Shown: positions 1-64,000 of the stretch, piece by piece | How the letters are laid out: the number at the start of each line of letters is the position of its first letter | Numbering within the stretch: the stretch's first letter is position 1 | Assembly: GCA_046327745.1 (NCBI GenBank) | Contig: JAXLXV010000030.1 | Span: 8,469-72,468, forward strand | Length of the DNA: 64,000 nt | Source of the DNA: Gemmatimonadaceae bacterium | GTDB taxonomy: Bacteria; Gemmatimonadota; Gemmatimonadetes; Gemmatimonadales; Gemmatimonadaceae | Direction of reading: 5' to 3' | Notes under the pieces: model-generated | What the model was told of the DNA's origin: nothing | Databases searched by the model: none | The model's input: only the letters and a program-made list of their open reading frames with translations | Position numbers and translations under genes: made by a program

Positions 1-305
1 ACGCTGCCGACGCGATGAGTGATACGGGGAGCATCACGATTCGTACGCGCCGTGGCGCATCGCCCAGCGAGGCCATCGTCGCTGAAGTCATCGACGAAGG
101 CCCGGGCATTCCGCGCACGGAACTCCCGAAGATCTTTGAGCCGTTCTACACCACCAAGCCCCCTGGCCGCGGCACGGGACTCGGATTGTCCATTTGCTAC
201 GGGATTGTCAGCGAACACGGTGGTCGCATCGAGGTCGACAGCGCAGTGGGCGCAGGCAGCACGTTCCGCATCCTGCTCCCGGTGGCTGGAGACAAGCCCG
301 CATGA
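1..305 (+). CDS. sensor histidine kinase, C-terminal fragment (HATPase_c domain; 5' end lies outside the window)
   Basis: The frame is open from the window edge. The translation VIDEGPGIP...FEPFYTTKPPGRGTGLGLSICYGIV..HGGRI shows the G1/F/G2 ATP-lid boxes. The stop TGA at 303-305 overlaps the next start (ATGA). Confidence 0.85.
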   Translation, partial: AADAMSDTGSITIRTRRGASPSEAIVAEVIDEGPGIPRTELPKIFEPFYTTKPPGRGTGLGLSICYGIVSEHGGRIEVDSAVGAGSTFRILLPVAGDKPA

Positions 306-1663
306 ACGGCTCCCCGCGCATAAAGGTGCTGCTGGCGGAAGACGAACAGCACCTGAGCGCCGTACTCCGCGACTTCCTGGAGTCGCGTGGCTTTTCCGTG
401 ACCGTCACCCACGATGGCGCGGCCGCGTTGCAAGCCATGCGGCTCGAATAGTTCGACGTGGCGCTGGTCGATATCGTCATGCCAGAATTGGACGGTCTCG
501 AGGTCCTACGTGCCTTACGCGATGAGCCCTCGCCACCTGAGGTCATCATCATCACGGGCAACGGGACAATCGAAACAGCCATCACGGCCATGAAGCTGGG
601 CGCCTTCGACTATCTGTCCAAGCCGTACCGCATGGCAGAAATCGAGGTACTGGTGCGCCGCGCGTACGAACGCCGTTCGTTGACGCGAGAGAACGCGCTG
701 CTCCACACGCGGCTCGCTCGCGTCGATCCTCTGCCAGACATCGTCACGAAACACGAGTCCATGCGCTCGGTGCTCGACCTGGTGAGCCGTGTGGCCAAGA
801 GCGACTCTCCGGTGTTGATCACCGGCGAATCCGGCACCGGGAAGGAACTGATCGCCCGCGCGCTACACTATGGTTCCGAACGCGGGGCTGGTCCGTTGGT
901 CGACATCAACTGCGCGGCCATCGGTGGATCAAGCGTCGAATACGAGTTGTTCGGACACGAAGTCGGTGCATTCCCGGGCGCGTCGACGGCGCGCACGGGG
1001 CTGCTCGAGTTGGCCGCTGGCGGAACGCTGTTCATGGACGAGATCTGCGGCTTGGAAGAACGGTTGCAGGGCGCGCTGCTTCGCGCGCTGGAGCAGCGGA
1101 CGTTCATGCGCGTTGGCGGCCGGCAAAAGGTCGAACTGAATGCGCGCATCGTGGCGGCGACCAACCGCGATATCTCGCGACTCGCCAGCGAAGGGGTGTT
1201 CCGGGCCGATCTCTTTTACCGGATCAACACCATCAGTATCGCACTGCCACCGCTCCGGGAACGCCCGGCCGATATCCCTGTGCTGGCCGAGTACTTTCTG
1301 AAGCGCTTGGGTGGCGCGAATCCGCCGCAGCTCAGCGATGATGCCGTTCGCGTTATGCAGCGATACCGCTGGCCAGGGAATGTCCGCGAACTTCGGAACG
1401 TCATCGAACGCGCCGTGCTGCTGGCACACGACGGCGTGATCGAGCCGCGCGACTTGCCCTTGCAAGACGCCGGAAACGGGGTCGCCCCGCTCAACGGGAC
1501 GAATGGACACAAGGCACTGCTCGACGTGGAACGCGCGCATATTCTTGGCGTCCTTCAACAGGTCAGTTGGCACCAGGGTCGCGCCGCGTCGATCCTCGGG
1601 ATATCCTCAAAGACCTTGTATCGCAAAATTCGCGAATACGGATTTCAGCGTCCCGCTACCTAG
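302..1663 (+). pseudogene. sigma-54-dependent (NtrC-family) response regulator interrupted by an in-frame TAG at 449-451
   Basis: ATG 302 and ORF 458..1663 share one frame, separated only by the TAG at 449-451 (..AMRLE*FDVALVDIVMPELDG..). The receiver domain (KVLLAEDE, phospho-acceptor D in VALVD), AAA+ Walker A (GESGTGKE) and C-terminal Fis-type HTH (ILGISSKTLYRKIREYG) are all present. Alternatively only 458..1663 is translated from GTG. Confidence 0.75.
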
Positions 1664-1675
1664 ACAGCGTTCCCC

Positions 1676-2344
1676 ATGAAGGTCCTCGTCATTGAGGATG
1701 ACCCGACGGTCGGCAATTTCGTAAAGCGCGGCCTGGAGGAACAACGCTGGCGCGTGCAGCTCACGGCCGACGGCGAGGAAGGGGAGAGGCTGGCGGGCTC
1801 TGAGACGTACGATGTCGTCATCCTCGACATGCGCTTACCGGGGAAGTCAGGACTGGAAGTCCTGGAGTCCCTGCGCGCCAAAGGGTTTGAAAAGCCGGTG
1901 TTGGTGCTGACGGCACAGGATGCTGTCGACGCCAAGGTCAAGACCCTGCGCGCCGGCGCGGACGACTACGTCACCAAGCCTTTCGCCTTCGAGGAACTGC
2001 TGGCACGGGTCGAAGCCCTCGCCAGGCGCCCCAGGGCCATGGCCTCTCCGGTCGTCCGCGTGGCCGATCTCGAGCTGAATCGTGACACGCGCGAAGTCAG
2101 TCGCGGCGGAGAGGTCATTGACCTCACGCCCAAGGAATACGCCGTGCTCGAGTACCTCATGCGACACGTGGGCCGCGTCATGAGCCGCACCTTGATCACT
2201 GAATACGCGTGGGGATACCACTTCGACCCCGGCACCAACATCGTGGATGTGGTGATTAACCACCTGCGCAAGAAGATCGACGCCAAACACGACAAGAAGC
2301 TGATCACCACCGTTCGAGGTGTTGGGTACGTCGTGAAGGCGTAG
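1676..2344 (+). CDS. OmpR/PhoB-family response regulator (receiver plus winged-helix domain)
   Basis: The 222-aa product has MKVLVIEDD..DVVILDMRLPG..LVLTA..DDYVTKPF and a C-terminal trans_reg_C-like region (LTPKEYAVLEYL..VRGVGY). Confidence 0.92.
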   Translation: MKVLVIEDDPTVGNFVKRGLEEQRWRVQLTADGEEGERLAGSETYDVVILDMRLPGKSGLEVLESLRAKGFEKPVLVLTAQDAVDAKVKTLRAGADDYVTKPFAFEELLARVEALARRPRAMASPVVRVADLELNRDTREVSRGGEVIDLTPKEYAVLEYLMRHVGRVMSRTLITEYAWGYHFDPGTNIVDVVINHLRKKIDAKHDKKLITTVRGVGYVVKA

Positions 2345-2430
2345 CTCCGGAGTCCGGCGGTGGCGTCCCCGGAATCCCCGGGGCATCATTCGGGTAGCGA
2401 CGTGGAGAATTTGCGCCCGCCGACCGCCCT

Positions 2431-3918
2431 ATGGCTTCGATCCGCTCAAGACTCACCTGGTCGTACACGCTGGCTCTCATGGCCACCTTGCTGCTTTTCT
2501 CGGCGGCAATTCTGGTGGTCCAACGCGCCTCTGTGATGCGTGAGCTGACGATGAGCGCGGAGACCTTTGCTAACCTCGGCGTCCAGATCCTGCGCGAGGC
2601 CAGCACCGCCGGCGAGAACGTCGTCGTGACGTCCGATTCCCTGGTCGGCCCGGTCCTGAATCCGCGGTGGCGCAGCCGCTTGGACGTCTTGCCGGCCTAC
2701 GTGATCGTGCTGGATCGCAACAGTCGTCGCGTCTATCAGTCGCTCCTTGTTCGCCAACTCCCCGTGGGTGAGGCGGCCGTCCTCGACGATGCACTGGCGA
2801 GTCTGGAGCGCTCGTCGTCCACCGTGTTCAAGACCAACAGCGACGAGATCGTTCTGGTCCGGCGCGCGGACCCCGATCCCCGGTACTCGGCATTCCGGGT
2901 GGTTGTCGGCCTGGGTCGCTCAGAGAGTGATACGGCGACATGGGAGCTGATTGGGACGGTGGCGTTGATGCTGCCACTACTGGTCGCGTTCTCAGTGTTC
3001 GCCGCGTATGTAATCGCCGGCGGGGCCGTCCGCCCCATCGACAAGATTCGCTCTGAAGTTGAGGCCATCACAGACGGCCGCAGTCTTCATCGTCGGTTGG
3101 CGATTGAGCCCGGCGGAGATGAGCTGGCTCGCCTGACGCACACGCTCAACGACATGATTGGCCGTTTGGAGACCTCGTTCGGGGCGCTGCGACGATTTAC
3201 CGCCGACGCGTCGCACGAGCTCAAGACCCCGCTCACCGTCTTGCGTGCCGACGTGGAAAGGGCAATGCACGCGCCAACCCACAGCAACGACCAGCTGGTC
3301 GCCTTGGAGGAGGCGCTGCAGGAGACCACGCGCATGGCCGACTTGGTTGAAAGCCTGCTGACGCTGGCGCGCGCTGACGAGGGCAGGTTTGACCTGCACC
3401 GCGAGGTGGTGCCCTTGGAGCCGTTGGCTCGGGAGGTCATGGAGACAGCGGTCATCCTTGGCGAGGACGCCGGGCTGCAGGTCTCCATGCCGGTCGTGCA
3501 GCCCGTCGTGGTACTCGGTGACCGAACTCGACTGCGGCAGTTGTTCCTGAACCTGGTGACGAACGCCATCAAGTACACGCCGCGCGGCGGAGAGGTGGAG
3601 CTGTCGCTCGCCCGAAACGACGATCAGGCGGTGTTTAGCGTGAGGGATACGGGAATCGGGATTGCAGCTGCGGACCTTCCGTTCATCTTCGAACGCTTCT
3701 GGCGTGCGGACCGCGTGCGCTCACGAGCGGCGGAGCGGGGCGGTTTCGGTCTGGGTTTGGCAATTTCGCAGTGGATTGCGCAGGCGCATGGTGGAACGTT
3801 GACGCTGCAATCTCGACTGAATCGTGGGTCCACTTTCACCGTCACGCTCCCGCTGGCGGCGGATGACGTCACGGATGAGAGCGTTGAGGCTGACGCGCTC
3901 ACGCGTGTGGCGGACTAG
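2431..3918 (+). CDS. membrane sensor histidine kinase (two TM segments, HAMP, HisKA, HATPase_c), partner of the OmpR-type regulator
   Basis: The 495-aa product has the H-box FTADASHELKTPLT, the N-box LVTNAIKYTP, and G-boxes DTGIGI / GGFGLGLAI. Confidence 0.9.
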   Translation: MASIRSRLTWSYTLALMATLLLFSAAILVVQRASVMRELTMSAETFANLGVQILREASTAGENVVVTSDSLVGPVLNPRWRSRLDVLPAYVIVLDRNSRRVYQSLLVRQLPVGEAAVLDDALASLERSSSTVFKTNSDEIVLVRRADPDPRYSAFRVVVGLGRSESDTATWELIGTVALMLPLLVAFSVFAAYVIAGGAVRPIDKIRSEVEAITDGRSLHRRLAIEPGGDELARLTHTLNDMIGRLETSFGALRRFTADASHELKTPLTVLRADVERAMHAPTHSNDQLVALEEALQETTRMADLVESLLTLARADEGRFDLHREVVPLEPLAREVMETAVILGEDAGLQVSMPVVQPVVVLGDRTRLRQLFLNLVTNAIKYTPRGGEVELSLARNDDQAVFSVRDTGIGIAAADLPFIFERFWRADRVRSRAAERGGFGLGLAISQWIAQAHGGTLTLQSRLNRGSTFTVTLPLAADDVTDESVEADALTRVAD

Positions 3919-4241
3919 GCCTGGGCGAAGGTGGGGACGTCACCGTAATGATTGGGAGCAGGCACCTCCGCGGGATTTCATGCGATGGACTCGTTATTCC
4001 ATGCAAATTCTGTCGTGAAAAAGCGTCATTCTTGATTGGAAAAACCGCCAAGTAGAGTTGCGCTAAGACGCTGCAAAATGAAGATGGCGTCTCGTATGAA
4101 TCCCCATGTCTCATGTCGATTGGTCGGTTTCTGGCTTCAGCTGAACTAAAACCGTAACAAGTTCTTCATTGATTCTTAACAATGTTACCTCCATTCCGGC
4201 TTAAAGCCACGAGCTGTAGAATCGTCGCAGGTTCGCTGAGG

Positions 4242-4966
4242 GTGCCGGAGTCTCAACCAAGCGGTCGAGGGTCAAAGGTTAACAACCTGCTCGAATCAAA
4301 GAAGAAGAAGCAGAAGACGTTAGGCGGTACGCCTTCAGCTTCATCGCACACGGCACGCCATCCTGCTGGCCGTGATCGCCACCGCCTGGCCTGCGCAGGA
4401 GTCGCGTAAGCCGAAAGAAAAGTTGACTTCGTCGGCGCCGAAAGAGGAAGTGAAGCCGAAGGAGCCGGAACCACCACTGGTTCAGCAGGCGGCACCCTGC
4501 CGCCGAAAGGCTTCCAAACGCTTACCGCGCCGATCGAAATTCCTGACGTGCTGCCGGACATCGACCTCACCCGCAAGGTGACGGACGAAGCCGACTTCAC
4601 CGGGAAAGCTCCAGGGCGGTATTGCGAAGGGTGTCGAGAAGAAGGTCGAAGGCGGTGAAGGAAGACCAGGCGTATTTCGAGTTCCAGGTCGAAAAGCCCG
4701 TCGTTCCGGCGCCAGGATCTTTCAGCCGCGCTATCCGGACATTCCGGCAGGCCGCGTCGAGGTGGCGAAGTGCTCGCCCAGTTCGTGGTCGACACCACCG
4801 GTCGCGCCGAGACAGGGTCGTTCAAGGTCCTCCAGCTCGTCGCACGACCTCTTCGCGCAAGCCGTGAAGTCCGCTCTTCCAGGTATGCGCTTCATTCCCG
4901 CCAGGCCGGTGAAAGCGGGTGAAGTAGCTCGTCCAGCAGCCGTTCACGTTCGCCATCACCAAGTAG
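4242..4966 (+). pseudogene. TonB-family energy transducer, decayed copy (multiple frameshifts plus an internal TAG)
   Basis: TonB-like segments are scattered over all three + frames. They are NNLLESKKKKQKTLGG (frame 0), FSFIAHGT (frame 2), ILLAVIATAW..KEEVKPKEPEPP (frame 1), LPPKGFQTLTAPIEIPDV (frame 0), EDQAYFEFQVEKPVVPAPGS (frame 2), GGEVLAQFVVDTTGRAETGSFKVLQ (frame 0), SSHDLFAQAVKSALPGMRFIPA (frame 1) and KRVK*LVQQPFTFAITK* (frame 2, TAG at 4925-4927). No single ORF spans it. Confidence 0.7.
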
Positions 4967-5001
4967 TAGCGTCTCACTCTTCACCGCGGAGCACGTTTCT
5001 T

Positions 5002-5739
5002 ATGAATCTCGATCTTGCCGAGATTTGGGAAAAAACCCCCAAGTTTGGAAAGTTCCTGTGGTTCGTCCTCGCGTTCATGTCGATCTGGTCGCTCTCGACC
5101 GCTATCGGCAAGTGGTGGAGCCTGCGCAAGGCTCAGGGCGAGACGATCAAGTTCGCCCCCGAGTTCTCGCAGTTCCTCGAAGAGGACAACCTCACCGAAG
5201 CCATCAACCTCGCTGAGCGCTACAAGAAGTCTCACGTCGCCCGCGTCCTTGGTGGCGCGTTGGCCGAAGTGAAGCCGCTCATCATGGATGGTTCGGTCAC
5301 GGTCTCGGACATCAACACGGCCGAGCGTGCGGTTGAGCGCGAAATGCTGATGGAAATCGTTCAGCTGAAGCGCGGTCTGTCGATTCTGGCCACTGTCGGC
5401 GCCACGGCGCCGTTCGTCGGTCTGCTCGGCACGGTGTTCGGCATCATCAACGCCTTCACGGGCATGGCCAAGTCTGGCGGCGCTGGTATCGCCGCGATTT
5501 CGGCTGGTATCGCTGAAGCACTGATCGCCACGGGGTTCGGCCTCATCGTCGCCATCCCGGCCGTGTGGTTCTACAACTACTTCACGACCAAGATCGACAA
5601 CCTCACCGCGGAAATGACCTACACCTCGAAGGAGATGATCGACTATCTCATCAAGGGTGTGTCGGGTGAGTTCGGCCGTTCGCGCTTCACCCGCGAGTTC
5701 AATACGCAGGTGCAGGGCGGTAACCCGGTTTCCCAGTAG
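5002..5739 (+). CDS. exbB: MotA/TolQ/ExbB proton-channel protein
   Basis: The internal ATG at 5002 of ORF 4762..5739 gives MNLDLAEIWEKTPKFGKFLW... The conserved ATVGATAPFVGLLGTVFGIINAF and AEALIATGFGLIVAIPAV motifs are present. Confidence 0.9.
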   Translation: MNLDLAEIWEKTPKFGKFLWFVLAFMSIWSLSTAIGKWWSLRKAQGETIKFAPEFSQFLEEDNLTEAINLAERYKKSHVARVLGGALAEVKPLIMDGSVTVSDINTAERAVEREMLMEIVQLKRGLSILATVGATAPFVGLLGTVFGIINAFTGMAKSGGAGIAAISAGIAEALIATGFGLIVAIPAVWFYNYFTTKIDNLTAEMTYTSKEMIDYLIKGVSGEFGRSRFTREFNTQVQGGNPVSQ

Positions 5740-5772
5740 TCGGCAGCCCAACCCCGATAGGAGGGCTTTCCG

Positions 5773-6234
5773 ATGGGAATGGCAGTTGGCACGGGCGGCG
5801 TTAAGGCCGAGCCTAACGTCGTACCAATGATCGACGTCATGCTGGTGTTGCTCATCATCTTCATGGTGGTGACACCAGCCCTCGCGGCGGGCTTCACGGC
5901 TACTCCCCCTCAGGGAATCAACCTGAAGACGCACCCCGAGGAAGATTCCGACCAGATCCTCGGCATCGACGTCAATGGTAAGTACTTCATGAACAAGGTC
6001 GAAGTCGGTAAGGACACGCTCGACAAGGTCATCAAGGCGATCTACGACGCGCGCTCCATCGACAAGATCTTGTACGTCAAGGCGGACAAGGACCTTCCGT
6101 ACTCCGCCGTGCTCGACGCCATGGATATCGCGTCGAAGAACGGTGTCCGCGTAGTCGGTGCGATCTCGGAGCAACAACCCGGTACCAAGTCCACGGTGCC
6201 AGGCGACGCTCCCGACATGACCAAAAAGAAGTAA
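5773..6234 (+). CDS. exbD: biopolymer transport protein ExbD/TolR
   Basis: The 153-aa product has EPNVVPMIDVMLVLLIIFMV followed by a periplasmic domain. An AGGAGGG Shine-Dalgarno sequence lies upstream. Confidence 0.9.
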   Translation: MGMAVGTGGVKAEPNVVPMIDVMLVLLIIFMVVTPALAAGFTATPPQGINLKTHPEEDSDQILGIDVNGKYFMNKVEVGKDTLDKVIKAIYDARSIDKILYVKADKDLPYSAVLDAMDIASKNGVRVVGAISEQQPGTKSTVPGDAPDMTKKK

Positions 6235-6252
6235 CGAGCCAGAGGAGACCGC

Positions 6253-6684
6253 ATGGCTGGAATGGCAGGTGGGGCCGAAGGCCTACGAAACGAACCAAAC
6301 GTCGTTCCGATGATCGACGTGCTCCTCGTGCTCCTGATCATCTTCATGATGATCATTCCATTGTCGCGCGTGGCGATTGACCTGCAGCTTCCTGATCCGA
6401 AGCCGTCGGACGAGCCGCCTCCGCCCAATGCGAATCAGATCGTGCTTGAAGTCCTTCCTGGCGGCCAGTTCGCCGTCAACAAGGAAGCGATTCCAAAGGA
6501 ACGTCTGGGTGCTCGGTTAAAGGAGATCTACGATCCGCGTCCCGAGAAGATCATCTTCTTGAAGGGTGATCCCACGGTGAAGTATCAGGACGTGATTTGG
6601 TCCATGGACGTTGCACGTGGTGCTGGCGTGAAGGTCATCGGCGTTCCGCCGAAGGATGCCGGAGCTCCAGCGCCGTCCAAGTAA
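6253..6684 (+). CDS. exbD: biopolymer transport protein ExbD/TolR (second paralogue)
   Basis: The 143-aa product has EPNVVPMIDVLLVLLIIFMM. A GAGGAG Shine-Dalgarno sequence lies upstream. Confidence 0.9.
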   Translation: MAGMAGGAEGLRNEPNVVPMIDVLLVLLIIFMMIIPLSRVAIDLQLPDPKPSDEPPPPNANQIVLEVLPGGQFAVNKEAIPKERLGARLKEIYDPRPEKIIFLKGDPTVKYQDVIWSMDVARGAGVKVIGVPPKDAGAPAPSK

Positions 6685-6715
6685 GGGTTACGGCAGCAGA
6701 GAAGGGTTGTCTCAT

Positions 6716-6756
6716 ACGGCGGGTGAACCCAAACGGCTCACCCGCCGTATTAGTTT
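6716..6756 (+). terminator. perfect 11-bp stem-loop between exbD2 and the downstream tonB-like gene (possible terminator or attenuator)
   Basis: ACGGCGGGTGA (6716-6726) pairs with TCACCCGCCGT (6738-6748) around an 11-nt loop, followed by ATTAGTTTCC. Confidence 0.4.
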
Positions 6757-6810
6757 CCGCAGACAGCGCCTTCAGAATCCGTCGACTTCACCGCGCCGAA
6801 AACCCGCCGC

Positions 6811-7686
6811 ATGCACTTCGAAGAAAGCTCAGCCGATTCCCGAATCGTGCCGGCCGCGCAGACGGAGCGGGAGCGCCGTCCTTATCGGCCCCCGATCGGC
6901 ATTCCCGGCCATCCGGAACCGAAGGCGCAGGCGACCGTTGCCTCGTTCCTGCTGCACGGGCTGCTGATTCTCCTGGTGCTGGCACCCACCCTGTTTGTGA
7001 GCTCGCAGCTCTTCGACGTTCAGAACAAGGGAGCTGGGGGCTTGGGTCCCGCCGGTGGCGGGGGTGGGGGAAACCGTGGGACCGGCGGAGACAACGGAAC
7101 CAGTTACGTGCACGAAGGGCTGCGCTACGTTCGTTTGACCAAGACGGAGCCAGCAGAAAAGAAGGAGGACAAGATCAAGCCTCCAGTTGAGAAGAAAAAA
7201 GAACCCGAGCCGCCCAAACCACCTCCTCCGCCAGAGCCGCAGAAGCAAGCAGCGAGCGCTGACTCGGCGGCGGCACGAGAGGCGGGGCCGGTTGGGGGAG
7301 TTGGCGGAGGAACGGGGAAAGACGGCAGTGCGGGAAGCGGGTCTGGGAGTGGCGGGGGAGTGGGATCTGGTGTGGGGACAGGGCGGGGGTCCGGGAATGG
7401 TCCCGGCACCGGAGGTGGGACTGACGAGGTGTTTCCGCCGACGGTGATCTCCATGCAGCTACTCCCACTACCTGTGCCGTCCAAAGTGCGGCCGTATACC
7501 ATGGTCGCGTACTTCGAGGTCGATACGACCGGGGAGGCGCGGCTTCTTTCGTTTAATCCGTCAAAGGACGGAGGCTACAACAAGCGCATTCGGGAGATGT
7601 TGATGGAAATGCGCTTCCGTCCAGCGGTGCGCGGGAACGGGGTACCGGTCAAAGACACGGCGGTGGTGACGGCCGAAGCGCGCTAA
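6811..7686 (+). CDS. TonB-like energy transducer with Lys/Pro-rich and Gly-rich linkers
   Basis: The 291-aa product has one N-terminal TM segment (ATVASFLLHGLLILLVLAP), a KKEDKIKPPVEKKKEPEPPKPPPPPEP linker, and a C-terminal TonB-like fold (VAYFEVDTTGEARLLSF...MRFRPAVRNGVPV). Confidence 0.7.
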   Translation: MHFEESSADSRIVPAAQTERERRPYRPPIGIPGHPEPKAQATVASFLLHGLLILLVLAPTLFVSSQLFDVQNKGAGGLGPAGGGGGGNRGTGGDNGTSYVHEGLRYVRLTKTEPAEKKEDKIKPPVEKKKEPEPPKPPPPPEPQKQAASADSAAAREAGPVGGVGGGTGKDGSAGSGSGSGGGVGSGVGTGRGSGNGPGTGGGTDEVFPPTVISMQLLPLPVPSKVRPYTMVAYFEVDTTGEARLLSFNPSKDGGYNKRIREMLMEMRFRPAVRGNGVPVKDTAVVTAEAR

Positions 7687-7721
7687 TCGAGCTATCATAT
7701 TTTCGGCACTGGCTTTAGGAC

Positions 7722-7752
7722 GGCGGCAAGGGTATCTTGACGCCGGTTTTTT
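7722..7752 (+). terminator. rho-independent terminator after the tonB-like gene
   Basis: GGCGGCAAG / CTTGACGCC forms a stem with one mismatch and a 5-nt loop, followed by GGTTTTTT. Confidence 0.6.
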
Positions 7753-7809
7753 GCGCCCTAGCTGCGCCCGAATACCCCCTCGGGAGCTCCCCCAGCAACC
7801 CCGTCCTGC

Positions 7810-9324
7810 ATGAACAGCGTGGCCGACCAGACCAACGCTTCAGGGAGTCGTGCGGACTTTGTTCGTGCGCTCACGCTGACGGACGCGACTATGCTGGTCG
7901 CTGGATCGATGATCGGGTCAGGCATCTTCATTGTCGCAGCCGACATCGCGCGCACGCTGAATTCACCGCTCTGGTTGATTCTGGTGTGGGTAGGCACCGG
8001 ACTGATCACCTTGCTTGGTGCGCTGGCCTACGGGGAGTTGGCGGCGATGTATCCACGGGCCGGCGGCCAATATGTGTTCCTTCGCGAGTCGATGGGTCCT
8101 CTCGTTGGTTTTCTCTACGGGTGGACCCTTTTTCTTGTCATCCAGACCGGGACCATCGCCGCGGTTGCCGTCGCCTTCGGCCGATTCCTTGGCGTCTTCG
8201 TCCCGCAGCTCACACCCGAGCGCTTCACCTGGTTTCCGAGCGCTGATGTGTGCCTTCGTATGCTCGGCTGTACGGACGCCAGCAAGGCATTCCAATTCGG
8301 CCTCTCGCCACAGCGTGTCATGGCCTTGGTGTCGATCTGGGTGCTGACTGCGATCAATCTTCGTGGCATCAGTGAGGGCAAGTTCGTGCAGACCTTGCTC
8401 ACCATGGTGAAAGCGGCGTCGCTGGCCCTGCTTATAGTGTTGGGGCTGACGATTGGTCGGAATGCGACGGCCGTGGCGGCGAACTTTGGCGCCGGCCTGG
8501 TGGGCGCTCCGCCCGTGGGATCGGCGCTCGTATTAGCGGTGGGTGCAGCGATGGTGGGGTCTCTGTTTTCCAGCGACGCCTGGAACAACGTCACCTTCGC
8601 TGCGGCGGAGGTTCAAAATCCTCGCCGGAACCTGCCGTTGGCGCTTCTGCTTGGCACGGGGCTCGTCTCGCTGCTGTACGTCTTGGCCAACGTGGCGTAC
8701 TTGAACACGTTGCCGTTAGGCGGCGATCCGGCCGGCGCAACGGCCGTGGCACGGGGCATCACCCACGCCACGCAGGACCGTGTCGGAGTCGCCGCGGCCG
8801 AGGCCATGTTCGGGAGCGCGGGAAGTATCGCCATGACCGCTGCTATTCTCGTCTCCACCTTCGGGTGCAACAACGGCCTCATTCTGTCAGGGGCCCGTGT
8901 CTATTTTGCGATGGCGCGCGATGGGTTGTTCTTCCAGCGCGCCGGAGCACTCAATGCGCAACGCGTTCCGGCGTATGCCCTGGTGGTGCAGTCGTTGTGG
9001 ACCTCCCTGTTGTGCCTGTCGGGGACGTATGGGCAACTGCTGGATTACGTGATCTTCGCCGCGCTGGTGTTCTACGTACTCACGACCATCGGGCTCTTTG
9101 TGTTGCGCCGGAAGGCGCCGGAGATGGAGCGCCCGTATCGCGCGGTGGGATATCCGGTCTTGCCCGGCGTGTACATCGCCTTGGCGTCGACCGTCGCGGT
9201 GATTCTGCTACTGGCCGAAAAGACTAGGGCGCAGGCCGTGTCGGGCCTGCTGCTCGTTTTGATTGGCGTTCCTGTGTTTTACCTATGGCGGGCCTCGAGT
9301 GAGGCGCGCCCGTTGGCCGCATGA
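7810..9324 (+). CDS. amino acid permease (APC superfamily)
   Basis: The 504-aa polytopic membrane protein has the APC-type N-terminus LTLTDATMLVAGSMIGSGIF. Confidence 0.85.
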   Translation: MNSVADQTNASGSRADFVRALTLTDATMLVAGSMIGSGIFIVAADIARTLNSPLWLILVWVGTGLITLLGALAYGELAAMYPRAGGQYVFLRESMGPLVGFLYGWTLFLVIQTGTIAAVAVAFGRFLGVFVPQLTPERFTWFPSADVCLRMLGCTDASKAFQFGLSPQRVMALVSIWVLTAINLRGISEGKFVQTLLTMVKAASLALLIVLGLTIGRNATAVAANFGAGLVGAPPVGSALVLAVGAAMVGSLFSSDAWNNVTFAAAEVQNPRRNLPLALLLGTGLVSLLYVLANVAYLNTLPLGGDPAGATAVARGITHATQDRVGVAAAEAMFGSAGSIAMTAAILVSTFGCNNGLILSGARVYFAMARDGLFFQRAGALNAQRVPAYALVVQSLWTSLLCLSGTYGQLLDYVIFAALVFYVLTTIGLFVLRRKAPEMERPYRAVGYPVLPGVYIALASTVAVILLLAEKTRAQAVSGLLLVLIGVPVFYLWRASSEARPLAA

Positions 9325-9424
9325 TCGGTGCGGCAACGCTCAGCAGCGGTGGAGGGATCACGCCCGCCCGCCGCGATTTCGACGGACATCCGTCACTAGT
9401 TAGTCACTAAGGAGATCGCGAACG

Positions 9425-11938
<2,514 letters not shown>

Positions 11939-11965
11939 CACTGGCGTGCGGTGAGGAGACTGGAA

Positions 11966-12008
11966 TCGGGGATCGAGGCAAGGGTTGATCGATCCCCGAC
12001 TGTTTTCT
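11966..12008 (+). terminator. rho-independent terminator after hppA
   Basis: TCGGGGATCGA (11966-11976) pairs with TCGATCCCCGA (11989-11999) in a perfect 11-bp stem, followed by CTGTTTTCT. Confidence 0.6.
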
Positions 12009-12045
12009 GACCATACGCGCGTGAACTCCCCTAACCGGAACTCGC

Positions 12046-13584
12046 ATGTCGTTCATGGCCCGGAAGTCGGAAGCGGAATTGGAGTCGGACGTCACCCACA
12101 CGGGCGGCTTAAAACGTTCGCTGAACCGGTGGCACCTGACGGCGCTCGGTGTGGGTGCGACGATTGGCGCCGGGATCTTTGCCACCACCGGTACAGCGAT
12201 CGTTGGTGATGCGGCGCGACCAGGGGCCGGGCCTGCCATCATCTTCTCATTCCTCCTGACGGCAGTCGCCTGCGGGTTTGCCGCGCTCTGCTACGCCGAG
12301 TTTGCGGCGATGGTCCCGGTGGCGGGTTCGGCGTACACCTACGCGTACGCCTCGATCGGCGAGCTGGTTGCGTGGATCATTGGCTGGGACCTGATCGTGG
12401 AATACGCCGTCGGCAACATTGGCGTGGCCATCGGCTGGTCCGGCCACTTTCGAGAGTTGCTGACGCACTTTGGCGTTCAGATGCCTGCTTGGCTCGCCAC
12501 CGACTACCGCAGCGCGCACGACGCCTTCAATGCGGTTGCAACTGGCGTGAATGATGCCAGCACGCAGTATCTGGCGTCGGCCTGGAATACGGCGCCGCAT
12601 TTCATGGGCCTGCCGGTGATCGTGAACTTGCCGGCGGCCGCCGTCGTTTTCGTCATCACGATCGTGCTGGTCATTGGCGTGAAGGAGTCGGCCAACTTCA
12701 ACAATGGAATGGTGCTGCTGAAAATCGGCATCATCCTGTTCTTCTTGGCCATAGGGGTGTTCCTCATCAAGCCAGGAAATTGGTCCGATGCGTCGGCGGG
12801 AGGGTTCGCTCCAAACGGCTTTGCCGGCGTAAGTGCCGCTGCTGCGATCATCTTCTTCAGCTACATCGGATTTGATGCAGTGTCGACAGCCGCCGAGGAG
12901 GCACAGAATCCGGCGAAGGACATGCCCTTCGGCATCATCATGAGCTTGATCATCTGCACCGTGCTGTATATCGCACTGTCGGCGGTGATGACGGGCATGG
13001 CCCCCTGGAAGCAGTTAGGGACTCCCGAGCCGATGATCACGGCGCTGCAATACTCCAATGGTCCGCCAAAGCTGGTGGAGTTCTCCCGCTTCATCATTGC
13101 GTTAGGCGCCGTCGTGGCCATGGGAAGCGTCCTGCTGGTCTTCCAGCTGGGGCAGCCTCGGATCTTCTATTCGATGGCCCGCGACGGACTTCTTCCACCA
13201 GTCATGGCCAAGGTCCACCCGCGTTTCCGCACGCCCTATGTGGGTACGATCCTCACGGGAACATTCGTAGCAACGTTCGCCGCCTTCGCCAACATCGCCG
13301 AGGTCGTGGACCTCACGAATATCGGGACTCTGTTTGCTTTCGTCCTGGTCTCGGCTGGGGTGATCTTTCTCCGGCGCACCGACCCAGACCGCAAGCGACC
13401 ATTCCGAGTTCCCGGCGTGCCGTTCACGCCGGTGATTTCGATTGTCTCGTGCTTTTACCTGATGTGGCAGCTGCCGACGATCACCTGGATCCGGTTTGGC
13501 ATCTGGCTGGCGGTCGGCCTGGTGTTCTATTTCGTGTACGGGTATCGCCACTCTGTTCTGCGCCTGAAGACCACGAAGTCCTAA
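12046..13584 (+). CDS. amino acid permease (APC superfamily, cationic amino acid transporter-like)
   Basis: The 512-aa product has LTALGVGATIGAGIFATTG and about 12-14 predicted TM segments. Confidence 0.85.
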   Translation: MSFMARKSEAELESDVTHTGGLKRSLNRWHLTALGVGATIGAGIFATTGTAIVGDAARPGAGPAIIFSFLLTAVACGFAALCYAEFAAMVPVAGSAYTYAYASIGELVAWIIGWDLIVEYAVGNIGVAIGWSGHFRELLTHFGVQMPAWLATDYRSAHDAFNAVATGVNDASTQYLASAWNTAPHFMGLPVIVNLPAAAVVFVITIVLVIGVKESANFNNGMVLLKIGIILFFLAIGVFLIKPGNWSDASAGGFAPNGFAGVSAAAAIIFFSYIGFDAVSTAAEEAQNPAKDMPFGIIMSLIICTVLYIALSAVMTGMAPWKQLGTPEPMITALQYSNGPPKLVEFSRFIIALGAVVAMGSVLLVFQLGQPRIFYSMARDGLLPPVMAKVHPRFRTPYVGTILTGTFVATFAAFANIAEVVDLTNIGTLFAFVLVSAGVIFLRRTDPDRKRPFRVPGVPFTPVISIVSCFYLMWQLPTITWIRFGIWLAVGLVFYFVYGYRHSVLRLKTTKS

Positions 13585-13596
13585 CGAGAGATCCCC

Positions 13597-14913
13597 ATGA
13601 CCAGCACCGTCGCCGCCCCCTCCGGCGAATCGCGTCCATCCGGTTTGCGCCGCATCAGTGCGACGCAGTGGATCATCATTTCCATGCTCGTCGGCATCCT
13701 CCTCGGCTGGCTGTTCCCGGAGTCGGCCCGGGCGCAGCACGGCGGGTGGGCCGCGTCGGACCTCAAGGTCATCGCGACGATCTTCCTCCGGATGATCAAG
13801 TCGCTGATCGTACCACTGTTGTTTTCCACGCTGGTGGTCGGCATCGCGGGGCACGGGGATGACATGAAGAAGGTGGGTCGCCTCGCGTTCCGCTCCATCG
13901 TGTATTTCGAAGTGGTCACGACGTTGGCGCTGGCGGTTGGTCTCATGGCCGTGAACCTGACCAAGCCCGGCATCGGCATAGACCTTGGCGCCGCCACGTC
14001 CACCGAAGGCACCGAGTTCGCCGCCAAGAAGGCGACATTGTCGGGCGTCCTCGAGCACACCGTCCCGCAGAGCTTCTTTGAGGCGGCCGCGAACAACGAA
14101 GTCCTTCAGATCGTCTTCTTCGCCATCATCTTCGGCGTGGCGCTCTCCCGCGTGCAGGGGAAGAACAAGGAGTTCATGCTCACGGCGGTGGAGAGCCTGT
14201 CGGATGTGATGTTCAAGTTTGTGGCGATCGTGATGGCGTTTGCGCCGTTTGGTATCGGTGCCGCCATCGCGGTGACGGTTTCCAAGAGCGGGTTGGACGT
14301 GCTCAAGAACCTCGGCCTGCTCGTGGCTACACTCTACGGCGCCCTCATTGTCTTTGTGCTCGGCGTTCTCGTCCCAGTCATCCTGATCTTCAGGCTTCCG
14401 CTGGGCAAGTTCCTGCGCGCGGTGAAGGAGCCGTGGCTCATCGCCTTTTCCACCGCGTCGTCCGAGGCCGCGTTGCCACTGGCCATGCAGCGCATGGAGG
14501 CCTTTGGCGTTCCGCGTCGCATTGTGGCGTTTGTGTTGCCGACGGGATACTCGTTTAACCTGGATGGCAGCACGTTGTACCTGGCGTTGGCATCCGTGTT
14601 TGCCGCGCAGGCTTCGGGCATTGACATGCCGATTGGGACGCAGCTCTACATGATGCTGGTGCTCATGTTGACCAGCAAAGGCGTGGCTGCCGTCCCCCGC
14701 GCCTCTCTGGTGATCCTGTCCGGAGCGATTGCGATGTTCGGATTGCGACTTGAAGCCGTGGCCATCATCCTCGGCGTCGACGCGATCATGGATATGGCGC
14801 GGACGTCCGTGAACCTACTGGGGAATTGCCTGGCATCCGCCGCCATGGCCCGTTGGGAAGGCGAATTCCGCGACGATGCGCCGGAAGCCGCCGCGGGTCG
14901 TCAGGCCGCCTAA
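13597..14913 (+). CDS. dicarboxylate/amino acid:cation symporter (DAACS, GltP/DctA family)
   Basis: The 438-aa product has FSTASSEAALPLAMQ and GYSFNLDGSTLYLA motifs typical of the family. Confidence 0.9.
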   Translation: MTSTVAAPSGESRPSGLRRISATQWIIISMLVGILLGWLFPESARAQHGGWAASDLKVIATIFLRMIKSLIVPLLFSTLVVGIAGHGDDMKKVGRLAFRSIVYFEVVTTLALAVGLMAVNLTKPGIGIDLGAATSTEGTEFAAKKATLSGVLEHTVPQSFFEAAANNEVLQIVFFAIIFGVALSRVQGKNKEFMLTAVESLSDVMFKFVAIVMAFAPFGIGAAIAVTVSKSGLDVLKNLGLLVATLYGALIVFVLGVLVPVILIFRLPLGKFLRAVKEPWLIAFSTASSEAALPLAMQRMEAFGVPRRIVAFVLPTGYSFNLDGSTLYLALASVFAAQASGIDMPIGTQLYMMLVLMLTSKGVAAVPRASLVILSGAIAMFGLRLEAVAIILGVDAIMDMARTSVNLLGNCLASAAMARWEGEFRDDAPEAAAGRQAA

Positions 14914-14977
14914 GTCGGTCTCGCGTGAAGCACCCGACGGGCCAGCGCGGACGTCGGGTTGGCCGGGGGGCCGTGCC

Positions 14978-15910
14978 CTAGTGCGTCGGCGCGTCGGAGA
15001 AGCGCATCCCTCGCTTGATCGCTCCACGAACGGCGACGACGTCTTCCACGCGAAGTTGTGCGCCGGGCACCATCGACTTCAGCCGAGCCTCCAGGCGTTT
15101 GCGAACCAACGAGCCTTTCTGCGTGAGGCCGCCGGCCAAGGCAACGGGGACTGCGGCTCGCTCGTCCACAAACAGCTGCCGCGCGAGGGTCCGCACATGC
15201 AAGGCCAGCTCCTCGACGCCTAACGTCACAAGGGCGTTGGCGCGCAGGTCGCCACCCTTGGCGCATTCGAAGAGGGCGGGGACCAGTTGAGCGAATTGTG
15301 CCGGTGTGGCGTCTGAGGCCCACGGCACCAGCGAGTCCACCGACGGCGCGCCCGTCGCCGCGAGCACGGCAGCGGTGAGTGCAGTTTCTGGCTCGCGACC
15401 ATCAGACGCGGCGGCTACCACGCCAAGTACTCGGCGACCAAGCCAAGCGCCGCTGCCTTCGTCACCGATCACCGGTCCCCATCCGCCACAGCGGGCCAGC
15501 GCTCCGGCGGGACCGCGTCCAAAACAAATAGATCCTGTCCCAGCGATCAGCAATACGCCGGGACCTTCGCCAAACGCGTCTTCCAGTGCGACTTCGGCGT
15601 CCGTCACGACCAACACGTCGCCCGCAATCTCACGCGCGAGAAGTGCGGCGTGCAAGGCGCTGCGCTCTTCGTCACGACCCACGCCGGCCACACCAACGCA
15701 GGCGAGTCGCACGCGCGGGAGCTCCGAGGTTAGCGTGGCCTGCGCTTCCCTGATGACTCCGGCGATGACTTCCGCGGATCGCTCCACATCGCCCGGCCGC
15801 ACCGCACTGCCAGGCCCTTCGGCGGAAGCCAGTGTCGCTCCCGTTTCATCAGCAATGCTCACGCGGGTATGTGTACCACCGCCGTCAACTCCAACAATCA
15901 CTGAGCTCAC
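14978..15910 (-). CDS. BadF/BadG/BcrA/BcrD-type ATPase, N-acetylglucosamine kinase-like
   Basis: The GTG start at 15910 gives VSSVIVGVDGGGTHTRV... with LIAGTGSICFG and VIGDEGSGAWLG. GTGA overlaps the upstream transporter stop. The ORF-track N-terminal extension to 16303 overlaps the transporter gene and is rejected. Confidence 0.8.
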   Translation of the reverse strand: MSSVIVGVDGGGTHTRVSIADETGATLASAEGPGSAVRPGDVERSAEVIAGVIREAQATLTSELPRVRLACVGVAGVGRDEERSALHAALLAREIAGDVLVVTDAEVALEDAFGEGPGVLLIAGTGSICFGRGPAGALARCGGWGPVIGDEGSGAWLGRRVLGVVAAASDGREPETALTAAVLAATGAPSVDSLVPWASDATPAQFAQLVPALFECAKGGDLRANALVTLGVEELALHVRTLARQLFVDERAAVPVALAGGLTQKGSLVRKRLEARLKSMVPGAQLRVEDVVAVRGAIKRGMRFSDAPTH

Positions 15911-17451
15911 TGCTTGGCCTCCGCGTCCGAGGCTCGAGAGGATGGCGTGGCGGCAGGGAAAGGATGCGTAAGCGACGAAAGCATGCCAGTGGCGACGGTA
16001 AGGGTGGTTCCGATCAGGACGTACCAGGGCCAGGCGACACGTGCCAAGGGACCCAGTGCAGACGCGAGCGAAGGATATGCGGCTGACAGCTGTTTTGCGA
16101 ATACCACGAACGACATGGCCGCGATGCCGATGATCATGCCGGTCAGCGCATCGCGTTGCTGTGCGCGCGCCCAGAAATTCCCCAGAAAGAAAGTGCCCAG
16201 GAGTCCGCCATACGTGAACGACGCGATGCCGAGCGCCACCACGACCACGGGCGTTCCTTGCTCCTTGAATAACAGGGCGCCGGCCGTCAGGACCAAGCCC
16301 CAAAAGAGCGCGAAGCGTCGCCCCATCCTGAACGTCATCGGATCATCGACCGATCGACCCGTGAGCGGCAGGTAAATGTCGTGGGTGGTGGCCGCGGCCA
16401 GCGAGTTGATGGCGCCGGAGTGCGTGCTCATCGTGGCGGCGACAATGGCGGCGACCAAGAGCCCGGTGAGTCCGGCTGGCATGCGTTCGACGATGAACGT
16501 CGGAAAGATGGAATCGGGCGCACCCATGTTGCGCCCGCCGTAGAACGCATACAGCCCCATCCCCACCGTGAGGAACAACGTGAACTGGACGAACACCACC
16601 AGACCGCTGCCGACAATGGCGCGCTGGGCATCGCGCAGCGACCTGCACGAGAGCAGACGTTGCACAATGAGTTGATCTGCGCCATGCGAGGCCATGGCCA
16701 GGAAGGCACCGCCAATCAGTCCGGCCCACAAGGTGTGTGGCTTGTCAATCACCAGCGACGTGTCGATCACCTGCAGCTTTCCCTGCGCGCGTGCGACATC
16801 AAGGATGCCTTGCCACCCGCCGGGAACACTGCGGACCAGCAGAACGATCGCCGAGATGCCACCAAGCACATACACCGCCGCCTGCAACAACTCTGTCCAT
16901 ACCACCGCCCGCATGCCGCCCCGATAGGTATAAAGGATGGTCAGCGCACCCAGGACCAGGATGGCGACCGGCATGACGTACGTCCGCGGCAGGCTGGTGC
17001 CGAGGATAAGGGCGATCGGGATCGCGGTGGCGAACACGCGCACGGCATCTGCCAGTGCGCGCGTGATCATGAACACGATGGATGTGGCGCGCCGCGTCGC
17101 CAGCCCAAACCGACGCTCCAGCATGGCATACGCCGTCACGATTTCGCCCTGGAAGTATCGCGGCAGCAGGAGTGTGGCCACTCCGATGCGACCGAGGATG
17201 TAGCCGGCCACCACCTGGAGAAAGCCGAAATTCCCCATGTACGCGAGGCCAGGGATTGAAATGAACGTCAGGGCGCTCGTCTCAGTCGCGACGATGGAGA
17301 ACAGGACGGCCCACCAGGGAATCACGCGCCCGCCGACGAAATAGTCGGACGCGCCCTTCTGCCGCCGGCCAATCCACATCCCGAGCGCGGTAGTGCCAAC
17401 CAAGTACACGATCAGCACCAGCAAGTCCAGCCAACCGAAGCGAGTGTTCAA
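15907..17451 (-). CDS. sodium:solute symporter (SSS/SLC5 family)
   Basis: The 514-aa polytopic protein has an SSS-like N-terminus (DYFVGGRVIPWWAVLFSIVATETSALTFISIPG). Confidence 0.88.
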   Translation of the reverse strand: MNTRFGWLDLLVLIVYLVGTTALGMWIGRRQKGASDYFVGGRVIPWWAVLFSIVATETSALTFISIPGLAYMGNFGFLQVVAGYILGRIGVATLLLPRYFQGEIVTAYAMLERRFGLATRRATSIVFMITRALADAVRVFATAIPIALILGTSLPRTYVMPVAILVLGALTILYTYRGGMRAVVWTELLQAAVYVLGGISAIVLLVRSVPGGWQGILDVARAQGKLQVIDTSLVIDKPHTLWAGLIGGAFLAMASHGADQLIVQRLLSCRSLRDAQRAIVGSGLVVFVQFTLFLTVGMGLYAFYGGRNMGAPDSIFPTFIVERMPAGLTGLLVAAIVAATMSTHSGAINSLAAATTHDIYLPLTGRSVDDPMTFRMGRRFALFWGLVLTAGALLFKEQGTPVVVVALGIASFTYGGLLGTFFLGNFWARAQQRDALTGMIIGIAAMSFVVFAKQLSAAYPSLASALGPLARVAWPWYVLIGTTLTVATGMLSSLTHPFPAATPSSRASDAEAKQ

Positions 17452-17463
17452 GGCGTTAGGCCC

Positions 17464-19413
17464 TCACGCCACGACATACGCTTCCATGGCGAAGTACTCA
17501 GCGAGCCCCAGACGGTCCAGCGTCGCGGCCGTCTCCTTATTGCGAGATTCTACCCGCTGCCAGAACTCTCGCTCATCCTGGCCCGGGAACGGCGCGCTGT
17601 CCTTTTGCGATTGGTGCTTGAAAATCGCTTGGATCTTGTCGCGGAGCTCTTCCTGTGACAGCGGTACCAGCCACGTGGCGTCCGCCACCGACCATTCCTG
17701 CCACGCGCCGCGGTACAGCCAGACCTGAGGCAGATTGGTGGCGCCCGACTTCGACAGCTGGCTCAACGCCTCGTCGATCGCGTCCTTGCACATGCGATGC
17801 GTCCCGTGAGGGTCCGACAGGTCGCCGGCGACGAAGATGAGCGAAGGGTGCGCACGCTCCAGCAGTTCGCGCACGATCGTGACATCGGCAGTCCCGATGG
17901 GGTCTTTGCGGACCTTCCCCGTCTGGTAAAACGGCAGGTTCAGGAAGCGAGCCGCACCACTCGTTAGGCCGACGCTTTCCAAGCCGCTCACAGCCTCTGC
18001 CTCGCGAATCACTCGCTTCAGGTCCAGCACATCGCCGATGTCGACGTCGCCCGGCGATTTCGCTTGCAGGGCGGCGAGCACGCGGTCACGCAGCGCGCGC
18101 GCTTGGTCTTCGGCGAGCTTGCCTTCGCGCCCCAACCGAGCGATCACGTCTACATAGCGCCGGACGTCGTGGTCAAAGACCGCGATGTTCCCGCTAGTCA
18201 TGTAGGCCACGATGATCTCATTCTCGTTCTCGACCAGCTTGCGGAGAATGCCACCCATGGAGATCACGTCGTCATCTGGGTGCGGCGAAAAGCAAATGAT
18301 CCGCTCGCCCCGTGGAAGCTTGGAGCGGCCGCGGATCTTCGCGCCCAGCGCATTGAACACGCGACCGTTGATTGCGCCGGCCGTTCCGCCGCGCGCCAAC
18401 AGCGACGAGAGGCGGTGCTCGATGTAGTCTCCAGGTGTGAGCTTCAGGATCGCCTTGCTGGTGACCTGCGAGAGCCAGATCACGGCCCGCACGGTCATGT
18501 CGTCCGTCCAAGGCACCTCATGGACCAGCCACGGGGTGGCAACACGCGTCAGCGCCGCGGCGGCCGCTTCATCCACGTAAAACGTGGCGTGCGGGTGTCG
18601 CTGCAGAAACGTGGCGGCCACATCGCGATCCTGCTCACCTTCGACCGCCCGTCGCACAATCGCCGCCTTGTGTTCGCCGGTCGCGAGTATGGCGACTTCG
18701 CGAGCCTCAAGGATGGTTGCCACACCCATCGTGATCGCTTCGCGCGGGACGTTCTCTTCGCCAAAGAAATCGGCGCCCGCATCACGCCGCGTGACCAGGT
18801 CCAACGTGACCAGTCGCGTTCGCGTCTCGGCTCCAGATCCGGGCTCGTTGAAGCCGATGTGTCCAGTCTTTCCGATCCCCAAGAGCTGGAAGTCGATGCC
18901 GCCGGCGTCGCGAATCTGCTGCTCGTACTGCTCCGCAAAGTTCTCGACGTCTTCGCGCGCCAGATCGCCGTTTGGTACGTGGACATTGCCCGGCAAGATG
19001 TCGATCGCCGAGAACAGGTTCTCCCACATGAAACGATGGTAGGAGTGCAGGGAGTCCGGCGCCATCGGGAAGTACTCGTCCAGGTTGAAGCTGACGACGT
19101 GGCGGAACGAGAGTCCCTCTTCGCGATGCAAACGAACGAGTTCGCGATACACCCCGATTGGTGTGGACCCGGTGGCGAGTCCGAGCACACACGGCTGGCC
19201 CTGCGTCGCGCGCGCTCGCACTACCTCGGCAATGCGGCGGGCCACAACGCGCGCGATCGCGTCGTGGTCCGGGAGGATCTCGGTCGGGATGCGCTCATGA
19301 CTCCCGCTCGAAAGGGGCTGCAACGACGAAGGCCCGCGACCACCAGAGGGGTCGCGGGCCTTCATGCCGACGGCACTGGCGTCTGGAAACCCGCCAGAAG
19401 CCGCGTGCGTCAT
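17464..19413 (-). CDS. nagB: long-form glucosamine-6-phosphate deaminase (NagB domain fused to a C-terminal PIG-L/LmbE-type deacetylase domain)
   Basis: The NagB motifs are LGLATGSTPIGVY, FNLDEY and LLGIGKTGHIGFNEPGS. The C-terminal half has ICFSPHPDDDVISMGG (the PIG-L signature). The start is uncertain: ATG 19413 is used, ATG 19368 is possible, and the ORF-track start 19512 overlaps iscA. Confidence 0.85.
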   Translation of the reverse strand: MTHAASGGFPDASAVGMKARDPSGGRGPSSLQPLSSGSHERIPTEILPDHDAIARVVARRIAEVVRARATQGQPCVLGLATGSTPIGVYRELVRLHREEGLSFRHVVSFNLDEYFPMAPDSLHSYHRFMWENLFSAIDILPGNVHVPNGDLAREDVENFAEQYEQQIRDAGGIDFQLLGIGKTGHIGFNEPGSGAETRTRLVTLDLVTRRDAGADFFGEENVPREAITMGVATILEAREVAILATGEHKAAIVRRAVEGEQDRDVAATFLQRHPHATFYVDEAAAAALTRVATPWLVHEVPWTDDMTVRAVIWLSQVTSKAILKLTPGDYIEHRLSSLLARGGTAGAINGRVFNALGAKIRGRSKLPRGERIICFSPHPDDDVISMGGILRKLVENENEIIVAYMTSGNIAVFDHDVRRYVDVIARLGREGKLAEDQARALRDRVLAALQAKSPGDVDIGDVLDLKRVIREAEAVSGLESVGLTSGAARFLNLPFYQTGKVRKDPIGTADVTIVRELLERAHPSLIFVAGDLSDPHGTHRMCKDAIDEALSQLSKSGATNLPQVWLYRGAWQEWSVADATWLVPLSQEELRDKIQAIFKHQSQKDSAPFPGQDEREFWQRVESRNKETAATLDRLGLAEYFAMEAYVVA

Positions 19414-19417
19414 CGGA

Positions 19418-19774
19418 TCAGGCGGAGAACGACGAGCCGCAGCCGCAGCCGCCGGTGGCGTTCGGATTCTTGAAGGTGAATCCCGAGCCTTGCATGGACG
19501 AGACGTAGTCAATCGTGACGTTGTTCACGTACTGCGCCGAGAACGGATCCACAAACAGGCGGAATCCCTCGGATTGCACGATCAAATCGTCATCGGCGGG
19601 CTGGTCTTCGATCAGGAGCCCGTACTTGAAGCCGGAGCAGCCCCCGGGTTGAACGCTCACGCGAAGGCCGCCTACGTTGGCAGGAACGCCTTCCGCGTCC
19701 ATGAACTTCTTGACCTCGACGGCGGCGCCGGCGGTAACCGTTACGATGACTTCGGGTTGCTGAAGCGTGCTCAC
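19418..19774 (-). CDS. iron-sulfur cluster insertion protein (HesB/IscA/ErpA family)
   Basis: The 118-aa product has GGCSGFKY and a C-terminal GGCGCGSSF motif. A strong GAGGAGG Shine-Dalgarno sequence lies upstream on the minus strand. Confidence 0.9.
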   Translation of the reverse strand: MSTLQQPEVIVTVTAGAAVEVKKFMDAEGVPANVGGLRVSVQPGGCSGFKYGLLIEDQPADDDLIVQSEGFRLFVDPFSAQYVNNVTIDYVSSMQGSGFTFKNPNATGGCGCGSSFSA

Positions 19775-19892
19775 GGAATCCTCCTCAAAGTGTCGCCAAG
19801 GGCGACTAGTCTACTTCCAAAATAGTCACTCCCACGTGCCCCTTCAAGAAAGGGTCGGCGTGGGTTCCTTAGAGTCTTCCAGTCTGGTCAGA

Positions 19893-21161
19893 CTACGGAC
19901 TGGGCCGGGCGGCTGCGCCGACGATGGACATGGCAGCATCCGCCACCGCAATTCGTACCCCGCTGATGGCTCGGTGCTCGCGGGTGGGATTCACGCGATT
20001 GGTCAGCAGCAGGATGAACAGGTTGTTGTCCGGATCGATCCAAATCGACGTCCCCGTGAACCCGGTATGGCCAAAGGCGTGCGACGATAGAGCGTGTCCC
20101 GCCGAGTTGCCGCCCGTGGGCGTTTCCCAGCCGAGTGCGCGGTTCGATAGCCCCGGATTCTGCACCGTCGTAAAAAGACGGATTGTGCTGTCCGAGAAGA
20201 CGTGTTCTGCATCGAGCGTCCCGTGGTTGAGATAGGCGCGCGCCAGTCGCACGAGATCATCGGCAGTCGAGAAGAGGCCGGCGTGCGCCGACACGCCACC
20301 TAACGCGAACGCATTCTCGTCATGCACCTCCCCGCGCAGGTGCCGCTGGCGCCAGGGATCGACTTCCGTCGGGGCAATCCGAGACAGCAAGGAAACTGGC
20401 GGGCGATACTGCGTATCTCGCATCCGCAGGGGCCCAAATACGTGCGTGGTGGTGTAGGTATCCAACGACTCGCCGGTAACGACGCGGACGATTTCTCCCA
20501 AGAGGATGGCGCCAAGGTCCGAGTAGACCATGCGCACCCCCGGCACCGTGTCCAGCGGTGTGGCGTACACGAGCGCCATCGCGTCCTGGGCCGTGGTCGC
20601 CTCCTTGTACAGCGGTCGCCAAGCGGGAAGCCCTGAGGAATGCGTGAGGAGGTGTCGCACCGTCACTTGGTCCTTCCACGTCCCCGTGAACCCCGGCAGA
20701 TACCGCTGGACCGGGGCATCGAGCAGGACGCGTCCCTGATCAACCAGCTGCAACATCGCGCTGGTCAGGGCGACGACCTTGGTCAGTGACGCCAAGTCCC
20801 ACAAGGTCTGTCCCGTCGGGGCAGGCGAGGCTGCCCAATCGATATGTCCCGCTGTCGCCCGGGCCAGCACGCCGTCACGTGTGCCAATCACCGCAATCGC
20901 GCCCGGGAACGCCGAGTCACGCACGCCGGCACGCAGAATCCCCTGCAGCGTGTCCGACAGGCGCTTGGTGTTGATACGCCGGGCGACCGTTGCATCCATG
21001 GGCGACGATGGTCCCTCGCCAACGTTCTGTGCGCCCACCGACCCTGTAGCGCCTAACAACAACAGGAGCGCGAGCACCGGCCAGATGGTGTGGCGGCCGC
21101 GGCCGCGCGATGTGAGGTAGTGCATTGGCATACGGTGGCGTTGGGAGCTATCGTCTGGCAA
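19893..21161 (-). CDS. serine hydrolase of the beta-lactamase (class C/esterase) family, secreted
   Basis: The product has a signal-like segment (WPVLALLLLLGATGSVGA) and the S-x-x-K motif (ASLTKVV). The start could also be one of the downstream Met codons. Confidence 0.8.
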   Translation of the reverse strand: MPDDSSQRHRMPMHYLTSRGRGRHTIWPVLALLLLLGATGSVGAQNVGEGPSSPMDATVARRINTKRLSDTLQGILRAGVRDSAFPGAIAVIGTRDGVLARATAGHIDWAASPAPTGQTLWDLASLTKVVALTSAMLQLVDQGRVLLDAPVQRYLPGFTGTWKDQVTVRHLLTHSSGLPAWRPLYKEATTAQDAMALVYATPLDTVPGVRMVYSDLGAILLGEIVRVVTGESLDTYTTTHVFGPLRMRDTQYRPPVSLLSRIAPTEVDPWRQRHLRGEVHDENAFALGGVSAHAGLFSTADDLVRLARAYLNHGTLDAEHVFSDSTIRLFTTVQNPGLSNRALGWETPTGGNSAGHALSSHAFGHTGFTGTSIWIDPDNNLFILLLTNRVNPTREHRAISGVRIAVADAAMSIVGAAARPSP

Positions 21162-21283
21162 GCTCGAAGGTTAACCGCTGGCCCGCCAAGGCTATCGCCG
21201 TTTGTGCCGAGCAAAACAGCGTCGGCGGTGTACCGCCCCGGGCACCATCCTTCCTTTCAGACACACGAACCTGGAGTACGCAT

Positions 21284-21616
21284 ATGCGACGACTCTTTGC
21301 GGTCTCTGCACTCGTTCTGGCGACGGCCGGCTGCGGCGCCCGGGCGGTGCAGGTTGAAAGCGCCCCCGCGGCGGCCCCTACAGTCACCCTGACGGTGACC
21401 AACGCCCTCACTCAGGCGGTAAATGTCTACGTGGTTACCGGCGGATCCGATCAGCTGGTGAACCAGGTCGCGGCGAATCCCACCACCGAACTCCCGGTAC
21501 GCGGAGTGTCCGTTGGGGCCGTGGTGCGACTAAAGGCGACGACGTCTGATGGGTCGAAGACCTACACAAAGGACGGGGTGACTTTGCAGTCTTCCAACAG
21601 CTGGAAGGTCCCGTGA
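21284..21616 (+). CDS. small lipoprotein of unknown function
   Basis: The internal ATG is preceded by GGAG. The product MRRLFAVSALVLATAGC has a lipobox. Length is 110 aa. Confidence 0.55.
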   Translation: MRRLFAVSALVLATAGCGARAVQVESAPAAAPTVTLTVTNALTQAVNVYVVTGGSDQLVNQVAANPTTELPVRGVSVGAVVRLKATTSDGSKTYTKDGVTLQSSNSWKVP

Positions 21617-21670
21617 TTCGAGGGTTGTGACCAGCTGTTAAGCGACGTAATTTCAGCGGGTTGCTGCATC

Positions 21671-21699
21671 TTGATTGGGCGTGGTTAGAGCCCAATCAA
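21671..21699 (+). other. perfect 10-bp stem-loop upstream of the CDP-alcohol phosphatidyltransferase gene
   Basis: TTGATTGGGC (21671-21680) pairs with GCCCAATCAA (21690-21699) around a 9-nt loop. No U-tract follows. Confidence 0.4.
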
Positions 21700-21743
21700 C
21701 GGCCCCCCATCCCACCTCCGTCGTCACACCCGTCCACTCCGGC

Positions 21744-22472
21744 ATGAAAGCCCTCTGGGAAGCGATCCAGCGCGGGTATTTGCGCGTCATCGAGCCAGTT
21801 GCCGACTGGATGGTGCGCCGTCGGGTGAACCCCAACACGATTACAACGATAGGGACGCTCTGCAGTATCACCGCAGGGGCGATCTATGCGACGGGGCACA
21901 TTTCGTTGGCGGGCTGGACCCTTGGCCTCACCGCGTTGTTCGACGTGCTGGACGGTACGGTGGCTCGGCGGACCAATCGCTCGACCGTATTTGGTGCGTT
22001 TTACGACTCCACGCTGGATCGTGTGGCTGACGGTGCGGTGTTGGGGGGGCTGCTGATCTTTTTTGCCAGGAATTGGAAGCACCACGAAGTGCCTGATTGG
22101 ACGGCGATGCCCATGGTTGGCGTGCTGATGTTCGGGATCATCGCCACCTTCCTCACGTCGTACACCCGCGCGCGCGCCGAAGCGTTAGGCATCGACGCCA
22201 AGGTTGGGATGTTGCAGCGGCCGGAGCGAGTGACGCTGCTCTCCGCGCCACAGGCGTTTTTTGGCCTCGCCCTGCATGGCTGGGTCTTGATCTTCATCTG
22301 CGTGCTCCTCTCGGTCACGGCATGGATCACCGCCGTGCAACGCATTGTGTTCGTGTACCGAGCGACCACTCCGCTGTCCCAACCGACGGCCGACGATGCG
22401 GGGATCGCCCGCTCGTCTCCCGGACCTGTGGCGTCCGCGGCTCCCGCCGAGCCGGTTGACGCGATCCACTAG
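21744..22472 (+). CDS. CDP-alcohol phosphatidyltransferase (phosphatidylinositol-phosphate synthase-like)
   Basis: The motif DVLDGTVARRTNRSTVFGAFYDSTLDRVAD matches D-x2-DG-x2-AR-x8-G-x3-D-x3-D. I chose the start at MKALWEAI; the ORF-track start 21675 falls inside the hairpin. Confidence 0.8.
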   Translation: MKALWEAIQRGYLRVIEPVADWMVRRRVNPNTITTIGTLCSITAGAIYATGHISLAGWTLGLTALFDVLDGTVARRTNRSTVFGAFYDSTLDRVADGAVLGGLLIFFARNWKHHEVPDWTAMPMVGVLMFGIIATFLTSYTRARAEALGIDAKVGMLQRPERVTLLSAPQAFFGLALHGWVLIFICVLLSVTAWITAVQRIVFVYRATTPLSQPTADDAGIARSSPGPVASAAPAEPVDAIH

Positions 22473-22508
22473 TTCGGTTCCCCAAACGATTTTTCAGGAG
22501 ACACCTAC

Positions 22509-23843
22509 GTGCAGGGTTCGTCGGCTACCGCGAGTCGTTCCACCGTTCGCCCGGCATCTGGCAAGCTGGGCATTCTTACGCCGGGCCTTGGGGCCGTAGC
22601 AACGACCTTCATGGCTGGTGTGGAGAGTATTCGTCGCGGCTACACGGCGCCGATTGGATCGTTGACGCAAATGGCGACCATTCGGCTGGGCAAGCGCACC
22701 GAGAATCGTTCTCCGTTGATCCGCGATTTTGTGCCCCTCGCTGATCTGAAGGACCTGGTCTTCGGTGCCTGGGATCCGATCCCCGATGACGCCTACGTAG
22801 CCGCCAAGAAGGCGGGGGTGCTCGAGGACAAGCATCTGGAGCCCATTGCGGACTTCCTGAAGGGCATCAAGCCGATGCCGGCTGTCTTCGACACGAAGTA
22901 TGTCACGCGAATCTCCGGCGTGAACGTGAAGTCCGGGAAGACGAAGCGCGACCTGGCCGAACAGCTCCGACAGGACATTCGTGATTTCAAGGCGCGCAAT
23001 GGATTGGATCGGGTCGTCATGGTGTGGTGCGCCTCCACGGAAATCTTCATTCGGCCGGGGCCCCAGCACGCGACGATCGAGCAGTTCGAGAAGGCGATGG
23101 AACGAAATGACGACGCCATCGCCCCGTCCATGCTGTACGCGTGGGCGGCGATCATGGAAGGCGTGCCCTACTGCAACGGGGCGCCGAACCTGGCCGTGGA
23201 TACGCCGGCGCTGCAGCAGCTGGCGAACGACCGCGGTGTGCCGATTTCCGGAAAGGACTTCAAGACGGGCCAGACGTGGATGAAGACCGTCATCGCCCCC
23301 GGGCTCAAGGCGCGCATGTTGGGGCTGGCGGGGTGGTATTCCACCAACATCCTGGGCAACCGCGACGGTGAAGTGCTGGACGATCCGGCGTCGTTCAAGA
23401 CGAAGGAAGAGTCCAAGCTGTCGGTCTTGCACACGATTCTGCAGCCCGACAAGTACCCGCAGCTGTACGAGAACTTCTCCCACGTGGTCCGGATCAATTA
23501 CTACCCGCCACGTGGGGACAACAAGGAAGGGTGGGACAACATCGATATCGTGGGTTGGATGGGATACCCGATGCAGATCAAGGTCAACTTCTTGTGTCGC
23601 GACTCCATCCTCGCCGCGCCGTTGGTGCTGGACCTGGCGCTGTTCTCTGACTTCGCCCAGCGCGCCGGGATGAAGGGCATCCAGGAGTGGCTGTCGTTCT
23701 ACTACAAGAGCCCCATGGCTGCGCCGGGACTACAGCCAGAGCACGACCTGTTCATCCAACAGACGAAACTGAAGAACACCCTGCGCCACCTGATGGGTGA
23801 GGAACAGATCACGCATCTCGGGCTGGAGTATTACCAGACATGA
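22509..23843 (+). CDS. ino1: myo-inositol-1-phosphate synthase
   Basis: The 444-aa product has a GTG start after an AGGAG Shine-Dalgarno sequence. Family-typical segments are GILTPGLGAVATTFMAG, WCASTE, YCNGAPN and NILGNRDG. Confidence 0.9.
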   Translation: MQGSSATASRSTVRPASGKLGILTPGLGAVATTFMAGVESIRRGYTAPIGSLTQMATIRLGKRTENRSPLIRDFVPLADLKDLVFGAWDPIPDDAYVAAKKAGVLEDKHLEPIADFLKGIKPMPAVFDTKYVTRISGVNVKSGKTKRDLAEQLRQDIRDFKARNGLDRVVMVWCASTEIFIRPGPQHATIEQFEKAMERNDDAIAPSMLYAWAAIMEGVPYCNGAPNLAVDTPALQQLANDRGVPISGKDFKTGQTWMKTVIAPGLKARMLGLAGWYSTNILGNRDGEVLDDPASFKTKEESKLSVLHTILQPDKYPQLYENFSHVVRINYYPPRGDNKEGWDNIDIVGWMGYPMQIKVNFLCRDSILAAPLVLDLALFSDFAQRAGMKGIQEWLSFYYKSPMAAPGLQPEHDLFIQQTKLKNTLRHLMGEEQITHLGLEYYQT

Positions 23844-24259
23844 TGCGACGGCGAGCGATTGTGCGGTTAGGCATCCTGGCGGCCGTTCTGGCCTGCGGTC
23901 CCACGCAACAGGATCTGTCGATCCGGCTCTGGTCCGAGGACATGGCGTTTCGCATCATGTCCGACCCCGTACCACCGATCGCCCGCGAGAAGATTCGCTA
24001 TCAAATCCAGGTGCGGGATGCCAAGACCGGTGCGCCGGTCGAAGGCGGTGAAGGGCGCATTTTCGCGAGCAGTCGCGACGGTGCCAGCACCTGGGATTCG
24101 TTGGTGCAAGGCGAACAGCTGGGGACCTATTACGCGAACCTTCGATTCATCACCGCCGGCGAGTGGGCGGTCGCGATCCAGTTCCGCAAGGATTCCACCC
24201 GCACCTTGCAGCGCATGGACTGGATGCAAGAAGTCTTCCCCGCCAAGGAAACCAATTAA
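23840..24259 (+). CDS. hypothetical lipoprotein, translationally coupled to ino1
   Basis: An ATGA overlap joins it to the ino1 stop. MMRRRAIVRLGILAAVLAC has a lipobox. The 139-aa product has a beta-rich composition. Confidence 0.55.
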   Translation: MMRRRAIVRLGILAAVLACGPTQQDLSIRLWSEDMAFRIMSDPVPPIAREKIRYQIQVRDAKTGAPVEGGEGRIFASSRDGASTWDSLVQGEQLGTYYANLRFITAGEWAVAIQFRKDSTRTLQRMDWMQEVFPAKETN

Positions 24260-24268
24260 CCACGCACC

Positions 24269-24580
24269 ATGCGACACTTTTTTAGGACACACGTTGAACC
24301 CGCCGAGGTGATGCGTCGGGCCGACGACTTTTTTCAGGCGTTAGGCATGCGCTCGCTGCAGTCGGGCGCGCGCGCCCGGACCTTCCAAGGCGTCATCGGG
24401 ACGCCGGAGAGCGTCGCCACGATGCGGCTGACGGCCAAACCAGAGGGCGGGCACTACACGTTTGTGGAGGTGGCCACCGACCAAATGGGGGAAAGCCGCC
24501 TGGACCGCAATGTGAAGCGGTTCTTTGTCGGCTTGAAGAACACGGAGGAACCTCGGCGCACGTTGGAGGCATCGTACTGA
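24269..24580 (+). CDS. hypothetical protein (103 aa)
   Basis: This ORF fills a gap in the same orientation. I recognise no family. Confidence 0.45.
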   Translation: MRHFFRTHVEPAEVMRRADDFFQALGMRSLQSGARARTFQGVIGTPESVATMRLTAKPEGGHYTFVEVATDQMGESRLDRNVKRFFVGLKNTEEPRRTLEASY

Positions 24581-24617
24581 TGGGGGTGGCCGCCGCCCCA
24601 CGCGAGGGTGGCCGCGC

Positions 24618-24908
24618 GTGACCGGGGCAACAGGGGGGTCGTCGGACGAGCGCGACCTAGCCGGCGCACGACGACTTGGGGTCGGCTGCTTTACCACGTT
24701 CATTGGTGCCCCGAGCGGGGCCATGATCGGTGTGCTCATCGCGAAGTTTGTTGGAACTGTTCGAAAATGCGTTCCGTTGGAGGGCCTGCCGGCCTGCGAC
24801 TGGTGGTGGTTTGCCCTGGTCGGTGGCGTTGCCGGAATGATCACTCTTCCGACGTTGGCCCTATGGCGGTTGCGGCGCGCACCACGCGCCACACGTTCAA
24901 CTCAGTGA
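24618..24908 (+). CDS. hypothetical small membrane protein (96 aa, two predicted TM segments)
   Basis: It has a GTG start and hydrophobic segments GAMIGVLIAKFVG and WWWFALVGGVAGMITLPTLALW. Confidence 0.4.
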   Translation: MTGATGGSSDERDLAGARRLGVGCFTTFIGAPSGAMIGVLIAKFVGTVRKCVPLEGLPACDWWWFALVGGVAGMITLPTLALWRLRRAPRATRSTQ

Positions 24909-24918
24909 GGGACGTCCG

Positions 24919-26247
24919 TTGGCTCGAATTGATGTCGTGATGCCGCAGATGGGCGAGTCGATCGCCGAAGGCACACTATCCAAGTGGCTGAAGAAGGTCG
25001 GTGACGCGGTCAAGCGCGATGAGCCGATCTTCGAGATATCGACCGACAAAGTGGACGCGGAAATCCCTGCGCCCAACTCGGGCATCCTGGTCGAGGTGCT
25101 GGTAACCGAGGGCCAGACGGTGCCGGTGCAAGCCCTGGTCGCTCGCATAGAAACGGATGCGGCCGCGGCCGCCGCGGCGCCTGCTCCGTCAGCTCCATCT
25201 GCGGCCCCCGCGGCCGCGCCGCCCACGCCTGCCTCACCGCCCGCCGCTGCGTCCTCCGCGCCTGCCGCCGCACCCGTGGCCGCGCCTGGCCCGAACGGGG
25301 GGTCGTTCGAGGAGCGTGTGCGCACGAAGTCGTCGCCCCTGGTTCGTAAGATTGCCGCCGAACATGGCATTGAGCTGGCGGCGCTCGCTGGCACCGGTGT
25401 TGCCGGTCGCGTCACGAAGCGCGACATCCTCGGATTCCTCGAGGGAGGGGGAGCCGAACATGCCGCCTCAGCTGGGGCGCCGCGGCCGTCGATGTACGTG
25501 CCGCAGACCAGCGAATATCAGGTGCCCACGGTGACCCCGTGGCCCGGCGATGTGGTGGAGCCCATGAGCAAGATCCGCCGTATTACGGCGGAACACATGG
25601 TCTACTCAAAGCATACGTCGGCGCACGTTACGTCCGTCTTCGAGATTGACCTGACGCGGGTGACGCGAGTGCGGAATGCCATGCGTCCGGAGTATGAGGC
25701 GCGTGGTGAGAAGCTGACGGTGCTGCCATTTGTCATTCAGGCGGTCATCCGCGGTCTACAGAAGTTCCCGATGATTAACGCCGCGGTGCGCGGGAACGAG
25801 ATCGTCTATCGTCGCACGTACAACATCGGGATCGCCGTGGCGGTGGACTGGGGACTGATCGTTCCCGTCATCAAGAACGCCGACAATCTGTCGCTCGCCG
25901 GTCTGACGCGGGCTCTGAACGACCTCGCGAACCGGGCGCGAACGAAGAAGCTCAAACCCGAAGAGGTTCAGGACGCCACCTTTACCATCACGAATCCGGG
26001 CGTGTTCGGATCGCAGTGGGGCACGCCGGTCATTCCGCAGCCGACCGTGGCAATTCTGGCCACCGGCACGATCGAGAAGCGCCCGAAGGTGATCGCCGGC
26101 GCCGACGGCGAGGACGTCATCGCCGTCCGCACCTGTTCGTATTTCGGGTTGTCCTTCGATCACCGCATCGTGGACGGCGCCGATTCGGATCGGTTCATGG
26201 CATACGTAAAGCAGCAGCTGGAGTCCATTCCCGACGCCGGGTTCTGA
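24919..26247 (+). CDS. 2-oxoacid dehydrogenase E2 component (dihydrolipoyllysine-residue acyltransferase)
   Basis: It has a lipoyl domain (VMPQMGESIAEGTLSKWLKKVGD...ISTDKV), an Ala/Pro linker, an E3-binding domain (SPLVRKIAAEHGIEL), and a catalytic domain ending SFDHRIVDGA. Confidence 0.9.
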   Translation: MARIDVVMPQMGESIAEGTLSKWLKKVGDAVKRDEPIFEISTDKVDAEIPAPNSGILVEVLVTEGQTVPVQALVARIETDAAAAAAAPAPSAPSAAPAAAPPTPASPPAAASSAPAAAPVAAPGPNGGSFEERVRTKSSPLVRKIAAEHGIELAALAGTGVAGRVTKRDILGFLEGGGAEHAASAGAPRPSMYVPQTSEYQVPTVTPWPGDVVEPMSKIRRITAEHMVYSKHTSAHVTSVFEIDLTRVTRVRNAMRPEYEARGEKLTVLPFVIQAVIRGLQKFPMINAAVRGNEIVYRRTYNIGIAVAVDWGLIVPVIKNADNLSLAGLTRALNDLANRARTKKLKPEEVQDATFTITNPGVFGSQWGTPVIPQPTVAILATGTIEKRPKVIAGADGEDVIAVRTCSYFGLSFDHRIVDGADSDRFMAYVKQQLESIPDAGF

Positions 26248-26249
26248 GC

Positions 26250-26507
26250 ATGGGGCGCGCCCTTCGGATCATTGAGCGGGCCGCGCTCCTGGGTGATCGC
26301 TCGCAGGCGCTGGCGCACTTCCGTGTCACGCGATCGGCAGCCCGCGCCGCGTCGGTCAACTACTGGGTCTTTGAAGACGTCGCCCGCCCAGGACACTGGG
26401 TAGAGTTCGTGGAGGCGCGGGATGGCGAGACGTTACGGCGCGCCCTCGATGCGCTGGATCTCGCCGAGGGCGACGCGTCGATTCTCAATGAAGTGGAGCT
26501 TGATTGA
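26250..26507 (+). CDS. hypothetical protein (85 aa)
   Basis: The internal ATG lies 2 nt after the E2 stop. I recognise no family. Confidence 0.45.
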   Translation: MGRALRIIERAALLGDRSQALAHFRVTRSAARAASVNYWVFEDVARPGHWVEFVEARDGETLRRALDALDLAEGDASILNEVELD

Positions 26508-26508
26508 T

Positions 26509-26775
26509 ATGCCAACACGTACGGTGACGATCGATGGGACGTCGTGGCGGGTGATGCCCTCGGGGTTTGTGACCCAATATGAACACGACGAATTCGGCGT
26601 GCTGTTTGTCGCCGGGATAGGGGACGCGCGTCAGGTGCGCGTAACGCGTTACTCGCCGACGGCGGCGCGCACGCGAGGCGTGTCACTGTCTGAACTGACG
26701 GATGCTGAGCTCGTGCAGTTGTTCGAATATTCGCAACCCAGCGCCACATCCCCCGAAGCCGGCTACGTGTCGTGA
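26509..26775 (+). CDS. hypothetical protein (88 aa)
   Basis: The ATG lies 1 nt after the previous stop. Its own stop overlaps the next GTG start (GTGA). Confidence 0.45.
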   Translation: MPTRTVTIDGTSWRVMPSGFVTQYEHDEFGVLFVAGIGDARQVRVTRYSPTAARTRGVSLSELTDAELVQLFEYSQPSATSPEAGYVS

Positions 26776-27644
26776 GCGTTCCCTCGGCGGCGCCGACGCC
26801 TGAGCAGCCGCGAGGGATCGACCTGCATTTGCACTCCACGGCGTCGGACGGTTCGCAAGCGCCCGAGCTCGTAGTGGCGCGCGGCATTGCCGCGCAGCTG
26901 GCGGCCATCGCGTTGACCGACCACGACACCGTGGCCGGTATTGCGGCCGCGGAGGCCGCCGCCGCGGGCTCGGCGACGGAAATCGTGCGCGGCGTGGAAC
27001 TCAGTGCGTACGAGGGGAGCGAAGAGCACCACATCCTCGGGTTGCACCTTCAGGATGCGATGCACATGGAGTCGCGACTGTCCATCTTTCGCGATGCCCG
27101 GCGCTCCCGAGCGCAGAAGATCGTGGAGCGGCTGAACGCGGTGGGCGTGCGCATTACGTTCGATGACGTCCTTTCACTGGCCGGCGATGCAGCCCTCGGT
27201 CGCCCGCACGTGGCCCGCGCCTTGGTCGAGAACGGGTGGGCGCGGGACCTTCGCGACGCGTTTGACCGCTATCTGGGGCAAGGGCGTCCAGGATACCTGG
27301 ACAAGTTCCGCCTAACGATCGCCGATGCCGTGGCCCTGATCCACGACTGTGGGGGCCTCGCGGTGTTCGCTCATCCCGGCACCACGGGGACGAGAGAGCG
27401 CGTGGAGGGATTCGCCCGGCACGGATTGGATGGACTGGAGGTGATTCATCCCTCGCACGGCGCCGAGGATCGTGCCCGCTTGCTCGCCTTAGCCGATCAC
27501 TTCGGCTTGGTGCCGAGTGGCGGCTCGGACTCGCATGGCGCGACCGAGGGTGCTCGCGTGATTGGCGCGATGGCGGTTCCATTCGAATGGCTGGAACGCC
27601 AGCGAGCGCGGGTGCACGCGCGGGCACGTGCCGGAGCAAGCTGA
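26772..27644 (+). CDS. PHP-domain phosphoesterase (TrpH/YciV-like)
   Basis: The product has IDLHLHSTASDGS...LTDHDTVAG...GGSDSHG metal-binding motifs. Confidence 0.85.
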   Translation: MSVPSAAPTPEQPRGIDLHLHSTASDGSQAPELVVARGIAAQLAAIALTDHDTVAGIAAAEAAAAGSATEIVRGVELSAYEGSEEHHILGLHLQDAMHMESRLSIFRDARRSRAQKIVERLNAVGVRITFDDVLSLAGDAALGRPHVARALVENGWARDLRDAFDRYLGQGRPGYLDKFRLTIADAVALIHDCGGLAVFAHPGTTGTRERVEGFARHGLDGLEVIHPSHGAEDRARLLALADHFGLVPSGGSDSHGATEGARVIGAMAVPFEWLERQRARVHARARAGAS

Positions 27645-27648
27645 GGCC

Positions 27649-28368
27649 ATGGACCCGCGCGTCGCCCTCGTGACGGGGGCCGGCCGCCGGGTGGGGGCGG
27701 AGATTGCCAAGGCGTTAGGCGGCCGAGGCCTGGCGGTCGCTGTGCACTACCGCGGATCGCGGCAAGGCGCCGAGGAAACCGTGGCACGCGTCGTTGAGGC
27801 CGGCGGCACCGCGTGGGCCGTGGACGGGGACCTGGCCGATCCAGCGGTGCCGGAGCAATTGGTGGCTCGCGTAGTCGAGCGATTCGGTCGACTGGATATC
27901 CTCGTGAATTCCGCGGCGTCCATGGAGCGCACCCCATTCGGCCATATCACCGTCGAAGCGTGGGACCGCATCATGTCCCTGAATGCCCGCGCACCGTTTT
28001 TTCTGGCGCAGGCGGCGGCCGCTCACATGACGGATGGAGGAGTCATCGTCAACATCGCCGATATCGCGGCGTTTGAGATCTGGCCCGCATATGTCCCGCA
28101 CGGCATCAGCAAGCACGCCGTGGTTTACGCCACCAAGGCCCTGGCACGACTCCTGGCCCCGAAGATTCGCGTGAATGCCATTGCACCCGGTGTGGTATTG
28201 CTCCCCCAGGGCTGGGACCCCGCCCTGGAGACGCGCCTGTCTGAGACCACCCCGCTGAAGCACAACGGCACGCCTCAGGACGTCGTCCGTTCCGTGCTCT
28301 ACTTGCTGGATTCTCCTTACGTCACGGGTGACGTCATTGTCGTCGATGGCGGACGACTGCTCCGATAG
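27649..28368 (+). CDS. short-chain dehydrogenase/reductase, pteridine reductase/FolM-like
   Basis: The start MDPRVALVTGAGRRVG carries a TGxxxRxG-type Rossmann motif. The product also has NSAA, NIAD.....SK and a C-terminal YVTGDVIVVDGG. Confidence 0.85.
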   Translation: MDPRVALVTGAGRRVGAEIAKALGGRGLAVAVHYRGSRQGAEETVARVVEAGGTAWAVDGDLADPAVPEQLVARVVERFGRLDILVNSAASMERTPFGHITVEAWDRIMSLNARAPFFLAQAAAAHMTDGGVIVNIADIAAFEIWPAYVPHGISKHAVVYATKALARLLAPKIRVNAIAPGVVLLPQGWDPALETRLSETTPLKHNGTPQDVVRSVLYLLDSPYVTGDVIVVDGGRLLR

Positions 28369-28490
28369 GGAACGGCACGCGCGCGTCACGAGTTCTTTCT
28401 ATTGGGATCGCGATTCCATGATGACGACAACCCGATCAAATTTCGGGGTCGCGATTTCCGTGGATTTCCTCCGAACCCTGGAGTGGTGTT

Positions 28491-29465
28491 GTGGCACTTA
28501 CGCACTCGTATGACGTCGTCATCGTTGGCGCCGGTCCGGCAGGGATGACGGCGGCCCTGTACGCGGGCCGCTCGATGCTCAAAACCGTCCTGCTCGAGCG
28601 CGGGGCGTCGGGAGGCGAACTGCTGAACACGGAAGTGATCGAGGACTATCCGGGCTTCGAACGCATTGAAGGATGGGAGCTGGCCTCGCGCTTCGACGCC
28701 CATGCACGGAAGTTCGGCGCCGAATTCCACACGGGTAACGTGACAACGGTGCGTCGACTGGAAGACGGTACCTTCGAAACACTCTGTGATAACAACGACG
28801 TGTACTTGTCCCCAACGGTGATCGTAACGGCCGGCGGAACGCCGGTGAAGCTGGGGATTCCCGGAGAGGCGGAATACGCGGGGAAGGGCGTGTCGTATTG
28901 CGCGATCTGCGACGGGGCGTTTTTCAAGGGACACACCATTGCGGTGGTAGGTGGCGGTGATGCGGCCGTGGAGGAAGCGGACTTCCTGACGCGTTATGCG
29001 GAACGGGTGTATGTGATTCACCGGCGCGATGCGTTCCGTGCGTCGAAGATCCTTCAAAAGCGACTCTTCGAGAATCCGAAGGTCGAAGTGATCTGGGATA
29101 CCACCGTGGAGTCCATTCACGGAGACGCGAAGGGCTTGGTCGATCACCTGCGCCTGCACAACACTCAAACAGGCGCGTCAAGCGAATTGAAGGTGACGGG
29201 CATCTTTGTATTTGTCGGCTTCAAGCCGAACACGGGGATCATCGCCGATCACCTCGACCACGACCCACAGGGCTACCTGATCACGGACGCCAACATGGCG
29301 ACGTCTATTCCCGGACTCTTCGCCGCCGGTGACGTACGGGTGCAGCTGACGCGACAAGTCACGACGGCCGTTGGCGATGGCACCACCGCCGCGATCGCCG
29401 CTGAGAAGTACCTGAGTGCCAAGCGCGATCGCGAAGCAGCGGAGGCGGCCGGGGTCGGCGCGTGA
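28491..29465 (+). CDS. trxB: thioredoxin-disulfide reductase
   Basis: The product has YDVVIVGAGPAGMTAALY, the redox CAICDG motif (C-x-x-C), VVGGGDAAVEEA and FAAGDV. Confidence 0.93.
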   Translation: MALTHSYDVVIVGAGPAGMTAALYAGRSMLKTVLLERGASGGELLNTEVIEDYPGFERIEGWELASRFDAHARKFGAEFHTGNVTTVRRLEDGTFETLCDNNDVYLSPTVIVTAGGTPVKLGIPGEAEYAGKGVSYCAICDGAFFKGHTIAVVGGGDAAVEEADFLTRYAERVYVIHRRDAFRASKILQKRLFENPKVEVIWDTTVESIHGDAKGLVDHLRLHNTQTGASSELKVTGIFVFVGFKPNTGIIADHLDHDPQGYLITDANMATSIPGLFAAGDVRVQLTRQVTTAVGDGTTAAIAAEKYLSAKRDREAAEAAGVGA

Positions 29466-30103
29466 ACGTACGAACGTTTGTTACCGGTGCGTTCCAGGAG
29501 AACTGCTACCTGCTGTCAGACGCGGCCACCGGGCAGGCCGTCATCGTCGATCCAGGGGCCGATGGCGAGACGCTGGTCGATCGAATTCAGAAAGCGCGAG
29601 TGCAGCTGACGGCTATCTGGGTTACGCACTCACACGTGGATCATATCGGGGGTATCGCCCCGATCGTGCGTGCCTTCCATGTGCCGATCTACGCGCACCC
29701 CGCGGGCCAGGTCATGTACGAGCGAGGCGCGGAAATCGCCGCGATGTACGGCATTCCGTTCGAAAGCCCACCACCAGCCGATCACGACTTGGCGGAAGGC
29801 GACGTGCTTGCCGTTGGCGGCCTCCAGTTCAGTGTGATGGAGACCCCCGGGCATGCGCCTGGACATGTCACGATTCACGGCCACGGCATCGCCTTCGTAG
29901 GTGACTGTCTGTTTGCCGGTTCGATCGGCCGTACGGACCTGCCGCTCAGCAATGGTCAGCAGCTCGAGCAATCGCTGGCCCGGATCGCCGCGCTGCCCGA
30001 GTCCACTGTGGTGTATTCGGGGCACGGTCCCGCAACGACCGTAGGCGAGGAACTGCGGACGAATCCCTTCCTGACGGGCATGGCTCGGCCCATCAAGCGT
30101 TAG
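29462..30103 (+). CDS. MBL-fold metallo-hydrolase (hydroxyacylglutathione hydrolase-like)
   Basis: A GTGA overlap joins it to trxB. The product has the THSHVDHIGG (HxHxDH) motif and TPGHAPGH. Confidence 0.85.
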   Translation: MNVRTFVTGAFQENCYLLSDAATGQAVIVDPGADGETLVDRIQKARVQLTAIWVTHSHVDHIGGIAPIVRAFHVPIYAHPAGQVMYERGAEIAAMYGIPFESPPPADHDLAEGDVLAVGGLQFSVMETPGHAPGHVTIHGHGIAFVGDCLFAGSIGRTDLPLSNGQQLEQSLARIAALPESTVVYSGHGPATTVGEELRTNPFLTGMARPIKR

Positions 30104-30108
30104 GCGCC

Positions 30109-30573
30109 ATGCGTCGCTGGTCCGTACTGTTGGTCGCCGCATGGCTTGGGGCCGCCGTCCTGACGGCAGCTGTCGTCGCGCCAGCGGCCTTTGACGTTTT
30201 GCCGACACGCACACTGGCCGGCGCGTTGGTCGGCCGCGTGCTCCCCGTGCTGTTCATCTCGGGGGCCGTCGTTGCGGCGGCGTACTTTGCCGCGGTGCGG
30301 ACGGAGCCGAGTACGCCACGGCAACGGGCCATGCATCTGGTGCTGGCCATTTGGGTCGCGGCGTTGCTCTGGTCGCAGCTGGTGGTGACGCCCAAGATCC
30401 AGGTACTGCGTGCCGCGGGGCCGATCGACGCTTTGGCCCAGACGGATCCGCGCCGCGTCGCGTTCGGCCGGCTGCACGGAGTCAGTGTGGGACTTCTGGG
30501 AGTAGGGATGGTGGCTGCGTTAGTTGTTCTGGTGTGGGGGCCGACGGTCCCCACTTCCCGCGCAGGGGAGTAA
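30109..30573 (+). CDS. hypothetical integral membrane protein (DUF4149/TMEM205-like impression)
   Basis: The 154-aa product has four hydrophobic segments. The family assignment is from memory only. Confidence 0.55.
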   Translation: MRRWSVLLVAAWLGAAVLTAAVVAPAAFDVLPTRTLAGALVGRVLPVLFISGAVVAAAYFAAVRTEPSTPRQRAMHLVLAIWVAALLWSQLVVTPKIQVLRAAGPIDALAQTDPRRVAFGRLHGVSVGLLGVGMVAALVVLVWGPTVPTSRAGE

Positions 30574-30693
30574 CACCATTCGCTCGCGTGGCTGTGGTTC
30601 CATCGCCAAATTTGGAATCGCCCCCACACCCCCCCCGATGTCCGGGCAATCAGGCTCGGATCACCGACATTTTAGACCCTCGACTGGTATCCT

Positions 30694-31539
30694 ATGACGC
30701 CTGATTCGTCGAGCACTGCTGCACCTACCCGCCGGCGGAACCGCTGGGCGTGGGGCGCCGTTCTTGCCGCCACTGCGCTTGTTGTCGCTTGCGAAGGAAG
30801 TCTCACCGTTGCAGGAAGTAACGCGACGTGGGGATTCATCACGATCGCTGCCGCCAAGAGCAACTCGGGGGCTTATCGAACCGCGCCTTTGGGGCAGTTC
30901 TTCAAGGGCAACCTGTCCTCGGTGCCAAACGCTCAGATCGTTTTCGATTCCTGCGTTCCTGGCCTGTCGTATGCCGACGCCGCTGAAATCGTCAGCGGGG
31001 TGACCTTTCTTGACGCCGGTGAGAACATCACGTTGCAGCTGGGCAGCAAGACGGAGACCCTGCCGCGGGTTATCGGAAGCACCAACACCACGTATCAGAA
31101 GGGACTGACGGCGCCCATTTCGTACACGCCGGGAGATTCCGTCGTGGTCACGATTCCAGGGGCAACCGCCGGTTACCCGGCGGGGGACATTCGCGCAAAG
31201 ACCGCCGAGCCGTTCACGAACGAGGATGTGGTAATCCCCAATGGCACTGGGGCCATACAGTTCCGCTGGACGCCTTCCACGGACCTCAACAGCGCCATGA
31301 TCGTCTCGCTGCGATACCGGCCGGCCAACTCCGGTAGAATCTCTGCGCAAGTGCTCTGCTCGTTTACCGATGACGGCGTGGATTCCATCCCATTCCGAAA
31401 TCATCGATTCTGGTCGGACAGCAGCAACCTCGCCCGAGAGATCGTGTTCACGCGACTGCGCACCGCGATTAAGTCGCAGGGGAATGGCGTGTTGGAGGTA
31501 ATTTCGCGCTACCAAACGCCGGTTCCGATTCTTCCGTAG
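30694..31539 (+). CDS. hypothetical lipoprotein (281 aa)
   Basis: It has a signal peptide with lipobox (AATALVVAC). I recognise no family. Confidence 0.55.
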   Translation: MTPDSSSTAAPTRRRNRWAWGAVLAATALVVACEGSLTVAGSNATWGFITIAAAKSNSGAYRTAPLGQFFKGNLSSVPNAQIVFDSCVPGLSYADAAEIVSGVTFLDAGENITLQLGSKTETLPRVIGSTNTTYQKGLTAPISYTPGDSVVVTIPGATAGYPAGDIRAKTAEPFTNEDVVIPNGTGAIQFRWTPSTDLNSAMIVSLRYRPANSGRISAQVLCSFTDDGVDSIPFRNHRFWSDSSNLAREIVFTRLRTAIKSQGNGVLEVISRYQTPVPILP

Positions 31540-31592
31540 CCGCGTTTCTCCGTCCCGCACGCAGCGGCATGCTGTATTCCCAGTAGTTATCC

Positions 31593-31630
31593 CGCCCGCC
31601 TCGGCGTCGCCGTGGCGGGCGATTGTTTTG
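31593..31630 (+). terminator. rho-independent terminator after the lipoprotein gene
   Basis: CGCCCGCC (31593-31600) pairs with GGCGGGCG (31614-31621), followed by ATTGTTTTG. Confidence 0.6.
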
Positions 31631-31651
31631 TGGTGATTTGGAGGTTCCGCC

Positions 31652-33076
31652 ATGAGCGACACCCGCATTGAGAAGGATCCCCTGGGCACACTCGCGGTCC
31701 CACAGGAGGCGCTTTACGGCGTGCAGACGCTGCGCGCCGTTCAGAATTTTCCCATAAGCGGATTCAAGCCTCTCGAGCCATTTGTCCTGGCACAGGTCTG
31801 GATCAAGAAGGCGGCCGCTCTCACGCATAAGGAGACGGGTCGACTCGATGCCCGCCTTGCCGACGCCATTGTGGCCGCGGCAGACGAAGTCTTAGCGGGC
31901 AGGCACCGCGACCAATTTGTGGTCGATCCGTATCAGGCCGGAGCCGGAACGTCGCACAACATGAACGCGAATGAGGTACTAGCGAATCGCGCCAACGAGT
32001 TGTTAGGCGGCCGGCGTGGCGAGTATACGCCGGTTCACCCGAATGACCACGTGAACATGGCGCAAAGCACCAACGATACGATCCCCACGAACATTCGGCT
32101 GGCGACCCTGTCCCAAGTCGCGCCACTGACATCGGCCTTTGAATCGCTGCGCGATGCGCTCGCCCAAAAGGGACGTGAGTTCGACGACATCGTGAAGGCC
32201 GGTCGAACGCACTTGCAGGACGCCATGCCCATACGCCTTGGGCAAGAGTTCGCGGCCTACGCGGGCTCCATCGACCGGGGTGTTCGGCGCGTGCGAGACG
32301 CGGCGGACTACCTCAAGGACCTTGGGATCGGCGGGAGCGCGGTGGGCACCGGGGTGACCGTCGAGGCTACGTATCCGGCCCTCATGAATCGGCACCTGCG
32401 ACAGATCACCGGATTGGACGTGCGCGTCGGGTCGGACTTCATTCAACTGATGCAAAGTATGGGCGACGTCGCGGCGTTCTCGTCAACGCTGAAGGTTCTG
32501 GCGATCGACCTGAGCAAGATCGTGAGCGACCTGCGCTTGATGGTGATGGGACCGCGCACAGGCATCGATGAAATCGTACTGCCGGCGGTGCAACCGGGTT
32601 CGTCCATCATGCCCGGGAAGATCAATCCCAGCATACCGGAGATGGTCAATCAGGTGTGCTTCCAGGTGATCGGCTGCGACACGACGGTGGCCATCGCCTC
32701 GGAACACGGTCAGCTCGAACTGAACGTGATGATGCCGGTGATCGCTTTCAACGTGTTGCTGTCGATGCAGATCTTACGGAATGCCGCCACGGTACTCACG
32801 GAGAAATGCGTCCGCGGCATCACCGCTCATCGCGAGATGTGTGAGTATTGGGTGGAGCGGTCGGCGGCGCTCGCCACGGCGCTCGCCCCGCAAATCGGGT
32901 ACGCCGCCGCGGCGGAAATCAGTAAGCGCTCAGTGAAGGAAGGGGTGCTCATCCGCGACTTGGTGAAGCGCGAAGGGGTTATCCCGGCTTGGGATGTGGA
33001 CAACGTGTTGGATCTGCGCAAGATGACGGAGATCGGTGTCCCCGGAGGCAAGCACGGGCCGGCGTCGGCCGGATAG
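31652..33076 (+). CDS. aspA: aspartate ammonia-lyase (class II fumarase/aspartase family)
   Basis: The product has GSSIMPGKINP and the aspartase-like QAGAGTSHNMNANEVLANRA. A GGAGG Shine-Dalgarno sequence lies upstream. Confidence 0.85.
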   Translation: MSDTRIEKDPLGTLAVPQEALYGVQTLRAVQNFPISGFKPLEPFVLAQVWIKKAAALTHKETGRLDARLADAIVAAADEVLAGRHRDQFVVDPYQAGAGTSHNMNANEVLANRANELLGGRRGEYTPVHPNDHVNMAQSTNDTIPTNIRLATLSQVAPLTSAFESLRDALAQKGREFDDIVKAGRTHLQDAMPIRLGQEFAAYAGSIDRGVRRVRDAADYLKDLGIGGSAVGTGVTVEATYPALMNRHLRQITGLDVRVGSDFIQLMQSMGDVAAFSSTLKVLAIDLSKIVSDLRLMVMGPRTGIDEIVLPAVQPGSSIMPGKINPSIPEMVNQVCFQVIGCDTTVAIASEHGQLELNVMMPVIAFNVLLSMQILRNAATVLTEKCVRGITAHREMCEYWVERSAALATALAPQIGYAAAAEISKRSVKEGVLIRDLVKREGVIPAWDVDNVLDLRKMTEIGVPGGKHGPASAG

Positions 33077-33147
33077 CATCAACGACGGTGATGTTGCAGG
33101 CAGTCGTCACTGGACGTCGGCGCGCCATTCCCGTTATCCTGCTTCCT

Positions 33148-33627
33148 ATGCGTATCACGACCTGGGCCGAGTATGGCTTGATCTGCTCGCTGCACTTGGC
33201 ACGACGTCAGGGCAATGGACCCGTGACTGGTCGCGACGTCGCTGCCGCGGAGCGGCTCCCCGCCGATTACGTCGAGCAAATTTTGCTTCGACTCCGGCGC
33301 GCCGGGATAGTGGAGTCGGTGCGAGGCGCCAGAGGGGGGTACGTCATGGCGCGGGATGCGGCCGGTGTCACGGTCCGCGAAGTCATCGCGGCGTCAGAGC
33401 ACGCAACCTTTGACCTGCATTGTGTCTCCCATCCCGTGGCCGAAGAGCGGTGCTCGGACTCCCAGCGCTGCTCCATACGGCCGGTGTGGTTGATGCTGCA
33501 GCAACGGATCGACGACGCGCTGGAAAGCGTGTGCTTGGCGGATCTCTTGCACGACGAAGCGACCGTGCGCGAGCGCGTTGGTCTCCCGATCCTGACGACG
33601 CCGGCGCAACCGGCGCTTCAGGTCTGA
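33148..33627 (+). CDS. Rrf2-family transcriptional regulator (IscR/NsrR-like, three clustered Cys)
   Basis: The product begins MRITTWAEYGLICSLHLAR and has a wHTH (YVEQILLRLRRAGIVESVRGARGGY) and a C-x10-C-x5-C cluster. Confidence 0.85.
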   Translation: MRITTWAEYGLICSLHLARRQGNGPVTGRDVAAAERLPADYVEQILLRLRRAGIVESVRGARGGYVMARDAAGVTVREVIAASEHATFDLHCVSHPVAEERCSDSQRCSIRPVWLMLQQRIDDALESVCLADLLHDEATVRERVGLPILTTPAQPALQV

Positions 33628-33637
33628 CGGGGCATCC

Positions 33638-34204
33638 ATGACGCCCGGCTTGTTCGACGACTGGCGTCAAGAATGGCGCTTGCGTCGCGGAGCGGCGTCC
33701 TTCGTCGAAGGGTTGCTGGCAGATCCTGGCACAGACGATGTCGCCAAGCTCGCAACGCTGGCGCGGGTGGATGAGGATCGCGCCCGCTGGGAACTACGAT
33801 ATGCGCGTCGCGCGTTAGGCATGCTGGTCGCGCAGCGCGATGCGCTGGACGATCGCACGGGGTCCGAGGTGGCGCGCGAACTCGCCTCGGCGATGCACAA
33901 CGATCCGCATATCGCCGCTGACATGGTGAAAATCGCCGACCGTCAGCTCAACGAGCGGTTGGCCGCGTATCGCGAGGTGCTCACGACGCGCCGCCCGGAG
34001 GAAGGCACCGGGAAACGTCTGGGGCGCGTCCTGCTGCGGCTTACCGGGTGGGCGGGTCCCGCCGAAGACAGCCAGCTTGAGCAGGTCGGCGACGTGATGG
34101 AGCGATTCCTCACGCAGTCCAACGATGCCTTGCGGAAGGCCTTTGGGACGGCGTCGCTGCCAGAGGACCTGCCACCGTCCGCCGCCCGGTCAGGCAAGCA
34201 CTGA
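33638..34204 (+). CDS. hypothetical protein (188 aa, helical, Arg/Asp-rich)
   Basis: This ORF fills the gap. I recognise no family. Confidence 0.5.
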   Translation: MTPGLFDDWRQEWRLRRGAASFVEGLLADPGTDDVAKLATLARVDEDRARWELRYARRALGMLVAQRDALDDRTGSEVARELASAMHNDPHIAADMVKIADRQLNERLAAYREVLTTRRPEEGTGKRLGRVLLRLTGWAGPAEDSQLEQVGDVMERFLTQSNDALRKAFGTASLPEDLPPSAARSGKH

Positions 34205-34255
34205 CCTCGAAAGCAAAGCGCGACGAGTCCGGGTGGACACGCCGCGCTCTGCTGG

Positions 34256-34340
<85 letters not shown>

Positions 34341-34462
34341 AAGGAGGCGGAAGCTATCGGCACCGAAATGCCAAGTCAACGGAATGACGGGAGATACGCC
34401 CCCTGCGTCCTTTGGCATGGTGACTCGCTACTATTCGGCGTGGAATCACGACTCCGTGCACG

Positions 34463-34939
34463 ATGACGAAAGCCGCCGACGCTGAACCCGCCGACAAGCA
34501 AGTGGTCGCGCGGAACCGAAGCGCACGCCACGAATACCACATTCTCGACACGTGGGAAGCCGGGCTCGTGCTGAGTGGCACGGAGGTGAAAGCGCTGCGC
34601 GACGGCAAGGCGAACATCGGCGACGCCTACGGCATCGTGAACAAGGGAGAGGTCTTCCTCTTGAACGCCCATATCTCGCCGTACGAACGCGGTGGGTACG
34701 TCAATCACGAACCCACCCGTTCGCGCAAATTGCTGCTCCACAAACGGGAAATCCGGAAATTGATCGGAGCCGTCGAGCGACAGGGGCTGACACTGGTACC
34801 GTTGGAGCTGTATTTCCGAAACGGACGGGCGAAGGTCGTGATTGCCCTGGCCAAGGGGAAAAAGTTGCACGACAAGCGAGACGACTCGCGGCAACGGGAC
34901 GCCGAGCGCGAGATGGCGCGGGCGTTCCGCAAGCGATGA
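34463..34939 (+). CDS. smpB: SsrA-binding protein
   Basis: The 158-aa product has ARNRSARHEYHILDTWEAGLVLSGTEVK and KLLLHKREI. Confidence 0.95.
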   Translation: MTKAADAEPADKQVVARNRSARHEYHILDTWEAGLVLSGTEVKALRDGKANIGDAYGIVNKGEVFLLNAHISPYERGGYVNHEPTRSRKLLLHKREIRKLIGAVERQGLTLVPLELYFRNGRAKVVIALAKGKKLHDKRDDSRQRDAEREMARAFRKR

Positions 34940-36141
34940 TCGCTTCCGCGCTGTTGATGGTGCTCCAAGTCCTGGACACGGCCACGGCCGTGTCCATTCG
35001 CGATGGGGATCGCGTGAGCAAGGTCCCGATCGTTTTCACGCGCGCCGGTCGCATGATCAGCGCCGACGATCTGGCGCGGGCGCTGGGCACGCCGGTACGC
35101 CGGCCCACCAGCGATCGGTTTGTGCTGACGGCCGCCGAAACCGAGATCGAGTTCACGATCGGGGTGGCATTCGCCAAGATCGGCCGCGCGGTCACGCCGT
35201 TAGGCACTGCGCCGGCGAGCTCCCAAGGACGTCTGTACGTCCCACTCGCCTTGGTGACGGACGTCCTCCCGCGCGCCATTGTTGGCTACATGTTCGACAC
35301 CACGCGGACGGAACTGCGTCGCTTTCGTGCCGCGGCCAGCGCCGAACAAGATCGCGCGCCGTCCGTGGCCGTCCCCTCCGTGGAGGTCCGCCCCCGCGCC
35401 GGCCCAAAGCCAGAAACGATCGTGGTCGTCGATGCGGGGCATGGCGGACCAGACCGCGGAATGAGCGGCCCTATTCGTGGCACATTCCGCATCTATGAAG
35501 CCGATATCACGTTGCAGGTGGCGAAGCGCGTGCGGGATGCGCTCAAGGAACGCGGGATCCGCGTGCTGATGACGCGCGATCGAGATACGCTCATTGCTCT
35601 CCGCGACCGGGGCCGCCTGGCCAACCAAGCCAAGGGGAGCGTCTTCCTCTCCATCCACGTGAACGCCGCAAACCTCCGCTGGAAGCAACCGGCGGACGCT
35701 CGGGGATTCGAGACCTACTTCCTGGCCGAAGCCAAGACCGAGGACGAGCGTCGCGTCGAAGAGCTGGAAAACGAGGCGACGAAATATGAGGCAGAGGCTG
35801 ATGCGGAGGCCGGCGATCCGGTATCGTTCATCCTCAACGACATGAAACAGAACGAGCACCTGCGCGAGTCGAGCGACCTCGCGTCCACTATGCAGACCGC
35901 ATTGCGCGCGGTGCATCCCGGGCCTAGTCGCGGGGTGAAGCAGGCTGGCTTTCGTGTGCTCGTCTCAGCCTACATGCCCGCGGTGCTCGTCGAGATTGGC
36001 TTCGGCACCAATGCCGCCGAGGCGCGCTACATCGCCTCGCCGGATGGGCAGGGGAGTCTGGCCCGCGCCATCGCCGACGCCACCGTGACGTATCTGGCCC
36101 AGCTGGAGCGCCGCACGAGTCCAGGTGGTGCGCGACCGTGA
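34936..36141 (+). CDS. N-acetylmuramoyl-L-alanine amidase (Amidase_3 family with N-terminal AMIN-like domain)
   Basis: An ATGA overlap joins it to smpB. The product has IVVVDAGHGGPDRG, FLSIHVNA and GFRVLVSAYMPAVLVEIGF. The ORF-track start 34552 overlaps smpB and is rejected. Confidence 0.88.
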   Translation: MIASALLMVLQVLDTATAVSIRDGDRVSKVPIVFTRAGRMISADDLARALGTPVRRPTSDRFVLTAAETEIEFTIGVAFAKIGRAVTPLGTAPASSQGRLYVPLALVTDVLPRAIVGYMFDTTRTELRRFRAAASAEQDRAPSVAVPSVEVRPRAGPKPETIVVVDAGHGGPDRGMSGPIRGTFRIYEADITLQVAKRVRDALKERGIRVLMTRDRDTLIALRDRGRLANQAKGSVFLSIHVNAANLRWKQPADARGFETYFLAEAKTEDERRVEELENEATKYEAEADAEAGDPVSFILNDMKQNEHLRESSDLASTMQTALRAVHPGPSRGVKQAGFRVLVSAYMPAVLVEIGFGTNAAEARYIASPDGQGSLARAIADATVTYLAQLERRTSPGGARP

Positions 36142-37076
36142 GCCACGCGCCCAACCTGGCGGTATCCCTCGGTGCGGTGCAGCTACAAAACCCGATCCTA
36201 CTGGCGGCCGGCACGGCCGGGTATGGACGAGAAGTTGCCGGGGTCATCGATCTCGAATCGTTAGGTGGTCTGGTGACCAAGGCGGTGAGCGTGGAGGTTC
36301 GCAAGGGCGCTCCCTCTCCTCGCGTGGCCGAGTTCGATGGGGGGATGATCAACGCGATCGGGCTGGCCAATCCGGGCGTGCAAGCGGTGCGCGAGGAGGC
36401 GCTGCCGTGGCTCGCGTCAAACGTCCAGCGTGCGCGTGTGCTGGTGAACGTTGTGGGGAGTCGGGTTGAAGACTACGCGGCGGTTGTCAGCGCCTTGCAC
36501 GACGCACCCGGCAAGGCGGGCTTCGAGCTGAACGTCTCGTGCCCGAACGTGAAGGCCGGGGGTCTGGAATTCGGCGCCGATCGCGCCGCCCTCGAGGCCG
36601 TCGTGCGCGGGGCACGCGCCTGCACCTCACTGCCACTCTTTGTAAAGCTCTCGCCGACGCTGGCTGACATTGCGGGAGCGGCCAATGTGGCGTTGGACGC
36701 TGGGGCCGACGGGCTCACCCTGACAAATACTCTCCCCGGTCTGGTCATTGACGTCGAACGTCGCCGACCCGCGCTCGGATTCGGCACCGGCGGGGTCAGT
36801 GGCGCCGCGTTGATGCCCGCGGCCGTCCTCGCTACGTGGAGAGTATACCGAGCCACCAAGGCGCCGATCATTGGCGTCGGAGGCGTCGCGAGCGCGAGCG
36901 ACGCCCTGCAGTTTCTGCTGGCGGGCGCGCGTGCGGTCGCAATCGGCACCGCAGCCATGCGCGATCCTCGGATTCCCGAGCGCATCGTCAGGCACCTGGC
37001 GCAGTGGATGGACCGGCACGACGTCACGTCACTCGAACCCATCATCGGATCCCTGGAATGGCCGGCGCCCGCATGA
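36138..37076 (+). CDS. pyrD: dihydroorotate dehydrogenase (class 1)
   Basis: A GTGA overlap joins it to the amidase. The product has NPILLAAGTAGYG, INAIGLANPG, ELNVSCPN and IIGVGGV. Confidence 0.92.
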   Translation: MSHAPNLAVSLGAVQLQNPILLAAGTAGYGREVAGVIDLESLGGLVTKAVSVEVRKGAPSPRVAEFDGGMINAIGLANPGVQAVREEALPWLASNVQRARVLVNVVGSRVEDYAAVVSALHDAPGKAGFELNVSCPNVKAGGLEFGADRAALEAVVRGARACTSLPLFVKLSPTLADIAGAANVALDAGADGLTLTNTLPGLVIDVERRRPALGFGTGGVSGAALMPAAVLATWRVYRATKAPIIGVGGVASASDALQFLLAGARAVAIGTAAMRDPRIPERIVRHLAQWMDRHDVTSLEPIIGSLEWPAPA

Positions 37077-37777
37077 CTCCCATCCCGATTGTCGCCCTCG
37101 ATGTCTCCGATATCCACAATGCGTTGCTGCTGACGGATGAACTCGGCGACGCGTGCACGTTCTACAAAGTGGGCTCTGAGCTCTTCACGAGCGCCGGCCG
37201 CGACGTGGTGACCCGCATCCGCGACCGTGGGTGCAGTGTCTTTCTGGACCTGAAGTTTCACGATATCCCCAATACCGTCCGCTCGGCCGCTCGGGCCGCC
37301 CGAGACATGGGCGCGGAGTTGATCACAGTGCATGCGTCGGGCGGAGCGGCGATGATCAGCGCCGCGGTAGAAGGCGCGTCGCCGGGGTGTCGAGTGCTGG
37401 CCGTCACGGTCCTGACCTCGCTGGACGCTGGGGCCCTTCAAAGCGTGTGGGGGAAACCGGAGTCTATTGTCGCGGACGAGGTGGCCCGGCTGGCGACGAT
37501 CGCGTCAGACGCTGGGGCATACGGCGTGGTGTGTAGCGGGCATGAGGTGGAAGCGGTGCATCGCGTGGCTGACGGGCGTCTGGCGACCTTGGTCCCGGGA
37601 ATTCGGTTTGCCGATGGCGATGCCCACGATCAGCGCCGCATCGTGACGCCCGGGATGGCGGCCCAGCTGGGCGCGACCTATCTGGTGGTGGGGCGCGCCG
37701 TGACCGGAGCGCAGAGCCCCAAAGCCGCGATGAAGCGACTGCACGACGAGCTTCAGGGCGCTGTGGAGCCGCGCTAG
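37073..37777 (+). CDS. pyrF: orotidine 5'-phosphate decarboxylase
   Basis: An ATGA overlap joins it to pyrD. The product has IVALDV, FYKVGSELF, FLDLKFHDIPNT and YLVVGRAV. Confidence 0.92.
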   Translation: MTPIPIVALDVSDIHNALLLTDELGDACTFYKVGSELFTSAGRDVVTRIRDRGCSVFLDLKFHDIPNTVRSAARAARDMGAELITVHASGGAAMISAAVEGASPGCRVLAVTVLTSLDAGALQSVWGKPESIVADEVARLATIASDAGAYGVVCSGHEVEAVHRVADGRLATLVPGIRFADGDAHDQRRIVTPGMAAQLGATYLVVGRAVTGAQSPKAAMKRLHDELQGAVEPR

Positions 37778-37822
37778 CGCACAGAAACTCGCGCGAATCA
37801 CGCAATTCGCGGACCGGCTCCC

Positions 37823-37851
37823 TTGCATGAGTCGTCTAAGGCCTTTATCCT
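37823..37851 (+). promoter_or_regulatory. candidate sigma-70-type promoter for the rpmJ-rpsM-rpsK-rpsD-rpoA-rplQ-rpmB operon
   Basis: TTGCAT (37823-37828), a 17-nt spacer, then TATCCT (37846-37851). A GGGAG Shine-Dalgarno sequence precedes GTG 37896. Confidence 0.35.
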
Positions 37852-37895
37852 AAAGGTCTTGGCCGAAATTCCTTAGTTTAGTCGGGAGCCAAATC

Positions 37896-38012
37896 GTGAA
37901 AGTCCGAAGCAGCGTGAAGCCGATCTGTGAACACTGCAAAGTGGTCAAGCGGGCCGGCGTGACACGCATCATCTGTAAGCGAAACCCAAAGCACAAACAG
38001 CGCCAAGGGTAA
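37896..38012 (+). CDS. rpmJ: 50S ribosomal protein L36
   Basis: This gene is not in the ORF track (38 aa). The GTG start gives [38 protein letters not shown], stop TAA. Confidence 0.9.
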
Positions 38013-38013
38013 C

Positions 38014-38391
38014 ATGGCACGAATTTCTGGTGTCGACCTCCCACGCGAGAAGCGGGTTGAGATCGGCCTAACGTATGTCTTCGGCATTGGCCGGACGACC
38101 GCAAAGCGAATCCTCGAATCAACGGGCGTGAACCCGAACACGCGGGTGCGTGACCTGACGGATGCCGATGTGAATCGGCTGCGTCAGGCGATTGAAAAGG
38201 ACTTTCGCGTAGAAGGCGCGCTCCGGACCGAAGTCGCCATGAACATCAAGCGATTGATGGACATCGGCTCTTATCGCGGCATTCGTCATCGCCGCGGTCT
38301 CCCTGTGCGCGGGCAGCGAACGCACACGAATGCGCGCACCAAGAAGGGTCCGCGTCGCGCTATCGCCGGCAAAAAGAAGGTAACCAAGTAG
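38014..38391 (+). CDS. rpsM: 30S ribosomal protein S13
   Basis: The product begins [26 protein letters not shown]... and also has [16 protein letters not shown]. Confidence 0.97.
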
Positions 38392-38394
38392 CGT

Positions 38395-38772
38395 ATGGCC
38401 ACTGGAAAGAAATCGAAGCGCGTGATCGAAGCCGAAGGGATCGCCCATATCAGCGCCACCTTCAACAACACGACGATCACGATCACAGATATGCATGGCA
38501 ACGCCGTTTCCTGGGGTTCGTCAGGGAAGGCGGGCTTCAAGGGATCGAAGAAGTCGACGCCGTTTGCCGCCACCGTTGCAGCTGAGCAGTGCGCCCGCGA
38601 TGCGTTGTCGCAAGGCGTGCGCCGGGTGCACGTGCGCGTGCAGGGGCCCGGCAGCGGGCGCGAGTCCGCGGTGCAGGCTCTCGCATCCGCCGGCCTGCAG
38701 GTCAAGTCCATCAAGGACGTCACGCCGATTCCACACAACGGCTGTCGTCCTCCCAAGCGGCGGAGGGTCTAA
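38395..38772 (+). CDS. rpsK: 30S ribosomal protein S11
   Basis: The product has [21 protein letters not shown]...[13 protein letters not shown]...[13 protein letters not shown]. Confidence 0.97.
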
Positions 38773-38775
38773 GCC

Positions 38776-39408
38776 GTGCGTTACACCGGACCCGTTTGCC
38801 GCCTGTGCCGCCGCGAAGGCACCAAGTTGTTCTTGAAGGGCACGAAGTGTTTCACTGAAAAGTGCCCCGTTGAGCGCCGCCCGTATGCCCCTGGTCAGCA
38901 TGGCCAGTCTACGGCCCGTCGCCGCAAGGCGTCGGAATACGCCAAGCAGCTGCGCGAAAAGCAGAAAATCAAGCGCATCTACGGCGTGAGCGAACAGCAG
39001 TTCCGCAACACGTTTGAAAAGGTGTCGACACAAGCGGGGATCACGGGCCACAACCTTTTGGCCGCGCTTGAATGTCGTCTGGATAACCTCGTGTATCGCA
39101 TGGGGTTCGCGCCGAGCCGTAATGCAGCTCGTCAGCTCATCCGACACCGCCACATCGAGGTCAACCGGCACACGGTGGACATCCCGAGCTACTTGGTTGC
39201 CCCCGGTCAGGAAATCAGGATCCGTGAGAAGTCGCGCGAAATCGGTCTGGTGCGTGAAGCGCTCGATCAGTCGTCGCGCGGACAGTCGCCGACGTGGTTG
39301 GCGGTGGATCGCGACACGTTCAGCGGCCGGATGCTTGAGCGGCCCCAGCGGGCCAGCATCCCGATTGCGGCACAGGAGCAGTTAGTCGTCGAGTTGTATT
39401 CGAAGTAA
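38776..39408 (+). CDS. rpsD: 30S ribosomal protein S4
   Basis: The GTG start gives MRYTGPVCRLCRREGTKLFLKG. The S4 RNA-binding domain LDNLVYRMGFAPSRNAARQLIRHRHI is present. Confidence 0.97.
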   Translation: MRYTGPVCRLCRREGTKLFLKGTKCFTEKCPVERRPYAPGQHGQSTARRRKASEYAKQLREKQKIKRIYGVSEQQFRNTFEKVSTQAGITGHNLLAALECRLDNLVYRMGFAPSRNAARQLIRHRHIEVNRHTVDIPSYLVAPGQEIRIREKSREIGLVREALDQSSRGQSPTWLAVDRDTFSGRMLERPQRASIPIAAQEQLVVELYSK

Positions 39409-39549
39409 GCGATGGCGCCGTGCGACGCCCGCGAAAGCGGCGCGTCGCTGGCTGCAGCCGTCGGCACAATCCGGTCGGGACCCTAACTCCCATACGAACC
39501 CACCGCGCGTTAGGGGCGGGGTGGGGCGTTGCCGAAGCGCGGCTTCGGC

Positions 39550-40647
39550 ATGACCATCTCTGGGAATCCGTTCATGGCGAAAGCGATCGACTTAAAGGGA
39601 CTAGTTCGCCCGCACCTCGTCGAGGTGCAGAAGCGAGACGATAACCCGAACGTTGCAGAATTCCGGCTCCAGCCGCTGGAGCGTGGCTACGGTCACACCC
39701 TGGGCAACGCGATGCGGCGCATGCTGCTGTCTTCGCTGCGCGGCGCCGCTGTCTGGGGCTTCCGCATCGACGGCGTGGTGCATGAGCACCAGACCATCGA
39801 GGGTGTGGTAGAAGACGTCCACCAGATTATCGGGAACCTCAAGAACCTCGTCTTGCAGCTGTCGGACGACGTCGAGGAGGCCGTCCTGCGCATCGGCAAG
39901 TCCGAGGGCGGACCGGTCACCGCCGGTGATATCGAGGAGAATGGCGCCGTCCGCGTTGGCGAACCGGGCCACCACATTTTCACGCTACAGGACGACCGCG
40001 ATATCAACGTCGAACTGTACGTGAATAAGGGGCGTGGCTACGTGGAAGCGGACCAACATGTGGTAGACCGTGGCCTTCCGGTCGACCTGGTACGCATGGA
40101 CGCCCTGTACAATCCCGTCCGCCGCGTGAATTTCGCCGTGTCCGAAACGCGCGTTGGCCAGCGCACGGACTACGACAAGTTGACCCTCACGGTAGAGACC
40201 AACGGGACGATCTCTCCTGAGGAAGCCGTCAGCTACGCCGCCGCCCTCGCCCAAACGCACTTCCAGTACTTCGCCAGCTTTGGATCGCATGCCTCGGCGC
40301 CGGTGTCGTTCGGTGGCGATGCTCCCAGTGGCGACGCTGCGCGCTTGGCGTCGCTGTTCAAGACGCCGATCGACGAGCTGGACCTGTCCGTGCGTTCGGT
40401 GAACTCACTCAAGAATTCCAACATCAGGACACTCGGCGACCTGGTTCGCCAGACGGAGAGCCAGATCCTGCAGGTCAAGAACTTCGGCAAGAAGTCGTTG
40501 CATGAGATTGCCGACCTGCTCGAACGCGAGGGTCTCAATTTCGGGATGCGGTACGAGGAGAACGGCGAAGGCGTGCGTATCCTGGATTGGGGTACGCCGG
40601 CAAGCCGGGCTGCGGCGATCGCACCGGATGACGAAGAGGAGCAATAG
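39550..40647 (+). CDS. rpoA: DNA-directed RNA polymerase subunit alpha
   Basis: The product has LQPLERGYGHTLGNAMRRMLLSSLRG and a C-terminal domain LDLSVRSVNSLKNSNIRTLGDLV. The start is ambiguous: TTG 39529, ATG 39550 or ATG 39574. Confidence 0.95.
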   Translation: MTISGNPFMAKAIDLKGLVRPHLVEVQKRDDNPNVAEFRLQPLERGYGHTLGNAMRRMLLSSLRGAAVWGFRIDGVVHEHQTIEGVVEDVHQIIGNLKNLVLQLSDDVEEAVLRIGKSEGGPVTAGDIEENGAVRVGEPGHHIFTLQDDRDINVELYVNKGRGYVEADQHVVDRGLPVDLVRMDALYNPVRRVNFAVSETRVGQRTDYDKLTLTVETNGTISPEEAVSYAAALAQTHFQYFASFGSHASAPVSFGGDAPSGDAARLASLFKTPIDELDLSVRSVNSLKNSNIRTLGDLVRQTESQILQVKNFGKKSLHEIADLLEREGLNFGMRYEENGEGVRILDWGTPASRAAAIAPDDEEEQ

Positions 40648-40650
40648 GTC

Positions 40651-41007
40651 ATGCGACATCGGAAGGCAGGGCGTCAGCTCAGGCGCACCAGCGAGCAGAA
40701 GCTCGCTCTCATGCGCTCTCTGGCGGCGTCCCTCATCGAGCGAGGAGCCATCGAGACGACCGAGGCAAAAGCCAAGGAGCTGCGCCCGTTCATCGAGAAG
40801 CTCATTACCAAGGCGCGCTCCGGCACGCTGCATGACCGCCGGCTGCTGGGTCGCCACATTCAGAAGCGGGAAGTGGCGGACAAGCTGTTTCAGGAAATCG
40901 GGCCGCGTTACACGAAGCGCCCGGGTGGGTACACGCGCATTCTCAAGACCGGTCATCGCAAGGGCGACGGAGCGGAGATGGCGCGCATTGAACTGATTGG
41001 AGGCTAA
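40651..41007 (+). CDS. rplQ: 50S ribosomal protein L17
   Basis: The product begins [29 protein letters not shown]... and also has GGYTRILK. Confidence 0.97.
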
Positions 41008-41012
41008 CGCCG

Positions 41013-41231
41013 ATGGCCGTGAACCGCAGCCGCTGCCACGTGTGCGGCAAGGGTGTGCAGTACGGGAACAACGTCTCGCACGCCAATAACAAAGTCCGGC
41101 GTACGTGGAAGCCGAACCTTCAGGTGGCCCGTGTCCTGGTCGACGGGAAGGCAACCAAGGTCAAGGTCTGCACGCGCTGTCTGCATGCCGGCAAGGTGCA
41201 ACGCGCACCCCGAGGCGCTCGGGTTGCGTAA
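41013..41231 (+). CDS. rpmB: 50S ribosomal protein L28 (Cys-containing, zinc-ribbon form)
   Basis: The product has [30 protein letters not shown]...CTRCL. Confidence 0.93.
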
Positions 41232-41258
41232 GCGAGCCGCCGTAGCAAAGGTCTTTGA

Positions 41259-41287
41259 GAGGAGCGCTTCGGCGCTCCTCTTTTTTT
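41259..41287 (+). terminator. rho-independent terminator of the ribosomal protein operon
   Basis: GAGGAGCGC (41259-41267), loop TTCG, GCGCTCCTC (41272-41280), then TTTTTTT (41281-41287). Confidence 0.8.
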
Positions 41288-41390
41288 GTCTGCCGAGTAC
41301 TCGCCGACAGCTCCCATACGACCACCGTGCCCGCTACCTTCTCACCGTGCCGCAACACCCGGATCGTCGAGCCGACTGGGGAGCGCCGAA

Positions 41391-42353
41391 GTGAAATCTG
41401 CGCTCATCACCGGCGTTTCGGGTCAGGACGGGAGTTACCTGGCCGAGCACCTCCTGGCGCTGGGGTACCGAGTGACTGGCACCGTGCACGCCGCCCACGA
41501 TCAGCGGCCGGCGTACTTCACGCGGCTGGCGGGCCAGATTGAGCTGGCTGAGCTTGATGTCCGCGACCGACCGAGTGTCAGCGCCCTCGTGCGCCGTATC
41601 GCGCCGACCGAGGTGTACCACTTGGCGGCTCAGAGCCGGGTGGGGGCGTCGTGGGACGATCCCGTGGGGACGGCAGACGTCTCAGGTGGCGGCGCCCTCA
41701 ACGTGCTCGAAGCGGTTCGCACTGCGGCGCCTAACGCGCGGGTGCTGGTGGCCGGATCATGCGAAGTGTTCGGGCACGCCTCCCATGTGCCGCAAGACGA
41801 GTCGACGCCGCATCAGCCAGCGTCCCCGTACGCAGTGGCCAAGTCCTTTGCCCAGGGGATGACGCGGTTGTACCGGGAGCGCTTTGGGCTCCACGCGTCA
41901 ACAGCCATCCTGTTCAACCACGAGAGTCCGCGTCGCGCGGCGCAATTCGTGTCGCAGAAGATCGCCCGCGGTGCGGCGGCCGTGGCAAGTGGAGCGCAAA
42001 AGGAGCTTCGCCTGGGCAACGTGCAGGTCGTGCGCGACTGGGGCTTTGCCGGCGACTTCGTCCAGGCCATGTGGCGCATGCTGCAGGCCGATGTGCCCGC
42101 CGACTTGGTGATTGGCACGGGAGTCGGACATTCGGTGTGGGACCTTTGCGAGGCGGCCTTTCAGGCGGTTGGTCTCGAGGCCAAGGCGCACGTGGTCATC
42201 GACCCGCTCTTTGTCCGTCAGGACGATGCGCCGGCGCTCGTCGCCAATCCAGCGATGGCCAGGGAGCGCCTCCAGTGGTCGTCCACGGTAGATTTCAACG
42301 CGCTTGTGCGGATGCTGGTCGCCGCCGCGCAGGACCCTTCGTCATCAGCCTAA
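41391..42353 (+). CDS. gmd: GDP-mannose 4,6-dehydratase
   Basis: The GTG start gives VKSALITGVSGQDGSYLAEHLL. The product also has YAVAKS and LFNHESPRR. Confidence 0.9.
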   Translation: MKSALITGVSGQDGSYLAEHLLALGYRVTGTVHAAHDQRPAYFTRLAGQIELAELDVRDRPSVSALVRRIAPTEVYHLAAQSRVGASWDDPVGTADVSGGGALNVLEAVRTAAPNARVLVAGSCEVFGHASHVPQDESTPHQPASPYAVAKSFAQGMTRLYRERFGLHASTAILFNHESPRRAAQFVSQKIARGAAAVASGAQKELRLGNVQVVRDWGFAGDFVQAMWRMLQADVPADLVIGTGVGHSVWDLCEAAFQAVGLEAKAHVVIDPLFVRQDDAPALVANPAMARERLQWSSTVDFNALVRMLVAAAQDPSSSA

Positions 42354-42359
42354 CGTTTC

Positions 42360-45300
42360 ATGCCCCGTCGTACTGACCTGCACCGCATACTCGTGATCGG
42401 CTCCGGACCCATCGTGATTGGGCAGGCTGCCGAATTCGACTACTCGGGAACGCAAGCGGCTCGCGCGCTGCGGGAAGAGGGATACGAGGTGATCCTGATC
42501 AACTCGAATCCGGCGACCATCATGACGGATCCCGAGGTGGCGCACCGGACGTATGTGGAGCCGGTCACGCCCGAATACGCGGAGCTGGTGATTGCCCGGG
42601 AGCGCCCAGATGCCCTGCTGCCGACGATGGGTGGCCAGACGGCGCTGAATGTCGCGATGCAGCTGGCGGCCAATGGCGTGCTGGAAAAGTACGGCGTTGA
42701 GTTGATCGGCGCCAAGGCGCGCGCCATCAAGCTGGCCGAGGACCGGCAGGAGTTTGCCGAGGCCATGCATCGCATCGGGTTGCAGGTGCCGCAGGGACGG
42801 ATTGCTCATACGTGGGAAGAGGCACAGGAGATCGCCGAGTTCACAGGGTATCCGGCGATCATCCGGCCGTCGTTCACGCTGGGCGGGTCTGGCGGCGGTG
42901 TGGCATACAACCGGGAAGAGTTCGAGGAGATCGTGCGCCGCGGGCTGGCAGCGTCGCCAACGTCGCAGGTGCTGATCGAACGGTCGCTGTTGGGCTGGAA
43001 GGAGTTCGAGCTGGAAGTGATGCGCGACTACGCCGACAATGTCGTCATCGTCTGCTCGATCGAGAACTTGGATCCCATGGGTGTGCATACGGGCGACTCC
43101 ATCACGGTGGCCCCGGCCATGACGCTGACGGATCGGGAGTATCAGGTGATGCGCGACGCGGCCTGCGCCGTGATCCGCGAGATCGGCGTTGAGGCTGGCG
43201 GATGTAACATCCAGTTCGCGATCTCGCCGACGTCCGGTGAGATGGTCGTCATCGAGATGAATCCCCGCGTGTCGCGCTCGTCGGCCTTGGCGTCCAAGGC
43301 GACGGGATTTCCCATCGCGCGGATCGGCGCCAAGCTGGCCGTCGGATACCGACTGGATGAGATTCCGAATGACATTACCCGAACGACGCCGGCGTCATTC
43401 GAACCCGTGTTGGACTATGTGGTGGTGAAGTGCCCGCGCTTCGCCTTTGAGAAGTTCGCCAAGGCGAGCCCTGTGCTGACCACGCAGATGAAATCCGTCG
43501 GTGAGTCCATGGCGATTGGCCGAACCTTCAAGGAGGCGTTCCAGAAGGGACTTCGCGCCTTGGAGAACGGACGCACGGGATGGACCCAGGCGGCGAGGCC
43601 GGTGGACGATCGATTGGCCGACGATTCGATCGAGTCGTTGCGCGGTGCGATCTCCACACCCACGCCAGAACGCATCTACCAGCTCAAACGCGCGTTCCTC
43701 GCAGGCATGTCGGTCGACCAGATTTACGATCTCACGGCTGTCGATCGCTGGTTCCTGAGCCAGATGCAGGAGCTGGTGGATGCCGAGCGGCGCTACCAGG
43801 CGCTGGCCTCAGTCGGGCCCGACGACGTTCGCGAGATGAAGCGGATGGGATTCAGCGATCGACAACTCGCTGACCTGCGGGGCGAGCCAGAGCAGCAGGC
43901 ACGGGAGCGCCGCTGGGCCTACGGGCTGCGACCCGTGTACAAGATGGTCGATACGTGCGCCGGAGAGTTCCCGTCGTCGACCCCGTACCTCTACAGCTGC
44001 TACGACGACGAGAGCGAGGCGCCTCGGACCGGCAAGCGTTCCGTCGTCATCCTCGGTAGCGGTCCCAATCGCATCGGTCAGGGCGTTGAGTTCGATTACA
44101 TGTGTGTCCGAGCGGTCATGGCGCTTCGTGCCCAGGGCTACGAGACGATCATGATCAACTCGAACCCCGAGACCGTGTCCACGGACTACGACACCTCTGA
44201 CAAGTTGTACTTCGAGCCGCTCACGCTCGAGGATGTGCTGGAGGTTGTGCACCGCGAGCAGCCCCTGGGCGTCATCGTACAGCTCGGCGGCCAGACACCT
44301 TTGAAGCTGACGAGGGGGCTCGAGGCCGCGGGGGTGCAGATCCTTGGGACGTCGCCGGAGTCGATCGATATTGCGGAAGATCGCAAACGCTTCGAGGTGA
44401 TTGCTCGGGAACTCGGCATTCGACAGCCGGAAAACGGGACGGCGACCAGCGTGGACGAGGCCGTCGAAGTTGCCACTCGCATCGGCTACCCGGTCCTGGT
44501 ACGCCCTTCGTACGTGCTCGGTGGACGCGCCATGCAGATCGTCTTTGACGAGCCATCGCTGCGTGACTACTTCGAAACGGCGGCGCGCGTTAGCGAGGAA
44601 CGGCCAGTCCTGATCGACCGGTTTTTGGAAGACGCCTTTGAAGCCGACGTGGACGCGGTGTGCGACGGTCAGCGCGTGGTCATCGGCGGCGTAATGCAGC
44701 ACATCGAGGACGCGGGAATTCACTCAGGTGATTCGGCGTGCGTGCTGCCACCCTATCTGATCGGTGAAGGCGACATCGACATGATGAAGCAGTACACCGT
44801 GGCGCTGGCCAAGGCGTTAGGCGTCGTGGGGCTGATCAATGTGCAGTACGCCGTCAAGCACGGGGTAGTCTATGTGTTGGAGGTGAACCCCCGAGGTAGT
44901 CGCACCATTCCATTCGTTTCCAAGGCGATTGGCGTTCCCCTGGCGTCGGTAGCGGCGCGCGTCATGCTCGGGGAATCCCTGGACGCCGTCGGCTTCACCC
45001 ATGAAATCGTTCCACCGTTCGTGTCGGTGAAGGAAGCGGTCTTTCCATTTACGAAATTCCGTGAGTTTGACCCGCTGCTTGGGCCGGAAATGCGCTCGAC
45101 GGGCGAGGTCATGGGCATTTCCGATTCATTCGGCAGCGCGTTCGCCAAGGCGCAGTTGTCAGCGGACAATGCCTTGCCGTTAGGCGGCGCGATCTTCATC
45201 ACCGTCAACGACACGGACAAGCCCACCGTAACGCCGATTGCGCGGCGCTTTCACGAACTGGGGTTCCACTTGTACGCGACGGACGGGACGGCGCGCTATT

Positions 45301-45716
45301 TGAGCCGGCGGGGCATCCCCACACGGTCCGTACGCAAGATTCACGAGGGGCGGCCCAACGGGCTGGACCTGCTGAAGAACGGCGACATCCAGTTGCTCAT
45401 TAACACGCCGCTTGGCAAGCACGCGCAGTACGATGACTATCAACTGCGTCAGGCAGCGATTGCGAAGCGCATTTCGTACACGACCACCATGTCGGCGGCG
45501 AGTGCGGCGGGCGATGCGATCCTCTCCCTGCGATCACGCACCACCTCGGTGCGTTCGCTGCAGGAGTGGCATGAAATCGTGCGTGAGGAAGAGCGGGCCG
45601 AAGCGCAGATGGCGCCGGAGGTCGGCGGGGACCGCTCCTCACCGAATCGTCCGACGAACGAGGGCATCGCGAACGACACTTTGCGGGCGCGACCATCCGC
45701 CGAGGCGCGTCCATGA
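42360..45716 (+). CDS. carB: carbamoyl-phosphate synthase large subunit
   Basis: The 1118-aa product has duplicated ATP-grasp halves ([24 protein letters not shown] and [19 protein letters not shown]) and an MGS-like C-terminal domain. It carries an additional tail of about 45 aa. Confidence 0.97.
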
Positions 45717-46315
45717 CCCCGTTGCCGCCACCGTTTGTTCATGAGTCGTCCTACGTGGACGACGGAGCCGTGATAGGAGCGGGCACCAAGATCTGGCATT
45801 TTTGCCACGTTATGCCGGGCGCAGTCATTGGCGAACGCTGCAACCTTGGGCAGAACGTTGTCGTGATGTCCGGTACGCGCCTGGGGAACAACGTGAAGGT
45901 GCAGAATAACGTGAGCATTTACGAAGGCGTGGAGCTTGAAGACGATGTGTTCTGCGGCCCCTCTATGGTGTTCACGAATGTCATGAATCCGCGTAGTCAC
46001 GTCTCCAGGAAGTCCGAATATCGGCGCACGCTCGTTCGTCGTGGGGCCAGTATTGGAGCCAACGCCACCATCGTGTGTGGAACGACGCTTGGCGAGTATG
46101 CCTTTGTTGGCGCCGGGGCGGTGGTGACTCGCGATGTGCCGGCGTACGCGCTGGTGGTGGGCGTTCCCGCGGTCCAGGTAGGGTGGATGTGTGCCTGTGG
46201 CGAGCGCCTGCCCGAACCCGAAGTGCCTTACGGAGAGACCAGCTGCACCACGTGCGGTTCGTCGTATCGGATGGATCACGGGGCGTTGGTGCCCGACACC
46301 GGAGCGACGGCATGA
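45713..46315 (+). CDS. hexapeptide-repeat sugar N-acetyltransferase (WbpD/WlbB-like)
   Basis: An ATGA overlap joins it to carB. The product has left-handed beta-helix repeats ([36 protein letters not shown]) and a C-terminal Cys-rich tail. Confidence 0.8.
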
Positions 46316-47352
46316 CCACGGCACTTCGATTGGCTTTGGTGGGATGCGGGCGCATCAGCCGCAACCATTTCGAGGCCATTGCGGCGATTGACGGGTTGGA
46401 GCTGGCAGGAGTCTGCGATAGCGTGGAAGACCGTGCGCGGAGCGCTGGCGAAACGCACGAGGTGCCATGGTTCACCTCGTACGAACGATTGCTGGAAGGC
46501 GTGGCTTGCGACATCGTGGCGATCTGCACGCCGTCGGGCCTGCATCCGGCGCACGGGATTCTGGCGGCCAAGGCGGGGAAGCATGTGGTCTGCGAAAAGC
46601 CGATGGCGATCACGTTGTCGGCCGCCGACGACCTGGTGCATGCCTGTGACGCAGCGGGCGTGCAGTTGTTCGTCGTGAAGCAGAACAGGCTCAACCCGCC
46701 GGTGCAGTTGGTGAAGCGTGCCATCGACAAGGGACGCTTCGGCCGCATTTACATGGCCAATACCACGGTGCGGTGGACGCGCCCGCAGGAGTACTACGAC
46801 CAGGCGCCGTGGCGCGGGACGTGGGAGTTCGACGGGGGCGCGTTCATGAATCAGGCCTCACACTACGTGGACTTGATTCAGTGGCTGGTTGGCCCTGTCG
46901 AGAGCGTCATGGCCAAGACGGCCACGTTAGCGCGCCGCATTGAAACAGAAGACACCGGCATCGCCATCCTGAAGTTTCGCTCCGGAGCCCTCGGCGTCAT
47001 CGAGGTCACGATGCTCACCTACCCGCGAAACCTCGAGGGATCGCTGACCATCCTGGGAGAGAAAGGCACCGTGAAGATTGGCGGCACCGCCGTCAATCGT
47101 GTGGAACACTGGGCGTTCGCCGACTACGATGACGACGACAAGCTCGTCGACGCGACGGCGACAAATCCGCCTAACGTGTACGGGTTCGGGCACGAAGCCT
47201 ACTATCGAAACGTGCTGGCGGTGCTGCGTGGCGAGGCCCGCCCCGACACCGACGGCCGGGCGGGGCGGAAATCCCTCGAGTTGATTCTCGGCGCGTATGA
47301 ATCGGCGAAGACGGGAGCGGAAGTTCCACTGCCGCTGGTCGTCGCTCGCTGA
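46312..47352 (+). CDS. Gfo/Idh/MocA-family oxidoreductase (WbpB/WlbA-like sugar 3-dehydrogenase)
   Basis: An ATGA overlap joins it to the previous gene. The product has [17 protein letters not shown] and VVCEKPMA. The ORF-track start 46075 is rejected. Confidence 0.8.
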
Positions 47353-47519
47353 CTACACCAGAGGTCGGATCGCCAAGCCGCTCGACACCGCGGCGCGCAA
47401 GACGTTAGGCGGGGTGCTGAGCCGTCGGTCGCTGCAGCTGCGTTGACGGGCCGGTGTCCAACCTGTGAAGTTTCGATGCCGCCGAGGCGGCCGAATGACC
47501 CATTCTTCCGGTTTCCGCC

Positions 47520-48632
47520 ATGCCTGTTCCACTGCTCGACCTCAAGGCCCAACACGCCACCATTCGCGACGAGATCCTTCCCGCCATCATGAGGGTGGTG
47601 GACGACCAGCTCTTCATCCTCGGCGAACCGGTTGAACGGCTCGAACGCGAGGTGGCGCAGTTGTCACACACCCGACACGCGATCGGTTGCGCCAACGGCA
47701 CAGACGCGCTCTTGCTCGCCTTTCGCGCGCTGGACATCGGCCGCGGCGATGAGATCATCACGACGCCGTTCACGTTCTTTGCTACCGCGGGCACGATCCA
47801 CAACGTGGGGGCCACGCCGGTTTTCGTCGACATCGACCCGGTGTCGTACAACATCCGGCCAGATGCGGTTCAGGCTGCTGTTACATCGCGCACGAAGGCC
47901 ATCGTCCCGGTCGATCTTTTTGGCCAAATGGCGGAGATCGAGCAGATCGCCCTGCGTAACCCTGGCATTCCAATCGTCGAAGACGCCGCACAATCGATCG
48001 GCGCAAGCCGAATGATCGACGGGGAGCGGCGAATGGCGGGTGAACTCGCCGCCATCGGTACGTACTCGTTCTTCCCGTCTAAGAACCTCGGCGGTTATGG
48101 CGACGGCGGCATGATGGTCACGCAAAACGATCAGTTGGCCACGCGCCTCAAGCGTTTGCGCGTACATGGCGGCGCCAAGCAGTACTTCCACGACGAGGTC
48201 GGATACAACTCGCGACTTGACTCACTACAAGCCGCGGTCCTTGTCGCAAAGCTCCCACACCTGGCCCATTGGAGTGCCGGGAGAAGGGCCAATGCGGCGT
48301 ACTACACCTCCGGGTTTGCGGACCTTCCAGAGATCGGAACACCGGTGGTTGACCCGGCGAACGAATCGATCTTTAACCAATACACGATTCGAGTGGAGCG
48401 ACGGGACGAGCTGCAGGCGTACCTGAAGGGGAAGGGGATTGGCACGTCGGTCTACTATCCGCTGCCGCTGCACCTTCAGCCTTGCTTTTCGTACCTCGGA
48501 TACAAAGAAGGGGCGTTCCCGGCTGCTGAAAAGGCCGCCAAAGAGGTCCTTTCCCTGCCAATTTTCCCCGAACTGACCGCCGAGCAACTGGACGAGGTAA
48601 TCGGCACGGTTCGTGCCTTCTACGGCCGCTGA
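47520..48632 (+). CDS. DegT/DnrJ/EryC1/StrS-family aminotransferase (WbpE/WlbC-like)
   Basis: The 370-aa product has GCANGTDALLLA and YSFFPSKNLGGYGDGG (the PLP-binding lysine region). Confidence 0.85.
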   Translation: MPVPLLDLKAQHATIRDEILPAIMRVVDDQLFILGEPVERLEREVAQLSHTRHAIGCANGTDALLLAFRALDIGRGDEIITTPFTFFATAGTIHNVGATPVFVDIDPVSYNIRPDAVQAAVTSRTKAIVPVDLFGQMAEIEQIALRNPGIPIVEDAAQSIGASRMIDGERRMAGELAAIGTYSFFPSKNLGGYGDGGMMVTQNDQLATRLKRLRVHGGAKQYFHDEVGYNSRLDSLQAAVLVAKLPHLAHWSAGRRANAAYYTSGFADLPEIGTPVVDPANESIFNQYTIRVERRDELQAYLKGKGIGTSVYYPLPLHLQPCFSYLGYKEGAFPAAEKAAKEVLSLPIFPELTAEQLDEVIGTVRAFYGR

Positions 48633-48671
48633 GCGTCCCTATAGGGACCTCGCAACTCCTTACTGCCAAAG

Positions 48672-50009
48672 ATGAAAGACGAACTCTTAAAGAAAATCCA
48701 GGACCGGAAGGCCGTCATTGGCATCGTCGGCCTTGGATATGTCGGCCTTCCGCTCGCGATGGAATTCGCCCAGAGCGGGTTTCACGTCATCGGCTACGAT
48801 ATCAGCCAGCGCACGGTCGATGCGCTCATGGCGGGCAAATCGCACATCCAAGACGTGCCGAGCGATGTGGTGAACGAGCAGGTTCGCGCAGGGCGGTTTG
48901 TCGCCACCGCAGACGAGTCACAGTTGAAGAAGTGTGACGCGGTGTCGATCGCCGTGCCCACTCCGCTCAGCAAAACGCGCGACCCCGACATGAGCTTCGT
49001 GCAAGCCGCGACGGAGGCGATCGCACGCAACTGCCACCCGGGTATGCTGATCGTGCTGGAGAGCACGACATATCCTGGCACCACGCGCGAAGTGATGCAG
49101 CCGCGGATCGAGGAGAAGGGGCTGACGGTGGGCAAGGACGTCTTTCTGGCGTTCAGCCCGGAGCGTGTGGATCCCGGCAATCCGACGTGGCACACGAAGA
49201 ACACGCCAAAGGTGGTCGGCGGTCTCACGGCCGCTTGCACCGAAGTCGCGACCGCACTGTACTCGGCCTGCATCGATACGATCGTACCTGTAGCGTCTGC
49301 GGAATCGGCAGAATTGGTGAAGCTGCTGGAGAACACCTTCCGCGCCGTGAACATTGGCCTCGTGAACGAGATGGCCATTGTCTGCGACAAACTCGGTGTG
49401 GACGTGTGGGAAGTCATCAATGCGGCGGCCACGAAGCCATTCGGCTTCATGAAATTCACGCCGGGGCCGGGGATCGGCGGACACTGCATCCCACTCGACC
49501 CGCACTATCTCGCGTGGAAGATGCGGACGCTGAACTACAAGACGCGCTTCATTGACCTCGCCAGCGAGATCAACTCGGAGATGCCCGAGTACGTGGTTCG
49601 CAAAGTCGCCCGCGCCCTGAACGAAGAGCGCAAAGCGACGAAGGGGAGCAGGATTCTTGTGCTGGGCGTCGCGTACAAGAAGGACATCGACGACATGCGC
49701 GAGAGTCCAGCCCTGGACGTGATTCGCCTGCTAGAGGATCGCGGTGCCAAGGTCGACTTCCACGATCCGTGGGTGGCATCGTTCCGCGAAGATGGTCATT
49801 CGCGCGCCGGTGTTGCGCTGACGAAGGAGGCCCTGGAGCAGAGCGATGCCGTGGTGATCGTTACCGATCACGCCAAGGTGGACTATCAGTTCGTCGTCGA
49901 TCACGCCTCGTTGGTCATCGATACGCGCGATGCGACACGGCGTCTGAAGCCTTCGCGCGCCAAGGTGGTCTCACTGGCGTCGAAGCATGGTGAAGCCGCG
50001 GCGCACTAG
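48672..50009 (+). CDS. UDP-N-acetyl-D-glucosamine (or mannosamine) 6-dehydrogenase (WbpA/WecC-like nucleotide-sugar dehydrogenase)
   Basis: The product has IGIVGLGYVGLPLA and GPGIGGHCIPLDP (the catalytic Cys). Confidence 0.85.
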   Translation: MKDELLKKIQDRKAVIGIVGLGYVGLPLAMEFAQSGFHVIGYDISQRTVDALMAGKSHIQDVPSDVVNEQVRAGRFVATADESQLKKCDAVSIAVPTPLSKTRDPDMSFVQAATEAIARNCHPGMLIVLESTTYPGTTREVMQPRIEEKGLTVGKDVFLAFSPERVDPGNPTWHTKNTPKVVGGLTAACTEVATALYSACIDTIVPVASAESAELVKLLENTFRAVNIGLVNEMAIVCDKLGVDVWEVINAAATKPFGFMKFTPGPGIGGHCIPLDPHYLAWKMRTLNYKTRFIDLASEINSEMPEYVVRKVARALNEERKATKGSRILVLGVAYKKDIDDMRESPALDVIRLLEDRGAKVDFHDPWVASFREDGHSRAGVALTKEALEQSDAVVIVTDHAKVDYQFVVDHASLVIDTRDATRRLKPSRAKVVSLASKHGEAAAH

Positions 50010-50050
50010 GCTCCGCGATCCCGCAATAACGTTAGGCTAGCGGAGCACGA

Positions 50051-51355
50051 GTGAACATTTCGGTCATTGGAACTGGATACGTCGGACTGGTTGTGGGTGC
50101 CTGTCTTGCCGAAACCGGTAACGACGTCGTGTGCGCGGATGTCGATGCGAAGAAGATCGACGGGTTGAAGGAGAACGTCATCCCGATCTACGAGCCGGGA
50201 CTGGAAGCGCTGGTAGAGCGAAACCAGCGCCAGGGCCGGATCAGCTTCACCACGGATGTCGCGGCATCGATTGGTCGCGCGGACGTGATCTTTATTGCCG
50301 TCGGGACGCCGCCAGACGAGGATGGATCCGCCGACCTTCGCTACGTGCTGGACGTAGCGGACAAGATCGGCCGGCACATGAAGCGAGAGCTGGTGGTGGT
50401 GACCAAGTCCACGGTCCCCGTGGGCACGGCGGCCAAGGTTGCAGCCGCAGTCTCCAAGCACGCGAAGCTTCCGTTCCACATGTGCTCGAATCCCGAGTTC
50501 TTGAAGGAAGGCGCTGCCGTCGACGACTTCATGAAGCCCGACCGCGTGGTGTTGGGTGTGGACAGCGATCACGCGCGAAGCGTCATGGCGGAGCTGTACG
50601 CGCCGTTCGTGCGCACTGGCAAGCCGATCATCTTCATGGACATTCCGTCGGCCGAGATGACGAAGTACGCCGCGAACGCCATGCTCGCCACGCGCATTTC
50701 GTTCATGAACGAGATCGCGAACCTTTGCGAACGCGTCGGGGCGAACGTGGACTTGGTGCGTAAGGGGATCGGCACCGACAGCCGCATCGGTCCGTCATTC
50801 CTCTTTCCGGGTCCGGGTTACGGCGGCTCATGTTTCCCGAAGGACGTGAAGGCGCTGGTCCGAACCGCCCACGAGGTGGGGGCCTCCCTCAGCGTGCTGG
50901 ACGCTGTGGAAGATGCCAACGAGCGACAAAAGCGCCGCCTGTTTGAGAAGCTCCAACGCACGTTAGGCGAGTTGCGCGGCACTCGGGTGGCGATCTGGGG
51001 TCTGGCGTTCAAGCCAAACACGGACGATATGCGCGAGGCACCGGCGTTGGTGCTGATCGACCAATTGCTGGAACAGGGCGCGACGGTCACGGCACACGAC
51101 CCGGCGGCCATGCACGAGACCAAGCGAAAGATCGGCGACCGCATCACGTACGCGGAAACCAACTACGAAGCGTTGACAGATGCCGACGCCTTGGTGGTCG
51201 TGACCGATTGGAATGAGTACCGGCACCCGGACTTTACCCGCATCAAGTCCACGCTCAGGCGGCCTGTGATCGTCGATGGCCGCAACCTCTACAACCCGGA
51301 CAAAATGCGCGCGCTCGGATTCCAGTACCTCTCGATCGGCCGGGGTGCTGAATGA
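50051..51355 (+). CDS. ugd: UDP-glucose 6-dehydrogenase
   Basis: The GTG start gives [19 protein letters not shown]. The product also has [13 protein letters not shown] and [13 protein letters not shown]. Confidence 0.9.
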
Positions 51356-52308
51356 GGGTCCTCATCACAGGAGCCGCTGGCTTTCTGGGTTCGAACCTCG
51401 CCGACCGATTTTTAGCTGACGGTCACGCGGTCGTCGGGTTGGACAACTTCATCACGGGTAACCCGGATAACATCGCGCACTTGATGGGGAACCCGAAGTT
51501 CGAGTTTCTCCATCACAACATTTCCACGTACACTTACGTGGCCGGAACGCTCGACGGCATTCTGCACTTTGCATCGCCGGCCAGCCCGGTGGACTACCTG
51601 GAGCACCCGATTGCCACCCTGAAGGTCGGTGCCCTGGGCACGCACAACGCCCTCGGTCTGGCCAAAGCCAAAGGGGCGCGCTTCTTCCTGGCCTCCACCA
51701 GCGAAGTCTATGGCGATCCCATGGAGCACCCGCAGCGGGAGTCGTATTGGGGCAATGTGAATCCCATCGGCCCGCGTGGCGTGTACGACGAAGCCAAGCG
51801 TTTCGCCGAGGCAATGACGATGGCGTATCACCGCTACCACGGGGTGGATACCCGAATCGTGCGGATCTTCAACACGTACGGTCCGCGGATGCGTCCGCGC
51901 GACGGTCGAGTCGTCTCCAACTTCATTGTGCAGGCGTTGAACAACGAGCCGATCACCATCTACGGGGATGGCTCGCAGACGAGGTCCTTTTGCTTCGTCT
52001 CGGACGAGGTGGAGGGGATCTATCAGCTGTTCATGCGCGGCGATTCGAATCCTACGAATATCGGCAACCCAACGGAGTTCACGGTCAAGCAACTGGCGGA
52101 GTTGATTGTGGAGCTGACGGGCACCAAGGCGCCGATCGTCTACAAGGACTTGCCGGTCGACGACCCCAAAGTGCGAAAGCCGGACATCACCAGGGCTCGG
52201 GAAACCCTTGGATGGGAGCCGAAGGTGGCACTCCGGGACGGGGCTGCACGCACGATTGAGTACTTCCGATCGCTGATCGGGACCGATCTCATGAAACCCC
52301 GGGGCTAG
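51352..52308 (+). CDS. UDP-glucuronate decarboxylase (UDP-xylose synthase; extended SDR)
   Basis: An ATGA overlap joins it to ugd. The product has [21 protein letters not shown] and YDEAKR. Confidence 0.88.
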
Positions 52309-52327
52309 TTCGGGTGACCTATGTACG

Positions 52328-52356
52328 GCGGGGCGGCTCTGCGCGGGCCGCCCCGC
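52328..52356 (+). terminator. GC-rich 10-bp stem-loop after the sugar cluster (terminator-like, no U-tract)
   Basis: GCGGGGCGGC (52328-52337) pairs with GCCGCCCCGC (52347-52356) around a 9-nt loop. Confidence 0.4.
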
Positions 52357-52491
52357 TGCCGTTCCGGTCCAGATAGGCCCTCGCGCCCTCGCAAGCGGGT
52401 GCGGTGATTATGTTTCGTGCTTGCCACGGGGGGCCTATTTCGCCCCCCGTTCCTTGAATCCCTAGGCACTCCAGACGGGTACTCACCCGCC

Positions 52492-53271
52492 ATGCACCGC
52501 TCTCGTTGGGTCCAGCTCTCACTGATCGTCTTGGGGACGTCGTCCCTGGGATGCGCGTCGGGCTTCAAGCTCACGCGATACACAACCAGCGAGAGCCTGT
52601 ATCGGGCGGCGATGGACCAGTTCCGCCGTAAGAAGTGGGACAATGCCATCCAGGCCTTCGAGAAGCTGACCCTGGACCTGCCGGCGCGCGACACGCTTTT
52701 GCCGATGTCGCACTACTACCTGGCCAAGTCTCACGCTGGCCGGGGCGATCACTTGCTGGCGGCTCAGGCGTACAGCCGCATGGCGGAGAGCTTCGCGACC
52801 GACTCCCTGGCAGACGACGCCACGTTTGAGTCGGGGCTCGAATACGAAAAGTTGTGGCGAAAGCCGGTGCTCGACGCCCAGTACGGCGGCGAGGCGCTGA
52901 CGGTGTTCCAGACCTTCTTGGCCCTCTATCCCGATAGCGAGCTCCGCGACAAGGCGGTGGCCGAGATCCAGCGGATGCAAGAGTGGTTTGCCACGAAGGA
53001 CTTCGAGAACGCGATGTACTACTTTCGGCGCAAGGCATACGACCCGGCGCTGATCTACTTCCGCGACGTCGTTAGGCTGTATCCAGAGACGGAACGCGCC
53101 AAGGACTCCTACCTGCGGATGGCCGAAGCTTACGACGCCATCCGTTGGAAGGACGATAAGACAGAGGTCTGCAAGACCCTCTGGGAGCGCTACGCCAAGG
53201 ATCCGCAGGTACCGATCGTCTGTGGGCGTGCACCCCCTCCTGTCGATACGGTGCGTAAGGGCTCGCCGTAG
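52492..53271 (+). CDS. bamD: outer membrane protein assembly factor BamD (TPR lipoprotein)
   Basis: The internal ATG gives MHRSRWVQLSLIVLGTSSLGC with a lipobox. TPR-like repeats are present (YRAAMDQFRRKKWDNAIQAFEKL, YYFRRKAYDPALIYFRDVV). Confidence 0.8.
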   Translation: MHRSRWVQLSLIVLGTSSLGCASGFKLTRYTTSESLYRAAMDQFRRKKWDNAIQAFEKLTLDLPARDTLLPMSHYYLAKSHAGRGDHLLAAQAYSRMAESFATDSLADDATFESGLEYEKLWRKPVLDAQYGGEALTVFQTFLALYPDSELRDKAVAEIQRMQEWFATKDFENAMYYFRRKAYDPALIYFRDVVRLYPETERAKDSYLRMAEAYDAIRWKDDKTEVCKTLWERYAKDPQVPIVCGRAPPPVDTVRKGSP

Positions 53272-53274
53272 CCC

Positions 53275-53901
53275 GTGCGCCTGGGAATCCTCGGCGGGAC
53301 CTTCGATCCGCCGCACCTTGGTCACCTCCTGATCGCGTACGACGCCGTCGCCGCGCTCAGGCTGGACTCCCTGGTCTTTATCCCAGTCGCACAGCAGCCC
53401 CTGAAGATGGGGCGGCCTGCGGCCCCGGCCGAGGCGCGATTGGAGATGGTTCGGCGGATGATCGCCGGCCTTCCGCAATTCGCCTGTGATGCCATCGAAG
53501 TGGACCGGGCGGGCTTATCTTACACCGTCGATACGTTGGACGAGTATGCGCGTCGGTATCCGAGCGCAGTCCGTTTCTTTTTGCTGGGGACCGACGCTGT
53601 CCGGTCGTTCCCGTCCTGGCGAGAGCCGGGACGGATAGCAGAGCTGGCGCAGCTCGCCGTTCTGCGACGGTCGGATGAGGCAGGCCAAGCAAGTGCCAAC
53701 GGGGGTGACCATATGGATGACGCGATCGCCAAGGTACGGGCCATCACGGGAGCCGATCGAGCTCCCACGATTGTTCCTACCCGGCGCATTGACGTCTCCT
53801 CCACGGAGATTCGCGACCGCGTGCGAGCGGGATTGCCACTTCGTGGATTCATCACAGACGATGTCGCACGCTTCATCGAAGCGAGCGCTCTTTATCGTTA
53901 G
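53275..53901 (+). CDS. nadD: nicotinate-nucleotide adenylyltransferase
   Basis: The GTG start gives GILGGTFDPPHLGH. The product also has ISSTEIR. Confidence 0.9.
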   Translation: MRLGILGGTFDPPHLGHLLIAYDAVAALRLDSLVFIPVAQQPLKMGRPAAPAEARLEMVRRMIAGLPQFACDAIEVDRAGLSYTVDTLDEYARRYPSAVRFFLLGTDAVRSFPSWREPGRIAELAQLAVLRRSDEAGQASANGGDHMDDAIAKVRAITGADRAPTIVPTRRIDVSSTEIRDRVRAGLPLRGFITDDVARFIEASALYR

Positions 53902-53910
53902 GACACAGCA

Positions 53911-56900
53911 ATGATCAAGGGACTCATCGGCAAGGTGTTTGGCACTCGCCACGAGCGAGAGCGCAAGCGCGTGCAGCCGATCATCGACGAAGTCAATCGC
54001 GAGTACGAGCGGTTGCAGCACGTGTCGGACGACGAGCTTCGCGGCCAGACCGCGAAGTTCAGGGCCACGCTCACCGAGCGCTCGGGGGCGCTGGAATCGC
54101 GCGTGGCGGAACTGAAAGAGCTGAAGAAAGTCACGAAAGATCCCGCCGAGCGGGATTCGATTGACAATGAGCTGGGGGGCGGCGATGGGCGGGGCGGGCT
54201 GGAGGAACAGCTGCGCGCGTCGATCGCGGAAACGCTCGACGAGATTCTGCCGGAGGCGTTTGCGACGGTTCGCGAGGCCGCACGCCGCCTGGTCGGAAGT
54301 GATGTGACGGTCACCGGGCACGACCTGCAGTGGGACATGGTGCATTACGACGTTCAGCTGATGGGCGGTATCGAATTGCACCTGGGTCGCATTGCGGAAA
54401 TGGCGACCGGCGAAGGAAAGACGCTGGTGGCGACGTTGCCGCTGTACTTGAATGCGCTTCCCGCGAAAGGGGCGCACCTGGTGACGGTGAACTCCTACCT
54501 CGCGCGCCGCGACTCGCAGTGGATGGGTCACCTGTACCGATACCTCGGCCTGACCGTCGGCTGCATCGATGACACAGAGCCTGGCACGCATGCGCGCCGA
54601 GCCGCCTACGAGTGCGACATCACGTACGGCACGAACAACGAGTTCGGGTTCGACTACCTGCGTGACAACATGGTGGTGTCGCTGGAGCAGCGGGTTCAGC
54701 GGCCACACTGGTTCGCCATCGTGGACGAGGTGGACTCCGTCCTGATCGACGAGGCGCGGACGCCGTTGATCATCTCGGGTCCGGTGGGGAACGAGAACGA
54801 CGCCATGTTCGCCGAGCACAACGCGGCGGTGACGCGGCTGGTTCGGCGTCAGACGGAAATGGCAAACACACTCGTCGCGGATGGCGAACGGGCCATGCAG
54901 CAGGATGACACGGCCACCGCGGGCGAAGCGTTCTTCAAGGCGCAGCTTGGATCGCCGAAGAACAAGCGGCTCATGAAGGCCCTGGCCGAACCCGGCGTGA
55001 AGCAGCTGGTGCAGAAGATGGAGCTCGACTACATCGCGGACCGCAAGTTGCCAGCGGCGAAGCAGCAGTACCGCGATTTGGAGAACGACCTGTACTACGT
55101 GCTCGACGAAAAGGCCCACACTGTGCACCTGACGGACCGCGGCGTGGACGAGTTGTCACCGTCGGACCATGACCAGTTCGTCCTGCCCGACATTTCGACC
55201 GAGGTGCACCGCATCGAGCACCACCCGGACATGTCGCCGCAGGAAAAGCTCGAGGCGCGCCGAGGCATCGAAGGCGAGTACGCGGTCAAGAGTGAAAAGC
55301 TCCACATTGTGCACCAGTTGCTCCGGGCGCACGCGCTGTACGAGAAGGACGTGAACTACGTCGTTCAGGACAGCGAAGTGTTGATCGTTGACGAATTCAC
55401 CGGTCGCACGATGCCAGGCCGGCGCTGGTCCGAAGGGTTGCACCAGGCGGTCGAGGCCAAGGAAGGGGTGAAGGTCAAGGGCGAAACGCAGACACTCGCC
55501 ACTATCACGATCCAGAATTACTTCCGAATGTACGCCAAGCTGGCGGGCATGACCGGTACAGCAGAAACCGAAGAGCGCGAGTTCTTTGAGATTTACAAGC
55601 TCGAAGTGGCCGTGATTCCGACGAATCGCGACATCGTGCGCGATGACCGCCAGGATCTCGTGTACAAGACACGCCGCGAGAAGTACAACGCGATCGTTGA
55701 GGAGACGCAGCGCCTGTACGGGCTGGGATATCCGGTGTTGGTCGGCACCACCAGCGTCGAAGCGTCTGAAACGCTGGCTCGACTCTTCAAGCGCGCTGGA
55801 CTTCCCCACAACGTCCTGAACGCGAAGTACCACCAGCGTGAAGCAGAAATCGTTGCCGAAGCTGGTCGGGCGAACGGTATAACGATCGCCACCAACATGG
55901 CCGGCCGTGGGACCGACATCAAACTCGGCCCTGGCGTCAAAGACGCAAAGCCATCGCGCGTGAAGGACGCCGACGGCAAGCTGGTCGACGTGGATGAATG
56001 CGGCGGTCTGCACATTCTGGGTTCGGAACGTCACGAATCCCGGCGTATCGACCGTCAGCTGCGAGGGCGCGCGGGCCGTCAGGGCGATCCGGGAGCGTCT
56101 CAGTTCTTCCTGTCGTTGGAAGACGACCTTATGCGCCTGTTCGGGTCGGAGCGTATTGCCCGACTCATGGATCGCCTAGGGGCGGAAGAAGGCGAGGTGC
56201 TCACACATCCGCTGATCACGCGGTCAATCGAGCAGGCCCAGAAACGAGTCGAGCTCCAGAATTTCCAGTCACGAAAGCGCCTGCTGGAATACGACGATGT
56301 GATGAACCAGCAGCGAGAGGTGATTTACTCGTTGCGCTCGTTCGCACTGGAGGGCGGCGAGGAACTGCGCGGCGAGGCCTTGAAGATGGTGGAGAAGGCC
56401 GTGGCGCGACGCGTAGAGACGCAGCTCGCCGATTTCGAGGATGCTACGCAGTGGGATCTTGGCCTGGTCAAGCAGGACCTGTTAATGCATTACCTGCTTA
56501 CGGTGCCCGAGCTGGAAGGGCACGATACGCCCACAACCATTGCCGATGTTGCATCTGCGGCCGTCGAGGCGGCGCGGGGAGCCTTCGCGTTCAAGGAGAA
56601 GGCGCTGGTACTGGAAACGCCGGATGGACCGCAGGACTACTCCGGTCAGCTGCTCTCGCTCATCATGCTGAACGTGCTGGACGAGAAGTGGAAGGACCAT
56701 CTCTACGACCTGGACCAACTTCGCAACGCGATCCATTACCGCTCGTGGGGCCAGAAGGACCCGCTCATCGAGTACAAGCAGGAAGCGTACACGATGTTCG
56801 TGGATCTCATGCAGGACATCCACCACACGTTCACCGAGCGGTATCTGCGGGCCCAACTGGTCCTGAATCCCCCGGTTGGTGGCGACAGCGGCGCACCGGC

Positions 56901-57243
56901 GGGCCCGGCTCGCGGCCCCGACGGGCAAGCGCGTCCTACAAAGCGATACAATGCCTTGGGGGTGCTAGAGGACGTACCCGAGGAAGAGCCGGTTGTTGAG
57001 CCTGACGAAGCTGACGAGCCCGTTGAGGAGCCGGCCCCTGAACCTCAGCGACCCGCGGTGAAGCGGGCGGACCCCGTGGTCGTCGGCGCGGGACGGACGC
57101 GCTCACTGTCGTCGATGGGGAGTAGCGCGGCCGGCATGGCCGCGGGCATGCCAAAGGACATCGATTGGAGCACGATCGGCCGGAACGACCCGTGCCCCTG
57201 CGGCTCCGGCAAGAAGTTCAAGAAGTGCCACGGTCAGGGCTAG
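53911..57243 (+). CDS. secA: preprotein translocase ATPase SecA
   Basis: The 1110-aa product has MATGEGKTLVATLP and DEVDSVLIDEARTPLIISG. The C-terminal zinc motif is CPCGSGKKFKKCHG. Confidence 0.98.
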   Translation: MIKGLIGKVFGTRHERERKRVQPIIDEVNREYERLQHVSDDELRGQTAKFRATLTERSGALESRVAELKELKKVTKDPAERDSIDNELGGGDGRGGLEEQLRASIAETLDEILPEAFATVREAARRLVGSDVTVTGHDLQWDMVHYDVQLMGGIELHLGRIAEMATGEGKTLVATLPLYLNALPAKGAHLVTVNSYLARRDSQWMGHLYRYLGLTVGCIDDTEPGTHARRAAYECDITYGTNNEFGFDYLRDNMVVSLEQRVQRPHWFAIVDEVDSVLIDEARTPLIISGPVGNENDAMFAEHNAAVTRLVRRQTEMANTLVADGERAMQQDDTATAGEAFFKAQLGSPKNKRLMKALAEPGVKQLVQKMELDYIADRKLPAAKQQYRDLENDLYYVLDEKAHTVHLTDRGVDELSPSDHDQFVLPDISTEVHRIEHHPDMSPQEKLEARRGIEGEYAVKSEKLHIVHQLLRAHALYEKDVNYVVQDSEVLIVDEFTGRTMPGRRWSEGLHQAVEAKEGVKVKGETQTLATITIQNYFRMYAKLAGMTGTAETEEREFFEIYKLEVAVIPTNRDIVRDDRQDLVYKTRREKYNAIVEETQRLYGLGYPVLVGTTSVEASETLARLFKRAGLPHNVLNAKYHQREAEIVAEAGRANGITIATNMAGRGTDIKLGPGVKDAKPSRVKDADGKLVDVDECGGLHILGSERHESRRIDRQLRGRAGRQGDPGASQFFLSLEDDLMRLFGSERIARLMDRLGAEEGEVLTHPLITRSIEQAQKRVELQNFQSRKRLLEYDDVMNQQREVIYSLRSFALEGGEELRGEALKMVEKAVARRVETQLADFEDATQWDLGLVKQDLLMHYLLTVPELEGHDTPTTIADVASAAVEAARGAFAFKEKALVLETPDGPQDYSGQLLSLIMLNVLDEKWKDHLYDLDQLRNAIHYRSWGQKDPLIEYKQEAYTMFVDLMQDIHHTFTERYLRAQLVLNPPVGGDSGAPAGPARGPDGQARPTKRYNALGVLEDVPEEEPVVEPDEADEPVEEPAPEPQRPAVKRADPVVVGAGRTRSLSSMGSSAAGMAAGMPKDIDWSTIGRNDPCPCGSGKKFKKCHGQG

Positions 57244-57391
57244 TGACCTGACGGTGGCGTGGCGCGGCGGGTGCGTTGCACCTGCCGCGTCTTGCGTTGT
57301 GGCGCGCTGCTGCGGTACGGCGCGCGGCGAAATGGTCACGCAGCGGTCAGCGACGGCCGGTACTCTGCGGCATCCCCTCTGTGAGTGATGC

Positions 57392-58129
57392 ATGGCAGAC
57401 GATCAGGAGCCGCGAATCGGCCCGCAATTCTCTTCGGCGCCCTTTAGCCTGCGCGAGCTTCCCCGCAGTGAGCGGCCACGCGAGCGGTTGGTTCGCTTGG
57501 GCGTAGGCTCCCTCTCCACAGTTGAACTGATCGCCATCGTACTCGGCACGGGCACGGGTAACCGCTCCGCGCTTGCTCTCGCGCACCACGTGTTCTCCGC
57601 GGTAGGGGGATCCCTGCGGAGACTGGCGACAGGGAGCGTGACCGCACTGACCGCGGTGGACGGCATCGGTGCGGCCCGCGCTGGCGTCTTGCACGCTGCC
57701 CTTGAACTTGGGCGCCGCATGTCCGCCGAAGGGAAGGGAGAAGGCGTCGCCATGCGAGCCCCACGCGATGTGTACGAGGTGTTCGCTCCCCGATTGCAGG
57801 ACCTGCCCGTCGAGGAATTTCACGTCGCCGTGCTGAACGCGCAGCAACGACTCGAGCGAGACATCACGGTCACGCGCGGCATCCTGAATTCTTCCCTCGT
57901 TCACCCGCGTGAAGTTTTTCGCGAGGCCATCGCCGAGCAGGCGGCGTCAATCATCCTCGTGCACAACCACCCCAGCGGCGATCCGACCCCATCGCACGAG
58001 GACGAGATCATCACCGAGCAACTATTCCTGGCAGGGAGACTCCTGGACGTTCCTGTACAAGACCACGTGATCGTTGGGCGCGGCCGATACACCTCGTTCA
58101 TGGAATCAGGCCTTCTAAAGGCGACATAG
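57392..58129 (+). CDS. radC: RadC-family JAB/MPN-domain protein (UPF0758)
   Basis: It has an N-terminal HhH region (ELIAIVLGTG) and a C-terminal JAMM-like motif (ILVHNHPSGDPTPSHED). Confidence 0.85.
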   Translation: MADDQEPRIGPQFSSAPFSLRELPRSERPRERLVRLGVGSLSTVELIAIVLGTGTGNRSALALAHHVFSAVGGSLRRLATGSVTALTAVDGIGAARAGVLHAALELGRRMSAEGKGEGVAMRAPRDVYEVFAPRLQDLPVEEFHVAVLNAQQRLERDITVTRGILNSSLVHPREVFREAIAEQAASIILVHNHPSGDPTPSHEDEIITEQLFLAGRLLDVPVQDHVIVGRGRYTSFMESGLLKAT

Positions 58130-58316
58130 GCACAATCGCACCGGGCGAGGAACGGTCGGGGTCAGAGCGCCGCCTCAATGGCCCGGCCATGGCGAAACGC
58201 GGAATTTCCGTGCGTCAGCAGATGGACACCCTGCCCGTGCGCCGCTAACTATTCGAATACGGGCAGTAGCGGGCACCCACCGAGCAACAGACCGGCGGGA
58301 CTTTCGGGCAATCCCC

Positions 58317-60497
58317 ATGGCGACGACCCTGAGCGAAATCATTCCAGGTTGGACGCTTCCGGACTCGATTTCGGAGCGTCTGGACATGGATTTGCTCTCC
58401 CGCGCCTATCGATTCTCCGAAAAGGCGCACGAGGGACAGCTCCGCCGAAACGGCGATCCTTACGTCACGCACTGCGTGGAGGTGGCCAAGATCCTGGCCG
58501 AACTGCAGCTCGACTCGGTGACGGTGGCCAGCGGGCTGATTCACGACGTCGTGGAAGACACGCAGGTCACCGTCCCCGATCTGGAGAAGGAGTTCGGCTC
58601 GGAAGTATCCCAGATTGTCGATGGACTGACGAAGATCGGCAATCTGCCGCTTAACTCCACCGAAGAGCGGCAGGTCGCGAACTACCGCAAACTGCTGCTG
58701 TCGATCGCGAAAGATGCGCGCGTCATCATCATCAAGCTGGCCGACCGTCTGCATAACATGCGGACGTTGGACGCCTTGCCAGAGGCCAAGCAGCGACGCA
58801 TTGCGCAGGAGACGATGGACCTGTACGCGCCGCTGGCCCACCGGTTCGGTATGGCGCGGATGCGATGGGAGTTGGAAGACCTCGCGTTCAAGTACATCGA
58901 GCCCGACGAGTACCGAAAGCTGGCCCGGTTGGTCGCGAACAAGCGTGGTGAGCGTGAATCCCTGATTGCCCAACTCCGCGAGCCATTGGAGCGGACGCTG
59001 ACGCAGGCAGGCATTAAGGATGTTGAGGTCACCGGACGCGCGAAGCACCTGTGGTCCATCTGGAAGAAGATGGAGAAGCGCCAGCGTCCCTACGAGGAGA
59101 TCTACGACCTGCTGGCGATTCGCGTGCTCGTGAATTCCGTGCCGGACTGCTATCACGCGTTAGGCGTGATTCACGATGGATGGACGCCCCTGCAGGAGCG
59201 AATCAAGGACTATATCGCCCAGCCGAAGTCGAACGGGTATCAGTCCCTGCACACGACCATCTTCGGTCCGGGCCGCCAGCTGTACGAGATCCAGATCCGG
59301 ACGCGCGAGATGCATCGCACGGCGGAGATCGGCATCGCGGCGCACTGGCGGTACAAGACTGACTCGAAGGCGAAAGACGAATTCGAGCGACAGCTCCACT
59401 GGTTCCGCCAAGTGCTGGAGTTGCAGCTGGATGCCAAGGATCCTGCCGAGTTCCTCGAATTCCTAAAGCTCGACTTGTATCAGGACGAGATCTTCGTCTT
59501 CACCCCGACGGGCGACGTCATTCAGCTGCCGAAGGGAGCGACACCGATCGACTTCGCCTTTGCCGTACACACCGAAGTCGGGAAGCGTTGCTCAGGTGCA
59601 AAGGTCAACGGCAAGATCGCGCCGTTGTCGCGCCAACTGAAGAACTCCGAAACCGTCGAGATCCTCACGTCGCAGAATGCCAAGCCGAGTCGTGACTGGC
59701 TGGCGCATGTCCGGACCGGACGCGCGCGGCACAAGATCCGGCAATGGCTGAAGTCCGAAGAGCAAATGACATCGGTGCGGGTCGGGCGTGAAATGCTCGA
59801 TCGTGAGCTGAAGAAGCGCCGACTGGGCAAGGTGGAGGACTCGCAACTCGAGTCGGCGGCCAAGACGTTGCATCTGAATGACGGGAATCACCTCATAGCG
59901 TCGTTGGGCCAAGGGGACCTGAACCTTACGCAGGTCCTGAAAGCGATCTTTCCCGAGATCGACCCGGCGCCCGATGCAGTGCCCAAGCCCTCGGCCCTCG
60001 AACGGCTCATGGACCGGGTTCGAGGCACTTCCAAAGGGATCACGATTCAGGGCGCCGACGGCCTGATGGTCCGCTATGCGCAGTGCTGCCAGCCCGTGCC
60101 TGGCGACCAAGTAGTTGGCTACGTCACCCGAGGTCGCGGGGTCTCGATCCACCGATCGGACTGCCCGAATCTGCTCATCCTGATGCACGAGCCCGAACGC
60201 CGGCTGGACATCGACTGGAAAGAGCAGGCCGGTGAGCGATTCGTTGTACGTCTGGCCCTCGAAGGCAACGATCGTCGCGGGCTCTACGCGGACCTCGCGA
60301 GCGCCGTCAGCTCCACCGGCACAGACATCCGCAGCATGGAGCTGCGCGCCGTGGACGGTCGCGTGTCGGGCGCTGCATTGGTCGAGGTCGAGAATCTCGC
60401 CCATCTGCAACGCATCATGCGGGCGGCGCGCCGCGTGAAAGGGATCATCGACGTCGCGCGGCGCGAGCGTATCTCGGCGGACGAGCATCAGGCCTGA
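58317..60497 (+). CDS. rel: bifunctional (p)ppGpp synthetase/hydrolase (RelA/SpoT homologue)
   Basis: The product has an HD hydrolase motif (YVTHCVEVA...GLIHDVVEDT), a synthetase region (YQSLHTTIF), and TGS and C-terminal ACT-like domains. Confidence 0.95.
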   Translation: MATTLSEIIPGWTLPDSISERLDMDLLSRAYRFSEKAHEGQLRRNGDPYVTHCVEVAKILAELQLDSVTVASGLIHDVVEDTQVTVPDLEKEFGSEVSQIVDGLTKIGNLPLNSTEERQVANYRKLLLSIAKDARVIIIKLADRLHNMRTLDALPEAKQRRIAQETMDLYAPLAHRFGMARMRWELEDLAFKYIEPDEYRKLARLVANKRGERESLIAQLREPLERTLTQAGIKDVEVTGRAKHLWSIWKKMEKRQRPYEEIYDLLAIRVLVNSVPDCYHALGVIHDGWTPLQERIKDYIAQPKSNGYQSLHTTIFGPGRQLYEIQIRTREMHRTAEIGIAAHWRYKTDSKAKDEFERQLHWFRQVLELQLDAKDPAEFLEFLKLDLYQDEIFVFTPTGDVIQLPKGATPIDFAFAVHTEVGKRCSGAKVNGKIAPLSRQLKNSETVEILTSQNAKPSRDWLAHVRTGRARHKIRQWLKSEEQMTSVRVGREMLDRELKKRRLGKVEDSQLESAAKTLHLNDGNHLIASLGQGDLNLTQVLKAIFPEIDPAPDAVPKPSALERLMDRVRGTSKGITIQGADGLMVRYAQCCQPVPGDQVVGYVTRGRGVSIHRSDCPNLLILMHEPERRLDIDWKEQAGERFVVRLALEGNDRRGLYADLASAVSSTGTDIRSMELRAVDGRVSGAALVEVENLAHLQRIMRAARRVKGIIDVARRERISADEHQA

Positions 60498-60649
60498 CCC
60501 CGGCGACTGCCAAGACGTACCATGCCGGTCGAGATGTCGTCGGCCGTTATGCAAACTGTGGGAACGATTGCCGTATACGAGTCAGCCTTGCCGCGGGTTG
60601 CGACCGGCCGCTCGGCGCGACACCTAACGTCACGCGGGCAGCTGGGTCC

Positions 60650-61435
60650 TCACGCGGCCAATCGGGACAAGTCACGCACCACAACGATCAGCTGGCAGCC
60701 GGTCTCGGTGGTGGTGGTGTGATGGTGCGTTCCCGCAGCTGCCCGGTGGTAGTCCCCTTCGGTCATCGTCTGACCTTCCACCAGACAGGACCCGCGGAGC
60801 ACGAAAAGCTCCTCGAGCCCGGAGTGATCGTGGTCGGCGAGCGACGAGCGTGGTGCCATGTCCAGCACAAACGCTTCGTCTGGCGCGCCATGCGCTCCAC
60901 GCAGCGGACGCAGCCGCGCACCCGGAAAGGGGACGATCCACTTCGCATCGTTGACCCGTCTGACGACTCCGTCGCTCCCTGTTACCGTAGAGCCAAATTC
61001 CAGCACCAGGGCGCCCTGGTCGGTCGCGCGCCATCCAGACTCTGCGCGCTCCTCGACAAAGTCACCCTCCGTCAGGACGTCTTGACCTTCGCCGAGAGCT
61101 CCACCAAGCACGTACACGCCTCGTGATCCGACGAGAGGGCGATCGGGGAGTGGGGTGCTTGGGGCAAGCCGCAGCAATCTCGTGGTGGCTCGGTCGGCTG
61201 AGTCCAGGTACAAGGCCTTTGCGTCAACCCCTGCGGAGACGGGCAACCAGATGCCCGCATGGCTGGCGACGTAGGAGAGGGTTCGCTCACGCGCCTGTGC
61301 CATGATGCGCGTTCGCAGCGTCGCGGGGGGCGGCGCGGCCTGCTGCGCCACGGCCGAAGCGATCAAGGCCAACGCCTCAGCGTCCGAGCGGCTGATCCCC
61401 GATCCCGTGGAATCGTCCGGATCCTTAGCGCCCAT
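60650..61435 (-). CDS. cupin-domain protein, ChrR-like putative anti-sigma factor partner (no zinc anti-sigma motif seen)
   Basis: The 261-aa gene lies directly downstream of the ECF sigma gene (24-nt gap). The C-terminal cupin-like part is HDHSGLEELFVLRGSCLVEG...GDYHRAAAGTHH. Confidence 0.6.
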   Translation of the reverse strand: MGAKDPDDSTGSGISRSDAEALALIASAVAQQAAPPPATLRTRIMAQARERTLSYVASHAGIWLPVSAGVDAKALYLDSADRATTRLLRLAPSTPLPDRPLVGSRGVYVLGGALGEGQDVLTEGDFVEERAESGWRATDQGALVLEFGSTVTGSDGVVRRVNDAKWIVPFPGARLRPLRGAHGAPDEAFVLDMAPRSSLADHDHSGLEELFVLRGSCLVEGQTMTEGDYHRAAAGTHHHTTTTETGCQLIVVVRDLSRLAA

Positions 61436-61459
61436 GGATCAGCAGAGGTAGCAAGGCAG

Positions 61460-62038
61460 TCATCGCGCAACAACTGGTTGAAGCAGCTGACGGAGCTGGT
61501 TCATGGCCGAGTGGACCAGCATGCTAGCGCCGTGTGAGGGGAGCGCCAGTCGCTGAGCGACGTCTTCGATGGAGAGTCCATCCATGAATACGAGATCCAG
61601 CGCCTCTCGTTCAGTGGACGATAGAACGTCCAAGGCGGCCAACACGCGATCGCGGCGCGCCGCATCCGCAGACGATGAGAAAGCCAGCGAAAACTCCGCC
61701 GTATCACCTTGGGCCATCCCGACTCGACCATTCGCTGCCGGAACCAAACGCGGGAGCCTCGGACGCTGCTGGGCGATGCGACGACAGAGCGTCACCAGCC
61801 ACGCCCGCATGGACGCGCCGACTTCGCGTGAGCCTTGGGGTTCTTGCCACACCGAGCGGAACACCGCGGACACGATGTCCTCGGCTTCGTCGCGATCTCC
61901 CGTTAGGCGGAGTGCCAACCCGAACAGCATGGCGCTGTATGTGTCATACAGGCGACCGAGGGCGGTGTCATCGCCGGCCGTAATGCGCTCGAGGAGCGCG
62001 GGATCGTGGGTGCCGCCTGGGGGGGTGTCTTCCGGCAT
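61460..62038 (-). CDS. ECF-type RNA polymerase sigma factor (sigma-70 regions 2 and 4)
   Basis: Region 2 is [34 protein letters not shown]. Region 4 is [29 protein letters not shown]. Confidence 0.85.
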
Positions 62039-62162
62039 CGGCCGAGGTGTGGTCAGGTTTCAGATACGCCGCTGCGCAAGCCAGCGGAAGGGCCCACCCA
62101 CGACCGAACCCGTCACTACCGGGACCCGAACAAAAACCGGAAGGGCGTGTTATATTGGGACC

Positions 62163-64000
62163 ATGGCCATGAATTCGTTCCAGCTGCAGTCGCCCTTTGA
62201 GCCGGCGGGCGACCAACCGAATGCGATCGCCGAACTGAGTGCAGGGCTTGTTCGTGCAGACCGGTTCCAGACGCTGCTCGGCGTCACTGGGTCTGGAAAG
62301 ACAATGACCGTGGCCAACGTGATTGCAGCCTATGGCAAGCCGACGTTGGTGCTGTCCCACAACAAGACCTTGGCGGCGCAACTCTACGGAGAGCTGAAGG
62401 GGTTCTTTCCGCAGAACGCCGTGGAGTACTTCATCTCGTATTACGACTACTATCAGCCAGAGGCCTACGTCCCGTCGAGCGATACGTACATCGAGAAGGA
62501 TGCCTCGATCAATGAGGACATCGACCGCCTGCGCTTGCGGGCGACGTCGAGCCTGATGGAACGCAGCGACGTGGTCATCGTCGCCACGGTCTCCGCGATC
62601 TACGGGTTGGGCGATCCGATCGAGTATCGCGAGCAGTGTGTACTGCTCAGCGTGGGCCAGAAGATCGCGCGCAACGACATCCTTCGACAACTCGTTGCCG
62701 TGCAGTACAACCGGAACGATGTGGCGTTCGAACGCGGCACTTTTCGCGTACGGGGCGACACCGTGGAGGTCCTGCCGGCCTATGAGGAACAGGGAGTACG
62801 CATCGAGTTGTGGGGAGACGAGATCGAACGAATCTCGAAGATCAACGCGTTGACCGGCGAGACGATTACCGTGCTGGATCGGGCGGCCATTTATCCGGCT
62901 AAGCACTTCATCACCACGCGGCCGACCCTGATGCGGGCCGTCGACGCTATTCGAACCGAGTTGAAGGACCGGCTGACGCTTTTGCGGAACGCGGGTAAGC
63001 TGCTGGAAGCCCAGCGTCTGGAGTCACGCACCAACTTCGACATCGAAATGATGCTGGAGATTGGGACGTGCGCTGGCATCGAGAATTACTCGAGGCATCT
63101 TTCCGGCCGGAAGGAAGGGGAGCGTCCCGCCTGTCTGTTCGATTACTTCCCGGAGGAGTTCCTGGTGGTGGTGGACGAGTCGCACGTCACGCTTCCGCAG
63201 ATACGGGGCATGTACAACGGCGACCGCTCGCGAAAGGAGACCTTGGTGGAATACGGATTCCGCCTGCCCAGCGCCCTCGACAACCGACCGTTGGTGTTCG
63301 ATGAATTCCTGAGCCTCACCCCCCATGCCCTGTTCGTCAGCGCTACGCCAGGTGACCTAGAATTGCAGCTGTCGGACGGCGTGGTTGTCGAACAGATCAT
63401 CCGTCCCACCGGACTGGTGGACCCAGAGATCGAGGTGCGCCCGGTGCGCGGTCAGGTGGACGACCTGCTGAACGAGATTCGAATCCGCGAGCGCCGTGGC
63501 GAGCGTGTCTTGGTCACAACGCTCACGAAGCGTATGGCGGAGGACCTGACGGACTACCTGCAACAGATGGGTGTTCGCGTCCGATACATGCACTCCGATA
63601 TCGATGCCATTGAGCGCATGGAGATTGTACGCGGATTGCGACTGGGAGAATTCGACGTTCTGGTCGGCATCAACCTGTTGAGGGAAGGGCTGGATATGCC
63701 GGAGGTGTCGCTGGTGGCCATCCTTGATGCGGATCAGGAGGGTTTCCTGCGCAGCGACCGATCCCTGATCCAGACCGTCGGACGTGCGGCGCGGCATGTC
63801 AGCGGTCGTGCCATCTTCTATGCCGATCGCATGACGGATTCCATGAAGCGGTGCATCACGGAAACGAGTCGCCGTCGCGAAGCACAGGTCAGCTACAACA
63901 CCGCGCACGGTATCACGCCGCGTGGCGTGGTCAAGAGTGTCGACGAGGTTCGGTTTATCACGCGTGTCGCCGATGCCCGGGTGGAGAAGGAGGCAAAGAG
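62163..64000 (+). CDS. uvrB: excinuclease ABC subunit B, 5' portion (continues beyond the window)
   Basis: This gene is not in the ORF track because no stop lies within the window. My hand translation from ATG 62163 gives [22 protein letters not shown]...[17 protein letters not shown]...[14 protein letters not shown]...VVVDESHVT...[30 protein letters not shown]. Confidence 0.95.

Follow-up and report, generated by a model that had tools for sequence, protein, structure and literature searches.

Uptake and Chi sequences are short DNA words that serve as self tags in bacteria. Examples of uptake signals are USS in Pasteurellaceae and DUS in Neisseriaceae; USS also shapes the proteins of Haemophilus, and phages and other mobile DNA tend to contain few copies of the known uptake sequences. 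Most bacteria with RecBCD or AddAB are expected to have some Chi sequence, and to our knowledge replication polarity marks every known Chi. Bobay et al. reportedly found in 2013 that Chi follows the host pattern in phages dependent on the recombination machinery of their host. Here, we describe an octamer, CGTTAGGC, that may be a previously undescribed DNA-level tag of this kind; we found no earlier description of it in the literature. It was analyzed in a 64,000-nt stretch (the window) from an uncultured Gemmatimonadaceae soil bacterium and in related genomes.

An exact search of the window retrieved 26 copies, 19 on the plus strand and 7 on the minus strand, in agreement with the original prediction except that one copy begins at 50030 rather than 50031. 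CGTTAGGC is the commonest of all 8-mers on the plus strand and reaches a density of 0.4 per kb. The G+C content of the window is 62.8% (about 65% had been assumed). Dinucleotide shuffles contained a mean of 1.25 copies (maximum, 5), and Markov models of orders 1 to 5 with the motif masked predicted 0.6 to 1.2. A synonymous-codon shuffle, run within each gene with every protein and the per-gene codon usage preserved, gave 0.85 ± 0.88 in-gene copies (maximum, 4), compared with 20 observed. The predicted excess was thus borne out under the shuffled, Markov, and codon-shuffled nulls, with 26 copies against about 1 under every model, or approximately 20-fold across genes, stop codons, and spacers. 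The word is sharp at all eight positions, and its flanks are not conserved.

The copies sit wherever coding allows, and all six reading frames are occupied, TAG and TAA stop codons among them; each frame assignment in the original prediction proved correct. Twelve copies read xCG-TTA-GGC (Ala/Pro/Thr-Leu-Gly) on the coding strand, 11 of them in plus-strand genes. GCG-TTA-GGC (Ala-Leu-Gly) occurs on the plus strand in genes for an amino acid permease (12046-13584; copy at 13100-13107), a CDP-alcohol phosphatidyltransferase (21675-22472; 22183-22190), a short-chain dehydrogenase (27562-28368; 27713-27720), CarB (42360-45716; 44815-44822), and RelA/SpoT (58317-60497; 59158-59165), as well as in a small open reading frame (ORF) (24308-24580; 24339-24346) and another ORF (33638-34204; 33813-33820). 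CCG-TTA-GGC (Pro-Leu-Gly) occurs, also on the plus strand, in a second amino acid permease gene (7810-9324; 8714-8721), an N-acetylmuramoyl-L-alanine amidase gene (34936-36141; 35198-35205), and again in carB (45178-45185). ACG-TTA-GGC (Thr-Leu-Gly) is found in a UDP-glucose/GDP-mannose dehydrogenase gene (50051-51355; 50961-50968, plus strand) and in the one minus-strand case, a BadF/BcrA-type ATPase gene (14978-15802; 15218-15225, minus strand).

Other in-gene copies are read as Pro-Asn, Leu-Thr, or Val-Arg. Minus-strand copies lie antisense, as CCT-AAC (Pro-Asn), in the ExbD gene (5773-6234, plus strand; 5811-5818), a GDP-mannose-dehydratase-family gene (41286-42353; 41729-41736), and a GFO/IDH/MocA oxidoreductase gene (46075-47352; 47169-47176). 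CTA-ACG (Leu-Thr) arises from minus-strand copies antisense in a PHP-domain gene (26772-27644; 27310-27317) and the ribosomal protein S13 gene (38014-38391; 38066-38073) and from plus-strand copies antisense in two minus-strand genes, a GlcN6P-isomerase/PIG-L fusion (17464-19512; 17962-17969) and a sigma-70-family gene (61460-62038; 61901-61908). A plus-strand copy in a YfiO/TPR lipoprotein gene (52417-53271; 53070-53077) is read as GTT-AGG (Val-Arg). The word supplies the TAG stop codon of a metallo-beta-lactamase-fold gene (29462-30103; 30098-30105, plus strand) and, as its reverse complement, the TAA stop codon of the dehydratase-family gene (42348-42355, minus strand). Plus-strand copies occupy the 12-bp spacer between a minus-strand symporter gene (15907-17451) and the fusion gene (17454-17461) and the spacers 47353-47519 (47403-47410) and 50010-50050 (50030-50037). 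A further plus-strand copy (4318-4325) lies between a histidine kinase gene (2431-3918) and an ExbB-like gene (4762-5739) and is read as ACG-TTA-GGC only in a doubtful 75-amino-acid ORF (4182-4409).

One-third of the in-frame TTA codons in the window lie inside the word (12/36), rather than the half originally estimated, and the word encodes 27% (12/45) of the [A/P/T/S]-Leu-Gly tripeptides. The statement that almost every TTAGG pentamer is preceded by CG was roughly right (32/44 are CGTTAGG). Whichever of the six frames is read, CGTTAGGC yields either a stop codon or one seldom used in these high-G+C genomes. It is consequently almost absent from unrelated high-G+C DNA, a property that makes it a good tag. 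Because the excess persists under the codon-aware null and all six frames are used, the proposal that a force acts on the DNA word rather than on the protein is strongly supported, as it is by the orthologous sites described below.

A cultured carrier is Gemmatirosa kalamazoonensis KBS708, whose 1.1-Mb plasmid 1 holds 777 copies (27.5 expected; 0.7 per kb). On this replicon, 79% of TTA codons lie inside the word, as do 54% of TAA stop codons, and the word is used at 24% of [A/P/T/S]-Leu-Gly sites and 55% of compatible Pro-Asn sites. CGTTAGGC was found on every replicon examined. Genes with atypical, low third-position G+C have a lower density, and motif-free stretches are low in G+C. The word also reaches host-like density in a contig from a true phage (10 copies in 26 kb), which carries genes for a terminase, a portal protein, a DNA polymerase of its own, and 7-deazaguanine DNA modification; no integrase was seen in these 26 kb. 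Another phage fragment, L218, holds 6 copies in 13.5 kb.

Among relatives, clades are wholly with or wholly without the word, and the two kinds are interleaved: motif-bearing relatives hold 124 copies in 368 kb, while other Gemmatimonadota loci hold none in 1.05 Mb. Relatives without the word never write the orthologous Ala-Leu-Gly or Gly-Leu-Thr sites as CGTTAGGC, in line with the orthologous-site check originally proposed. At carB site 44815, those with Ala-Leu-Gly use GCG-CTC/CTG/CTT-GGC/GGG/GGT, and at S13 site 38066, Gly-Leu-Thr is kept without the word in 11/12 non-bearing relatives. Site 17962 is retained in 6/22 motif-bearing and 0/58 non-bearing relatives. Some residues appear to have been changed to fit the word, much as in Haemophilus proteins shaped by USS. 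At carB site 45178, another residue replaces the Gly of Pro-Leu-Gly in 71/72 non-bearing relatives, and at site 15218, Thr-Leu-Gly occurs in 0/40 aligned relatives, those listed having Thr/Ser-Leu/Met/Ile-Ala.

Single sites are gained and lost at a near-neutral rate, with overall density maintained. The closest relative, L019, shares the copies at 38066, 44815, and 47169 (the last also with L001) and has one-off variants at 33813 (GCGTTAGGT) and 35198 (CCGTTAGTC). It also carries one copy in each of the spacers 47353-47519 and 50010-50050, where the flanks are unalignable. The copy at 45178 is common only to L053, and the spacer copy at 17454 has counterparts in the same position in L115, L116, and L137. 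One-mismatch variants are moderately enriched both in the pooled relatives (250 versus 152) and on plasmid 1 (1,014 versus 671). Copies in the window are spaced more regularly than random (gap coefficient of variation, 0.62 versus 0.97; P = 0.005; Greenwood statistic, P = 0.002), and gaps of 100 to 250 bp are half as common as expected on plasmid 1.

CGTTAGGC has no polarity. On plasmid 1, the leading strand carries 53% of the 777 copies, and the intergenic copies divide 127:119. Same-strand and antisense copies stand at 37:19 in leading-like genes and 29:16 in lagging-like genes, which are equal ratios. The 19:7 split in the window had been considered a possible sign of a Chi-like or other polarity signal, with gene-strand bias as an alternative. 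The latter fits, since peptide compatibility and gene-strand bias together give an expectation of 0.62 (P = 0.31); the skew thus reflects gene-strand bias and coding constraint.

We tentatively favor a clade-specific self-DNA tag for uptake or recombination, analogous to USS or DUS, at a probability of about 35%. Among the mechanisms originally listed, an uptake signal and a protein-binding site remain live options. Some protein would read the word as duplex DNA in either orientation, most likely as a DNA-uptake signal for natural transformation; we infer both the identity of this reader and the uptake step. A surface or periplasmic DNA receptor may bind fragments bearing CGTTAGGC, which would then be imported and recombined more often than word-free fragments. 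Alleles that happen to hold the word would be overtransmitted (molecular drive), and it could spread to every coding-permissive position until gain was balanced by mutational decay and by the cost that rare codons and altered residues impose.

Several observations are consistent with such an uptake signal. Even spacing is expected if one tag per fragment suffices, and the enriched one-mismatch variants fit a balance of gain and decay. The all-or-none, interleaved clades are as expected if a dispensable function, competence for example, had been lost repeatedly and the word had then decayed. The strength and sharpness of the enrichment, the saturation of permissive sites, the lack of polarity, the turnover of sites, and the lower density in atypical DNA also count in its favor. 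USS and DUS have lineage "dialects," whereas none were found for CGTTAGGC among the relatives; this, and the absence from the window of inverted pairs able to serve as terminators, was counted against uptake. So was the density on the two megaplasmids, which equals or exceeds that of the chromosomal window. The window genes are housekeeping genes, with no sign there of competence machinery, a receptor, or an uptake bias. The host-like density in phage fits an intracellular reader better than an uptake signal.

The main rival is such an intracellular reader, with CGTTAGGC a nonpolar, Chi-like tag that restrains machinery for DNA degradation or recombination. A helicase-nuclease or defense system would destroy or fail to repair word-free DNA and would spare or repair DNA on meeting the word; the genome would retain a copy every 1 to 3 kb, and resident phages and plasmids would copy the tag. 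The prevalence of Chi among bacteria with RecBCD or AddAB raises the prior for this reading, and CGTTAGGC, which is short and asymmetric, has a Chi-like density in both the window and plasmid 1. Its regular spacing suits a signal needed soon after any break, and the host-like density in phage and megaplasmids and the lower density in atypical genes also agree. However, known Chi sites are polar, whereas CGTTAGGC is indifferent to orientation, and its enrichment and recruitment of the rarest codons far exceed theirs. An all-or-none distribution among close relatives would also be odd for a core repair signal, and non-bearers have no comparable substitute word. We regard this reading as possible, although on the unlikely side.

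The cyanobacterial octamer HIP1 has been proposed, among other explanations, to be a binding site for an abundant chromosome-organizing or nucleoid-associated protein, kept by selection every kilobase or two. Indifference to orientation, more-even-than-random spacing, presence on all large replicons examined, and sharpness at all eight positions would suit such a site, but we consider it unlikely here. With several thousand sites, the benefit from any one would be very small, making rare codons, residue changes, and stop choice at 24 to 55% of permissive sites hard to pay for. Moreover, individual sites are not conserved, and a lytic-looking phage carries the word without obvious need for a host architectural site.

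Quite unlikely, in our judgment, is a sequence-specific repair or gene-conversion bias, in which an enzyme resolves near-copy mismatches toward the perfect word, so that it builds up by biased mutation in any DNA replicating there. The occurrence of the word across chromosome, megaplasmids, and phage, the lack of polarity, and the near-neutral site turnover are in keeping with this, and the patchy phylogenetic spread fits a mobile gene. Nevertheless, the bias predicts no short-range repulsion, contrary to the deficit of 100- to 250-bp gaps, and no one-mismatch variant is depleted in the pooled relatives or on plasmid 1, several being enriched. We know of no enzyme that recognizes 8 bp specifically and corrects mismatches at any position within them. 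The very-short-patch version, which had been among the candidate explanations, corrects one position only and was rejected: T-variants are nearly absent from non-bearing relatives (against 124 perfect copies, scaling predicts 0.4 copies of TGTTAGGC and 2.8 of CGTTAGGT) and are thus far too rare as a source of the enrichment, and no variant is depleted.

Genomes usually avoid restriction targets rather than enrich them, and CGTTAGGC is not palindromic. A DNA methyltransferase or restriction-modification target whose abundance is tied to methylation is very unlikely, although the patchy, mobile-looking distribution would fit such a system and the methylated octamer HIP1 provides a precedent for hyperabundance and quasi-periodicity (bioRxiv 10.64898/2026.06.24.733823). 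The KBS708 SMRT methylome lists only RGATCY, ATGCAC, and CCAGN7TCA, all m6A (PMC3974934); CGTTAGGC is missing from this list despite its one adenine and its thousands of copies, which speaks against the methylation site originally suggested insofar as m6A is concerned. Lastly, a role as a polar signal on the chromosome, whether of the KOPS type read by FtsK or as some other architecture-imparting sequence, would accommodate the 19:7 split and the positive GC skew of the window plus strand but is scarcely credible given the coding-only expectation, the near-even leading-strand share on a complete 1.1-Mb replicon, the identical coding-strand ratios in both gene orientations, and the 3:5 orientation in relative L024, in which every gene lies on the plus strand.

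Exact searching of the window recovered all 26 copies of the octamer CGTTAGGC that the original prediction had placed there, 19 on the + strand and 7, read as the reverse complement GCCTAACG, on the - strand. The window has a G+C content of 62.8%; dinucleotide-shuffled versions of it carried a mean of 1.25 copies (maximum, 5), and Markov models of orders 1 to 5, with the motif masked, predicted 0.6 to 1.2. Under the strictest null, a synonymous-codon shuffle within each gene that preserves the proteins and each gene's codon usage, 0.85 +/- 0.88 copies were expected inside genes, compared with 20 observed. The count thus lies far above all of these expectations, in line with the excess originally claimed, and chance or a codon-pair artefact is ruled out. 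The word ranks first among all 8-mers on the + strand of the window, while each of its 24 one-mismatch variants occurs at background (0 to 6 copies). Gaps between copies are more even than random (coefficient of variation [CV], 0.62 versus 0.97; P = 0.005), with a longest word-free stretch of 6.1 kb.

The flanks of the word are uninformative, in the window as well as among 124 pooled copies from relatives, where the sole signal is a purine at +1 (78% of copies). Because the flanks carry no information, the word is not part of a longer motif, repeat, MITE, or RNA gene. Neither conserved sequence beyond the core nor a mostly intergenic location, the marks of REP- or MITE-type dispersed repeats, was found in the window, where 77% of copies are genic; the sole exception is a local family of ~98-nt hairpin elements on Gemmatirosa plasmid 1 (see below), in which the word forms the ends. 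Tandem Repeats Finder returned nothing relevant for the window. Rfam detected one tRNA and no other RNA gene, namely, a tRNA-Leu(CAG) on the - strand (34253-34341), immediately upstream of smpB (34463-34939).

Window genes were called with a codon-usage model and most were checked against Pfam. They are ordinary housekeeping genes (carB, secA, relA/spoT, uvrB, rpoA, rpsM, smpB, and those for an H+-pyrophosphatase, permeases, and sugar-nucleotide enzymes). Of the 20 genic copies, 12 read xCG-TTA-GGC (Ala/Pro/Thr-Leu-Gly) and 1 reads GTT-AGG (Val-Arg) on the coding strand; on the antisense strand, CTA-ACG (Leu-Thr) accounts for 4 and CCT-AAC (Pro-Asn) for 3. The remaining two frames hold a stop codon, and both serve as genuine stops (TAG at 30098 and TAA at 42348). 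Three copies lie in short spacers, and the copy at 4318 was assigned to no gene. All six frames of the word are used wherever the protein permits. TTA is among the rarest Leu codons of the window (36/1834), and 12 of these 36 lie inside the word, which spells 27% of the [A/P/T/S]-Leu-Gly tripeptides and 30% of compatible Pro-Asn sites. Such placement in tolerant frames, with an accompanying codon and peptide bias, is characteristic of uptake sequences. The codon-shuffle excess and the six-frame use bear out the DNA-level force on the word proposed in the original prediction. RNA-level or translational explanations, including regulation through TTA codons, were rejected, since the word is confined to no one strand or frame and occurs in spacers as well.

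CarB assigns the window to an uncultured Gemmatimonadaceae lineage, the best match being a metagenome-assembled genome (86% identity). Three window proteins (encoded at 458-1663, 42360-45716, and 58317-60497) had no exact counterpart in the public gene-position index. Among CarB loci from GTDB species genomes, a monophyletic word-bearing group comprises the window and L019, L003, L001, L026, and L033 (0.9 to 4 copies per 10 kb); L002 falls inside this group yet has no copies in 11 kb. The word is also borne by L053, whose partial carB was left out of the tree, and by a distant lineage, L024 (3.4 copies per 10 kb), and is absent from ~35 other Gemmatimonadota CarB loci. For a second window gene, it was present in 22/80 metagenome loci, which form four or five clades with nearly all members bearing, interleaved with word-free clades; L135, nested in a bearing clade, has no copies in 9 kb. 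Taken together, bearing loci hold 124 copies in 368 kb, and none was found in non-bearing Gemmatimonadota loci (8 kb or more each; 1.05 Mb in total) of similar G+C content. Clade-wide presence with absence from outgroups is likewise a property of uptake sequences. The background is very low because each frame of the word contains a stop or a codon seldom used by high-G+C genomes.

At orthologous sites, non-bearing relatives never write the matching residues with the word, a comparison that had been proposed as a check. At 44815, 14 non-bearing loci encode Ala-Leu-Gly, mostly as GCG-CTC/CTG-GGC and none by the word; at 17962, 17 encode Gly-Leu-Thr, again none with the word. Some amino acids appear to have been changed by the word to residues that relatives almost never have at these sites (Gly in the window versus Glu or Asp at 45178 and versus Ala at 15218). 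Between the window and its nearest relatives (~75% nucleotide identity), word sites are retained scarcely more often than an arbitrary 8-mer would be by chance; with L019, 3/9 sites are kept versus 0.11 expected (P = 0.07), and two further sites are one mismatch away from the word. Site-specific purifying selection was therefore rejected. Two intergenic spacers hold the word in a relative as well, although their flanks are unalignable. Given this reappearance and the near-chance retention of sites, overall density is evidently upheld while single sites turn over. Bearing loci also contain a moderate excess of one-mismatch variants (250 versus 152 expected from non-bearing loci).

No lineage dialects of the word were found when strong 8-mers were sought in non-bearing relatives; the top 8-mers there derive from tandem heptamer arrays and are not dispersed. 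One octamer, ATCGTCTG, is mildly common in all loci compared, and its abundance is probably codon driven. The heptamer arrays are intergenic, often form inverted pairs able to fold into long hairpins, and differ in unit among Gemmatimonadaceae lineages [e.g., (CTGACAC)n, (GACGGGA)n, and (ACGTGAG)n]. They were located in L018 (7892-8046), L053 (2858-2886, 4052-4080, and 6612-6640), L020 (365-471), L010 (13024-13277), L013 (5160-5415), L014 (503-565), and L008 (8025-8548). On Gemmatirosa plasmid 1, near 202010 and 454806, two inverted arrays are centred on CGTTAGGC.

Plasmid 1 of the cultured carrier Gemmatirosa kalamazoonensis KBS708 (NZ_CP007129; 1,106,233 bp, 72.7% G+C) was analysed whole. 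It contains 777 copies (403 on the + strand and 374 on the - strand; 0.70 per kb) versus a Markov-4 expectation of 27.5, and at least 751 if one copy of a known tandem duplication is removed. The first 50 kb of plasmid 2 hold 20 copies. An exact short word far above expectation, as in uptake sequences, is thus found in both the window and plasmid 1. By our own gene calls for plasmid 1, 79% of TTA codons (307/389) lie inside the word, which occupies 24% of [A/P/T/S]-Leu-Gly sites and 55% of compatible Pro-Asn sites and supplies 54% of TAA and 23% of TAG stops. Spacing is again more even than random (CV, 0.879 versus 0.999 +/- 0.036), with gaps of 100 to 250 bp at half the expected frequency. 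Word-free stretches tend toward low G+C content, and, among genes, the word occurs at 0.37 copies per kb in the lowest GC3 quartile versus ~0.6 elsewhere. An association with terminator hairpins was not seen on plasmid 1, where flanking stems are no commoner at intergenic than at genic copies.

Other local features of plasmid 1 involve the word or its absence. A hairpin element of ~98 nt is present in at least 10 copies at 814175-846989 (L177, 14175-46989), in a lower-G+C region with many small open reading frames (ORFs). Each copy has the word inverted at its two ends (GCCTAACG, an interior of 80 to 82 nt, and CGTTAGGC); the inner stems covary among copies, the outer flanks are unrelated, and no Rfam family matched. 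At 1005342-1005436 (L181, 5342-5436), close to the GC-skew minimum, the word is repeated in tandem: six copies of CGTTAGGC, each with a spacer of 4 bases (mostly GCGG), follow one another every 12 bp, and a seventh copy of the word lies 27 bp upstream. This array lies within a 624-amino-acid minus-strand ORF and would encode a short repetitive peptide; as a coding repeat, it is not an obvious centromere or iteron. Finally, two identical 6-kb stretches (12144-18189 and 65204-71249; 64.7% G+C, 53,060 bp apart) have no copies of the word and look like recently acquired DNA. Both are included in the 53-kb tandem duplication of plasmid 1 reported in the genome paper (PMC3974934).

In the original prediction, the 19:7 ratio in the window was said to fit a polar, Chi-like signal but also gene-strand bias. 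Of the coding DNA of the window, 87% is on the + strand, and the coding strand holds 65% of the genic copies in relatives, since no other compatible peptide is as common as Ala/Pro/Thr-Leu-Gly. From these two values a + fraction of 62% is predicted, from which the observed 19/26 is no different (P = 0.31); gene-strand bias and peptide compatibility thus explain the skew. In pooled relatives, coding and antisense copies are distributed 37:19 in genes oriented like those of the window + strand and 29:16 in genes oriented like those of its - strand (Fisher P = 1.0). For plasmid 1, cumulative GC skew located the origin at ~1.02 Mb and the terminus at ~0.345 Mb, and plotting orientation against these positions, as the original prediction advised, revealed no polarity: 412/777 copies (53%) are on the leading strand (P = 0.10). 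Intergenic copies divide 127:119, genic copies lie on the coding strand in 65% of cases for leading-strand genes versus 58% for lagging-strand genes (P = 0.15), and the strand fraction in 50-kb bins ranges only from 46 to 60%. Occurrence in both orientations without replication polarity is shared with uptake sequences. Co-direction with replication beyond gene-strand bias, as in Chi, was not found in the window, the relatives, or plasmid 1, and a skew of more than ~80% that flips at origin and terminus, as in KOPS or architecture-imparting sequences, was not found on plasmid 1. With 53% of copies on the leading strand, the word thus lacks the defining genomic feature of both kinds of signal.

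The full 8-mer is subject to a strong DNA-level force in Gemmatimonadaceae lineages that are patchily distributed. This force does not depend on orientation, yields diminishing returns over short distances, is balanced by decay, and reaches the chromosome, megaplasmids, and a phage. We propose that a putative protein reads duplex CGTTAGGC and that DNA with the word would be favoured. The leading interpretation, to which we give a probability of roughly one in three, is that the word is a candidate uptake signal of the USS/DUS kind, driven by biased import and recombination. This interpretation best explains why cheap sites are saturated to such an extreme and why sites turn over while density stays constant; it also best explains the even spacing, the lack of polarity, and the all-or-none clade pattern, which could arise if competence were lost and the word then decayed.

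The uptake signal sequence (USS) of Pasteurellaceae (Haemophilus influenzae core, AAGTGCGGT) is an exact, short, asymmetric word present about once per 1 to 2.5 kb. It is mostly genic in peptide-tolerant frames, occurs in both orientations with even spacing, has moderately enriched one-mismatch copies, and is shared by a clade. In all of these respects (abundance, genic tolerant frames, both orientations, spacing, one-mismatch enrichment, and clade sharing), CGTTAGGC is USS-like. It differs in having 8 bases without flanking AT-rich tracts, in the phylum of its host, in the lack of dialects, and in its host-like density in a phage and the megaplasmids. The DUS of Neisseriaceae (GCCGTCTGAA) is similarly hyperabundant, clade specific, non-palindromic, and without replication polarity, and the inverted pairs that close hairpins on plasmid 1 recall DUS pairs in terminators. 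In contrast to DUS, the window has no inverted pairs of CGTTAGGC, most copies are coding (77% in the window), and there are again no dialects; DUS is read by the minor pilin ComP, whereas the reader of CGTTAGGC is a putative protein. The cyanobacterial octamer HIP1 (GCGATCGC), unexplained for ~30 years, shares quasi-periodic spacing and presence on plasmids with CGTTAGGC. HIP1 is, however, palindromic, methylated by known enzymes, and nearly phylum-wide, whereas CGTTAGGC is asymmetric (it differs from its reverse complement, GCCTAACG), not reported as methylated, and patchy inside one family. HIP1 is now proposed as an uptake signal (bioRxiv 10.64898/2026.06.24.733823). Overall, CGTTAGGC resembles USS, DUS, and HIP1 in how abundant it is, in its placement within coding DNA, in its lack of polarity, and in its spacing.

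The density of the word in phage and megaplasmids argues against uptake and for the main rival explanation. Close pairs of the word were sought in IMG/VR; most matches were due to chance, but they included two phage contigs (66% G+C) from the same metagenome. The first (IMGVR_UViG_3300020577_002214; L305/L399; 41.7 kb) has 10 copies in the 26.3 kb read (contig 1-26274; 0.38 per kb), two of which were needed for its selection by the scan. It encodes a terminase, a portal protein, head-morphogenesis proteins, and a DNA polymerase, beside which lies a 7-deazaguanine DNA-modification set (QueC, QueD, QueE, GTP cyclohydrolase, and a DpdA-like transglycosylase); no integrase was seen within contig 1-26274. 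The second (L218; IMGVR_UViG_3300020577_001838; 13.5 kb) is a tail-gene fragment with 6 copies. Neither has a close relative in the collection: the nearest share 55% identity or less and have 0 to 2 copies each. Uptake sequences tend to be sparse in phages and newly acquired DNA; the density of CGTTAGGC is lower in low-GC3 genes and low-G+C stretches and host-like in the phage contig and two megaplasmids, and, because phage contigs bear the word at such density, at least some phage genomes are subject to the force that drives it.

Under this main rival, the word would be an intracellular, Chi-like but non-polar self tag, and DNA with the word would be spared or repaired. Like Chi (Escherichia coli GCTGGTGG and Lactococcus GCGCGTG, recognized by RecBCD or AddAB, with weakening of the nuclease and stimulation of RecA loading), CGTTAGGC is an asymmetric, over-represented 5- to 8-mer found every few kilobases. 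Chi can also run against genome base composition, as in Lactococcus, and phages can bear it at host-like density. However, Chi is co-oriented with replication, with ~70 to 80% of copies on the leading strand versus 53% for CGTTAGGC on plasmid 1, which stands against Chi in its classical form, and the enrichment of CGTTAGGC is much stronger, drawing in the rarest codons. We regard the self tag as somewhat unlikely. A bolder and unlikely proposal is that CGTTAGGC is an orientation-independent duplex-DNA "self licence," belonging to an undescribed system and displayed every 1 to 2 kb by all resident replicons. If so, the word would be neither an uptake signal nor a classical Chi site; chromosome, megaplasmids, and even lytic phages would be subject to it, with phages copying the tag to pass as self, and bacterial immunity or DNA maintenance would thereby have its first case of DNA positively marked as self through sequence density.

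The other explanations fare less well. We judge an architectural binding site quite unlikely. KOPS and other architecture-imparting sequences (GGGNAGGG, read by FtsK) are also dispersed 8-mers recognized as duplex DNA, but they are strongly skewed, G-rich, and denser toward the terminus, none of which holds for CGTTAGGC. A generalised repair bias is very unlikely. In the specific form of a very-short-patch repair footprint, one of the original candidates, it was rejected, as the T-for-C variant TGTTAGGC is enriched rather than depleted (8 versus 0.4 in pooled relatives and 77 versus 15 on plasmid 1), and T-variants are far too rare in non-bearing relatives to feed the excess. A methylation site had also been suggested. 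The KBS708 genome and methylome paper lists three m6A motifs (RGATCY, ATGCAC, and CCAGN7TCA) and mentions neither the word nor its methylation (PMC3974934). Methylation of the word as m6A is therefore unlikely. A 5mC-linked mechanism, to which SMRT sequencing of that period was blind, is highly improbable.

To our knowledge, genome-saturating uptake words are known from only two bacterial families. If the uptake interpretation holds, CGTTAGGC would be a third, independent genome-saturating word, non-palindromic and non-polar, in an abundant but poorly studied soil phylum. We found no earlier description of the word in the literature searched: neither strand of CGTTAGGC occurs in those papers, and none ties Gemmatimonadetes to uptake sequences or to AddAB or RecBCD. 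The word overrides codon usage to the point that 79% of TTA codons and about half of TAA stops on plasmid 1 exist only inside it, which should warn gene callers and codon-usage models of a strong non-translational constraint. KBS708 is a cultured, fully sequenced type strain carrying probably thousands of copies of the word, the function of which is therefore directly testable, and the all-or-none pattern across hundreds of Gemmatimonadota metagenome-assembled genomes should let phylogenetic profiling find the reader gene. As a practical marker, the word can aid contig binning and the assignment of plasmids and phages to bearing hosts.

A second over-represented word in the window is the palindrome TTCATGAA, with 5 copies (5986, 46843, 49446, 50528, and 50702) versus 0.61 expected. 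Many Gemmatimonadaceae loci (e.g., L018, L022, L033, and L036), with or without CGTTAGGC, are likewise enriched for this palindrome, a separate, wider family-level word.
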